From Candidatus Bathyarchaeia archaeon (lineage in GTDB: Archaea > Thermoproteota > Bathyarchaeia > Bathyarchaeales > Bathycorpusculaceae), in contig JAVZLK010000016.1 of the NCBI GenBank assembly GCA_038883795.1, forward strand, positions 1 to 33,423: a stretch of DNA of 33,423 nt. The letters run 5' to 3'. Below, one piece after another: positions 1 to 33,423 of this stretch. A program made the translations under genes and the position numbers. The notes beneath the pieces are model-generated. The model did no database searches. It was not told the DNA's origin and saw nothing but the letters and a program-made list of their open reading frames with translations. The stretch's first letter is position 1, and the number at the start of each line of letters is the position of its first letter.

Positions 1-833
1 GAGTCAGCACAGGTAACGAAGCCGTCACAACCCTGAACGACTTTCTAGAGTACTTTGTAGGTGATCCTGAAACAAACGTAATTGCAATGTATATTGAACA
101 AGTAAGGAACGGAAAAAGATTCATAGAAATTTGTAGGTCTACAACTAAGCCGCTTGTCGCCCTTAAAATCGGTAAGACTGAGATAGGTAGGTTAGCCGCT
201 AAGTCACATACAGCCGCACTGGCTGGTTCTATTGAAGTGTGGAACTCCGTTTGCAGATACGCTGGAATAATCCAAGCTAACACTTTTGAACAACTCTACG
301 ATTTCTCCATGGCTTTAGCCTCGCCCCTGAAACCACGAGGTCGCAATGTTGGAATAGTCACAGCTCCGGGTGGGCCGTCCGTGATCGCAACAGATATGTG
401 TGGTGAACATGGATTAGCAATTCCTCGACTAAGTAGCGCAAGCATCGATAAGCTCAAAAGTATGCTTCCACCGTTCGCATCCATGGCAAATCCGATAGAT
501 ATGACAGCATCAGCACTCGAAGACTTAAGTATTTACCATAAAGTTTTAGAGGTTGTCGCATCAGATCAAAATGTGGATGTAATTTTAGTTATTTCCCCTC
601 TAACGCACCACCTAGAAATAGCCCAAACCACTGCAAACATTGCCAATGAAATTCGAAAACCAGTCGTAGTGGCTTGGACCGGGCTTCTCAACATTGTAGA
701 GCTTATTAAAGCCATGCGTTTTCTAGGCGAAAGAGGGATACCTAACTATTTTATGCCAGAAAGGGCTGTCGAAGCAATAGCAGTTATGTTGCATCAAACT
801 CAATTGGAAGCTACTAAACCCTGCGCTTCGTAG
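1..833 (+). CDS. acdA: ADP-forming acyl-CoA synthetase (acetate--CoA ligase) alpha subunit, 5'-truncated by window edge
   Basis: The frame is open from position 3 (VSTGNEAVTTLNDFLEYFVGDPETNVIAMYIE, typical of ACD-alpha), so ATG 87 is not the true start. Also has the phospho-His motif AAKSHTAALAGS, a GGPSV loop and NPIDMT, and a beta-subunit gene follows. Confidence 0.9.
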   Translation, partial: VSTGNEAVTTLNDFLEYFVGDPETNVIAMYIEQVRNGKRFIEICRSTTKPLVALKIGKTEIGRLAAKSHTAALAGSIEVWNSVCRYAGIIQANTFEQLYDFSMALASPLKPRGRNVGIVTAPGGPSVIATDMCGEHGLAIPRLSSASIDKLKSMLPPFASMANPIDMTASALEDLSIYHKVLEVVASDQNVDVILVISPLTHHLEIAQTTANIANEIRKPVVVAWTGLLNIVELIKAMRFLGERGIPNYFMPERAVEAIAVMLHQTQLEATKPCAS

Positions 834-848
834 ACATGGAGGAATTAT

Positions 849-1565
849 TTGACCATGAGTCATATAATTAGCCAGGCATTAAAAGAAGGCAGAAACCTTT
901 TATTGGAGCCCGAGGCTAAAAAGTTATGTTCACTTTATGGAATACCAGTACCACAGTACGCAGTAGTGTCAACAGTCGACGAGGCTGTAAAGGCTGCTAA
1001 AGGCATAGGTTTTCCAGTAGTTCTAAAAATAGTCTCCAAAGACATAATTCATAAGAGCGACTCTGGGTGCGTAGTTTTAAATATTAACAGCAGCGAAGAG
1101 GTTGAAAGAGCCTTCAAGTATGTGGTAGCCAACGCCTCAAAAGTTGGCTCCAACGTTGAAATAAAGGGTGTGCTTATAGAGGAAATGTTGCCAAAAGGTT
1201 TAGAGGTGGCTGTTGGGGCCCTAGAAGACGCAGAGTTCGGTCCAATAGTGATGTTTGGATTAGGAGGAATATTCATCGAAGTGTTGAGAGATGTCACTTT
1301 CAGAGCAGCACCAATAACCATAGACGAAGCTAAGAAAATGATGAAGGAAGTGAAAGGATACAAACTATTAGAGGGGTACAGAGGGCAAGAACCGGCTGAT
1401 ACAAATGCGCTGGCGAAAATAATCACAGCTGTTTCCCGACTCATAATAGAAAACAAAGAGATATGCCAAATAGACTTAAATCCTGTTATTGTATGGCGGA
1501 ACGGCGCAAAAATCGCAGATGCAAGAATATTACTGAGCGGCAATGCTAATAATAATGATGCCTAG
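849..1565 (+). CDS. acdB: ADP-forming acyl-CoA synthetase beta subunit (ATP-grasp)
   Basis: LLEPEAK, IGFPVVLKIVS..IIHKSDSG, FGPIVMFGLGGIFIEVLRDVTFR and DLNPV..ADARI motifs. GGAGG at 838-842. Start is TTG 849 or ATG 855. Confidence 0.92.
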   Translation: MTMSHIISQALKEGRNLLLEPEAKKLCSLYGIPVPQYAVVSTVDEAVKAAKGIGFPVVLKIVSKDIIHKSDSGCVVLNINSSEEVERAFKYVVANASKVGSNVEIKGVLIEEMLPKGLEVAVGALEDAEFGPIVMFGLGGIFIEVLRDVTFRAAPITIDEAKKMMKEVKGYKLLEGYRGQEPADTNALAKIITAVSRLIIENKEICQIDLNPVIVWRNGAKIADARILLSGNANNNDA

Positions 1566-1677
1566 AGTGAAAGCTATGGAATATTATTTGCAGTATCTTA
1601 ATTCCTAATCTCAAAGGCGGCCTTTTAGGTATTTTTCAAGTTTTCATCCGTGTTATTTGGTTCTTATAAAATGGGGG

Positions 1678-1697
1678 CAAAGGTTAAATATATTTAA
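1678..1697 (+). promoter_or_regulatory. Putative archaeal BRE/TATA promoter of ABC operon 1, within a 14-bp palindrome
   Basis: CAAAGG followed by TTAAATATATTTAA (1684-1697, a perfect palindrome), about 30-40 nt upstream of ATG 1725. Confidence 0.5.
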
Positions 1698-1724
1698 GCT
1701 TGATTCTTATAAAGGGGGTTTTTC

Positions 1725-3053
1725 ATGTCAAAGAAGGCTCTGACAAAAATGCATGTTCTCATAATCGTTGTCATACTTGTGGTGGCTATTGTTGTCGGGA
1801 TTGCTTATTACCTGCTAACCCAACCGCAGGCAGTAGTTGAAGAGATACGCATAGGCACCGTGCAACAATTAAGTGGGCCTCTAGCTGTGCTGGGGCAATA
1901 TGGCCTTGTAGGGATACAAATTGGTGTAAAGTGGATAAATGACAAAGGAGGCGTAAATTTTCAAGGCAGAAAAATACCTGTGAGTTTAATATACTATGAC
2001 TGCGAGTCAAACATGGATTATGCCATCAAGTATGCTGAGAAACTAATCACCGAAGACAGAGTGCACTTCTTTGTACCAGCGTGGACACCAGATTTCGTAT
2101 TAGCTACTGTTCCGGTGGCTGAAAAACACAAAATCGTCTCAATAAGCCCGTGTGGAGGTGCTGATGTAGAGTACCAACAAGGCTTTAAATACATGATACA
2201 ATTCGGCATTCATGGATCAACGCATTTTGCAGTAGCGCTTAAAATGATACATGAACTGGATCCTACTGCTAAGAAAATTGCTTTCATAATGAGCTCAGCT
2301 GACCCGGGTGGAGTATTTCGGATATCAGTGCAAAATGCTGTAGCAAAATATAGGTTTGAATTAGTCTATGATAAAACATATCCAGAGGATATTACTGACG
2401 CATCAACTTTACTTATGGAAGCAGCTGCATCAGGAGCAGATATATTTGTCGGCGGCACCTTTCCGCAGAGTGGTATGCTGGTGGCTCAGCAGCTTAAAGA
2501 TTTGAGAATATACTTCAAGTGGGTTATGCTGGACATGGTTGTTAATAAAGTGGAATTTGGACAAACATTAGGTAAATACGCTGTCGGTTTCTTATTGGAC
2601 TCACCATATGAGCCTGAAGCTAAATGGGAGACTTGGGCTGCAAAGGAAGGAAAGGAGTACATAGGCCCTACAAACGATGAGATTTTAACGTATTTCCGCA
2701 ATATGGGCCACACGGAAAGAATTAGGACAGAAACGGGAATAGGTGTTACTGCACCAGTAATTATGGCTAAATGCATAGAAGTAGCCCAAAGTCTAGATCC
2801 AGACGAAATAATAAAAGCAGCTTTGTCGCTTGACGTATACACCTGCAAAGGAAGGTTCAAACTGGATCCCACGAATCCAGCGCATCAGATAGGACTCGAG
2901 GGTAACCCTGTGGTTATGCAGTGGCAAAAGAAAGATAATAAACTCGTATATGCGATAGTGTACCCGCTTGACTTCAAAAATTCTGACTTGATTCCTATGC
3001 CAACATGGGAAGAAAAAGATTCATGGCCGGAATTGACGTTAGAAATCTCCTGA
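1725..3053 (+). CDS. ABC transporter substrate-binding protein, LivK/PBP1 type, with class III-like signal peptide
   Basis: N-terminal KKALTK plus a long hydrophobic helix; IRIGTVQQLSGPLA, INDKGG and YYDCES motifs; heads a LivH/M/G/F operon. Confidence 0.88.
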   Translation: MSKKALTKMHVLIIVVILVVAIVVGIAYYLLTQPQAVVEEIRIGTVQQLSGPLAVLGQYGLVGIQIGVKWINDKGGVNFQGRKIPVSLIYYDCESNMDYAIKYAEKLITEDRVHFFVPAWTPDFVLATVPVAEKHKIVSISPCGGADVEYQQGFKYMIQFGIHGSTHFAVALKMIHELDPTAKKIAFIMSSADPGGVFRISVQNAVAKYRFELVYDKTYPEDITDASTLLMEAAASGADIFVGGTFPQSGMLVAQQLKDLRIYFKWVMLDMVVNKVEFGQTLGKYAVGFLLDSPYEPEAKWETWAAKEGKEYIGPTNDEILTYFRNMGHTERIRTETGIGVTAPVIMAKCIEVAQSLDPDEIIKAALSLDVYTCKGRFKLDPTNPAHQIGLEGNPVVMQWQKKDNKLVYAIVYPLDFKNSDLIPMPTWEEKDSWPELTLEIS

Positions 3054-3071
3054 TTTTTCTCTCTTTTTATT
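3054..3071 (+). terminator. Oligo-T tract after binding-protein gene (possible leaky archaeal terminator)
   Basis: TTTTTCTCTCTTTTTATT directly after the stop codon; the paralogous operon has a T-rich tract at the same position. Confidence 0.4.
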
Positions 3072-3092
3072 AATGAGGAGGTGAGGTTTAAA

Positions 3093-3977
3093 ATGCTTGA
3101 ATTTTTTGTTCAAGCGCTAATCAGTGGTTTTATTTCGGGAGCTGTTTATGGTTTAGCAACCATGGGTTTAAATTTAATATTTGGCGTTATGAATGTGACC
3201 AACTTCGCCCACGGTGACCTTTTGACGCTTGGGGCTTATACTGCTTACTGGCTATGGATTTTTTTATCATTAAATCCCGTATCCAGTATACCCATATCCG
3301 CGTTGGTGGGATTTATGATTGGGTTATTTCTTTTCTACGCTGTTATTAACAAGCTGGTCTTCTCTCCGGATGCTGCGTTAGTTGCAACATATGCTCTTGC
3401 AGTTTTCCTTGAAGAAATCATGAGAATTTTGTGGACTCCACTCAATCGTGGAATTCCATGGAGTTTAGGAACCATCCAGTATTCCTTTATAACCATACCA
3501 GTCACTTATATAATCACTTTTTTGTCTTGTCTTATCACATTTGCAGCGATATACCTCGTATTGTATAAAACATACTTTGGTAAATCGCTTCGAGGAATAA
3601 TCTGGGATTCCGAAGCAGCAGCTATCTGTGGCGTAAACGTTAAAAATACATTAGCTTGCGGTTTTGCAGTAGGTGTCATGCTTGCGGTCGTTGGAGGAAC
3701 CCTCTTAATAGTCTATACTCCCTCCGGTATAAACCCTTATATGGGCCAAACATATATGCTTAAATGTTTTTTGATAGCTGTTTTGGGCGGTCTTGGCAAT
3801 CCATGGGGTGCCTTAATTGGCGGCTTAATTTTGGGTGAACTCGAACAGTTTTTACCCTTAATCTTAAATTACATCCCTGGAATTGAACCTTACGCATTTA
3901 CGCCATTTATAAATTTTGTAATCTTCGTAATGGTGTTACTTGTTAGACCTCACGGAATATTTGGAGGCAAAAAATAA
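3093..3977 (+). CDS. livH: ABC transporter permease, LivH type
   Basis: YGLATMGLNLIFGVMNVTNFAHGD, TYFGKSLRG..DSEAAAICGVN and LGGLGNPWGALIGG. ATG 3093 preferred because GTG 3081 lies inside the RBS-like GAGGAGGTGAGG. Confidence 0.9.
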   Translation: MLEFFVQALISGFISGAVYGLATMGLNLIFGVMNVTNFAHGDLLTLGAYTAYWLWIFLSLNPVSSIPISALVGFMIGLFLFYAVINKLVFSPDAALVATYALAVFLEEIMRILWTPLNRGIPWSLGTIQYSFITIPVTYIITFLSCLITFAAIYLVLYKTYFGKSLRGIIWDSEAAAICGVNVKNTLACGFAVGVMLAVVGGTLLIVYTPSGINPYMGQTYMLKCFLIAVLGGLGNPWGALIGGLILGELEQFLPLILNYIPGIEPYAFTPFINFVIFVMVLLVRPHGIFGGKK

Positions 3978-4922
3978 ATGTTCGGTGCAAACAAACGCTA
4001 TACGTACACGTGGATGATAGTTTATGCTTTTCTAATACTGTTATCCTTGACTTCTGGTGGGTACGCGGAGGTCGTGTACAACATTGCTTTCCTAATGGTT
4101 CTTTCTCAGTCTTTAAATATCGCCATGGGCTTTGGCGGGTTAGTAAACCTAGGTTTTGTTTCTTTCTTAGGTGTTGGAGCATATGTCTTTGCTGTTTTAG
4201 TTGTATATGGTTTGAATCCATATCTTTCGATGCTTACTGGTGGATTCGTTGCAATAATAGTAGCTTTACCCATTGGAATGGTTGTACTTAGACTTAGGGG
4301 TCCCTTCTTTGCCATATGTACTTTAAGCTTGATATTTGCAGCAAAATATTTCTTTTTAGGAACAGGAATCGGCGGCGGATACTACGGAATTACTCTGTAC
4401 AAGTATATAGGTTCATTATACAACAATTATGTGCTTGCATACATTTTATTGGCTCTCTCGGCTGTTCTTACTATGCTGACAAACAAGTTAAGAAGATCCT
4501 CACTTGGCTATTCACTTATGGCGATAAGGGAGGATGAAGATACTGCCCAAACCATGGGTGTTGATACTTTCAAATCTAAACTAATTGCATATGCAATAAG
4601 CGCATTCTTTCCAGGAATCGTAGGAGGAGTCTTTGCATTTAAAATTTTTTGGGTTTTGCCTGACAGGGTATTTAACCCTTTTGTGACAATTGAAGCTGTA
4701 CTTACTCTTCTAATGGGAGGTGCTGGATCTGTAACGGGACCGTTGATTGGAGCTTTAATATACGAACTTATGAAGGACACACTCCTAAGAATTCCAGGGC
4801 TTCAGGGAATGCAGATGCCGATTTTTGGAATTTTAGTCATAATTATTGCTATTTCAGCCCCTCAAGGTGTTGTGGGATTAATTAAAAGCAAGTATAGAAA
4901 ACTGCAAGATTTTATCATTTAG
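3978..4922 (+). CDS. livM: ABC transporter permease, LivM type
   Basis: LNIAMGFGGLVNLG..FLGVGAY, LRLRGPFFAICTL, AIREDEDTAQTMGV and GGAGSVTGPLIGA. Confidence 0.9.
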   Translation: MFGANKRYTYTWMIVYAFLILLSLTSGGYAEVVYNIAFLMVLSQSLNIAMGFGGLVNLGFVSFLGVGAYVFAVLVVYGLNPYLSMLTGGFVAIIVALPIGMVVLRLRGPFFAICTLSLIFAAKYFFLGTGIGGGYYGITLYKYIGSLYNNYVLAYILLALSAVLTMLTNKLRRSSLGYSLMAIREDEDTAQTMGVDTFKSKLIAYAISAFFPGIVGGVFAFKIFWVLPDRVFNPFVTIEAVLTLLMGGAGSVTGPLIGALIYELMKDTLLRIPGLQGMQMPIFGILVIIIAISAPQGVVGLIKSKYRKLQDFII

Positions 4923-4931
4923 GTGAAAAGT

Positions 4932-5687
4932 ATGGTGCTTCTAGACTTAGAAGGAATAACTAAGAGATTCGGCGGCGTAACTGCTCTACAAAATGTCACT
5001 TTGCAAGTCAATAAAAACGAAATTTTAGGATTAATTGGCCCAAATGGTTCAGGGAAAACAACCCTCATCAATGTTATTAGTGGGGTGTATAAGCCAGACG
5101 CAGGCAGAATAAAATACAAAGACATGGATATCACCACCGTTCCGCCCCATTTAAGATGTCGCATGGGTATTGCAAGGACATACCAAGTTACACGTCCGTT
5201 TAGCAACTTAAAGGTTCTTGAAAACGTGGTCATCAGTGTTTTAAACGGTAAAAGATGTGGCAAAGTATCGGTAAGCGAAGCTGAAAAAATTGCTGAAAAC
5301 ATTCTTGAAACTTTAGGGTTAAGTAAAATGAAGGAACTTCCGGCTAGATCATTAAACGCTCAAGGAAGGAAAAAAATGGAGATAGCAAGGGCTATTGGAG
5401 TGGACCCTGAACTGCTGCTTCTTGATGAATGCTTAGCAGGATTAGCGCCTTCCGAGATTGCAGAGATGCTTAAAATAATTCAGGAAATCAAAAATGAAAG
5501 AAACATGACAATTATTATGATAGAACATTTAATGCATGCTGTAATGAACATCTCTGATAGAGTTGCTGTTCTTCACGAAGGTCGCTTAATAGCGGAGGGG
5601 AAACCGGAAGAAATAGCGAAGGACGTTAACGTTGCAGAGGTTTACTTCGGTGATCGTGAATTGGCTCTGAAGCTTGTCAAAAGGTGA
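4932..5687 (+). CDS. livG: ABC transporter ATP-binding protein, LivG type
   Basis: KRFGGVTAL, Walker A GPNGSGKTT, GIARTYQ, Walker B LLLLDE and IEH switch. ATG 4932 follows an AGGTGA RBS (track start GTG 4923). Confidence 0.92.
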   Translation: MVLLDLEGITKRFGGVTALQNVTLQVNKNEILGLIGPNGSGKTTLINVISGVYKPDAGRIKYKDMDITTVPPHLRCRMGIARTYQVTRPFSNLKVLENVVISVLNGKRCGKVSVSEAEKIAENILETLGLSKMKELPARSLNAQGRKKMEIARAIGVDPELLLLDECLAGLAPSEIAEMLKIIQEIKNERNMTIIMIEHLMHAVMNISDRVAVLHEGRLIAEGKPEEIAKDVNVAEVYFGDRELALKLVKR

Positions 5688-5691
5688 TAAA

Positions 5692-6396
5692 ATGCTCAAA
5701 ATTGAAAAACTGGAGGGAGGATACAAAGATTTTAAGGTGCTTAATAACATTAACCTTCAGGTGGAAAAAGGTAGCGTAACCTGTCTTCTTGGACCGAATG
5801 GGGCGGGAAAGACGACAACGTTGAAGACAATAATAGGTTTGTTAAAGCCTTGGAGTGGAGTTATTGAGTTTGATGGAGCTAATATCACTGGTAAGCAACC
5901 GCATGAAATAGTGAAACTGGGTATAGGCATAGTTCCTGAAGGTAGAAGAATTTTTGGCAACATGACTGTTCAAGAAAACTTGGAAATGGGTGCTTATATA
6001 AAAGGTGCAAGAAAGAAATTTAATGATAGACTAGAATGGGTGTATAGCCTCTTCCCAATATTAAAGAAGAGGAAAAACCAAAATGCGGCAACGTTGAGCG
6101 GTGGTGAACAACAGATGCTGGCTATCGCAAGAGCCCTCATAATTAACCCTAAACTATTACTTTTAGACGAACCAAGCCTAGGGTTAGCTCCAAAAGTAGC
6201 GCAAGAAATTTTGAACGTGGCTAAAAAGCTTCAAGAAACAGGAATAACAATACTGCTTGTAGAACAAAACATTTACTTGGTAAACAAAGTCATGCATTAC
6301 GGGTACGTCATGGAAGGTGGAGCTACGGTTGCTAAGGGAACTTATGAAAATCTAATTAACAACCCGGTAGTTAAAAGGGTATATTTAGGGTTATAG
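5692..6396 (+). CDS. livF: ABC transporter ATP-binding protein, LivF type
   Basis: GPNGAGKTT, VPEGRRIF, LSGGEQQMLAIARAL, LLDEPSLGLAP and LLVEQN. ATG 5692 follows AGGTGA. Confidence 0.93.
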   Translation: MLKIEKLEGGYKDFKVLNNINLQVEKGSVTCLLGPNGAGKTTTLKTIIGLLKPWSGVIEFDGANITGKQPHEIVKLGIGIVPEGRRIFGNMTVQENLEMGAYIKGARKKFNDRLEWVYSLFPILKKRKNQNAATLSGGEQQMLAIARALIINPKLLLLDEPSLGLAPKVAQEILNVAKKLQETGITILLVEQNIYLVNKVMHYGYVMEGGATVAKGTYENLINNPVVKRVYLGL

Positions 6397-6466
6397 AATT
6401 GAATAATTGAATATTTGGATGGTTGTTTATCCAATCGTTTGGTGTCTTTCTCTTTTCTAAAAAGCG

Positions 6467-7600
6467 TCATACGATGTTCCCAATAAACTTCAAAAAAGTT
6501 TTACTAACTTCACTTGTTTGATCCTTATGCAAATTATCTATTCTTGCTCCCAATTTATGAATATCCATCTCCATTAAATCAAAACCACATAATGTAAGCT
6601 CCCCGGAAAAGAAGCTAAGCATTGATTGGAAAACATTTTGTATTTGTTCAAGAGACAATCCCACCGCATTTAGAAACCTTGCAGCATAGACGCAGGAAAG
6701 AGCACCTACATCAACGTCCATTGAAATGTAAACCCTCTTAGCGTTTAGGCTCCCTAAAGCCTCTTCTATAAGATTTTTTGCAGTCTTAGTCCTGCATAAG
6801 CTTGATCTAGGTACAAAATGGGCGCCCAACTTTTCTAGTGATCTGAAAAAGGCTTCGTATTCCTTTACAGAGGGGTCATTAATCTCTCCTAAATTTTCGG
6901 ACGGGTAATCTGAGTTCCCAATTACAACGAGGTTTTTTATATCTAGTATCCTATGATTTATTAGGTGAAGCAAGAAATTTTCTGCATCTACATGGCTATC
7001 TGGATTCTGATCGAACTTGCATGCTGTAAAACTACTCTGAGGATATACATCTGGTAATATAAATGGGATGTTTGATCTTTTTGCATAATCAAATAAATTT
7101 TGCCGCAATTTCGCTGGAATCGCATCAAAATGGCTGTCTAAAACGATGAGACCTAATTCTCTTTCTTGGTGTTTTCTTATAGCCAATATGGCACCATATG
7201 TGGAGGAATGATCTACACCAATCATTCCGGGCACTCTTGGAAAAACTTTGTTGACAATGAAATCACGAATTTCTATGGCGATTTTAAAACATCCATCGTT
7301 CCTAATAAATTTGGTGAATGAGCTAAAATCTAGTTTTCTTAAATCTTCAGGCGTAGGCTTAGGTCGCAACCATGTAGGAATTTGAATTTTCCCGAGCAAA
7401 GCTGTTTTTTTAAAAAAAACAGCCGGTAAATTTTCTGACACATAATCATATGGGTCTAAGTAATCTGGATAAACGATTGTTCCAGCCATCTTGGCTTGTA
7501 TGTATGCAAGCTTTATTAGAAGGGATTCTTGTGTGATAGTTGGATCAAAAGGCACACCGAATAAACCAATTTTTTTATATGTGTGCATATTCTTTCTCAT
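6467..7600 (-). CDS. Divergent ureohydrolase (arginase/agmatinase superfamily) dinuclear metallohydrolase
   Basis: GVPFD, GVDHSS (GGDHS-like), LDSHFD (DxHxD), SMDVDV (DxD) and GFDLME motifs, with long insertions. Confidence 0.75.
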   Translation of the reverse strand: MRKNMHTYKKIGLFGVPFDPTITQESLLIKLAYIQAKMAGTIVYPDYLDPYDYVSENLPAVFFKKTALLGKIQIPTWLRPKPTPEDLRKLDFSSFTKFIRNDGCFKIAIEIRDFIVNKVFPRVPGMIGVDHSSTYGAILAIRKHQERELGLIVLDSHFDAIPAKLRQNLFDYAKRSNIPFILPDVYPQSSFTACKFDQNPDSHVDAENFLLHLINHRILDIKNLVVIGNSDYPSENLGEINDPSVKEYEAFFRSLEKLGAHFVPRSSLCRTKTAKNLIEEALGSLNAKRVYISMDVDVGALSCVYAARFLNAVGLSLEQIQNVFQSMLSFFSGELTLCGFDLMEMDIHKLGARIDNLHKDQTSEVSKTFLKFIGNIV

Positions 7601-7639
7601 TAAATAAACAGATTGCTGGAACTTATTTTTTCTGTTAGT

Positions 7640-7654
7640 AAAAACTTAAATATA
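7640..7654 (+). promoter_or_regulatory. Putative BRE/TATA promoter for the 7694-10925 operon
   Basis: AAAAACTTAAATATA about 40-50 nt upstream of ATG 7694, in a divergent intergenic region. Confidence 0.45.
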
Positions 7655-7693
7655 GTGATGTTTTAAGATAAATTCGATCACTTGGTGGGTTAA

Positions 7694-8062
7694 ATGAAAA
7701 ATAAGTTGGAGTTTTTCTTTGGGAACGTTGCACGAAAAATTACTGAATACTTGGATGATGGTTGCAAACTTCTTATCACCGCTGGTGAAAAACATTACAC
7801 TTTGGAGATTCCGGAAAAAGGAAAAGTAAAAGTGCACGAGGGGAAAATGGATGCTGACGTGGAGATTATAGGTGACGAAAATGTGATTGCCGATTTATTT
7901 TCTTCAGTCACCATCGAAGAATTTGCTGACAAAATGTGCAAGTACGTTGCCCAAGGAAAGAAGCCCAGACTAAGAATCCTTATGGATAGAAATGTTGAAA
8001 ATATTAAAAAATTCATACGCACCTATTACATACCCTTACTAAAGTTGTATATAATAAGGTGA
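7694..8062 (+). CDS. Small protein, probable SCP2 (sterol carrier/lipid-binding) fold
   Basis: YTLEIPEKGKVKVHEGKMDADVEIIGDENVIADLF..VAQGKKPRL resembles the SCP2 pattern; first gene of the FAD/Fe-S operon. Confidence 0.55.
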   Translation: MKNKLEFFFGNVARKITEYLDDGCKLLITAGEKHYTLEIPEKGKVKVHEGKMDADVEIIGDENVIADLFSSVTIEEFADKMCKYVAQGKKPRLRILMDRNVENIKKFIRTYYIPLLKLYIIR

Positions 8063-8068
8063 GCCTTT

Positions 8069-9724
8069 ATGGGTGATAAAAGTTTAGTTTGGGATGAAGT
8101 TGAATCGACTGCCAAAGCCGTCCTTGAAGAGAAACCCTTTACGCTTTCACTCGAAGAAAAGAGAAAGATTGTTGCAGAGTTAAAGAAAGTAATTAGCTCT
8201 GAAAGGGTAAGAGATGAATCTCATATATGTGCCTGCTACCGAGGGGGTGGAGGAGGCCCATCCGTTCCTGTTCGCCTAATGTCAATACGATCACCAGATA
8301 TAGTTGTATTTCCTAAATCTACAGAAGATGTTCGAAATGCCCTACTTATAGCGTCGAAATACAAAATTCCAGTTGTGCCGGTATCAGGGCATACCAATCC
8401 TCCCGTGCCACTTTTAGGCGGGATAGTCCTCGACATGACTAGTATGAACAAAATTCACAAAATTGAGCTTGAGCATAATTATGCAGTTATAGAAACTGGT
8501 GTTACAATCGGTCAACTTCAAGAAGCTGTTGGCCCTAACTACTTAATACCTAAGGGGTCCTATCCTCCGAGTTTGCCTGTAATTTCGCCTCTAATTTTCT
8601 GGGGTGCTCAACATAACTTCGTCAACAGGATGTGGGATCAGATAATAGGTTTAGAAGTGGTGATGCCTGACGGTTCAGTGTTGTATACTGGTTCTATGTT
8701 GTATGGAGATGTTGAGCATTGGACAGATGTCCAAACATCATTCATACAACTCAAAAATCTGTTCTGTCCGAATCATGCAAGTATTGGAGTTGTGACTAAA
8801 GCGGCGGTTCGTATATGGCCAGTTCTTGATAAAGCAGCTTTATACGTATTTGGTTTTAATGACTTTGCCTCGGCATACAAATGGTCTCATGCAATAGCCA
8901 AATCACCTATGATTGATCAGGTAATGGTTTGGCCATGGACAACGATAGGCAATTTTAGCGGCGCCATAAACTACTGCGGACTAGACTGGTATGAGGCCCG
9001 GGCTAACTGTGACCAAGATAATCCACCGCAAGACCTGTTCCATTGTCCATATTATGTTTTCATTCAAACACGCGGTTACTTTGAGGAAGTGGATGGTGCT
9101 CTTAAAGCTGCGCAAAGATTGGCTAGACAATTTTATGGAAAATATTTTACAGAGGACGAAATTTTTGATAAGCCGATAGTAGGATCGTGGTACCTTTATT
9201 CTTTGATGCAATATTTAGCAAAGTCTCCTAAAGAAGTTATGGAACTTGCAAGAAATAGATTGCCCCCTTCACTTGCACAATTCTTCATAAAACCGCCAGC
9301 CTCACCAGCAGGTGAGGCACCTGTGCTAACCATCATATTTACGGGCGGTGTTGATGAGATTATCAAGTTCTACGATGGCCTGAAAAATAAATTTAGAGAG
9401 CTTGGAAGGAAGAACTGGGGCTTTTACACCAGAATGTTCCATTCCGGGCAAACACCATGGTTTAGATTTTTCCCGATGATTGATGCTGCAACCCAAGAGG
9501 ACTTAGCAGAATCATTACGTATGTACCAATCTATCGTTAAATGGGCGCTGGAAAATTACAAAGTAAATGTTCTTAGGGAACCTTTCATGATGAATGATCC
9601 AAACAACCCAGAAGAAGTTAAAGATAGAGTTAAGCCTGTTCGTAGATTGTTACGTGCGATTCAAAAGGAATTTGATCCTGAAAACATTCTAAATCCTCTT
9701 GCCAAAAAATACACGCTTGCGTAG
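8069..9724 (+). CDS. FAD-linked oxidoreductase, VAO/PCMH/GlcD family (FAD_binding_4)
   Basis: PDIVVFPKSTEDV, GGIVLDMTSMNKI, AVIETGVT..QL, GLEVVMPDGSVLYTGS, GVVTKA and C-terminal FDPENILNP. Confidence 0.88.
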   Translation: MGDKSLVWDEVESTAKAVLEEKPFTLSLEEKRKIVAELKKVISSERVRDESHICACYRGGGGGPSVPVRLMSIRSPDIVVFPKSTEDVRNALLIASKYKIPVVPVSGHTNPPVPLLGGIVLDMTSMNKIHKIELEHNYAVIETGVTIGQLQEAVGPNYLIPKGSYPPSLPVISPLIFWGAQHNFVNRMWDQIIGLEVVMPDGSVLYTGSMLYGDVEHWTDVQTSFIQLKNLFCPNHASIGVVTKAAVRIWPVLDKAALYVFGFNDFASAYKWSHAIAKSPMIDQVMVWPWTTIGNFSGAINYCGLDWYEARANCDQDNPPQDLFHCPYYVFIQTRGYFEEVDGALKAAQRLARQFYGKYFTEDEIFDKPIVGSWYLYSLMQYLAKSPKEVMELARNRLPPSLAQFFIKPPASPAGEAPVLTIIFTGGVDEIIKFYDGLKNKFRELGRKNWGFYTRMFHSGQTPWFRFFPMIDAATQEDLAESLRMYQSIVKWALENYKVNVLREPFMMNDPNNPEEVKDRVKPVRRLLRAIQKEFDPENILNPLAKKYTLA

Positions 9725-9734
9725 AGGTGGAATT

Positions 9735-10925
9735 ATGGTGGATCTTTTAAAGCTAAAGGCAGCCTTTAAAAATTGTACTAAATGCGGTGCGTGCTTTAGG
9801 CAAACTTTTGATGCATGCCCCATTAACAAAGAGTTTTTAGGAATAACACCTTATTCTTTCATGTCAATCGCCATGATGGCTGACGATATATTAGATGGTC
9901 GTATGGAACTGTCTCGTGAACTCTCCCCTGTTTTCTTTTCGTGCACATTATGTGGCTACTGTGCCATTCAATGCTTGATTCCTCCATTGCATTTCTGCTG
10001 GGATTCCCCAACGGAGTTAATCGAGGGCATAAGGGCACTTTTTGTTGAGGCAGGAGCTATACCTGCAAAAATTTCCGAAATATTAAATAACTTAGCTCTT
10101 ACGGGTAATGCTTGGAAGCTTCCGCCGAGATTTAGAATTGAGTGGGAGAAAGAATGCAAAGTGCCCATACCCGATTATACTGAGAATCATAATGAGTACT
10201 TGTTATTTGTCGGTGACGCCGCCCTTATCGATGAAACGAAATCTATTGTAAAAAGCGTGGCTGAGTTGCTTTACATATCCGGAGTAAACTTTGGAACTTT
10301 AAAGGAGAGAGAGCTTGATAGTGGAGGTGCTGCTAAAGAGCTGGGTGAGTATGGATTATTTGAAGGGTTAGCAAAGAGGAATATAGAGACCTTTAAGGAG
10401 TGTGGGGCTAGAAAAGTAATAACAATTTCACCTCATGATTACCACACGTTCTTAGTTGATTATCCTAAGTTGGGTTTCAAGTTCGAGAAAGTCTATCATC
10501 ATACACAGATAATTGACGAGCTGATACGACAAGGGAAAATAAATCCTGTGAAGGAGGTTTCGAAGAGGATAACATATCATGATTCTTGCTTCCTGGGAAG
10601 GTACCATGAGATATTTATGCCTCCTAGGAACATTATAAGATCTATTCCCGAAGTTATGTTTATAGAGATGAAACAGAACCAAAAGCTCAGCTTCTGCTGT
10701 GGCGGCGGAGGAGGTCGCTTATGGTATGACGTTCCAGAAGAGCCTGTTAGGAAAAGAATTCCTGACATAAGAGTCGCTCATGCACGTGACGTTAGGGCAG
10801 ACATTATTGCCACGGCGTGCCCCTACTGCAAAAGTACATTGTCCGCTGCTGATAACTTAGGTGAAATCGCTGTCAAAGATGTAGCAGAAATCCTTTACGA
10901 GTCTGTAGCTAGTTCTAAAGTTTAA
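9735..10925 (+). CDS. Fe-S oxidoreductase subunit, GlcF/HdrD-like (two 4Fe-4S motifs plus CCG domain)
   Basis: CTKCGAC..CP, CTLCGYCAIQC, YHDSCFLGR, CCGGGGG and TACPYC. ATG 9735 follows GAGGTGG. Confidence 0.88.
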   Translation: MVDLLKLKAAFKNCTKCGACFRQTFDACPINKEFLGITPYSFMSIAMMADDILDGRMELSRELSPVFFSCTLCGYCAIQCLIPPLHFCWDSPTELIEGIRALFVEAGAIPAKISEILNNLALTGNAWKLPPRFRIEWEKECKVPIPDYTENHNEYLLFVGDAALIDETKSIVKSVAELLYISGVNFGTLKERELDSGGAAKELGEYGLFEGLAKRNIETFKECGARKVITISPHDYHTFLVDYPKLGFKFEKVYHHTQIIDELIRQGKINPVKEVSKRITYHDSCFLGRYHEIFMPPRNIIRSIPEVMFIEMKQNQKLSFCCGGGGGRLWYDVPEEPVRKRIPDIRVAHARDVRADIIATACPYCKSTLSAADNLGEIAVKDVAEILYESVASSKV

Positions 10926-11199
10926 TACCACAACATCCTTTCTCATTCTTTATATGAAAACTTTTGATCCATTCGACTTATAAAAGGTCAATGTGGCTTA
11001 AGTTGCTGATTAAGAATTGTAGAAATGACCTAAGGCTACATTGATGGTTAAGAGGCTAGATAGGGCTGCAAAACAAGAAGAGCCAACGCATGAAAGCTTG
11101 CGAGTTATAAGCTGCATTCATACAAAACATTTAGCAGATATCGATTCGCCCCATATAGAATAATTTGAATGTTGGTGGCTTAGTCATCTAAGTTATGTT

Positions 11200-11421
11200 T
11201 TAATACCATGAGGGTGGTGGTTGCTCCAGTTTTTCTGGGGATACATAGATTGCTTCCATTGGGCAGTCTAATTCGCATGCTGCGCAGCACATACAGTCTT
11301 CTGGATACTTTATTATTGCCTTTCCAATCTTCTCGTCTATGCGTATAACATCCATTGGGCAGCTTTTTACACATTCTCCGCATCCGGTGCATTTTTCATG
11401 ATCTATTTTTTCAATAACCAT
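11200..11421 (-). CDS. 2x[4Fe-4S] ferredoxin, AprB-like partner of the upstream flavoprotein
   Basis: CTGCGECVKSCP and CMCCAACELDCP; starts 12 bp after the flavoprotein stop, with an AGGTGG RBS. Confidence 0.9.
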   Translation of the reverse strand: MVIEKIDHEKCTGCGECVKSCPMDVIRIDEKIGKAIIKYPEDCMCCAACELDCPMEAIYVSPEKLEQPPPSWY

Positions 11422-11433
11422 TAAACCCCACCT

Positions 11434-13185
11434 TTAAAATTTTGGGAAAACGAACGTGTATCTTTCCTCCTCTGGTTTAGAGAGGTCTGGCCACCATTCT
11501 TTGGGGATGGGTTCTTTATACACTCTCATTTCGCCTTTCTCTTCTTTGATTTTTGTCCATGCCAGCCATTCCGGATCTCTTCTCTTCGGGTTATCCTCTC
11601 TATAATGCACTCCCCTGCTTTCTGTTCTAAAAAGCGAAGCTCTCAAAATCATCTCAGCATTTAGGGTCATGTTTCTAACTTCGTGCGCTAAACGCAGTTC
11701 ATGTGAATCCCTAGCATATAATCTTGGAATCATATGATCTCTGAGAAACTCTATGAAGGTTAGGGCGGCCTCCAACCGCTTCCCATGCTTAATATACAAG
11801 ACATAGTATGGAGTCATGGTGGATTGAAGGAGCCTGGCAACCCATCTGGGATCAAAACCACACTTACGGTTCAAGGGTGCGTAGACAGCCTCTTTAAGTC
11901 TACCAATCTCTCCACGGTCAGTCCCGTAAAGATCAGAGTTTAAAGCATACTCAGCAGCCGCTAACCCGGCCCTTCTACCAGTAACAGCCGCAGGCGTTAA
12001 ACCTGCAGGTGGTATATATAAGTAGGCTAGAGCACCCCAACAATATGTTGCACAGCAATCTCCAGCAGCATAAAGTCCCTCGATCGTTGAGGAGCAGTTT
12101 GTGTCGGTAAGCCATATGCCAGTTGATTGAGGAAGAGAGCTACCAGCGGCGCATCCACCGAATATTCTATATTTTCCACCTTTAAGTGGATCAAAACCTA
12201 CGCGCTCAAGCTCTATTGGATTCCCTCTTTTCCAAATATACTTCCGTATAGCCTCCTTCTCTTCAGGTGTTATGTCATCAAAATCCCAGTAGATTGGCCC
12301 TTTGCCAGCGTGAAAGGCAAAAACGGTGGAGTTAGGACCGAATTTCATAAAGTTAACTTCCTCCCCTTCCGCGTCGACGAATCGCCAATAAGCTGGATAT
12401 ATTTCAGCGTTACTTTTCCAGGCGTAAGGAAAATCTGCTAGATTAAAGTGAAGGGACTCTTGAAACTCTTTTCCAGTTATTTCTACACCGGCCCTATATG
12501 CCATAGCTTCAGCGTCTCCTGTTAATGACAAATTGTGATATCCAGCAGCTAACTTGAAGGTTGTCCAGCCCGCTGCTAAAACCGTCGCCTTAGCTCTGAA
12601 GATATACATGTCGCCATTATCTAACGAGAAGCCTGCTGCCCCAGCAACCCTTCCGTCTTCACTTTTTATTAAATCGACAACCATAACTCTGTCGATTATC
12701 TTTACACCAGTTTTCTCAGCTTGTCTTCTTAAGGCCGGAGCCACTTTTCTGTGCCTTAAAGGTGCTTGAATAAAATATGGACGACCCGGATCACCCCTTC
12801 TCCCCCTTACCCCCCCAGCTATGTTTTCTTTCCACCATGTTGTTACTTCCTCAAGTTTAACTGGTAACTCGACGCCCCACGAAATAATGTCTTGAAAAGT
12901 CGAATATGATTCCTTCAAAATTATTTTTGTCCATTCACGGTTATTAATATAGTCGCCTCCTTTGCTAACAAGTTCTATGGCTTCATCGATAACATCCTCA
13001 TATGCTGGATCAAGGTAGCCCCACCAACCTGAAGCCATAATGCTTGAACCAGATTTACCCGCATAGGCCTTATCGACAATGATAACATCAGCCTTTCTTC
13101 TTTTAGCTTCGATAGCTGCAAAACAACCAGCAACACCACCGCCGATGACTAAAACGTCAGTTGAAATAAGATGCTCCTTTTGCAA
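11434..13185 (-). CDS. FAD-dependent oxidoreductase, SdhA/FrdA/AprA/NadB flavoprotein family
   Basis: DVLVIGGGVAG, TGDAEAMAYRAG, IEGLYAAGD and C-terminal RTESRGVHYRED. TTG start after AGGTGA. Lacks the SdhA covalent-FAD His motif. Confidence 0.88.
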   Translation of the reverse strand: MQKEHLISTDVLVIGGGVAGCFAAIEAKRRKADVIIVDKAYAGKSGSSIMASGWWGYLDPAYEDVIDEAIELVSKGGDYINNREWTKIILKESYSTFQDIISWGVELPVKLEEVTTWWKENIAGGVRGRRGDPGRPYFIQAPLRHRKVAPALRRQAEKTGVKIIDRVMVVDLIKSEDGRVAGAAGFSLDNGDMYIFRAKATVLAAGWTTFKLAAGYHNLSLTGDAEAMAYRAGVEITGKEFQESLHFNLADFPYAWKSNAEIYPAYWRFVDAEGEEVNFMKFGPNSTVFAFHAGKGPIYWDFDDITPEEKEAIRKYIWKRGNPIELERVGFDPLKGGKYRIFGGCAAGSSLPQSTGIWLTDTNCSSTIEGLYAAGDCCATYCWGALAYLYIPPAGLTPAAVTGRRAGLAAAEYALNSDLYGTDRGEIGRLKEAVYAPLNRKCGFDPRWVARLLQSTMTPYYVLYIKHGKRLEAALTFIEFLRDHMIPRLYARDSHELRLAHEVRNMTLNAEMILRASLFRTESRGVHYREDNPKRRDPEWLAWTKIKEEKGEMRVYKEPIPKEWWPDLSKPEEERYTFVFPKF

Positions 13186-13193
13186 TCAATCAC

Positions 13194-13742
13194 CTACTGG
13201 TTAGGTCTGATTTTAACATTAACTTTTTCGGGCTTTAATTCGCCATACGCGTCTTCCGGTTTCTCTCCACCAATAATTTCAATTGGAATTCCGTCTGGAT
13301 CTAAAATGAATACGCGTGTATGATGTTCTACTTCAAAAGGCTCTTGAACGTGATGTTTGTCGCTACCACCCACTGTAAATTTTACGCCCTTTTCATAAAG
13401 ATAATCTATAAGCTCATTGTATTTTTTTAATGGTGAAACAAAGAAGCTGACATGTTTTGTGCCGCATTCATTTCTGTAATGCTCATAGTTAAATTGACGA
13501 TAATTTGGAGACCGAATTTGGAAAAGTTCAAGAAAATGATTTCCGTGCTGCAAAATTGCTATTGTGCAATCAAAGAACTCGGCGCTACCGTCAACCTCTA
13601 AAAGACGCATACTCTCCCGTTTCATCACCAGCTTAAAACCCAGCATTTCAGAATACCACTTGATACTTCTGTCGATGTCTGATACATAGATGCCCATGTG
13701 ATGATATCCAAGAGTAACTCCCTTCGGGAAGTCTTTACTCAT
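13194..13742 (-). CDS. VOC (glyoxalase/methylmalonyl-CoA epimerase-like) family protein
   Basis: YHHMGIYVSDIDRSIKWYSEMLGF, LELFQ, KHVSF and DPDGIPIEI give the H-E-H-E metal ligands. ATG 13742 follows GAGGTGA (track start GTG 13754). Confidence 0.87.
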   Translation of the reverse strand: MSKDFPKGVTLGYHHMGIYVSDIDRSIKWYSEMLGFKLVMKRESMRLLEVDGSAEFFDCTIAILQHGNHFLELFQIRSPNYRQFNYEHYRNECGTKHVSFFVSPLKKYNELIDYLYEKGVKFTVGGSDKHHVQEPFEVEHHTRVFILDPDGIPIEIIGGEKPEDAYGELKPEKVNVKIRPNQ

Positions 13743-13874
13743 AATCAGTTTCACCTCTTAACCTTACCTTAGTTTTTTATTTTTAATTATACTACTAACG
13801 TCAATCGTATATAAAACTTAAAGGGAACGGAAGCATGCTAACTAATTATTAGAATTACACAGTCCTATTTCCTT

Positions 13875-13887
13875 AAAAATTTATAAA
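13875..13887 (+). promoter_or_regulatory. Putative BRE/TATA element for the nitroreductase/flavoprotein unit
   Basis: AAAAATTTATAAA in the divergent intergenic region. Confidence 0.35.
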
Positions 13888-13952
13888 CATATTCGCTCAT
13901 CTCTGATTAAAATCAACAAATGATTAAATGAGAAGTGCATGAGCGGATCATT

Positions 13953-14510
13953 ATGAATGAAACTATTAGGGTCATAAAAAGCAGAAGAAGTATTAGAAAG
14001 TTTAAACCCACCCCTATACCTGAAGATTTTTTAAAGGAAATCCTAGAGTGCGCTATCCTCGCGCCTAATGCCAGGAATCAACAGAAGTGGCACTTTACGG
14101 TAATTCAGAATAAAGACATTATTGCCAAAATGACTAGTCTGTTGAGAGAAAGTTTGCTGAACTCAGGGATAGACTTTCTTGTGGAAAGGGCAAAAGATCC
14201 AAATTTCGACCCATTTGGTGGTGCACCTACTGTAGTTCTGATAACAGCGGATAAGTCGGCTCGTTTTGTTGAGTTTGATTGCGCTGCTGCTGCCGAAAAT
14301 ATCATGATAGCTGCTGAATCATTAGGTTTGGGTTCACATGTAATGGCAATGACAGAGTTCATATTCATGTCAGAGAAGGGTAGGAACCTTAAAAGAGAAT
14401 TAGGAGTCCCTGAGGGATACGAGCATGTATGCACAATAGCCTTAGGGTATAAAGACGAGATTCCACCACTAAAACCAAGAAGAGAAGATGTAATAAATTT
14501 TGTAAGATAG
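13953..14510 (+). CDS. Nitroreductase-family FMN oxidoreductase
   Basis: IKSRRSIRKF, APNARNQQKWHF, AAENIMIAAESLGLGS and IALGY. ATG 13953 preferred (track start GTG 13935). Confidence 0.92.
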   Translation: MNETIRVIKSRRSIRKFKPTPIPEDFLKEILECAILAPNARNQQKWHFTVIQNKDIIAKMTSLLRESLLNSGIDFLVERAKDPNFDPFGGAPTVVLITADKSARFVEFDCAAAAENIMIAAESLGLGSHVMAMTEFIFMSEKGRNLKRELGVPEGYEHVCTIALGYKDEIPPLKPRREDVINFVR

Positions 14511-14546
14511 TCACTTGTCATTCACAAGAATACGTGGTGATGATAT

Positions 14547-16055
14547 ATGAGCTATCATAGTGTTAGGAGGCAACTGGTTCCGGAGAAATGGAATTATGAG
14601 GCAGATGTTGTTGTGGTTGGTTATGGGGGGGCCGGTGCCGCTGCAGCGCTTACTGCTCAAGAGTTCGGCGCAGATGTGTTGATTTTAGAAAAGTCTCCCA
14701 TATGTGGTGGAAATACCGCCATTTCCATGGGTCAATGTGCTTCCCCTGAGAGTGTAGAGGGCGCCGTTAGGTACTTACATGCAACATGTGGAGGTACAAC
14801 TCCACTTGAAGTTATTCGTGCTTGGGCTGAAGAGTCCTTTAAAAACAGAGATTGGTGGAACAAAATGGGCATTGAATATACGGATATTAAAGTTCACTGC
14901 GAGTTTCCGAATCTTCCCGGTGCTGAATCAATGAGAGTTATTCAAGCCAGAGGATGGGGAAAATCTTTATTCTCAAAGCTTGAAGAGCACAGAAGGAAAA
15001 GGGGAATTAGAGTTATACTTAATGCTCCTGCAAGAGAATTAATCCAGAACTCAGAAACTAGGGAAATAATAGGAGTTATCGCTGAGGTTTCGGGGAAGAA
15101 TGTGTATGTAAAAGCAAGAAAAGCGGTTATCTTGTGTACAGGCGGATTTGAGTTCAATGAGGAGATGAAAAAGCAGTTCTTAAGATGCTATCCGGTTAAA
15201 TTCTTCGGGTGGAAATATAATACTGGTGATGGTATAAAAATGGCTCAAATGGTTGGAGCAGACCTTTGGCACTTGGACAATATTTGCGGCGGATACTGTA
15301 CATGCAATCCCAATGATCCTACAGATGTTCGAGAAGTCGCTCCCAAAGCTAATAGCTATATTTGGGTTGATAGATACGGTAAGCGTTTCACCGCCGAAAG
15401 TAGCGACCCCAGAGTTCTTCATACCGGCTGGGTTCTATTTGCCGAGTTTGATCTAAAAATAGTAGGATACAGCCGTATACCAAGCTATATTATTTTTGAT
15501 GAGAAGGTGAGGCGAGCTGGCCCACTGGGACCAGTTCGTCCGGAAGATGGCGGTAAATTCCCAATGGGAAGACTTATTCTTCCACTAGAATTGGGAGGCA
15601 TCCCCTCATGGAGCGTGGATAACACTAAAGAGATAGAAATGGGGTGGATAAAGTGTGCTGATACTATTGAAGAATTGGCTCTCAAAATTGGAGATCCTTT
15701 AATGAAACCAGAGGCTCTTAAGGCAACTGTTAGAAGGTGGAATCAATTATGCAGGAAAGGCTTAGATCAAGATTTTGAAAGGGATCATGAAAAACTAGCT
15801 CCGATAGATGAGCCACCCTTTTACGCTATCCCGATATATCCCGGCTTAGTCTGCACTCTTGGGGGACCAAGGCGTAACGAAAAGGCCCAGATACTAGATC
15901 CAAAAAGTAAACCCATACCACGACTGTATGCTGCCGGAAATTTAGGGTCAATCTATGGGCGTGTATATAGCGTAAGAGGTGGAAATTTAAGCGAAGCATT
16001 TGCTTTTGGTCGTATTGGAGGCAGAAGTGCAGCGGAAGAAGAACCTTGGGAATAA
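14547..16055 (+). CDS. FAD_binding_2 flavoprotein (flavocytochrome c / 3-ketosteroid dehydrogenase-like reductase), cytoplasmic
   Basis: DVVVVGYGGAG, LEK..GGNT, AVILCTGGF, GDGIKMA, VDRYGKRF, ADTIEELA, PPFYA..TLGG, IPRLYAAGN and FGRIGG; no signal peptide or CxxCH. Confidence 0.88.
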   Translation: MSYHSVRRQLVPEKWNYEADVVVVGYGGAGAAAALTAQEFGADVLILEKSPICGGNTAISMGQCASPESVEGAVRYLHATCGGTTPLEVIRAWAEESFKNRDWWNKMGIEYTDIKVHCEFPNLPGAESMRVIQARGWGKSLFSKLEEHRRKRGIRVILNAPARELIQNSETREIIGVIAEVSGKNVYVKARKAVILCTGGFEFNEEMKKQFLRCYPVKFFGWKYNTGDGIKMAQMVGADLWHLDNICGGYCTCNPNDPTDVREVAPKANSYIWVDRYGKRFTAESSDPRVLHTGWVLFAEFDLKIVGYSRIPSYIIFDEKVRRAGPLGPVRPEDGGKFPMGRLILPLELGGIPSWSVDNTKEIEMGWIKCADTIEELALKIGDPLMKPEALKATVRRWNQLCRKGLDQDFERDHEKLAPIDEPPFYAIPIYPGLVCTLGGPRRNEKAQILDPKSKPIPRLYAAGNLGSIYGRVYSVRGGNLSEAFAFGRIGGRSAAEEEPWE

Positions 16056-16177
16056 GCAAGAAGAGGTAAATGTGCGCCAAGCTGCTGTCTGGTCGTGCCG
16101 TGTGGAGCTAGCTCGGGGATACTCACTATAAAAAACTCTGTCTGTTAGAAAGTAACACAACAATTCTGCATGTTTTT

Positions 16178-17362
16178 CTAAGAAGCCCTAATCTTACTTA
16201 ATAATGGCATAACTATTAGCAGCTCAATCAAGACTGGTATTAATAGGACGATTTCATTGAGTTTGAGGTCCCATAAAATGCCCAAAAATAAGGAAAAAAT
16301 TCTGGCCGTTGAAATAATAACACCATCTAATCCATAGAGTCGAGCTATATCATTTACTGGCACACTTTCCCACCACATGGTAAAAAATGGAACCATGGCA
16401 GCTCCTCCAATACCACCTCCAAAAACTCCCATTCCACAAATAGCAGCTAGAAACAAATACTCGTTAGGAGCAAAAATTGAAAGAAGGACCCCAAAACAAT
16501 AAAAAGCATCCATAACGTAAAAAGTTCTTTTCCTGCCATGGGTATCTGCTAACTTACCTATCGGAATTTGACATGCTAATGAAGCAAATGTGGACGTTAT
16601 TACTAAAAACCCCAGTTGAGAGCCTGTAACTCCCCTAAATCTGACAAGCCAAAGAGGCATAAATGTTATTAATGATTGGAAAGCGCTGTCTCGCATTAAT
16701 CTAATGACCATCATAAAGCGAGTTTCTTTATTTTTAAGAGCGTTTATATAACCCCAAATAAAGCACATTTTTGGTATGTTTTCTTTCTTCCCCTTCCCTT
16801 CGTGTAAAGTTATGTTTTTTAGCCACACCAACACTATGATAAATATTAAAATGAGGGACGGCAGTGATATGCAAAAGAGCATGCGTATAGATTGAACATT
16901 TACTTGATATAGCGAAAGGATCGCTGCTGCTATTATAGACGAGACGAGGAGGCATATGTTATTTAGAAAGCGTGATAAACCAAACATTGTTGCTCTTTCC
17001 TTAAAAGTTGTGGAGACTGTAAGTATTGCGTCGGTAAGTGGTATCGTTTTAATTAATTGTAAGAGAATAAAAGGTATAAAGAGAACATACCATGTTTTTG
17101 CAGAGATAAAAAGGGAAACTGCAGTAACGTCTATAATAATAGCATAAAGTAATACTTTTTTTAATGAACTTTTCATAAGGAACTCACCCATGTATAATGC
17201 TATAGCACCTTGAATGACTGCAGCGGTAGATAATAATAATCCTGTGGCAAAACCACCAGCCCCTAAGAGTTGCGCATAGAGAATATTGTATGAAGTTAAA
17301 AGTGAAAAAGAGAACATAAGAATTGATTGACTGATAAGTGCAACTTTGACATTTCGATCCAT
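16178..17362 (-). CDS. MFS transporter
   Basis: About 12 hydrophobic segments, MFS motif A GKLADTHGRK, and ERATMFG. Confidence 0.85.
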   Translation of the reverse strand: MDRNVKVALISQSILMFSFSLLTSYNILYAQLLGAGGFATGLLLSTAAVIQGAIALYMGEFLMKSSLKKVLLYAIIIDVTAVSLFISAKTWYVLFIPFILLQLIKTIPLTDAILTVSTTFKERATMFGLSRFLNNICLLVSSIIAAAILSLYQVNVQSIRMLFCISLPSLILIFIIVLVWLKNITLHEGKGKKENIPKMCFIWGYINALKNKETRFMMVIRLMRDSAFQSLITFMPLWLVRFRGVTGSQLGFLVITSTFASLACQIPIGKLADTHGRKRTFYVMDAFYCFGVLLSIFAPNEYLFLAAICGMGVFGGGIGGAAMVPFFTMWWESVPVNDIARLYGLDGVIISTARIFSLFLGILWDLKLNEIVLLIPVLIELLIVMPLLSKIRAS

Positions 17363-17468
17363 TATACTGTCAATCCCCTACGCCCGTATCATTATCGCAT
17401 CTATGTTGCTAATTTGGGCTTATGAGTTAAACAAAAAGAATGATTGATTTATGGATTTTTAGGTAATT

Positions 17469-18488
17469 TTACCACTCTGGTGCAAGTAACACCTTAATAG
17501 CTTTCTTTTCACGAAGTATTTCAAATCCTTTTATTGCTTCCTTAAGTGGAAGAACACTTGTTATTAATGGCTTCGCGTTTATGGCACGGTTGGCTATTAA
17601 GGATAATGCTCGTTGCCATGTTTGGTACGAGTGTGTAAAACTTGCTTTTATGCTGATTTCGCGGTCTATAAGTGATGTAAAGTTGAAAATGCTAGCGCTT
17701 GAATATACACCAACTAAAATAACTTCACCCCCGCTTTTTACCATTTCGACAGCCTTTGAAATTACTGTATGATCTCCAGATACCTCAAAAACGACATCTA
17801 CGCGCCCACCAACTTGTTTTAACGCCTTTCGAAAGTTTTCATCTTCTGGATGATATGCATTTAATCCTAAGCTTCTTGCAATATCTAGTCTAAATTGTGA
17901 ACGTTGAAGCCCAATTGTTGTGACGCCCGAAGCTTTTAATACCTGCATTAAGAGGATGCCTATTGGACCAACACCAATGACTATGGCTGAGTCGCCAGGT
18001 TTTATTTGGGAGATTTCTATCGCATGAAGAGCTACCCCTAAAGGTTCACAGAGTACCGCCTCTTCAAAGGTAATGCTTTCAGGGACTCTAAATATTCCTC
18101 CAACATTTTCAGGGATTAAAACATACTCTGCAAATCCGCCGTTTAAGTGGAATCCCATATGCTTAGCGTTCTCGCATAATTGTAGCTTACCTGTTTTACA
18201 TGGAACACATTTTCCACAAACAACATAGGGAGTGCAAATTATTCGATCTCCTTCTTGAAAATCTTTAACGTCTTTTCCACATTCAGCGATAACCCCTGTA
18301 AACTCGTGACCCAAAACTATTGGTAATGGAAGGCCCCAGTCACGTGTCCACTCGTATATATGAACATCAGTACCGCAGATACCTGCAGCTTTAACCTTTA
18401 AAAGTATTTGTTTTGGATTTGGTGAGGGGGTCTCTATATCCATCAATTCTACGCCGGGCTCTTTCTTAGTTTTAACTACTGCTTTCAT
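17469..18488 (-). CDS. Zn-dependent medium-chain dehydrogenase/reductase (threonine/sorbitol dehydrogenase-like)
   Basis: GICGTDVH, GHEFTG, structural Zn site CGKCVPC..C, EPLG and GVGPIG. Confidence 0.92.
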   Translation of the reverse strand: MKAVVKTKKEPGVELMDIETPSPNPKQILLKVKAAGICGTDVHIYEWTRDWGLPLPIVLGHEFTGVIAECGKDVKDFQEGDRIICTPYVVCGKCVPCKTGKLQLCENAKHMGFHLNGGFAEYVLIPENVGGIFRVPESITFEEAVLCEPLGVALHAIEISQIKPGDSAIVIGVGPIGILLMQVLKASGVTTIGLQRSQFRLDIARSLGLNAYHPEDENFRKALKQVGGRVDVVFEVSGDHTVISKAVEMVKSGGEVILVGVYSSASIFNFTSLIDREISIKASFTHSYQTWQRALSLIANRAINAKPLITSVLPLKEAIKGFEILREKKAIKVLLAPEW

Positions 18489-18571
18489 ACTTGGCCACCT
18501 TTTATCGATTATTAATATTGCTCTAGGGATTACAGAAATAAAATTGTTGTGATATTTAATATTCTAAATTT

Positions 18572-20536
18572 TTAGATTGAAATAGCTGCGGCGTATGCTG
18601 TTCGCATTGCTTTCTGAATGTTGCCTCGTGGAAGAACACAATCTCCGACTGCACGACACAAAATACCAACTTTGTAATATTCCAAGATAGCCTTTACCCT
18701 CGGTTTTACGCCAGTGGCGACAACCACTGTGCCCGCCTTTATTTCATGTTCAAAGCCATTTTTATCAACATAAACCACACTGCCTTTAGAGATACCCGTT
18801 ACGTGTGCATTTAAAATATATTTGAGGTTTTTTTGATGCAACACGGTGTCAATGAACATGCTGAAATAATGAATACGTGTCATTGTAGAAGCTAATTCAC
18901 TTTGCTTTTCCAGTACAACAACGTTATGTCCTTTCTGTGCCAAATGTAGGCCTGTTTCTGCACCAGCTATTCCTCCGCCAATTATCACGACATCGTCCGC
19001 AATTTTATTCTCTCTTCCATAAACATCGGTAACGTACATCACATTTTCGCTATCTATGCCTGGAATTGATGGAATACTTGGCTCGGCACCAATAGCCACT
19101 ACGGCAGCGTCAAAGCCTTCTTTTTCAATCATTTTTGGGGTTGCCTCGGTCTCCAAGCAGATATTTACCTTAGATTTTTGGATTTTGCGAGTCAGATATT
19201 TTTTAAATTCTTTAATGGGCCATTTGAATTGAACATAATCAGCTAGTTTTAATAACCCGCCTAAAGAATCGCTTTTCTCGAACAATGTAACCTCGTGTCC
19301 TCTTTCGGCAGCTACTAATGCAGCTTCAATACCCGCTGGTCCACCTCCAATTACAGCAACTCTCTTTTTCATTGTGGCTGGTTTAACTAATCTATCAAGT
19401 AAATGCTCCATACCCCAAGTCGGATTGACTGAACAAACACTTACCCAAGGATCAGCTGGGCTGCTTACATGGCATTTATTGCATCTAATACATGGAACTA
19501 TGTCTTCTTCCCGTCCATCGTAAACTTTAGTGCCGAAGTCAGGATTAGCAATCCATGCTCTTCCCATATCAATTAAATCTGCTTTTCCCTCCGCAATAGC
19601 ATTTTCACAGAGATATGGGTCAGTAAAACCTGAAGTTGCGACAACCGCAATCTTAGCACCACTTTTCTTGACCGCTTCCGCCATCCACAAGCATGGTGTT
19701 GGGTCAGATATATATCCGCTGGGATGAGTGAGGTCTACAAAGTTTGTGCGCGGTTGCAGCATATCTATGCAACCCTCCGCTATTTTGGCGAGATTTATAG
19801 TGTCCTCGATGGTCCAACCTCCCGGCTTAGGATCATGGCCAGTTATATGAACTTCGATAAGAAAATCTCTTCCACATTCTCTTTTTACACGATTACAAAG
19901 GTTCAGAAGGAAGCGTGCCCTATTTTCTAAAGTTCCGCCGTATTTGTCAGTCCTTTTATTAGTAAGAGGTGATAAGAATCTGGCTAGGAGATTTAATTTA
20001 TATGATGCATGAAAAAGCACACCGTCAAAACCACATTGCTGAAATATCTTACATACCTTAACTGTTTCATCAATAAGCTCTTCCAATTTATATTCGGGTA
20101 TTTCTCTGCCATTCCCCATTTCTATTCCTGTTCCCAAACCTTCAGGAGGAACCCCAGTACTAACGTCGTATCCTTCCGGTACGCGCACCGTCATATGTGA
20201 CAAAGCAATAGCACCGTAAAAGTGAATAGCTTCAGTCAGCTGACTTATGTAATGTAATGCTTTGCAATCTGAAATATCCCAATCAGACATATGATCATCG
20301 GGCCGCTTGGGTAATGGTTCATTAGGACTAAAGAACATGCTTCCAAGAACTGTAACTCCCGCGGCACCGTGTTTAGCTAAACTAGCGTAAAATCGTATCA
20401 TCTGCTCAGTGGGCCAATGTTCTGGTCCCTGTATGAAATGAGGACGCATTGGTGTTGTAATCATTCTATTTCTTAGAACAACATTTCCTATAACAAAAGG
20501 TGAAAGCAAGTTCGCAAACTTTCTATTCAAGATCAA
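18572..20536 (-). CDS. NADH:flavin oxidoreductase, OYE/enoate reductase class (FMN barrel, 4Fe-4S, FAD domain); Fcr/BaiCD/daidzein-reductase-like architecture
   Basis: LRNRMI, FLSPLTNKRTDKYGGTLENRARF, CIRCNKC-x12-CSVNP, VAVIGGGPAG and IIGGGIAG. Start is TTG 20536 or TTG 20530 after GAGGTG. Confidence 0.9.
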   Translation of the reverse strand: MILNRKFANLLSPFVIGNVVLRNRMITTPMRPHFIQGPEHWPTEQMIRFYASLAKHGAAGVTVLGSMFFSPNEPLPKRPDDHMSDWDISDCKALHYISQLTEAIHFYGAIALSHMTVRVPEGYDVSTGVPPEGLGTGIEMGNGREIPEYKLEELIDETVKVCKIFQQCGFDGVLFHASYKLNLLARFLSPLTNKRTDKYGGTLENRARFLLNLCNRVKRECGRDFLIEVHITGHDPKPGGWTIEDTINLAKIAEGCIDMLQPRTNFVDLTHPSGYISDPTPCLWMAEAVKKSGAKIAVVATSGFTDPYLCENAIAEGKADLIDMGRAWIANPDFGTKVYDGREEDIVPCIRCNKCHVSSPADPWVSVCSVNPTWGMEHLLDRLVKPATMKKRVAVIGGGPAGIEAALVAAERGHEVTLFEKSDSLGGLLKLADYVQFKWPIKEFKKYLTRKIQKSKVNICLETEATPKMIEKEGFDAAVVAIGAEPSIPSIPGIDSENVMYVTDVYGRENKIADDVVIIGGGIAGAETGLHLAQKGHNVVVLEKQSELASTMTRIHYFSMFIDTVLHQKNLKYILNAHVTGISKGSVVYVDKNGFEHEIKAGTVVVATGVKPRVKAILEYYKVGILCRAVGDCVLPRGNIQKAMRTAYAAAISI

Positions 20537-20566
20537 AGCACCTCTGTTTGTGGAAGACTGAATCAG

Positions 20567-20580
20567 CTTAATAAAACTTT
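20567..20580 (-). promoter_or_regulatory. Putative BRE/TATA element upstream of the OYE gene
   Basis: The minus strand reads AAAGTTTTATTAAG about 30-45 nt upstream of the start. Confidence 0.35.
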
Positions 20581-20654
20581 ACTTTATAAACTAATGAAAA
20601 GAATTTTGCGCTTTGAAAGTTTGTTCTTTAGTTAAAAAGATGTTTATTGAGTTT

Positions 20655-21404
20655 TTAAATTGCCCATGAAGGACTTAAATTGCCCAGCCAGTCATCATCT
20701 GGTTGCTCTAAGATAAATGCGCTTACAAAATCTACCCCTGGCTTAAGGAACGGATATTTGTTATATTTTGCTCCCGGAAGCGGAGTATAATCGGGTGGTG
20801 ACTCAATAATTGATTTCCGCCATCCTTCATAATTTTCGTACCATAGTTCGGATACGCGTACCCAAGGAGATGGCTCTATTGAGCCCCAATGTCCAGGTAA
20901 ATTCTCTAATTTAATAGTGCGGTAGCTGAAGAAACGAATGAGATTAAGTTGTTTCATTGTTTCTTTAGCATGAATGTTGAGATACCACTTTTCCCCCTCT
21001 TCCAACGGTACCCCCTCGGGATATTTAAAGAAAATTATCCATCGTAATACTGTTTTTTCTTCAGGATAAAATTTGCCACCACCAAAGAAGTCCTCAGTAG
21101 GTTGCCAAGGCGTGCAGCACCACTCAATTCTTTTAGTTAAGTTAGGAGGCGGAGTGAATAGCAATGTGCCATATGGCTTTGGGAAGTCTAGCCACCAACC
21201 TTCTGTGAGCCTATAGCTGAGGTAACCAATTTGTTCAGCTTCCGGTGGCGGAGGAACCACCTTGTAACTGACAAGACGAGTAAGCCAAGGACCGAAGCGC
21301 CGACAAATCTCCGGGCCGTGAAACCGTTTATACCACCGCTCAAAAGCCGGCAATTCATTAATACTTGGAAGGCCCCATAAGACTAGACTTCTAAATTGTA
21401 CCAA
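20655..21404 (-). CDS. Bacterial-type chalcone isomerase homolog (Eubacterium ramulus CHI-like; duplicated ferredoxin-like/EthD-like alpha+beta fold)
   Basis: RSL..RW.K.FH.PE, PPPP...GY..YRLTE.WW, YPEGV..EEGEKW, ELWYEN..GW and YPFLKP occur in the order I recall for E. ramulus CHI. His29 sits at the position of the catalytic His. Recognised from memory, not from a search. Confidence 0.75.
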   Translation of the reverse strand: MVQFRSLVLWGLPSINELPAFERWYKRFHGPEICRRFGPWLTRLVSYKVVPPPPEAEQIGYLSYRLTEGWWLDFPKPYGTLLFTPPPNLTKRIEWCCTPWQPTEDFFGGGKFYPEEKTVLRWIIFFKYPEGVPLEEGEKWYLNIHAKETMKQLNLIRFFSYRTIKLENLPGHWGSIEPSPWVRVSELWYENYEGWRKSIIESPPDYTPLPGAKYNKYPFLKPGVDFVSAFILEQPDDDWLGNLSPSWAI

Positions 21405-21569
21405 ACCATTTCCCTCGCTTTATCCCATGTTAATTAGGCAAATAAAAAACTTACTCACCTATCGCCTGTCATTTGGCATGTTCACCAGAAAAAACCTCAA
21501 TTAACATGAAAAGTTGTTTCAGCAACGTCGCAGCGTAGAACTTGGACACGTGAAAATCCCAAACTTTCT

Positions 21570-21582
21570 AAAAGTTTAAAAA
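21570..21582 (+). promoter_or_regulatory. Putative BRE/TATA promoter of ABC operon 2
   Basis: AAAAGTTTAAAAA about 40-50 nt upstream of ATG 21620. Confidence 0.4.
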
Positions 21583-21619
21583 TTAGAAACAAAAACAATA
21601 TAGCATAGTGGTGATTAAC

Positions 21620-22960
21620 ATGAATGTTTCAAAGGTGGCCATTACAAAACTACAAGCGATAATTATAGTGGTACTAGTTGTTGTTGCAATTATAGGAGCT
21701 ATTGCATACTTTCTTATACTTCAATCCTCTACTCAGTCGGCTGAAATTACGGAACTAAGACTTGGTACGGTTCTTCCATTAAGTGGGATGCAAGCATTGC
21801 CCGGCACTCGCGGCTTGGTAGGCATGCAGATAGCTGTAGACTGGCTTAACGATAAGGGCGGGATAGACTGGCACGGCCGAAAAATACCGGTGAATTTAAT
21901 ATACTACGATGATGAGGGGAAGGACGAATACACTTCAAAACTTACCGAAAAATTGATTCTTGAAGACAAAGTACATGCAATTTGTGTACATGGTATGAAC
22001 GGCAGAGTTGTTGTTCCAATAGCTGAAAAGCACAAGATTATCACAGCAGGCGGTACTTCAGGTCCTTGGGAAGCCCATCAAGGTTATAAATACTATTTCA
22101 TCGCTTGTGGTCAAGGCGATCCTTTCATTGAGACTCTAACACTTATCCGTGAAAAAGATCCTACTGTTAGAAAAATTGCATGGGTAATAGGTGCTGGAAT
22201 GGATCCAACCGGGATATACAAAGAACAGCTAGAGGATTTCACTAAGCAACATAATTTTGAGTTGGTTTGCTATATAGAGGTTCCAATGGATATTACTGAC
22301 GCAGCACCTGTACTTGCGCAGATGGCAGGTTATGAACCAGACATAATGGCCTTCTACGTAGGGCCGCCTATTGGTTTTTTGGCTTCTGGTCAACTTAGAG
22401 ACGTAAGAGTTTGGGCTAAATACATACTTGTCCTTGGTGGTGCGTGCGATCCAATGTTTGGTCAAAACTTCAATAAATGGGCTGTTGGCATAATATCTCA
22501 AGTGCCATATGATGATAACCTCAAATTTGAAGAAATTGCGGCAAAAGCAGGAAAAGAGTTCGTGGGCCCGACAACTAAAGAGATTAACGAAGCTTGGAAA
22601 GCGAAAAAATCTGCAAATGATCCTGCAAGGACACCAGAAGACGTTGGGCGCCCGGCTATGGTTCCGATAATACTGGCGGAGCTTATCGAAAGGGCCCAAA
22701 GTCTAGATCCAGATAAAATTGCAGAAGTTGCCAAAAACGTTGACTTTTACACAGCGTGTGGAAGGTACAAGCTTGATCCAAATAACTTCTATATCAATGT
22801 TGGACAACCCACATGGCCTGCAGTAGTACAGTGGCAGAAAAAAGACAATGCTCTAAAATTAGAACTAATAGCTCCAAAGGAATGCGCTACGTCCGAGATA
22901 ACCTCCATGCCTACATGGGAAGAAAAAGAAACATGGCCAGAGCTAACATTTTCTCCTTAA
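21620..22960 (+). CDS. ABC transporter substrate-binding protein, LivK/PBP1 type; paralog of 1725-3053
   Basis: KVAITK plus hydrophobic helix; LRLGTVLPLSG, LNDKGG and YYDDEG; shares AQSLDPD, QWQKKDN and MPTWEEK..WPELT with the first SBP. ATG 21620 follows GGTGA (track start GTG 21608). Confidence 0.88.
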   Translation: MNVSKVAITKLQAIIIVVLVVVAIIGAIAYFLILQSSTQSAEITELRLGTVLPLSGMQALPGTRGLVGMQIAVDWLNDKGGIDWHGRKIPVNLIYYDDEGKDEYTSKLTEKLILEDKVHAICVHGMNGRVVVPIAEKHKIITAGGTSGPWEAHQGYKYYFIACGQGDPFIETLTLIREKDPTVRKIAWVIGAGMDPTGIYKEQLEDFTKQHNFELVCYIEVPMDITDAAPVLAQMAGYEPDIMAFYVGPPIGFLASGQLRDVRVWAKYILVLGGACDPMFGQNFNKWAVGIISQVPYDDNLKFEEIAAKAGKEFVGPTTKEINEAWKAKKSANDPARTPEDVGRPAMVPIILAELIERAQSLDPDKIAEVAKNVDFYTACGRYKLDPNNFYINVGQPTWPAVVQWQKKDNALKLELIAPKECATSEITSMPTWEEKETWPELTFSP

Positions 22961-22999
22961 ATTATTTATTTTTATTATATTTTTTTATTTTTAATTATT
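22961..22999 (+). terminator. T-rich tract after binding-protein gene (possible leaky terminator)
   Basis: ATTATTTATTTTTATTATATTTTTTTATTTTTAATTATT directly after the stop codon. Confidence 0.45.
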
Positions 23000-23024
23000 G
23001 AGGGGGTGAAGATACCTGTACGAA

Positions 23025-23894
23025 TTGCTTCTGCAGCAATTAATTTTTGGAATCATGATAGCTGCCCTTTATGGTTTAGCCAGCATGGGCTTCAGTCTGG
23101 TGGCAGGTATTATGCGTATTATAAATTTTGCGCATCCCGATCTATTGTCACTGGGGGCATACACTGCCTATTGGCTTTGGGTATTTATAGGATTCGATCC
23201 AATTAGGGGCCTTCCAGTTTCTATTGTATTGGGCTTAATTGCAGGATTACTTTTATTTAATTTAATTAAAAAAAGCATTTCACCTGATGTCCTTTTGCTT
23301 ATAACCTTTAGTGTTGGAATAATTCTTGAAGAAGGTATGAGGCTTGTTTGGAGCCCGAATTATCGTGGCATTTCGTGGTCCTTGGGAGTCATTGCATTTT
23401 CCGCGATAAGTGTTCCGGTTACTTACCTTGTTGGGTTTATAGTGAACATAACTATTATTGGGTGTTTATATCTCATACTTTATAAAACCTATTTTGGAAG
23501 AGCCCTTAGAGCGGTCTCAATAGATCCAGAAGCGGCTGCCCTTTGCGGCGTGGATGTTACTTCTATACGGCGTAACGGTTTTGCGTTAAGTAGTATTTTG
23601 GCTTTTGTTGGCGGCTCCCTTCTACTTATATATTTGCCAGTCGGTATAAATCCATATTATGGTCAAACTTTCTTGGCAAAAAGTATCATTATAGTTACTT
23701 TAGGCGGTATTGCAAATCCATGGGGGGCTCTAATAGGCGGCGTGGTTGTAGGAGTTTTTGATCAAATGGTGCCTCTACTCTTACGAGGAATACCTTTTGT
23801 TAAAGAACCTTTCAGTTTTGCTCCATTTCTATACTTTGTTATATTTTTATGCATTTTAGCTATAAGACCTCAAGGAATATTAGGGAGACGTTAA
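23025..23894 (+). CDS. livH: ABC transporter permease, LivH type
   Basis: YGLASMGFSLV.GIMRIINFAH, TYFGRALRAVSIDPEAAALCGV and LGGIANPWGALIGG; TTG start. Confidence 0.9.
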   Translation: MLLQQLIFGIMIAALYGLASMGFSLVAGIMRIINFAHPDLLSLGAYTAYWLWVFIGFDPIRGLPVSIVLGLIAGLLLFNLIKKSISPDVLLLITFSVGIILEEGMRLVWSPNYRGISWSLGVIAFSAISVPVTYLVGFIVNITIIGCLYLILYKTYFGRALRAVSIDPEAAALCGVDVTSIRRNGFALSSILAFVGGSLLLIYLPVGINPYYGQTFLAKSIIIVTLGGIANPWGALIGGVVVGVFDQMVPLLLRGIPFVKEPFSFAPFLYFVIFLCILAIRPQGILGRR

Positions 23895-23898
23895 AGAT

Positions 23899-24837
23899 AT
23901 GACTATGAAAATAAACCCGTCGTTTTGTGCGTCACTATGTGCTTATGCTATATTATTCATTTACTCTTTGACCTCTGGAGTTGCCAAAGAATTAACTTAC
24001 AGTATCCTGTTGACATTAATAAATGCGCAAGCTTTCAATTTAGCTTTAGGTTATTCTGGGTTAATAAATTTAGGTCAAGCAGGCTTTCTGGGTATAGGGT
24101 CATATGCTTTCTACGCGGTTATAAGCCTTCTACCTATAAATCCTTATATAGCAGTAGTGTTAAGCAGTTTTATCACGTTAGCCATAGCCGTTTCAATAGG
24201 ATATTTCTTGGCAAGATTTCGTGGTTTTCTCTTCGTTTTCGGTACAATGATACTTGCTGCTGGTGTACCCTACCTTATAATGGGACTGGATATACTGGGG
24301 GGCGCCGAGGGAATATTAACATATAAAGATTTGGGCCCATTTTACGATTTTGACATCATACTGGCCATTCTGTTCCTAACATCTCTCTTGACAACGATTC
24401 TAACTTTTATAATTGTAAAGTCAAGATTAGGCTATTCATTGAAGGCAATACGAGATGATGAAGACGCGGCGGCTACTAGTGGTGTTAATGTACTTAGATC
24501 TAAACTGATAGTCTTTGCTATAAGTGCATTTGCTTTAGGAGTTGCGGGCGGTCTTAGGCTTTTTAAAGTAAATTACCTATCTCCCTCAACCGCCTTTTCT
24601 ATGGCCTTTACTATTGAAGCGTTAGTTGTAATACTAACGGGTGGACCTGGATCGTTAATTGGGCCTTTTATTGGCACACTTTTATATCAGATCCTTAAGG
24701 ACATATTGATGAGGACTGTTCCTGGTTTACAATTACTTGTATTTGGAGTGATAGTTGTTATAATGGGATTATCTACTCCAGAAGGCATCGCAGGGTTATT
24801 AAAAAGAATTAAAAGCTTGCGAGACGTAGAAGTTTAG
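23899..24837 (+). CDS. livM: ABC transporter permease, LivM type
   Basis: FNLALGYSGLINLGQAGFLGIGSY, SRLGYSLKAIRDDEDAA..SGVN and GGPGSLIGPFIG. Confidence 0.9.
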   Translation: MTMKINPSFCASLCAYAILFIYSLTSGVAKELTYSILLTLINAQAFNLALGYSGLINLGQAGFLGIGSYAFYAVISLLPINPYIAVVLSSFITLAIAVSIGYFLARFRGFLFVFGTMILAAGVPYLIMGLDILGGAEGILTYKDLGPFYDFDIILAILFLTSLLTTILTFIIVKSRLGYSLKAIRDDEDAAATSGVNVLRSKLIVFAISAFALGVAGGLRLFKVNYLSPSTAFSMAFTIEALVVILTGGPGSLIGPFIGTLLYQILKDILMRTVPGLQLLVFGVIVVIMGLSTPEGIAGLLKRIKSLRDVEV

Positions 24838-24846
24838 GTGAATACG

Positions 24847-25608
24847 ATGACCATCTTACTTGAAATTAAGGACGTAATTAAAAGATTTGGTGGCATAGTA
24901 GCTTTAAATAATGTTTCGTTGTGCGTAAATGAAAAAGAAATAGTAGGTTTGATTGGACCTAATGGTTCAGGAAAAACAACACTAATTAATGTAATTAGCG
25001 GGCTGTATAAGCCTGACTCTGGCAAGATAATCTTTAAAGGCGTGGATATTAGCAAAATCCCTGCTTATTTAAGATGTCGCATGGGAATTTCAAGAACCTA
25101 TCAAATAACCCGTCTATTTGGTAGACTGACCGCGCTTGAAAATGTTGTAGTAAGTGTACTTAACAGCGAACGCCATGGTAAAATTTCAGTAGCACAGGCC
25201 AAACATGTAGCCAATGATATACTTATGACTTTAGGGTTGGAAAAAATAAAAAACACATACGCAAAATTGTTAACTGCGCCGCAAAGAAGATTGCTAGAAA
25301 TCGCTAGGGCAGTGGGTGGAAACCCTGAACTCCTATTACTTGATGAATGTGTTACCGGACTAACCCCTTCAGAAACTCTTGAGGTTCTTGATGCTATCAA
25401 AAAAATTAGTCGGGAAAGAGAAATTTCTATAATCATGGTTGAGCATGTAATGCATGCGGTAATGAGCGTATCCGATAGAGTGATTGTCCTTCATGAGGGA
25501 AAAAAGATAGCTGAAGGCTCACCAAAGGAAATAGCAGAAAGTGAAAAAGTTGCTGAAGTATATTTTGGGGATCGCGAAATAGCATTAGGCTTTTTGAGGG
25601 AGATGTAA
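24847..25608 (+). CDS. livG: ABC transporter ATP-binding protein, LivG type
   Basis: KRFGGIVAL, GPNGSGKTT, GISRTYQ, LLLLDE and VEH. ATG 24847 follows AGGTGA (track start GTG 24838). Confidence 0.92.
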   Translation: MTILLEIKDVIKRFGGIVALNNVSLCVNEKEIVGLIGPNGSGKTTLINVISGLYKPDSGKIIFKGVDISKIPAYLRCRMGISRTYQITRLFGRLTALENVVVSVLNSERHGKISVAQAKHVANDILMTLGLEKIKNTYAKLLTAPQRRLLEIARAVGGNPELLLLDECVTGLTPSETLEVLDAIKKISREREISIIMVEHVMHAVMSVSDRVIVLHEGKKIAEGSPKEIAESEKVAEVYFGDREIALGFLREM

Positions 25609-25612
25609 GACC

Positions 25613-26335
25613 TTGCCAGAAGAAATTTTACTGGAGGCTAAAGAAATAGAAGGAGGATACGGAGATTTTAAAGTCCTCCACGGCCTTAGCTTTTGCGTTA
25701 AAAAAGGGAGTATAACATGTATTCTTGGTCCAAATGGTTCTGGGAAATCAACTATATTAAAAACAATAATCGGTGCGTTAACACCATGGAGTGGAACAAT
25801 TTTATGTGAAGGTGTTAACATAACTAATCTACCAGTCCACAAAAGAGTGAAAATGGGTATAGCATTAGTCCCGGAAGGAAGAAGAATTTTTGGTGACATG
25901 ACAGTAATTGAAAATTTAGAGATGGGTGCTTACTTAAAAGAAGCGCGAGTAAAATTTAATGAGATGTTGGAACGCGTTTTTTCTCTGTTTCCAGTCCTGA
26001 AAGAAAGAAAAGAGCAAAGGGCGTCATGCCTAAGTGGTGGTGAACAACAAATGTTGGCCATCGCGAGGGGTTTGTTAACTAACCCTAAATTGCTCATGAT
26101 CGATGAACCAAGCTTAGGATTATCCCCTAAATTAGCGCAAAACCTTATGAAAATGCTCGGTAAGCTTCGAGATGAAGAGGGACTAACAATTCTTCTAGTT
26201 GAGCAAAATATTTCTTTAACAAGGGAGATAATGGACTATGGCTATGTTTTAAGCGGTGGATTCATGATTGCAGAGGGGCAATTTAAAGATTTAGTTGGTA
26301 ATCACGAAGTCAAAAGAGCATATTTAGGACTGTAA
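25613..26335 (+). CDS. livF: ABC transporter ATP-binding protein, LivF type
   Basis: GPNGSGKST, VPEGRRIF, LSGGEQQMLAIARGL, DEPSLGL and LLVEQN. Confidence 0.93.
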   Translation: MPEEILLEAKEIEGGYGDFKVLHGLSFCVKKGSITCILGPNGSGKSTILKTIIGALTPWSGTILCEGVNITNLPVHKRVKMGIALVPEGRRIFGDMTVIENLEMGAYLKEARVKFNEMLERVFSLFPVLKERKEQRASCLSGGEQQMLAIARGLLTNPKLLMIDEPSLGLSPKLAQNLMKMLGKLRDEEGLTILLVEQNISLTREIMDYGYVLSGGFMIAEGQFKDLVGNHEVKRAYLGL

Positions 26336-26461
26336 AGTTCAAGTGTTTTTCATTTATAGTTTGCTGTTAAAATCTCCGAAATAGTGCTTGTTATTTACTC
26401 AAACGAGATTAGAAATTTTTTTATATCTTAAAATGTTTAATGAGGCACCGAGTGTGAATTT

Positions 26462-27607
26462 ATGAGGGGTGTTGTTGTTTATTACTCCGCGAGTGGTAAT
26501 ACCCGTATTATTGCTAAAGCCATCCACCGTGGCATGAGCAAGATTATTGAGGCCGACATCTTCTCTGTTAAGGATGTTAGTCCGCGGATAATGGCAACAT
26601 ATGATTTGATAGGTATCGGCTCACCAGTATGGTTCTTCCGTGAGACTGCTAATATTAAGCGCTTTATCTATAATATGCCCAGAATGGACGGAAAATATTG
26701 TTTTATGTTCTGTACGCATGCAGAAGCCCCGTTCTGGATATTTACCTCGATGGCATCAACTCTTCAAAAGAAAGGCTTAACCGTTATCGATTGGGCAGAC
26801 TGGTATGGTGCGTCAAATATAGTTGCTCATATGCCTTGCCCAAGCCCGACTCATGGGCATCCTGACGAGGTAGATACCCGAGAAGCAGAAGATTTTGGTC
26901 GAAAAGCTGCTGAAAGGTTCCTGCAAATTGTTTCTGGTAGAACAGATTTAATACCAAAAATACCCAAAGGTAGAGAGGCACCCATGCAGTTCAAACCGCA
27001 TCCAATAGGGGAACCATTTCCTGGCACTCGATTGATAAGAAAGATAGACGTTAATAAATGTAGATATCCTTGGTGTAAATTATGTTTTGATATTTGCCCT
27101 GTTAAAGCTATAGATCCGTCAAAGAACCCTCCCATTTTTAGGGCAGACGCGTGTTGGAACTGTTCGTTGTGTAATAGACTGTGCCCGGTTGACGCGATAA
27201 AACTAGAACCGGAAGAAGTTGCGAGACGTTTAAGGCCTCAGTACGCTATAGATCTTTCTAAATGCACTTTTCCAGAATGCAAGTTGTGTGTTGAAAATTG
27301 TCCAATGGACTCAATAGACTTTACAACTAGGCCGCCAACATTCAAATATAACTGTGAGGGATGCGACTTATGCTGGGCTATATGTCCAAGTGGAGCGGTG
27401 GAAATAAAAAATTTGGCGGAGACTCATGGATTAATGGTTGAGAGAATGGAAAAGAGAGAAGGGGAACATGAATTCTTAAAGTTATTGGCCGAGGCCGAAG
27501 CTAAAGGGCGGTTCAGGCGATTAATACCAATTGAGAAAATAGACTGGACTAAACCGTTGTATAAGATCCAGAAGATTCCGCGTTTTATGCCTCCAGAGGA
27601 CCCTTAG
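26462..27607 (+). CDS. Flavodoxin domain fused to four [4Fe-4S] motifs (flavodoxin-polyferredoxin, EFR1-like)
   Basis: YYSASGNT FMN loop and YDLIGIGSPVW, then CRYPWCKLCFDICP, CWNCSLCNRLCP, CTFPECKLCVENCP and CEGCDLCWAICP. Confidence 0.87.
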   Translation: MRGVVVYYSASGNTRIIAKAIHRGMSKIIEADIFSVKDVSPRIMATYDLIGIGSPVWFFRETANIKRFIYNMPRMDGKYCFMFCTHAEAPFWIFTSMASTLQKKGLTVIDWADWYGASNIVAHMPCPSPTHGHPDEVDTREAEDFGRKAAERFLQIVSGRTDLIPKIPKGREAPMQFKPHPIGEPFPGTRLIRKIDVNKCRYPWCKLCFDICPVKAIDPSKNPPIFRADACWNCSLCNRLCPVDAIKLEPEEVARRLRPQYAIDLSKCTFPECKLCVENCPMDSIDFTTRPPTFKYNCEGCDLCWAICPSGAVEIKNLAETHGLMVERMEKREGEHEFLKLLAEAEAKGRFRRLIPIEKIDWTKPLYKIQKIPRFMPPEDP

Positions 27608-27682
27608 ACATTGTAAAAGATTATTATTAGAAACAACAGCCTTATTTTTTATTAAACCAGTAGATTATTACGGTAAGATGTT

Positions 27683-28579
27683 ATGAAATTTGGGATAAGT
27701 CATTCTCCTTTCCAATGGTGGACTAATAGTAGGCAACTTGAAGAATGGGTATTAAAAGTCGAGGAAATGGGATATGATGGACTTTTTGTTCCAGACCATT
27801 ATAGTCTCCCCTTATCACCTAAAAATCAATTAGTCGTGGATGCTTGGACCACCATCGTTTATATAGCGGCTAAATCTTCAAAAACTAGGATAGGAAGCAT
27901 CGTTACACCAGTGCCGAGATGGATCCCTAGCCAGTTGGCCAAAATTATCGCCTCTGCAGACATTTTATCAAATGGTAGAATCATAGCAGCGTTAGGCGCT
28001 GGTTGGTGTAGGGATGAATTTGTAAACTACGCCCCAAAAGGCGCTTTTGATTTTGACAATCCAAAAATCAGATTTGAGAAATTCCTCGAGGGTACAGAAA
28101 TTATGATCAAATTATGGACCGAGGAAAGTGTAACCTTTAAAGGAAAATATTATACATTAGAAGACGCTGTGCTTTACCCAAAACCCGTTCAGAAGCCTTA
28201 TCCACCTCTCTGGTGTGGTGGTCATCGGTCACAAATGATAAAGGCTGCAGCAAAATACTTTGACGGATGGATACCGTCTAAATTTGAGTTACCCGCAAAT
28301 TTTGGTTCATCATCTTCTACAATCACCTGCTCTGAGCAGTATAGAAGTCTCAAGAATAAAATTACAGAATATCTTCAAAAGTTCGGTAGGGATGTAAATA
28401 AGTTTACTTTTGGTCTTCTAGGCGAGATGCCTAGTGTTGAGTTACTTGAGAAATATAGGGACGCCGGGTGCCAATACTACGTATTCGATCTTGTTCCTCC
28501 GGGAAAACCAGTACCAAGTACACCTCAATGCATCGAGATAACAAAAAAGTTTGCTAAAGAAATTATTTCCTCTTTTTAA
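27683..28579 (+). CDS. Luciferase-like (LLM) flavin- or F420-dependent oxidoreductase
   Basis: GYDGLFVPDH, RIGSIVTP, LAKIIASADILSNGR..LGAGW..EF, PKPVQKPYPPLWCGG and DGWIP. Confidence 0.9.
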   Translation: MKFGISHSPFQWWTNSRQLEEWVLKVEEMGYDGLFVPDHYSLPLSPKNQLVVDAWTTIVYIAAKSSKTRIGSIVTPVPRWIPSQLAKIIASADILSNGRIIAALGAGWCRDEFVNYAPKGAFDFDNPKIRFEKFLEGTEIMIKLWTEESVTFKGKYYTLEDAVLYPKPVQKPYPPLWCGGHRSQMIKAAAKYFDGWIPSKFELPANFGSSSSTITCSEQYRSLKNKITEYLQKFGRDVNKFTFGLLGEMPSVELLEKYRDAGCQYYVFDLVPPGKPVPSTPQCIEITKKFAKEIISSF

Positions 28580-28701
28580 TTATCTGTGGCATTAATACTA
28601 TAAGCCTGGTTGCTCCACTTATACTCCGGTTAATTCTCTACAATGCACTCCTAGGTAAGTTTTAAATAAATTAATTATTGCAAAAAGAAACGGTGGTAGA
28701 A

Positions 28702-30669
28702 ATGTTTGATCATGTTTTTTCTCCTTTTAAGGTAAGGCATGTTGAACTTAAAAACAGAGTTGTAATGGCGCCTGTGGGCCATTGTTTGGCTTCCCCTAAT
28801 GGTTATGTTACGAGGGAGTTAATTGAATATTGTAAGAGATTGGCTAAGGGCGGGGCCGGGGTGATAGTTTTACCAGACAGTCCTGTAGATTTTGAGTATA
28901 GCAGGATGCCCGAATATCAACTGAACCTAGGCGACGATGGAATTATTGGTGGGCTAAGTTTACTTATCGAGGTGATCCATAGGTATGGGGCTAATGCGTC
29001 TATTCAGGTGAATCACAGCGGCAGGGTCGCTGATCCTAATATAATTCGTAAAGACCCAATAGCTCCATCTCCCATATCTCCAAAAATCGAAGATAAATGG
29101 CTTAGACAATTTTTCCCAAAAATGGGTTATAAAGTTGTTGAAATGACATATGAGCATATTAACACGGTTATACGTAGCTTTGCTGATGCATGTTATCGCT
29201 GTTTACGTGCGGGATTTGAGATGGTGATGATTCACGGGGCTCATGGTTGTCTTCTCGCCCAATTTGCCTCACCATATACGAATAGAAGAAGCGATTACTA
29301 TGGAGGTGACTTGGAGGGGAGGGCAGCATTTATCCTTGAGGTACTAGATGCCATTAGGTCAAAGGTGGGAAATAACCTTGTTCTACAGTATAGGATAAGT
29401 GCTGAAGAACTCGTGCCCAACGGGATGACCATAAATGATACAATAGACTTCATTAAGCTTATAGAGGATAAAATAGATATATTACATATATCAGCTGGCA
29501 TAGTATCTAACCCAGAGACCATATTTAAGGGTTTTGTCCCTGTTTTTCAGTCGCGAGGAGTGCATGTTAAATACGCTGAAAAAATAAGAGAAAACGTAAA
29601 AGTTCCACTTGCAGTTGTCGGTAACATGGACATAGAGTTAGCTGACAAATTAATAGGTGAAGGCATTATTGACTTAGTGGATATTGCTCGTCCCATATTA
29701 GCAGACCCGGATTACGTGAATAAACATATGGTGGGGAAGATTGATGATATAAGACCATGTGTAAGATGTAACTATTGTGGTTATAGGGTTAACCAAATGC
29801 TTCCAATAAGATGCTCAGTCAATCCAACCCTTGGAAGAGAGATAGAATATCCAGATATTCCGCCTGCAAAAGTTAAGAAGAAAGTAGTAGTTATCGGAGG
29901 CGGCCCCTCAGGATTAGAGGCTGCTTTAATAGCTGCTGAGAGAGGACACAAAGTCATCCTTTATGAGAAAGAGGAGAATCTTGGTGGAAACCTTAAGTGT
30001 GCGGCAGTACCGTCATTCAAAGGTGATCTAAAAAGTTTTCTAAATTGGTTAGTGAATAAGGTCACAAAGAACCCCAACATAGAGGTCCTGTTATCTACGG
30101 AGGCAACTCCTGAAAAAGTTAGAAATGAAAGCCCTGACGTAATTATTGTCGCAATTGGTTCTGAACCAGTCTATCCTCAGATTGAAGGAGCAGATAAAAA
30201 TAACGTTGTTTGGGCTGGAGATGTATTGCTTGGAAAAGCTGAAGTAGGCGAAAGAATTGTAATGTATGGTGTAAACTATGAAGGATGTGAGTCTGCATTG
30301 TTCGTGGCGCAGCAAGGAAAAAAGGTTGTATTAATCGATAACATAAATCCTCAACAAGTGCTTATGGACGTTGATGCGGCGATTAAAGCAGCCTTGTTAA
30401 GTATCTTACATCAGTATAATGTTAAATTTATACTAGAAGCCTGTATAAGGCAGATTACAGAGAACGAGCTTGTAGTGCTTGATAAGCATCGCTCTCAGCT
30501 TAGAATACCATTTGACACTTTTGTGTTTTCATTAGGCATGAGACCAAAGCCGGGTGCTGAGAATTATCACAGGCTATCAAGTGAAGTTTATATGGTTGGA
30601 GACTGTGTAAAACCCGGCAGATTAAACGATGCTATTCACCAAGCATTTAATGTAGCGGTTGAATTATAA
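28702..30669 (+). CDS. NADH:flavin oxidoreductase, OYE/enoate reductase class (FMN barrel, 4Fe-4S, FAD domain); Fcr/BaiCD-like architecture
   Basis: LKNRVVMAP, RLAKGGAG, IHGAHGCLLAQFASPYTNRRSDYYGG, CVRCNYC-x11-CSVNP and VVVIGGGPSG. ATG 28702 follows GGTGG (track start TTG 28678). Confidence 0.92.
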   Translation: MFDHVFSPFKVRHVELKNRVVMAPVGHCLASPNGYVTRELIEYCKRLAKGGAGVIVLPDSPVDFEYSRMPEYQLNLGDDGIIGGLSLLIEVIHRYGANASIQVNHSGRVADPNIIRKDPIAPSPISPKIEDKWLRQFFPKMGYKVVEMTYEHINTVIRSFADACYRCLRAGFEMVMIHGAHGCLLAQFASPYTNRRSDYYGGDLEGRAAFILEVLDAIRSKVGNNLVLQYRISAEELVPNGMTINDTIDFIKLIEDKIDILHISAGIVSNPETIFKGFVPVFQSRGVHVKYAEKIRENVKVPLAVVGNMDIELADKLIGEGIIDLVDIARPILADPDYVNKHMVGKIDDIRPCVRCNYCGYRVNQMLPIRCSVNPTLGREIEYPDIPPAKVKKKVVVIGGGPSGLEAALIAAERGHKVILYEKEENLGGNLKCAAVPSFKGDLKSFLNWLVNKVTKNPNIEVLLSTEATPEKVRNESPDVIIVAIGSEPVYPQIEGADKNNVVWAGDVLLGKAEVGERIVMYGVNYEGCESALFVAQQGKKVVLIDNINPQQVLMDVDAAIKAALLSILHQYNVKFILEACIRQITENELVVLDKHRSQLRIPFDTFVFSLGMRPKPGAENYHRLSSEVYMVGDCVKPGRLNDAIHQAFNVAVEL

Positions 30670-30719
30670 AGATTCTAAAGCTATCCTTTATTATTCATTC
30701 ATTTTTAGAAATTTAGTTT

Positions 30720-31592
30720 CTACTTGAACGATGGTATTACCTCTTCTGCAAATCTCCGTATTGCATCTATCTTATCCTTTGGATGAGATAAAATTGTAGT
30801 AATATCAATCACATAGTGTTGGCATCCGGCACGCACATACCGCTCGATGAGATTTATGTCATCATTTATCCATCCCAAAATGGCAAAAGTAAACTTATCC
30901 ACGCTTCGATTGTATTCTTGTAAATATTTTTTAATGACCTTCACCATACCTTCATATCTTTCTGGTGTAAGAACTCTTTCGCCATTGGGACGAGAACGGG
31001 GCGGTATCCAAGCATCGAAGTATTTTGCGGCTATTTTTAACATGGGGGCGCTCATTCCTCCAAGCCATAATGGTGGATGTGGTTTTTGTTTAGGTTTTGG
31101 AAGGAGAATCGCATCTCTAAGCCTATAATATTTTCCGTTAAATGTCACTTTATATTCGTGCCACAGCCTAATTATAATCTGAAGCCCCTCTAGAAATCTT
31201 CTTGTTCTCAGCTTTGGTTCATCAAGGTAACCTTGAGGAGAGTAATTGATGAATTCCTCGCGATACCATCCTGATCCGAATCCGGCTATGACTCTTCCCT
31301 CAGAGAGCACATCAACCATAGATATTATTTTGGCTATTTGACTAGGAATGTATCTAGGTATAGGTGTTACACATGATCCAATCCTTATTCGCTCAGTTAT
31401 AGCCGCCGTGAATGCTAATGTGGACCACGTATCCAATAAAGCGTTGGAAGGGAAATCTGGTGTCGGCAGATTGTAATGATCTGGAATAAAAATTGCATCG
31501 TACTCATGCCTTTCAATCTCAGATACCCATAGCTTAAAATTTTCAATACATCCCCACCAAGGATGTGGAGATGGAGATATACCAAATTTCAT
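30720..31592 (-). CDS. Luciferase-like (LLM) flavin- or F420-dependent oxidoreductase; paralog of 27683-28579
   Basis: MKFGIS start matches the paralog (track start ATG 31613); YDAIFIPDH, RIGSCVTP, DVLSEGR..GSGW..EF and PKPKQKPHPPLWLGG. Confidence 0.9.
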   Translation of the reverse strand: MKFGISPSPHPWWGCIENFKLWVSEIERHEYDAIFIPDHYNLPTPDFPSNALLDTWSTLAFTAAITERIRIGSCVTPIPRYIPSQIAKIISMVDVLSEGRVIAGFGSGWYREEFINYSPQGYLDEPKLRTRRFLEGLQIIIRLWHEYKVTFNGKYYRLRDAILLPKPKQKPHPPLWLGGMSAPMLKIAAKYFDAWIPPRSRPNGERVLTPERYEGMVKVIKKYLQEYNRSVDKFTFAILGWINDDINLIERYVRAGCQHYVIDITTILSHPKDKIDAIRRFAEEVIPSFK

Positions 31593-31752
31593 GAGGTCCA
31601 CTTCGTGCCTCATTAAGTTTGGTCTTTTTGTAGTCTTAAATTAATTAAAGTAAAGCAGTATTTAAATAAATGGTTGAAGGTAATTAAGCCTTTGAGTTAT
31701 ATGCTTACTCTACTGATTTTTAAATTTTGAAGCAAGATTTTACGTGTGTTTA

Positions 31753-31765
31753 GAAAATATATAAA
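31753..31765 (+). promoter_or_regulatory. Putative BRE/TATA promoter of the PhlG-like gene
   Basis: GAAAATATATAAA about 37-49 nt upstream of ATG 31802. Confidence 0.45.
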
Positions 31766-31801
31766 AATATCTTTGTTGCTTTTTCATTAAAGTGGAGTAA
31801 T

Positions 31802-32425
31802 ATGAAGGTGTGGATTGACGAGAACAGTTGTGTTCACATCGATTGGGAGCTTGATGGAGTTACCTCGAGGATGTTGAATTGGTGGTGGTGTAACATGGAG
31901 AAGGGTTTTGTTCTTTGGCATCCTAAGGAGCACAAAGGGTTATACTGGATCAAAAAACCTAAACATAATAATGCGATCGGCGCCATCCATATGGCGCCGC
32001 AGATTTGGTCTGACGGTACTCTTATTAAGCCATGCATAAGGTGGGAGGATGTGGAAAATCTTCCGGAGAAGATGCAGTCGTTGATAGTGTTTGACCATGC
32101 TGTTATCGCAGCCGCTATAAGTATTACAGGAGAAAATATTGTGGAGGATGCTCCACCCCTTGGCTATAGGATCCATCAATGGGAAGCAACTGATTTTGGT
32201 GTTAGGGGCAGATCTACTGCCATCCCTACAGAGACGGAACCAAAAGAAAGATTATTAAATATATGGGCTCCACACTGCAAGGAAGAAATCAGTAACTTTC
32301 AGGAATTCCTTCCACAACTTTATAAGTTATGGAGCGTCGTTAAGGATCCCGAAATAAGTCCATACTTTTCCTTTGAGGTAATGAGAGAAGGAGGCAAATT
32401 AAAATACAGACATAAGCAAAAATAG
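31802..32425 (+). CDS. DAPG hydrolase (PhlG) / phloretin hydrolase (Phy) family C-C hydrolase, compact form
   Basis: GVTSRMLNWWW (family GVTxxMxxWW), LWHPKEH (WHPxxH) and C-terminal HCKEE (HxxxE metal ligands). Confidence 0.78.
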   Translation: MKVWIDENSCVHIDWELDGVTSRMLNWWWCNMEKGFVLWHPKEHKGLYWIKKPKHNNAIGAIHMAPQIWSDGTLIKPCIRWEDVENLPEKMQSLIVFDHAVIAAAISITGENIVEDAPPLGYRIHQWEATDFGVRGRSTAIPTETEPKERLLNIWAPHCKEEISNFQEFLPQLYKLWSVVKDPEISPYFSFEVMREGGKLKYRHKQK

Positions 32426-32841
32426 TTCGGGTATATCAATCAATTTTTATGAATTTTTTGAGCACGGTAAGTGTAGGAAATGGAAATCCGGTAAAATTCT
32501 GACGTTCATCCATCACCACTCGTGCAACCGTTACTAGACAACTTCGGCTGGCAAATGGGCAAAAGAAAAAATATGCGAAGGCCCTAACACTTAAGAAGTC
32601 TGCATGATCTAGTAAAGGCTCCAATATACACAGATGGCTATTCAATGGTGATACCGGAGCTCAAGACTTCACTTCAAGTAACAAAAAACAAGTCTAAAGT
32701 GTGCACGTTTCTTGGTTATTTCTTATTTTCTGTAAAGTTTTTCTCTCTCGTTTAGTGGCATCTAAGGGAGCGAATGTAACAATAATCAGTGGTGTGTTTC
32801 TTCAGATAGCTATGGAAACACAAGTTGCAAGGTTGTGCGAT

Positions 32842-32872
32842 TTTCAGCTTGAACTACCCGTTCAAGCTGAAA
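32842..32872. repeat. Perfect 13-bp inverted repeat with 5-nt loop
   Basis: TTTCAGCTTGAAC-TACCC-GTTCAAGCTGAAA in the non-coding gap between the cluster and the tRNA 3' end. Confidence 0.85.
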
Positions 32873-33029
32873 GAAAAAATTCATAAAAATTGATTGAACT
32901 GCAAGGAATTTTTCTCTCAATTAAAGTAAACGCTTTACTCTTTGAGATGTGAAACTTTCAGTGAGTGGTTATCTTTTGACTCATTCGCCATATCCAGCGC
33001 ACTATGTAATCTCCATCAAAACAAGACGC

Positions 33030-33105
33030 TGGTGCGGCCGCCGGGATTTGAACCCGGGTCGCCGGCTCGGGAGGCCGATGTCCTACCAGGCTAGACTACG
33101 GCCGC
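33030..33105 (-). tRNA. tRNA-Gly(CCC), intronless, CCA encoded
   Basis: The reverse complement folds as GCGGCCG-TA-GTCTAGCCTGGTAGGAC-A-TCGGC-CT-CCC-GA-GCCGG-CGAC-CCGGG-TTCAAAT-CCCGG-CGGCCGC-A-CCA. Anticodon at 33071-33069; archaeal-style sequence. Confidence 0.97.
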
Positions 33106-33181
33106 AGCTGAGCAAAAGAAGATAGCTAACCTAAACTTTTAATCGTTACTCCTCCAGAATTTGGCTAAAGAGGACTGTGTA

Positions 33182-33423
33182 ATGAGGTTCGCCAAACCTG
33201 GTGTTTACTTTTGGCAGGGAAGCGAGGCGTGCGCTGAAGCCGCGTTAGTGGCAGGGTGCCGTTTTTTTGCTGGATATCCTATAACCCCGGCAACTGATAT
33301 TGCCGAGCATTTAGCGAAGCGACTTCCACAAGTAGGCGGCATAGCAATTCAAATGGAAGATGAAATAGCCTCTATCGGAGCTGTTATAGGTGCTAGTTGG
33401 GCTGGAGCGAAGGCGATGACTAC
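33182..33423 (+). CDS. 2-oxoacid:ferredoxin oxidoreductase alpha subunit (KorA-like), 3'-truncated by window edge
   Basis: Not in the ORF track. It translates as MRFAKPGVYFWQGSEACAEAALVAGCRFFAGYPITPATDIAEHL...QMEDEIASIGAVIGASWAGAKAMT, with the YPITP and EDE motifs. Confidence 0.92.
   Translation, partial: MRFAKPGVYFWQGSEACAEAALVAGCRFFAGYPITPATDIAEHLAKRLPQVGGIAIQMEDEIASIGAVIGASWAGAKAMT

Follow-up and report, generated by a model that had tools for sequence, protein, structure and literature searches.

Distant relatives of bacterial enzymes for O2-free flavonoid ring opening and cutting on a single Candidatus Bathyarchaeia archaeon contig

Introduction

Cleavage of the flavonoid C-ring without O2 is described for gut and soil bacteria (E. 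ramulus, F. plautii, C. butyricum and Holophaga/Sporomusales MAGs) that carry a chalcone isomerase (CHI), an Fcr/enoate reductase and a phloretin hydrolase (Phy). According to PMC11868195, fcr and phy of C. butyricum form an operon-like unit, and candidate Fcr proteins there are only 32-36% identical to characterised Fcr. In CHI, the catalytic base is His33, and a variant without the lid is still active, according to PMC9694015.

The window analysed in this work is a whole stretch of 33,423 nt, one contig of a Candidatus Bathyarchaeia archaeon. Each of the three families has a protein in it, and these are, in this single case, distant relatives of the bacterial ring-opening and ring-cutting enzymes. 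The window differs from the bacterial sets in its archaeal host and in the separation of the CHI-like and Phy-like genes, which lie 10.4 kb apart on opposite strands. It resembles them in that its reductase gene adjoins the CHI-like gene, much as fcr and phy are grouped in C. butyricum.

Results and discussion

The CHI-like gene (20655-21404, minus strand) encodes a 249-residue protein that was placed in a shorter branch of the bacterial-type chalcone-isomerase family by Pfam, phmmer and Foldseek. Pfam Chalcone_N (PF18232) matched at 34.2 bits (cut-off 25), and a phmmer search of the PDB returned E. ramulus CHI (3ZPH/4C9S; E 9.3e-14) with an alignment spanning both domains. An AF2 model (pLDDT 88.6) gave the E. 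ramulus CHI entries as its best Foldseek matches (TM 0.79-0.82, E ~1e-17); the next unrelated fold reached only TM 0.49. The two-domain ferredoxin-like fold is common to this protein and E. ramulus CHI (PDB 3ZPH, 4C9S, 4D06, 8B7R). In the phmmer alignment H29 corresponds to the catalytic His33. At least 90% of 39 relatives retain it and the closest 9 all do; R27/R23, T71/T67 and E72/E68 are also aligned. Identity to E. ramulus CHI is just 22-24%, and the position of its His73 is occupied by Gly, whereas no equivalent position could be assigned for its Asp79, Gln101 and Glu91. The aligned blocks are separated by 32 residues, against 70 in E. ramulus CHI (~38 fewer), so the lid (residues 106-130) is absent or much reduced. 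The protein is, on sequence and model, a member of the CHI family in a shorter branch, with a predicted enzymatic role; no known activity was found for any member of this branch.

The same gene begins a co-directional run of four genes on the minus strand (16178..21404; gaps of 118, 83 and 106 nt). It is followed, by Pfam, by an OYE Fe-S flavoenzyme (no. 1, 18572-20536), a Zn-dependent alcohol dehydrogenase (17469-18488) and an MFS transporter (16178-17362). A second OYE Fe-S flavoenzyme (no. 2, 28678/28702-30669, plus strand) is 33% identical to the first. Both matched Pfam Oxidored_FMN and Pyr_redox_2, and both contain a CxxCxxCx11-12C motif (C349/352/355/368 and C361/364/367/379, respectively). 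The solved structures nearest to them are those of 2-naphthoyl-CoA reductase (6QKG; E 6.8e-76 and 1.4e-83) and of FadH (1PS9), the 2,4-dienoyl-CoA reductase of E. coli, with which they share the OYE/FMN, four-Cys cluster motif and FAD/NAD(P) architecture; this likeness is at family level only. The NCBIfam BaiCD, bilirubin reductase and mycofactocin-OYE models scored 328-421 bits against cut-offs of 750-825. An earlier note on this DNA had described both enzymes as Fcr-like. That description was borne out for the architecture, but their closest solved relatives are the two CoA-ester reductases, and they cannot be assigned to Fcr, the reductase that cleaves flavanones.

These relatives favour a reading for which our confidence is well short of even, namely that the island acts on non-flavonoids such as aryl- or enoyl-CoA thioesters, hydroxycinnamates, 2-hydroxy acids or amino-acid-derived acids. 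The main work would then be done by the OYE and fumarate-reductase-type flavoenzymes, an ADP-forming acyl-CoA synthetase (ACD), Liv importers and a pyruvate/2-oxoacid:ferredoxin oxidoreductase (POR), while the CHI-like protein (a dimeric alpha+beta barrel) and the PhlG-like protein (Bet v1) would act on unrelated small molecules, for instance other acylphloroglucinols or polyketides, or would only bind ligands. The flanking of the island by ACD and POR and the uncharacterised state of the CHI-like branch also favour such substrates, but the catalytic His is conserved in the CHI-like protein.

The PhlG-like gene (31802..32425, plus strand) encodes 207 residues and was assigned by Pfam, hhalign and Foldseek to the PhlG/Phy (DAPG hydrolase) superfamily, as a divergent short member with a Bet v1-like fold. 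Pfam DAPG_hydrolase matched at 27.4 bits (cut-off 22.7), covering just the last 37 profile positions, and a single-sequence search of the PDB returned no match. A profile-profile alignment (hhalign) between its subgroup and canonical members of the family gave 98.9% probability (E 2e-17, 163 columns), and the best Foldseek match was Phy 5XEY (TM 0.56-0.60 to Phy). Profile and structure comparisons thus bear out the earlier note's assignment of its two marker ORFs to CHI and PhlG/Phy. With PhlG (2,4-diacetylphloroglucinol hydrolase, 3HWP) and the M. abscessus phloretin hydrolase (5XEY/5XE5) the PhlG-like protein has in common the Bet v1-like catalytic domain and the motifs W-x-P-x-x-H and H-x-x-x-E (H44, H158 and E162). 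PhlG and Phy comprise 279-302 residues, and their N-terminal domain (50-70 residues) and 'INRLLEPGY' segment are missing from the PhlG-like protein. The protein retains three of the four zinc ligands (H44, H158, E162). At the fourth position, Glu160 in PhlG, it has Gln67, and at least 90% of the 15 members of its subgroup likewise have Gln there. The ligands are numbered as in the paper on the PhlG structure, a numbering that agrees with chain 3hwp_A once an offset of 8 residues is applied. On these comparisons the protein is a divergent member of the superfamily, and hydrolase activity is predicted; no known activity was found for any Gln-variant subgroup member. The Glu-to-Gln exchange adds weight to a non-flavonoid role, as does the Foldseek result that generic Bet v1/START (SRPBCC) folds score nearly as well as Phy, but retention of the other three metal ligands speaks against it.

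The pairing of CHI-like and PhlG-like genes in bacteria provided the strongest new support for flavonoids as substrates, a function that the pairing would imply. A PhlG/Phy-superfamily ORF was present in 29 of 80 genome loci with a CHI-like gene, in 23 of them at 500 bp or less. In an unbiased clustering of neighbours PhlG/Phy was the commonest family (20/80 loci within 6 kb, median 90 bp). The pairing was replicated in metagenome loci (9/80, including 7 of the 41 loci of at least 5 kb), and a PhlG-like protein of the window type was found in 12/80 CHI-like loci. Since the members characterised so far in the two families all act on flavonoid or acylphloroglucinol skeletons, such tight and repeated pairing is hard to account for if the island acts on non-flavonoids.

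Individual bacterial loci resembled the window further. PhlG-like, CHI-like and OYE genes lie back to back in that order in L061. In L052 the CHI-like gene is surrounded by VOC, SDR, Zn-ADH, MFS and OYE genes, so that, with the CHI-like gene itself, all four families of the window run are present. Locus L019 carries a CHI paralogue, VOC, CHI-like, PhlG-like and FAD_binding_2 genes and a TRAP transporter. In L052 the VOC gene comes immediately after the CHI-like gene, and in L019 it comes before it. OYE genes were near the CHI-like gene in only 4/80 bacterial loci, at 200 bp or less in L036 and L061. The remaining neighbours were heterogeneous (LysR in 14 loci, SDR 13, TetR/MerR 11, EthD 9, AFOR 8), a point in favour of non-flavonoid substrates. 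Holophaga genomes contain both a canonical CHI and a member of the short family; therefore, published CHI peptides from tannin-fed soil are not creditable to the short branch.

A Pfam profile search located every element named in the earlier note where that note had placed it. An ADP-forming acyl-CoA synthetase (3..1565, plus strand; Succ_CoA_lig, Ligase_CoA_2 and ATP-grasp_5, 265.6 bits) comprises the C-terminal part of alpha (3-833), interrupted by the contig end, and beta (ATP-grasp, 849-1565). Its matches to the NCBIfam acetate-, 4-hydroxybutyrate- and 3-hydroxypropionate-CoA ligases were all under the cut-offs. Two LivK-type ABC importers (LivK-H-M-G-F) are encoded on the plus strand at 1725..6396 (no. 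1; Peripla_BP_6, two BPD_transp_2, two ABC_tran) and 21608..26335 (no. 2, divergent from the CHI-like run; Pfam). The first consists of a binding protein, two permeases and two ATPases, and its subunits are 42-62% identical to those of the second. At 8069..10925 (plus strand) a GlcD-like FAD protein (FAD_binding_4) overlaps a CCG/4Fe-4S protein (CCG and Fer4_8; GlcF/TfrB/HdrD-like); the NCBIfam TfrB match was 115 bits, under the cut-off of 385.

Further redox proteins include a fumarate-reductase-family flavoprotein, possibly an ene-reductase (11434..13185, minus strand; FAD_binding_2, Succ_DH_flav_C), with relatives at 25-31% identity in 11/80 bacterial CHI-like loci. An FAD_binding_2 flavoprotein (14547..16055, plus strand; Pfam, 153 bits; KstD, flavocytochrome c or vinylphenol-reductase-like) had NCBIfam matches that were all under cut-off, and relatives in 6/80 such loci, L019 among them. 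A flavodoxin-ferredoxin fusion of the EFR1 family (26462..27607, plus strand; NCBIfam EFR1, 115.1 bits, cut-off 75; Pfam Fer4 and Flavodoxin) is a possible electron carrier. The earlier note had reported the absence of O2-dependent ring-cleavage enzymes. This stands at family level, with the caveat that the window encodes a single-module VOC/glyoxalase-fold protein (13194..13754, minus strand; Pfam Glyoxalase) and a pair of luciferase-like (F420-type) oxidoreductases (27683..28579, plus strand, Bac_luciferase; 30720..31613, minus strand, Pfam and NCBIfam). None of the three reached an NCBIfam dioxygenase or monooxygenase equivalog cut-off, and the first oxidoreductase was under cut-off for the NCBIfam F420 LLM subfamilies.

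The host of the contig is an archaeon, most probably of the Bathyarchaeia. The 16S fragment in the genome is archaeal. A nitroreductase-family protein in mid-window (13935..14510, plus strand) was used as a lineage marker, by homologue labels and identities. All of its named homologues at 66-88% identity were labelled Bathyarchaeia, Bathyarchaeota, Bathyarchaeales, Nitrososphaerota or Bathycorpusculaceae, against 58% at most for bacterial homologues. OYE no. 1, the direct neighbour of the CHI-like gene, shares 83% and 55-56% identity with proteins labelled Bathyarchaeia and 49-52% with Chloroflexi-labelled ones. An archaeal host, as claimed earlier, was thereby upheld.

We regard it as very unlikely that the contig, or its CHI-bearing part, is mis-binned or chimeric bacterial DNA (Chloroflexota being one possible source) in a MAG whose contamination is estimated at 3.4%. 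Composition favours such an origin, the tetranucleotide correlation of the contig with the rest of the genome (0.933) being the lowest among 28 contigs of at least 20 kb and none of its ten 6-kb windows exceeding the 4.9th percentile of 162 core windows. So does the distribution of the CHI-like gene: 76/80 genome loci are bacterial by name (the other 4 from one chromosome) and 0 archaeal, and the gene occurs in 0/40 close relatives and 0/400 other genomes of the phylum. The closest named branch in a tree of CHI-like proteins is Dehalococcoidaceae, without support. Apart from the two lineage assignments above, however, the contig's GC (0.403) matches that of the large contigs (0.40-0.41), and paralogues occur on C1, a core contig (nitroreductase, 75% identical), C28 (VOC protein, 70%) and C8 (first luciferase-like oxidoreductase, 60.5%). 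The nitroreductase has counterparts at 68-73% amino-acid identity in 4/4 same-genus genomes. Beyond a tRNA-Gly (CCC) at the island's edge (33030..33105, minus strand; ARAGORN; Rfam tRNA, 66.5 bits), the start of a POR alpha subunit (33161..33421, plus strand; Pfam POR_N), with the rest beyond the contig end, is 63-76% identical to same-genus genomes and 77% to copies on C2, another core contig. The DNA of the contig occurs in one run, in fragments of up to 534 nt at ~2x depth. This sole run is labelled hot springs metagenome, which weakens the suggested link to plant-derived sediment carbon.

PF18232 was found in 1/401 sampled genomes of the phylum, this genome alone, and the PhlG/Phy superfamily in 4/401; PF18232 and PF18089 were found in 0/14 control genomes searched as a check on chance. 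A conserved co-occurrence in archaeal genomes, for which the earlier note had called for a test, therefore fails. Because the named CHI-like relatives are all bacterial and the composition of the contig is atypical, the CHI/PhlG-like set looks like a one-off, horizontally acquired bacterial accessory island and not a conserved archaeal pathway. The proposal of an archaeal flavonoid pathway thus holds for the host and for the two homologies, but not as a trait of the lineage.

With evenly balanced confidence, we read the window as a catabolic accessory island in the genome of a Bathyarchaeon, in which horizontally acquired relatives of bacterial enzymes for anaerobic flavonoid C-ring cleavage stand among redox and transport genes typical of the lineage. 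Counting against this reading are the divergence of both marker proteins from characterised enzymes, the distance and opposite strands of their genes in the window, the rarity of OYE genes at bacterial CHI-like loci, the nearest solved relatives of the OYEs, the single occurrence of the CHI-like gene in the phylum and the atypical composition of the contig. The homologies, the order of the genes, the archaeal host and the bacterial pairing of the two families are shown by the data, whereas the substrates, each catalytic step and the joint working of genes 10 kb apart are what we infer, as follows. A flavanone, flavanonol or related acyl-phloroglucinol-type polyphenol would enter by way of the MFS transporter or one of the LivK-type ABC importers. 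The CHI-like protein may open the heterocyclic C-ring in a retro-oxa-Michael reaction with His29 as base, and the neighbouring FMN/[4Fe-4S]/FAD reductase of the FadH/Fcr class may saturate the enone, drawing electrons from NAD(P)H or from the flavodoxin-ferredoxin fusion of EFR1 type. The PhlG/Phy-like protein would then cut the aryl-ketone C-C bond, yielding phloroglucinol and a phenylpropionate. Energy from CoA thioesters could be conserved by the ADP-forming acyl-CoA synthetase. A phloroglucinol reductase was not identified, and phloroglucinol breakdown would fall to family-level candidates on other contigs. These comprise three genes of the cyclase family and two of the BKACE family, to which DPGC and TAL of the characterised phloroglucinol pathway belong, according to PMC10470551.

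Gene content of the window

On sequence comparison, the window carries a set of bacterial-type flavonoid-cleavage relatives, belonging to divergent subfamilies and present in a single archaeal genome. The gene map was built from an ORF listing together with Pfam and NCBIfam scans. The genome comprises 2.18 Mb in 81 contigs and is 87% complete, with an estimated contamination of 3.4%; the window is the entire contig C16.

Genes for the alpha (cut by the contig end) and beta parts of an ADP-forming acyl-CoA synthetase (ACD) occupy 3-1565 and are followed by a first LivKHMGF set (1725-6396). Within 6467-8062 lie a 377-aa arginase-family protein, weakly matched at 53 bits, and a 122-aa ORF for which neither Pfam nor NCBIfam gave a hit. 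Next come an overlapping pair of a GlcD-like FAD protein and a CCG/Fe-S protein (8069-10925), a fumarate-reductase-type flavoprotein (11434-13185), a VOC/glyoxalase-fold (VOC) protein (13194-13754), a nitroreductase (13935-14510) and an FAD_binding_2 flavoprotein (14547-16055). A minus-strand run (16178-21404) comprises MFS, Zn-ADH, Old Yellow Enzyme (OYE) no. 1 and the chalcone isomerase (CHI)-like gene. The second LivKHMGF set (21608-26335) is followed by an EFR1-type flavodoxin-ferredoxin protein, then by two luciferase-like proteins, the first of F420 type, with OYE no. 2 between them. The gene resembling 2,4-diacetylphloroglucinol hydrolase (PhlG) lies at 31802-32425, and the start of a pyruvate/2-oxoacid:ferredoxin oxidoreductase (POR) gene reaches the 3' end. 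All elements listed in the earlier note were recovered in this map. The edge of the atypical region carries a tRNA-Gly (CCC) gene (33030-33105), placed between the PhlG-like gene and POR; in five relatives its best counterparts reach only about 87% identity. The NCBIfam equivalogs Tdh, TfrA/B, KstD and VprA were rejected, with scores below the cut-offs.

Host and origin of the contig

An archaeal host, suspected from the outset, is supported by a 16S fragment on contig C3 of the same genome (archaeal SSU model, 581.7 bits) and by two window proteins whose nearest named relatives are in Bathyarchaeia. Homologue taxon names are the labels given by the sequence sources themselves. For the mid-window nitroreductase, named homologues at 66-88% identity all carry Bathyarchaeia-type labels and bacterial ones reach at most 58%. 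OYE no. 1, the neighbour of the CHI-like gene, shares 83% identity with a protein labelled Bathyarchaeia on a 48.6-kb contig; two more Bathyarchaeia-labelled proteins reach 55-56%, and those labelled Chloroflexi 49-52%.

The composition of the contig is atypical. Its tetranucleotide make-up is the least typical of the 28 contigs of at least 20 kb (r = 0.933), and all ten of its 6-kb windows fall at or under the 4.9th percentile of 162 core windows. This would fit a mis-binned contig of non-archaeal origin, but the Bathyarchaeia affinity of the nitroreductase and OYE no. 1, together with paralogues on core contigs, makes mis-binning unlikely. These paralogues are those of the nitroreductase (75%, contig C1) and POR (77%, C2); further ones were found for the VOC protein (70%, C28) and a luciferase-like protein (60.5%, C8). 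The nitroreductase and POR were matched in all four same-genus genomes. DNA searches in five relatives gave matches only at the nitroreductase, POR and the tRNA, with none in the remaining window, and the nitroreductase flanks (1.5 kb) in same-genus genomes did not match the window neighbours. In our reading, the window is a Bathyarchaeial accessory island whose origin is mixed.

Among public runs, a single one, labelled as a hot springs metagenome, held the window (0.38 of sampled words), and no RNA run was listed as holding it. Contigs from that run, none longer than 534 nt, cover 28 of 30 bins of the window with a depth of about 2x.

The CHI-like protein

The CHI-like gene (20655-21404, minus strand) encodes 249 aa, of which residues 5-72 score 34.2 bits on Chalcone_N (PF18232), above its cut-off of 25. 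The same model gives 100-182 bits for canonical CHIs and 26-53 bits for members of the branch to which the window protein belongs; the protein therefore represents a distant, distinct branch, for which no characterised member was found. In the PDB it matched Eubacterium ramulus CHI (E 9.3e-14) in two blocks, residues 4-72 with 8-76 and residues 104-238 with 146-270. H29 corresponds, within the gap-free first block, to His33 of E. ramulus CHI, described in passages of PMC9694015 as the catalytic base. At least 90% of 39 relatives have this residue, and among the nine closest it is invariant.

An AF2 model of the protein (pLDDT 88.6) has the two-domain ferredoxin-like fold of 3ZPH/4C9S. Foldseek placed E. 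ramulus CHI entries first (TM 0.79-0.82, E about 1e-17), the next fold following at TM 0.49. The membership in the CHI family proposed by the earlier note is thus borne out by a profile score above cut-off, by the fold and by the presence of the catalytic His. The two aligned blocks are separated by 32 residues as against 70 in CHI, so that the mobile lid of CHI (residues 106-130) has to be absent or much reduced; the model has only coil and one strand at this place. A CHI variant without the lid is still active, according to passages of PMC9694015.

The PhlG-like protein

The PhlG-like gene (31802-32425, plus strand, 207 aa) had been proposed to belong with PhlG and phloretin hydrolase (Phy). 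By single sequence the case for the family is weak. Pfam DAPG_hydrolase (PF18089) gave 27.4 bits against a cut-off of 22.7, covering only the last 37 profile positions (187-223). A single-sequence PDB search returned nothing at E <= 10, and a six-frame PF18089 search of the genome did not report the gene at E <= 0.001. The same search did pick up a strong member of the family on contig C8 (149-156 bits), to which the window protein is 24% identical (E 5e-8).

The case becomes solid once relatives are included. Among 1.84 billion representatives, 192 relatives were found at E <= 0.001, 16 of them at E <= 1e-30. Comparison of a 15-sequence PhlG-like subgroup with ten canonical members in hhalign gave 98.9% probability (E 2e-17), and a mixed profile matched Phy 5XE5 at 4.5e-41 and PhlG 3HWP at 4.7e-33. 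The AF2 model (pLDDT 96.3) has a Bet v1-like fold; Foldseek ranked Phy 5XEY first (TM 0.56-0.60, E 1e-6) and PhlG seventh, with unrelated SRPBCC proteins scoring near-equal.

The zinc ligands of PhlG, which we take to be His129, Glu160, His270 and Glu274, were located by counting along chain 3hwp_A with an 8-residue offset. Three of these positions are kept (H44, H158 and E162). In place of Glu160 the protein has Gln67, part of an 'APQ' motif that at least 90% of the 15 subgroup sequences share. The protein is also shorter than PhlG/Phy hydrolases (207 aa vs 279-302 aa): the alignment begins after an N-terminal domain of about 50-70 residues, which is missing, as is the 'INRLLEPGY' segment. 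The proposed family link is hence upheld by profile-profile homology, but the Glu160 ligand and the N-terminal domain are lacking. From its sequence the protein is a member of the superfamily, yet no typical hydrolase.

Distribution of the CHI-like and PhlG-like genes

The conserved co-occurrence across archaeal genomes that the earlier note anticipated does not hold: the CHI-like gene was present in none of 40 relatives, and PF18232 was found in one of 401 sampled genomes of the phylum, namely this genome. Four of the 401 matched the PhlG/Phy superfamily profile. Among species-representative genomes, 118 CHI-like relatives were confirmed; of the best 80 of these 118, which were analysed, 76 were bacterial-named, four came from one chromosome and none were archaeal. 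The bacterial names include Chloroflexota/Dehalococcoidia, Actinomycetota, Acidobacteriota (including Holophaga foetida), Desulfobacterota-type MAGs, Pseudomonadota and Bacillota. The CHI-like and PhlG-like genes thus look to have been acquired from bacteria. A quick maximum-likelihood tree with 90 rows puts the window CHI-like protein on a long branch (0.48) outside any well-supported clade, and no donor lineage can be named.

In metagenome contigs, a single-protein scan for CHI-like relatives confirmed none among 84 pattern matches, and a scan with a 9-sequence alignment yielded 80 loci, the closest (58%) being on a 1.9-kb contig without informative neighbours. The 4.3-Mb metagenome-derived chromosome OW818679.1 carries at least four CHI-like paralogues, each at its own location; one directly adjoins an OYE Fe-S flavoenzyme.

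Bacterial neighbourhoods of CHI-like genes

Unbiased clustering was applied to the 887 ORFs lying within 6 kb of the CHI-like gene in 80 bacterial loci. The commonest neighbour family was that of the window PhlG-like protein (20 loci, median distance 90 bp). With a profile built partly from those same loci, a PhlG/Phy-superfamily ORF was found in 29 of the 80, in 23 cases within 500 bp and often as two copies flanking the CHI-like gene. In the independent set of 80 metagenome loci, nine had a PhlG/Phy neighbour, and among the 41 loci of at least 5 kb seven did; in one metagenome locus a window-type PhlG-like gene (57% identical) directly precedes the CHI-like gene. Of the 80 bacterial loci, 20 have a neighbour of flavin ene-reductase type (OYE, fumarate-reductase type or FAD_binding_2), and only four have an OYE.

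Three bacterial loci closely resemble the window. Their gene orders are PhlG-like, CHI-like and OYE (L061); sigma-54 activator, CHI-like, VOC, SDR, Zn-ADH, MFS, SLH protein and OYE (L052); and CHI paralogue, VOC, CHI-like, PhlG-like, FAD_binding_2 and TRAP transporter (L019). Two CHI-family paralogues stand side by side with a window-type PhlG-like gene in L019 and in two other MAG loci, L073 and L013 (PhlG-like, CHI-like, CHI paralogue, SDR). The additional paralogue shares only about 29% identity with the CHI-like protein of the window.

According to passages of PMC8084988, anoxic soil amended with tannin yielded CHI, FCR and PHY peptides of Holophaga and Sporomusales MAGs. The records of L052 and of a further bacterial locus, L048, carry the names CTSoil_082 and CTSoil_007, as used in that paper. 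Holophaga genomes encode a canonical CHI (181-182 bits) besides the short-family member; the CHI expression reported in that paper is thus not assignable to the shorter branch, and crediting the peptides to it was ruled out.

Flavin-dependent reductases

Both window OYEs, which share 33% identity, combine the OYE FMN domain and the FAD/NAD(P) domain with a four-Cys [4Fe-4S] motif, CxxCxxCx11-12C. The nearest comparable protein, at 34-37% identity, is the OYE that adjoins the CHI-like gene of L052. Assignments to the NCBIfam equivalogs BaiCD, bilirubin reductase and mycofactocin OYE were rejected, with scores far below the cut-offs. Published candidates for the flavanone-cleaving reductase (Fcr) are themselves only 32-36% identical to the characterised Fcr, as given in passages of PMC11868195, so that identity alone is not decisive for an Fcr assignment. 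Of 201 genomes of the order, 14 carried FadH-class OYEs; apart from those of the window itself, none exceeded 36% identity. The best solved relatives of both window OYEs are 2-naphthoyl-CoA reductase and FadH. The main rival to a flavonoid function, in which the island acts on other aromatic or enoate compounds, is possible, though we hold it to be less likely.

Predicted function

To our knowledge, every characterised member of the CHI and PhlG/Phy families acts on flavonoid or acylphloroglucinol skeletons. For this reason the tight, repeated pairing of CHI-like with PhlG/Phy-type genes is the best argument for this branch acting on such compounds. A predicted role of the island in flavonoid breakdown is plausible, and we regard the matter as evenly balanced.

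A more specific and unlikely proposal is that the short CHI-like protein and the Gln-variant PhlG-like protein without an N-domain form a reductase-independent, redox-neutral route. The CHI-like isomerase would open a flavanone to the chalcone, itself a cinnamoyl-phloroglucinol, and the PhlG-like hydrolase would cut the chalcone directly to phloroglucinol and a hydroxycinnamate. The latter could serve as electron acceptor for the nearby fumarate-reductase-type or OYE flavoenzymes. The module would have been taken by the Bathyarchaeon from bacteria and would give the archaeon access to plant polyphenols under anoxia.

We know of anaerobic breakdown of flavonoids and tannin monomers only from bacteria. 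The process bears on the persistence of polyphenols in anoxic soils and sediments, and the role of Bathyarchaeia in degrading plant-derived aromatics is debated. An archaeon with even borrowed flavonoid chemistry would widen the range of organisms using such carbon and would add to that debate. Apart from the archaeal host, many bacterial phyla pair this uncharacterised CHI branch with PhlG/Phy-type proteins, which points to a widespread, putative enzyme pair that is directly assayable. No literature linking archaea to CHI, Fcr or Phy was found among the papers searched; PMC11153144 was covered by term search only, and the supplementary tables of the polyphenol-annotation papers may list archaeal hits.

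Candidate downstream genes on other contigs

The family member on contig C8 (15888-16472; minus strand at 9841-10497 of the stretch L005) scores as a canonical PhlG/Phy gene (PF18089, 156 bits; Phy 5XEY, E 3e-17). Its surroundings include two genes of the cyclase family and two of HpaB/AbfD-like type, single BKACE and 3-hydroxyacyl-CoA dehydrogenase-like genes, and genes for CoA transferases and an Fe-ADH. Contigs C15 and C49 add one further BKACE and one further cyclase gene. The genome thus holds, outside the window, three cyclase-family genes, two BKACE genes and one 3-hydroxyacyl-CoA dehydrogenase-like gene; none of these candidates lies inside the window. DPGC, TfD and TAL of the phloroglucinol pathway of Clostridium scatologenes belong to the same families, according to passages of PMC10470551. 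The C8, C15 and C49 genes are family-level candidates only for phloroglucinol breakdown, and no phloroglucinol reductase (PGR) was identified in the genome.

Directly adjoining the C8 PhlG/Phy gene, a pyruvate-formate-lyase-like glycyl-radical enzyme is encoded by two or three consecutive ORFs of 392, 150 and 174 aa (L005:10790-12922) and is either split or frameshifted. Contig C8 also carries a Cas1 gene and an IS110-family transposase, at 12211-13251 and 16765-17811 of a second stretch (L109), which hints that this catabolic region may be mobile or rearranged.

What the first reader, a model, noticed from the sequence alone, without database searches (positions are those of the whole stretch)
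20655..21404. Archaeal homolog of bacterial chalcone isomerase, with a His motif in both halves
Seen in sequence: an internal repeat FERWYKRFHGPE / GEKWYLNIHAKE, with matching YRLTEGWW / VRVSELWY strands, indicates two EthD-like half-domains, each with WYxxxH. From recall of E. ramulus CHI: the N-terminal His is the catalytic base, the second half lacks this His, and there is a long lid insertion that seems absent here. The other substrate-binding His positions also look substituted. Inference: a lid-less, possibly two-site relative whose substrate may differ from naringenin chalcone. This fold is unrelated to plant CHI, and I know of no characterised archaeal member.
Basis: partly seen in the sequence, partly recalled or inferred. 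Interest (0 to 1): 0.8.

Follow-up and report, generated by a model that had tools for sequence, protein, structure and literature searches.

The report
Lid-less chalcone-isomerase relative in a Bathyarchaeon
This gene encodes a shortened relative of the bacterial flavonoid-opening enzyme chalcone isomerase, probably acquired from bacteria by a Bathyarchaeia archaeon, and it sits among reductase and hydrolase genes that suggest plant-polyphenol breakdown, though its substrate is unknown.

Summary
ORF 20655-21404 (-) encodes a 249-aa protein made of two homologous ferredoxin-like halves, each carrying W-[YF]-x3-H-x2-E. It is a clear homologue of Eubacterium ramulus chalcone isomerase (CHIera): Pfam Chalcone_N is above its cut-off, phmmer gives E 9e-14, and the AlphaFold model aligns with Z 26.8 and rmsd 2.2 A over 235 residues. 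His29 aligns with the catalytic His33. The lid region is about 38 residues shorter, and most CHIera pocket residues are replaced or deleted.

The protein belongs to a small, otherwise bacterial subfamily that matches the 'branch B' of Meinert et al. 2021, which they reported inactive on chalcones (data not shown). In this subfamily the second-half His145 is present in 50 of 50 aligned members and absent from five CHIera-type proteins. The subfamily's commonest genomic neighbour is a PhlG/phloretin-hydrolase-type protein. In five loci it lies beside a true CHIera-type gene.

In the window the gene sits 118 bp upstream of an Fe-S flavin ene-reductase. That reductase's closest relatives are from Bathyarchaeia. 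No CHI-like gene was found in 440 related archaeal genomes, so horizontal acquisition is likely.

Best reading (about 50%): a His-based isomerase or ring-opening enzyme acting on a flavonoid- or acylphloroglucinol-type substrate other than naringenin chalcone. The two-site idea remains untested.

The parts
20655..21404 (-). CHI-like gene (249 aa, TTG start, stop included): a lid-less 'branch B' member of the bacterial chalcone isomerase fold
   Evidence: ORF. Pfam PF18232, 34.2 bits against cut-off 25; 3zph_A, E 9.3e-14; model pLDDT 89.9. Foldseek TM 0.83/0.80. Z 26.8, rmsd 2.2 A, 235 residues aligned.
21096..21404 (-). N-terminal ferredoxin-like half (residues 1-103). It corresponds to the catalytic domain of CHIera but lacks the lid and helices a3-a5.
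   Evidence: strands 4-11, 41-49, 65-71, 92-99; helix 15-40. (ungapped block 4-72 against 8-76). (30-45 alignment columns that are filled in branch A are missing here).
21318..21320 (-). Codon of His29, aligned with the catalytic His33 of CHIera
   Evidence: ungapped alignment, offset +4. (gtg on the + strand = CAC). His in 48 of 50 family members, Lys in 2.
20658..21071 (-). C-terminal ferredoxin-like half (residues 112-249). It corresponds to the 'solvent-exposed' domain of CHIera and is the more conserved half in this subfamily.
   Evidence: most invariant columns lie here: R121 W122 Y128 P129 W140 H145 S160 E186 W188 Y189 W195 F230 P235.. (this half alone aligns to single-domain DABB proteins at Z 8-9).
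20970..20972 (-). Codon of His145, the pseudo-symmetry mate of His29. It is invariant in the subfamily and absent from CHIera-type proteins.
   Evidence: His in 50 of 50. (F/L/M/Y in five branch-A proteins). (Val in CHIera). (atg on the + strand = CAT).
18572..20536 (-). Fe-S flavoenzyme ene-reductase (OYE FMN domain plus FAD/NAD(P) domain), 118 bp downstream on the same strand. It belongs to the broad OYE Fe-S flavoenzyme class that by recall includes the flavanone-cleaving reductase Fcr.
   Evidence: PF00724 + PF07992. (6qkg 2-naphthoyl-CoA reductase 6.8e-76; 1ps9 dienoyl-CoA reductase). (all NCBIfam matches below their cut-offs). (closest homologue 83% identical, labelled Bathyarchaeia).
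17469..18488 (-). Zn-dependent medium-chain dehydrogenase, same strand
   Evidence: Homologues lie near the CHI-like gene in 9 of 80 related loci.
16178..17362 (-). MFS transporter, same strand
13935..14510 (+). Nitroreductase-family gene of Bathyarchaeia type. It serves as a marker of the contig's host.
   Evidence: (70-72% nucleotide identity in 4 of 4 same-genus genomes). (named homologues at 65-88% identity are all Bathyarchaeia-type; bacterial ones reach at most 59%).
21608..26335 (+). Divergently transcribed LivK-type ABC uptake system: binding protein, two permeases, two ATPases
26462..27607 (+). EFR1-family flavodoxin/4Fe-4S ferredoxin
   Evidence: (NF038196, 115 bits against cut-off 75).
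28678..30669 (+). Second OYE-type Fe-S flavoenzyme reductase, 36% identical to the first
31802..32425 (+). Divergent PhlG/DAPG-hydrolase-like protein (207 aa), a candidate C-C hydrolase
   Evidence: PF18089, 27.4 bits against cut-off 22.7, C-terminal 37 residues only. (24% identity, E 5e-8 to the canonical copy on contig C8). (homologues in 13 of 80 related loci, 7 of them within 500 bp of the CHI-like gene).
33030..33105 (-). tRNA-Gly(CCC) at the right edge of the accessory region. It is also the site of a break in read depth.

Best explanation
The gene encodes a cofactor-independent, two-domain (ferredoxin-like x2) enzyme of the bacterial chalcone isomerase fold. It belongs to the lid-less 'branch B' subfamily.

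Shown:
- It is homologous to CHIera over its full length.
- The general-base His is retained (His29 = His33).
- The lid and helices a3-a5 are lost, along with most naringenin-contacting residues.
- A second His-x-x-Glu motif (His145/Glu148) sits at the pseudo-symmetric position of the C-terminal half and is invariant across the subfamily.
- The subfamily is genomically linked to PhlG/phloretin-hydrolase-type proteins, and in a minority of loci to Fe-S ene-reductases, Zn-dehydrogenases and true CHIs.

Inferred:
- The protein catalyses a His-mediated proton abstraction, such as a retro-Michael ring opening, isomerisation or tautomerisation. Its substrate would be a flavonoid- or acylphloroglucinol-type compound other than the simple chalcones CHIera accepts.
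- Its product is passed to the adjacent ene-reductase (18572-20536) and then to a PhlG-like C-C hydrolase (31802-32425, or the canonical copy on contig C8), yielding a phloroglucinol-type ring and an aryl acid.
- A Bathyarchaeia archaeon acquired the gene horizontally from bacteria, and it landed beside a resident Bathyarchaeia-type reductase gene within an accessory catabolic region.
For: Homology and fold:
- Pfam Chalcone_N scores 34.2 bits against a cut-off of 25.
- phmmer against CHIera gives E 9.3e-14 in two blocks covering residues 4-72 and 104-238.
- The model has pLDDT 89.9 and pTM 0.88.
- Foldseek gives E 1e-18, TM 0.83/0.80. VIA-align gives Z 26.8, rmsd 2.2 A, 235 aligned; the next unrelated fold scores Z 12.0.
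- His29 lies on His33 in an ungapped block.

Subfamily:
- The word-based search found 120 hits, all about 250 aa.
- Only 338 clusters at 50% identity match the profile among 1.84 billion representatives.
- Rooted on five CHIera-type proteins, the tree splits the two types with support 100. The window protein lies inside the 89-row lid-less group (94 rows, none dropped).
- In the 50 of 120 hits that I aligned, His145 is present in 50/50 and His29 in 48/50. The five CHIera-type proteins have F/L/M/Y at the His145 column.

Context in 80 related bacterial loci:
- A DAPG-hydrolase cluster is the commonest neighbour, in 20/80 loci within 6 kb. Cluster membership is by BLAST; one representative was confirmed by Pfam at E 2e-74.
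- Homologues of the window's own PhlG-like protein occur in 13/80 loci, 7 of them within 500 bp. The union of the two sets is 27/80.
- The same reductase type occurs in 5/80 loci, 3 of them within 200 bp.
- Locus L063 (Desulfobacteraceae) has nitroreductase, PhlG-like, CHI-like, OYE and Zn-ADH genes in a row.
- In 5/80 loci a true lid-bearing CHI lies within 5 kb.

Same genome: contig C8 carries a canonical DAPG hydrolase, two cyclase-family genes, 3-hydroxyacyl-CoA dehydrogenase, CoA-transferases and a BKACE gene. These are the enzyme families of the phloroglucinol pathway described in PMC10470551 (passages).

Literature:
- A delta-lid CHIera keeps one fifth of its activity (PMC9694015 passages).
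- Branch B is described with a3-a5 replaced by loops and an extra a6-b6 loop (PMC8361940, text parts 1-2). Both features are seen here.

Host:
- The MAG has S28e and an archaeal SSU fragment.
- The neighbouring reductase is 83% identical to a Bathyarchaeia MAG protein. It is 56-58% identical to three copies in a same-family genome, while Chloroflexi-labelled hits reach at most 52%.
- The nitroreductase is 65-88% identical to Bathyarchaeia-labelled proteins and at most 59% to bacterial ones.

HGT:
- The gene was found in 0 of 40 relatives, 0 of 400 same-phylum genomes from 162 genera, and not in G748.
- All 80 listed genome hits carry bacterial or unassigned titles, none archaeal.
Against: - No activity was measured here. 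The only published statement on the lid-less branch is that it showed no CHI activity (PMC8361940, 'data not shown'). That is compatible with a different substrate, but equally with no enzymatic role.
- I could not confirm from accessions that this subfamily is the paper's branch B, because supplements are closed.
- The window's reductase matches its enzyme class only in general. All NCBIfam matches are far below their cut-offs, and its best solved relative is a naphthoyl-CoA reductase. Orthology to Fcr was not tested.
- The reductase is adjacent in only 5 of 80 related loci, so the CHI-reductase pairing is not a subfamily-wide rule.
- The window's PhlG-like gene lies 10 kb away. It matches the Pfam model only over its last 37 residues and has no PDB sequence match.
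- Tyr48 of CHIera, which stabilises the carbonyl, is Leu44 here. Within the subfamily this position reads Y22/H13/F9/L5/S1.
- The stronger conservation of the C-terminal half suggests the functional centre may not be the His29 site at all.
- The host assignment has weak points:
  - The contig is the most atypical in tetranucleotide use of 15 contigs of 25-45 kb: 0.0127 against 0.005-0.0106. It is still closer than bacterial loci of similar GC, at 0.0185-0.0246.
  - In the one run that holds the region, it has depth about 1-5. The sequence beyond the tRNA-Gly has depth 19-26, and many different contigs end in that tRNA.
  - The MAG is 2.18 Mb against 1.2-1.7 Mb for its congeners and has duplicated tRNAs.
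Confidence: 0.5

Rival explanations
1. It is an ordinary chalcone/flavanone isomerase (EC 5.5.1.6) doing the same reaction as CHIera, just without the lid.
For: - The catalytic His is retained, and Thr71 and Trp75 have equivalents in Thr67 and Trp71.
- A delta-lid CHIera is still active (PMC9694015 passages).
- An ene-reductase of the same broad OYE Fe-S flavoenzyme class as Fcr (a recalled assignment) lies directly downstream.
Against: - Branch B proteins were reported inactive on chalcones (PMC8361940, data not shown).
- Tyr48 becomes Leu, Gln69 becomes Arg and His73 becomes Gly. The segment holding Asp79, Lys87, Glu91, Gln101, Asn122, Arg125 and Phe135 is 38 residues shorter.
- In 5 of 80 loci a true CHI sits next to a branch-B gene, which argues for non-redundant roles.
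Confidence: 0.12
2. The functional centre has moved to the C-terminal half. His145/Glu148, together with the invariant W140, E186, W188, Y189 and W195, would form the real and only active or ligand-binding site. The chemistry would be unlike CHI, for example a DABB-type cyclase, retro-aldol or isomerase reaction, or cofactor binding as in the chlorite-dismutase/DyP relatives. His29 would be a relic.
For: - 13 of the 15 invariant columns lie at or beyond residue 106, and His145 is present in 50/50 against 48/50 for His29.
- His145 is specific to the lid-less branch.
- The C-terminal half alone aligns to single-domain DABB enzymes: EthD-family 2ftr at Z 9.0, methylmuconolactone isomerase at Z 8.3 and olivetolic acid cyclase at Z 8.1.
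Against: - Z values of about 8 are near that tool's background (note).
- Several of the conserved C-terminal residues (W140, E186, W188, W195) are also conserved in CHIera-type proteins, where this domain is not catalytic. They may therefore be structural.
- No residue-level superposition or pocket analysis could be done, and no cofactor motif was tested.
Confidence: 0.2
3. The gene is not archaeal. The contig is a mis-binned or chimeric piece of a bacterial genome, for example Chloroflexota, and 'archaeal CHI' is an artefact.
For: - The CHI-like gene is absent from 440 related archaeal genomes.
- The nearest named relatives are Dehalococcoidaceae and Chloroflexi at about 50% identity.
- The contig is compositionally the most atypical of its size class.
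- There is a depth break and an assembly hub at the tRNA-Gly.
- The MAG is oversized and has duplicated tRNAs.
Against: - The gene 118 bp downstream is 83% identical to a Bathyarchaeia MAG protein. It is 56-58% identical to three genes of a same-family genome with 2% contamination, and Chloroflexi-labelled hits reach at most 52%.
- The nitroreductase 6 kb away is 65-88% identical to Bathyarchaeia-labelled proteins against at most 59% for bacterial ones, and it shares 70-72% nucleotide identity with 4 of 4 same-genus genomes.
- The ACD beta subunit is 56% identical to same-genus and same-order copies against at most 42% in the bacterial loci.
- GC is 0.403 against 0.406 for the genome.
- The tetranucleotide distance is below that of every bacterial locus tested.
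- These archaeal-type genes lie on both sides of the CHI-like gene, inside the low-depth part of the contig.
Confidence: 0.12
4. It has no enzymatic role and is instead a stable scaffold or stress protein of the SP1/DABB kind, or a decaying acquired gene.
For: - The fold is shared with the boiling-stable protein SP1.
- The only published test of the branch found no activity.
- The protein sits on a long terminal branch of 0.47 in the tree.
Against: - The frame is intact and all 15 subfamily-invariant residues are kept.
- The model is confident.
- The subfamily is consistently placed in catabolic gene clusters.
Confidence: 0.06

Closest known systems
Bacterial chalcone isomerase of Eubacterium ramulus (CHIera; PDB 3ZPH/4C9S/4D06; Pfam PF18232)
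   Same: - The two-domain ferredoxin-like fold is shared over the whole length: Z 26.8, rmsd 2.2 A, 235 residues, 24-26% identity.
- The catalytic His is at the same helix position.
- The C-terminal E-x-W-[YF]-E...W and G-[ED]-x-W motifs are conserved.
- An Fe-S flavin ene-reductase is the neighbouring gene, as reported for the CHI/ERED pair (PMC8361940).
   Different: - The lid (106-130) and helices a3-a5 are missing, making the protein 38 residues shorter in that stretch.
- Tyr48, Gln69 and His73 are replaced.
- There is an extra loop between a6 and b6.
- A second His-x-x-Glu motif occurs in the C-terminal half, where CHIera has Val.
- The host is an archaeon rather than a gut Firmicute.
- Activity is unknown.
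'Branch B' CHI-like proteins of Meinert et al. 2021 (PMC8361940)
   Same: The structural description matches: a3-a5 turned into loops and extra residues between a6 and b6. There is also a deep split from the active CHIs. Holophaga is among the hosts both in the paper and in my loci.
   Different: Identity with the paper's branch could not be checked by accession, because its tree and residue table are in supplements that are closed. In the text I read, the paper does not mention the invariant second His, the PhlG linkage or any archaeal member.
CHI-Fcr-Phy flavanone/flavanonol degradation route of gut and soil anaerobes
   Same: All three protein families are encoded in the window or the genome: a CHI-fold protein, an OYE-type Fe-S reductase and a DAPG-hydrolase-family protein. 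Contig C8 adds phloroglucinol-pathway families (pathway from PMC10470551 and PMC8084988 passages).
   Different: Each component is a divergent relative rather than an orthologue shown to be equivalent. The genes are spread over 14 kb and a second contig. No phloroglucinol reductase was looked for.
Single-domain DABB/EthD enzymes (EthD-family 2FTR, methylmuconolactone isomerase, olivetolic acid cyclase)
   Same: Each half has the b-a-b-b-a-b fold, and the C-terminal half aligns at Z 8-9.
   Different: There is no Pfam EthD match at E<=10. These proteins are homodimers of one domain, whereas here the two domains are fused and have diverged. Z of about 8 is near background.

Membership tests
Bacterial chalcone isomerase superfamily (Pfam Chalcone_N, CHIera fold) | Significant match to the Chalcone_N profile | tested here: met
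   34.2 bits against gathering cut-off 25, E 3.7e-8, residues 5-72
Bacterial chalcone isomerase superfamily (Pfam Chalcone_N, CHIera fold) | Two consecutive ferredoxin-like domains superposable on CHIera | tested here: met
   Foldseek TM 0.83/0.80. VIA-align Z 26.8, rmsd 2.2 A, 235 of 249 residues.
Active chalcone isomerases ('branch A', EC 5.5.1.6) | Catalytic general base His33 | tested here: met
   His29 aligns with His33 in an ungapped 69-residue block. This rests on a sequence alignment and a whole-chain fit; no residue-level 3D superposition was available.
Active chalcone isomerases ('branch A', EC 5.5.1.6) | Mobile lid (residues 106-130) and helices a3-a5 of the catalytic domain | tested here: not met
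   31 residues here against 69 in CHIera between the aligned blocks. The alignment with five lid-bearing proteins shows the gap.
Active chalcone isomerases ('branch A', EC 5.5.1.6) | Conserved substrate contacts Tyr48, Gln69, Thr71, Gln101 (list from PMC8361940) | tested here: not met
   Tyr48 becomes Leu44 and Gln69 becomes Arg65. Thr71 is kept as Thr67. Gln101 lies in the shortened segment.
Active chalcone isomerases ('branch A', EC 5.5.1.6) | Chalcone-flavanone isomerase activity | not testable with these tools
   Needs an enzyme assay. The literature reports none for the lid-less branch.
'Branch B' CHI-like proteins (Meinert et al. 2021) | a3-a5 replaced by loops, extra a6-b6 loop, and a deep split from active CHIs | tested here: met
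   Alignment A2. The tree split has support 100, with the window protein inside the lid-less group. Accession-level identity with the paper's branch was not checked because supplements are closed.
EthD family (Pfam PF07110) | Match to the EthD profile | tested here: not met
   Not among the matches at E<=10. There is only fold-level similarity of the C-terminal half, Z 9.0 to 2ftr.
Chlorite dismutase / DyP / coproheme decarboxylase (heme-binding two-domain relatives) | Proximal heme-binding His in the C-terminal domain | not tested
   Whole-chain fits reach only Z 8.0-8.5 and TM about 0.4. Whether His145 matches the heme ligand could not be examined.
CHI-Fcr-Phy flavonoid degradation gene set | Fcr-type ene-reductase adjacent to the CHI gene | tested here: inconclusive
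   The domain architecture matches that recalled for Fcr, and the gene is adjacent. No named family is reached and no Fcr sequence was available for comparison.
CHI-Fcr-Phy flavonoid degradation gene set | Phloretin/DAPG hydrolase family member | tested here: met
   The window copy scores 27.4 bits against cut-off 22.7, but over its C-terminal part only. The canonical copy on contig C8 scores E 1.5e-45.

The most novel reading that the evidence does not exclude
The lid-less, double-His CHI-like proteins are a distinct enzyme class that carries out a still unassigned step of anaerobic flavonoid breakdown. One candidate is opening or cleaving the auronol alphitonin that true CHIs make from flavanonols, a step the literature assigns to 'an unknown enzyme' (PMC12203004 passage). 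The reaction would use the invariant His145/Glu148 pocket of the C-terminal domain, alone or together with His29, and would work with the co-located divergent PhlG-like hydrolases. By acquiring this gene a hot-spring Bathyarchaeon would have gained flavonoid-type polyphenol catabolism, an ability not so far described for archaea in the papers I could search.
Probability: 0.15. Interest if true: 0.8.

Novelty: new variant of a known kind. Interest (0 to 1): 0.55.

Why it matters
Bacterial chalcone isomerase is a small and evolutionarily isolated family: only 338 clusters at 50% identity match the profile among 1.84 billion representative proteins. Only its lid-bearing branch has a known function.

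This work adds three things about the lid-less branch:
- It has its own invariant His-x-x-Glu motif in the domain regarded as non-catalytic.
- It travels with PhlG-type C-C hydrolases, and sometimes with true CHIs.
- It has reached a Bathyarchaeia genome that also carries phloroglucinol-pathway gene families.

That gives concrete, testable candidates for missing steps of anoxic polyphenol degradation. It also gives a lead on how Bathyarchaeia, long suspected of using plant-derived aromatics, may do so. If the protein turns out to be inactive, or the contig proves not to be archaeal, the finding reduces to a divergent family member of unknown role.

Tried and rejected
- NCBIfam gave no match for the CHI-like protein at E<=10.
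- The window's PhlG-like protein has no PDB sequence match at E<=1 and no NCBIfam match.
- No RNA holder was listed for the region, so expression could not be examined.
- In one search some bins had no cover in runs X2 and X3, and one bin (19427-20093) had none in X1. I draw nothing from these gaps.
- Same-genus synteny: 20-kb stretches around the nitroreductase homologues of G001 and G003 share no other window gene. The contig therefore cannot be anchored by gene order.
- The window's right end (tRNA-Gly plus the start of a 2-oxoacid:ferredoxin oxidoreductase, 72-76% nucleotide identity to same-genus genomes) first looked like proof of an archaeal core flank. One search shows a depth break and many alternative joins inside the tRNA, so I no longer rely on that junction.
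- The baseline for core genes is 86-89% nucleotide identity. The nitroreductase and OFOR matches at 70-76% are therefore paralogues or come from a more distant population.
- The same-family genome G748, which holds three homologues of the reductase, has no CHI-like match.
- Literature: 'Bathyarchae' with 'chalcone' found 1 paper and with 'phloroglucinol' 2 papers (listings only, not read, apparently incidental). 'chalcone isomerase' + 'archaea' + 'flavonoid degradation' found 3 papers. 'PF18232'/'Chalcone_N' found 4 (listings only). None of the listings reports an archaeal CHI homologue.
- The idea that His145 corresponds to the heme ligand of chlorite dismutases could not be tested, because no residue-level structural alignment or model coordinates were available.
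- The supplements of PMC8361940 (full tree, residue table, accessions of branch B) are closed. They may already list close relatives of this protein.
I could not see whether the 48.6-kb Bathyarchaeia contig holding the 83%-identical reductase also carries a CHI-like gene.
Full report
**The observation**

The minus-strand ORF 20655..21404 starts with TTG and encodes 249 residues.

The two halves are homologous beyond chance. BLASTP of residues 1-100 against 111-249 gives 23.5 bits, E 3e-4, and pairs exactly these motifs. An hhalign comparison of the two halves of a 50-sequence family alignment gives probability 97.2% and E 4.3e-11 over 70 columns, with the His29 column on the His145 column.

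**Homology to bacterial chalcone isomerase**

- Pfam Chalcone_N matches residues 5-72 at 34.2 bits against a gathering cut-off of 25. NCBIfam has nothing.
- phmmer against PDB sequences finds only the E. ramulus enzyme and its variants above noise. For 3zph_A the E-value is 9.3e-14, in two blocks: query 4-72 on chain 8-76, and query 104-238 on chain 146-270.
- An AlphaFold2 model built on 50 relatives is confident, with pLDDT 89.9 and pTM 0.88. It has the expected b-a-b-b-a-b topology twice.
- Foldseek ranks CHIera chains first, at E about 1e-18 and TM 0.83/0.80.
- VIA-align gives Z 26.8, rmsd 2.2 A and 235 aligned residues. The next fold, an anthrone-oxidase-like protein, scores Z 12.0.

**How it differs from CHIera**

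The first phmmer block is ungapped, so CHIera numbering is query numbering plus 4. I took the pocket list from Meinert et al. 2021 (PMC8361940, text read) and mapped it:

| CHIera residue | Residue here |
|---|---|
| His33 | His29 |
| Thr71 | Thr67 |
| Trp75 | Trp71 |
| Phe41 | Phe37 |
| Tyr48 | Leu44 |
| Gln69 | Arg65 |
| His73 | Gly69 |
| Ser37 | Ile33 |
| Gln40 | Arg36 |

Asp79, Lys87, Glu91, Gln101, Asn122, Arg125 and Phe135 all fall in the stretch between the two blocks. That stretch is 31 residues here and 69 in CHIera. The lid is residues 106-130 (PMC9694015 passages). At the position of His145, CHIera has Val.

**The subfamily**

- The word-indexed search found 120 relatives of about 250 aa. 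The closest is 59% identical, and the few named ones are from Chloroflexi and Dehalococcoidales MAGs.
- A profile search of 1.84 billion representatives found only 338 clusters at E<=1e-3, 222 at 1e-10 and 78 at 1e-30. The whole superfamily is small.
- In the species-representative genomes, 120 stretches encode a relative. All 80 loci kept carry bacterial or unassigned titles, none archaeal: Dehalococcoidia, Chloroflexia, Thermoleophilia/Gaiellales, Acidobacteriota including Holophaga foetida, Desulfobacteraceae, Proteobacteria and Clostridia.
- I aligned 50 of the 120 hits. The invariant columns are R23, F106, R121, W122, Y128, P129, W140, H145, S160, E186, W188, Y189, W195, F230 and P235. 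His29 is His in 48 and Lys in 2, while His145 is His in all 50. The half that is 'solvent-exposed' and non-catalytic in CHIera is thus the better conserved half here.
- Thirteen of the 80 loci hold a second CHI-like gene. In five of them (L011, L017, L056, L073, L084) it is a 274-283-aa protein with the lid segment and strong similarity to CHIera. In these five proteins the His145 column reads F, L, M or Y.
- A maximum-likelihood tree of 94 rows was built from the window protein, 80 locus proteins, 8 metagenome proteins and these five as outgroup, with none dropped. It separates the two types with SH-aLRT 100. The window protein lies inside the lid-less group, within an 85-row clade (support 96). 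It is loosely placed (86, not starred) near a Dehalococcoidaceae protein and sits on a long terminal branch of 0.47.

This subfamily fits the 'branch B' of Meinert et al. They described it as having a3-a5 replaced by loops and extra residues between a6 and b6. They said it showed no CHI activity in screening, data not shown. Both structural features are visible in alignment A2. I could not match accessions, because the paper's tree and tables are in closed supplements.

**Genomic context**

In the window, the genes downstream of the CHI-like gene on the same strand are:
- an OYE-FMN plus FAD/NAD(P) Fe-S flavoenzyme (18572-20536), which follows after 118 bp;
- a Zn-dehydrogenase (17469-18488);
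- an MFS transporter (16178-17362).

A LivK-type ABC importer runs divergently (21608-26335). Beyond it come an EFR1 ferredoxin, two F420-type luciferase-like oxidoreductases, a second OYE Fe-S reductase (28678-30669) and a divergent DAPG-hydrolase-like protein (31802-32425). Further upstream of 16178 lie a KstD-like flavoprotein, a nitroreductase, a glyoxalase-fold protein and a fumarate-reductase-like flavoprotein.

The reductase's best solved relatives are 2-naphthoyl-CoA reductase and 2,4-dienoyl-CoA reductase. No NCBIfam model reaches its cut-off.

Across the 80 bacterial loci I clustered all ORFs within 6 kb of the CHI-like gene and ran one representative per cluster through Pfam.

| Neighbour type | Loci (of 80) |
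|---|---|
| DAPG-hydrolase cluster (representative E 2e-74) | 20 |
| Short-chain dehydrogenases | 14 |
| LysR regulators | 14 |
| Glyoxalase-fold proteins | 13 |
| MerR-TetR regulators | 11 |
| Zn-dehydrogenases | 10 |
| Double-EthD proteins | 9 |
| Aldehyde:ferredoxin oxidoreductases | 8 |

Homologues of the window's own PhlG-like protein occur in 13 loci, 7 of them within 500 bp. The union with the DAPG cluster is 27 of 80. The reductase type occurs in 5 loci, 3 of them within 200 bp. L063 (Desulfobacteraceae) carries nitroreductase, PhlG-like, CHI-like, OYE and Zn-ADH genes consecutively. PF18089 matched none of 14 control genomes, so the linkage is far from random.

In the same MAG, contig C8 carries a canonical DAPG hydrolase (E 1.5e-45), two cyclase-family genes, 3-hydroxyacyl-CoA dehydrogenase, two CoA-transferase subunits and a BKACE gene. 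These are the families used by the anaerobic phloroglucinol pathway (PMC10470551 passages).

**The host**

The MAG is 2.18 Mb in 81 contigs, 87% complete with 3.4% contamination. It has ribosomal protein S28e and an archaeal SSU fragment.

The CHI-like gene was not found in 40 relatives, among them 4 of the same genus and 20 others of the same family (24 same-family genomes in all). It was not found in 400 genomes of the same phylum covering 162 genera, nor in G748. PF18089 was likewise found in 0 of 40 relatives.

Evidence that the contig is nevertheless archaeal:
- The adjacent reductase is 83% identical to a protein labelled Bathyarchaeia. It is 55-56% identical to two further Bathyarchaeia proteins and at most 52% to Chloroflexi-labelled ones. 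A same-family genome (G748, 91% complete, 2% contamination) has three copies at 56-58%.
- The nitroreductase at 13935-14510 has named homologues at 65-88% identity that are all Bathyarchaeia/Bathyarchaeota/Nitrososphaerota. Bacterial ones reach at most 59%. It also shares 70-72% nucleotide identity with 4 of 4 same-genus genomes.
- The ACD beta subunit is 56% identical to same-genus and same-order copies, against at most 42% in the bacterial loci.
- GC content matches the genome.

Evidence against:
- The contig's tetranucleotide distance from the genome mean is 0.0127. That is the largest of 15 contigs of 25-45 kb (0.005-0.0106). It is still below bacterial loci of similar GC (0.0185-0.0246); same-genus loci score about 0.007.
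- In the only run that holds the region (X1, labelled hot springs metagenome, share 0.39), the island is covered by short contigs of depth about 1-5. The sequence from inside the tRNA-Gly onward belongs to contigs of depth 19-26. Many different contigs end at that tRNA.
- Core genes are 86-89% identical to congeners, more than the 70-76% seen for window genes.
- The MAG is larger than its congeners and has several duplicated tRNAs.

My reading is that the region belongs to a low-abundance Bathyarchaeia population, or to a strain-variable island, that was binned with a more abundant relative. I put the probability of an archaeal host at about 0.85-0.9. Within that region the CHI-like gene itself is of bacterial descent.

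**Mechanism**

Shown:
- a CHI fold with the general-base His retained;
- loss of the lid and of most naringenin contacts;
- a duplicated His-x-x-Glu motif whose second copy is invariant and branch-specific;
- persistent linkage to PhlG-type C-C hydrolases, and occasional linkage to Fe-S ene-reductases and true CHIs.

Inferred: the protein performs a His-mediated proton abstraction that leads to ring opening or isomerisation of a flavonoid- or acylphloroglucinol-like compound. Its product is then reduced by the neighbouring reductase and cleaved by a PhlG-like hydrolase.

Co-occurrence with true CHIs argues for a different, non-redundant step. One open slot in the literature is the cleavage of the auronol alphitonin 'by an unknown enzyme' (PMC12203004 passage). 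That is speculation.

The C-terminal half may be the real, or a second, active site. This is suggested by its conservation and by fold similarity of that half to single-domain DABB enzymes at Z 8-9, which is close to that tool's background. I could not inspect the model's pockets.

**Novelty and verdict**

The fold and the existence of a lid-less branch are in print (PMC8361940). The following did not appear in the papers I could search or read:
- the invariant second His;
- the linkage to PhlG-type hydrolases and true CHIs;
- the presence in a Bathyarchaeia genome together with phloroglucinol-pathway families.

I rate this a new variant of a known kind. It is of moderate interest, with the function unresolved and the host assignment probable rather than certain.

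Noticed in passing
G000 contig C8, about 10300-34100 and 47044-47919 (loci L096-L098): A second catabolic region in the same MAG. It carries a canonical DAPG/phloretin-hydrolase-family gene, two cyclase-family genes, an HpaB-like hydroxylase, a glycyl-radical (PFL-like) fragment, an F420-type oxidoreductase, 3-hydroxyacyl-CoA dehydrogenase, a LivK-type binding protein, ACD, two CoA-transferase subunits, Fe-ADH, Cas1 and a BKACE gene. This set resembles the anaerobic phloroglucinol pathway. PF18089 was found in none of 40 relatives.
   Followed up: partly
window 33030-33105 and flanks: tRNA-Gly(CCC) marks a sharp change of read depth, about 1-5 to its left and 19-26 to its right, in runs X1 and X2. 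Many contigs with different flanks end inside it. The MAG also has a second, 85%-similar tRNA-Gly(CCC) on C2. This could be a strain-variable island boundary or a chimeric join.
   Followed up: partly
whole MAG (G000): Several tRNA species are duplicated (Glu-TTC x4, Ser-GCT x4, Cys x3, Ile x3, Arg-TCG x3). The MAG is 2.18 Mb against 1.2-1.7 Mb in four same-genus genomes. More than one related population may be binned together.
   Followed up: no
loci L011, L017, L056, L073, L084: A true lid-bearing CHIera-type gene and a lid-less CHI-like gene lie within 5 kb of each other in five bacterial loci from Paracoccaceae, Desulfobacteraceae, Clostridia and Family XIII. A further eight loci hold two lid-less paralogues.
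   Followed up: partly
loci L058, L061, L062, L067, L069, L071, L072, L074, L076: A 268-aa protein with an N-terminal EthD domain, possibly another fused double-DABB protein, lies near the CHI-like gene in nine mostly Actinomycetota loci. Tungsten-type aldehyde:ferredoxin oxidoreductases are neighbours in eight loci.
   Followed up: no
window 1725-6396 and 21608-26335: The window holds two complete LivK-type ABC importers whose binding proteins are 43% identical. The genome holds at least five more such binding proteins, while the four same-genus genomes have none detectable with this query.
   Followed up: no
window 3-1565: An ADP-forming acyl-CoA synthetase is split into alpha (C-terminal part at the contig edge) and beta subunits. 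The beta subunit is 56% identical to a separate small-subunit copy in relatives, which also carry fused forms of about 900 aa at 35-42%.
   Followed up: no
loci L047 and L052: Two of the related loci come from MAG series names (CTSoil_007 Holophagaceae, CTSoil_082 Bacillota) that appear in a study of polyphenol-fed anoxic soil, where 'CHI', FCR and PHY proteins were detected (PMC8084988 passages). Whether the detected 'CHI' was the lid-less type is not stated in what I read.
   Followed up: no
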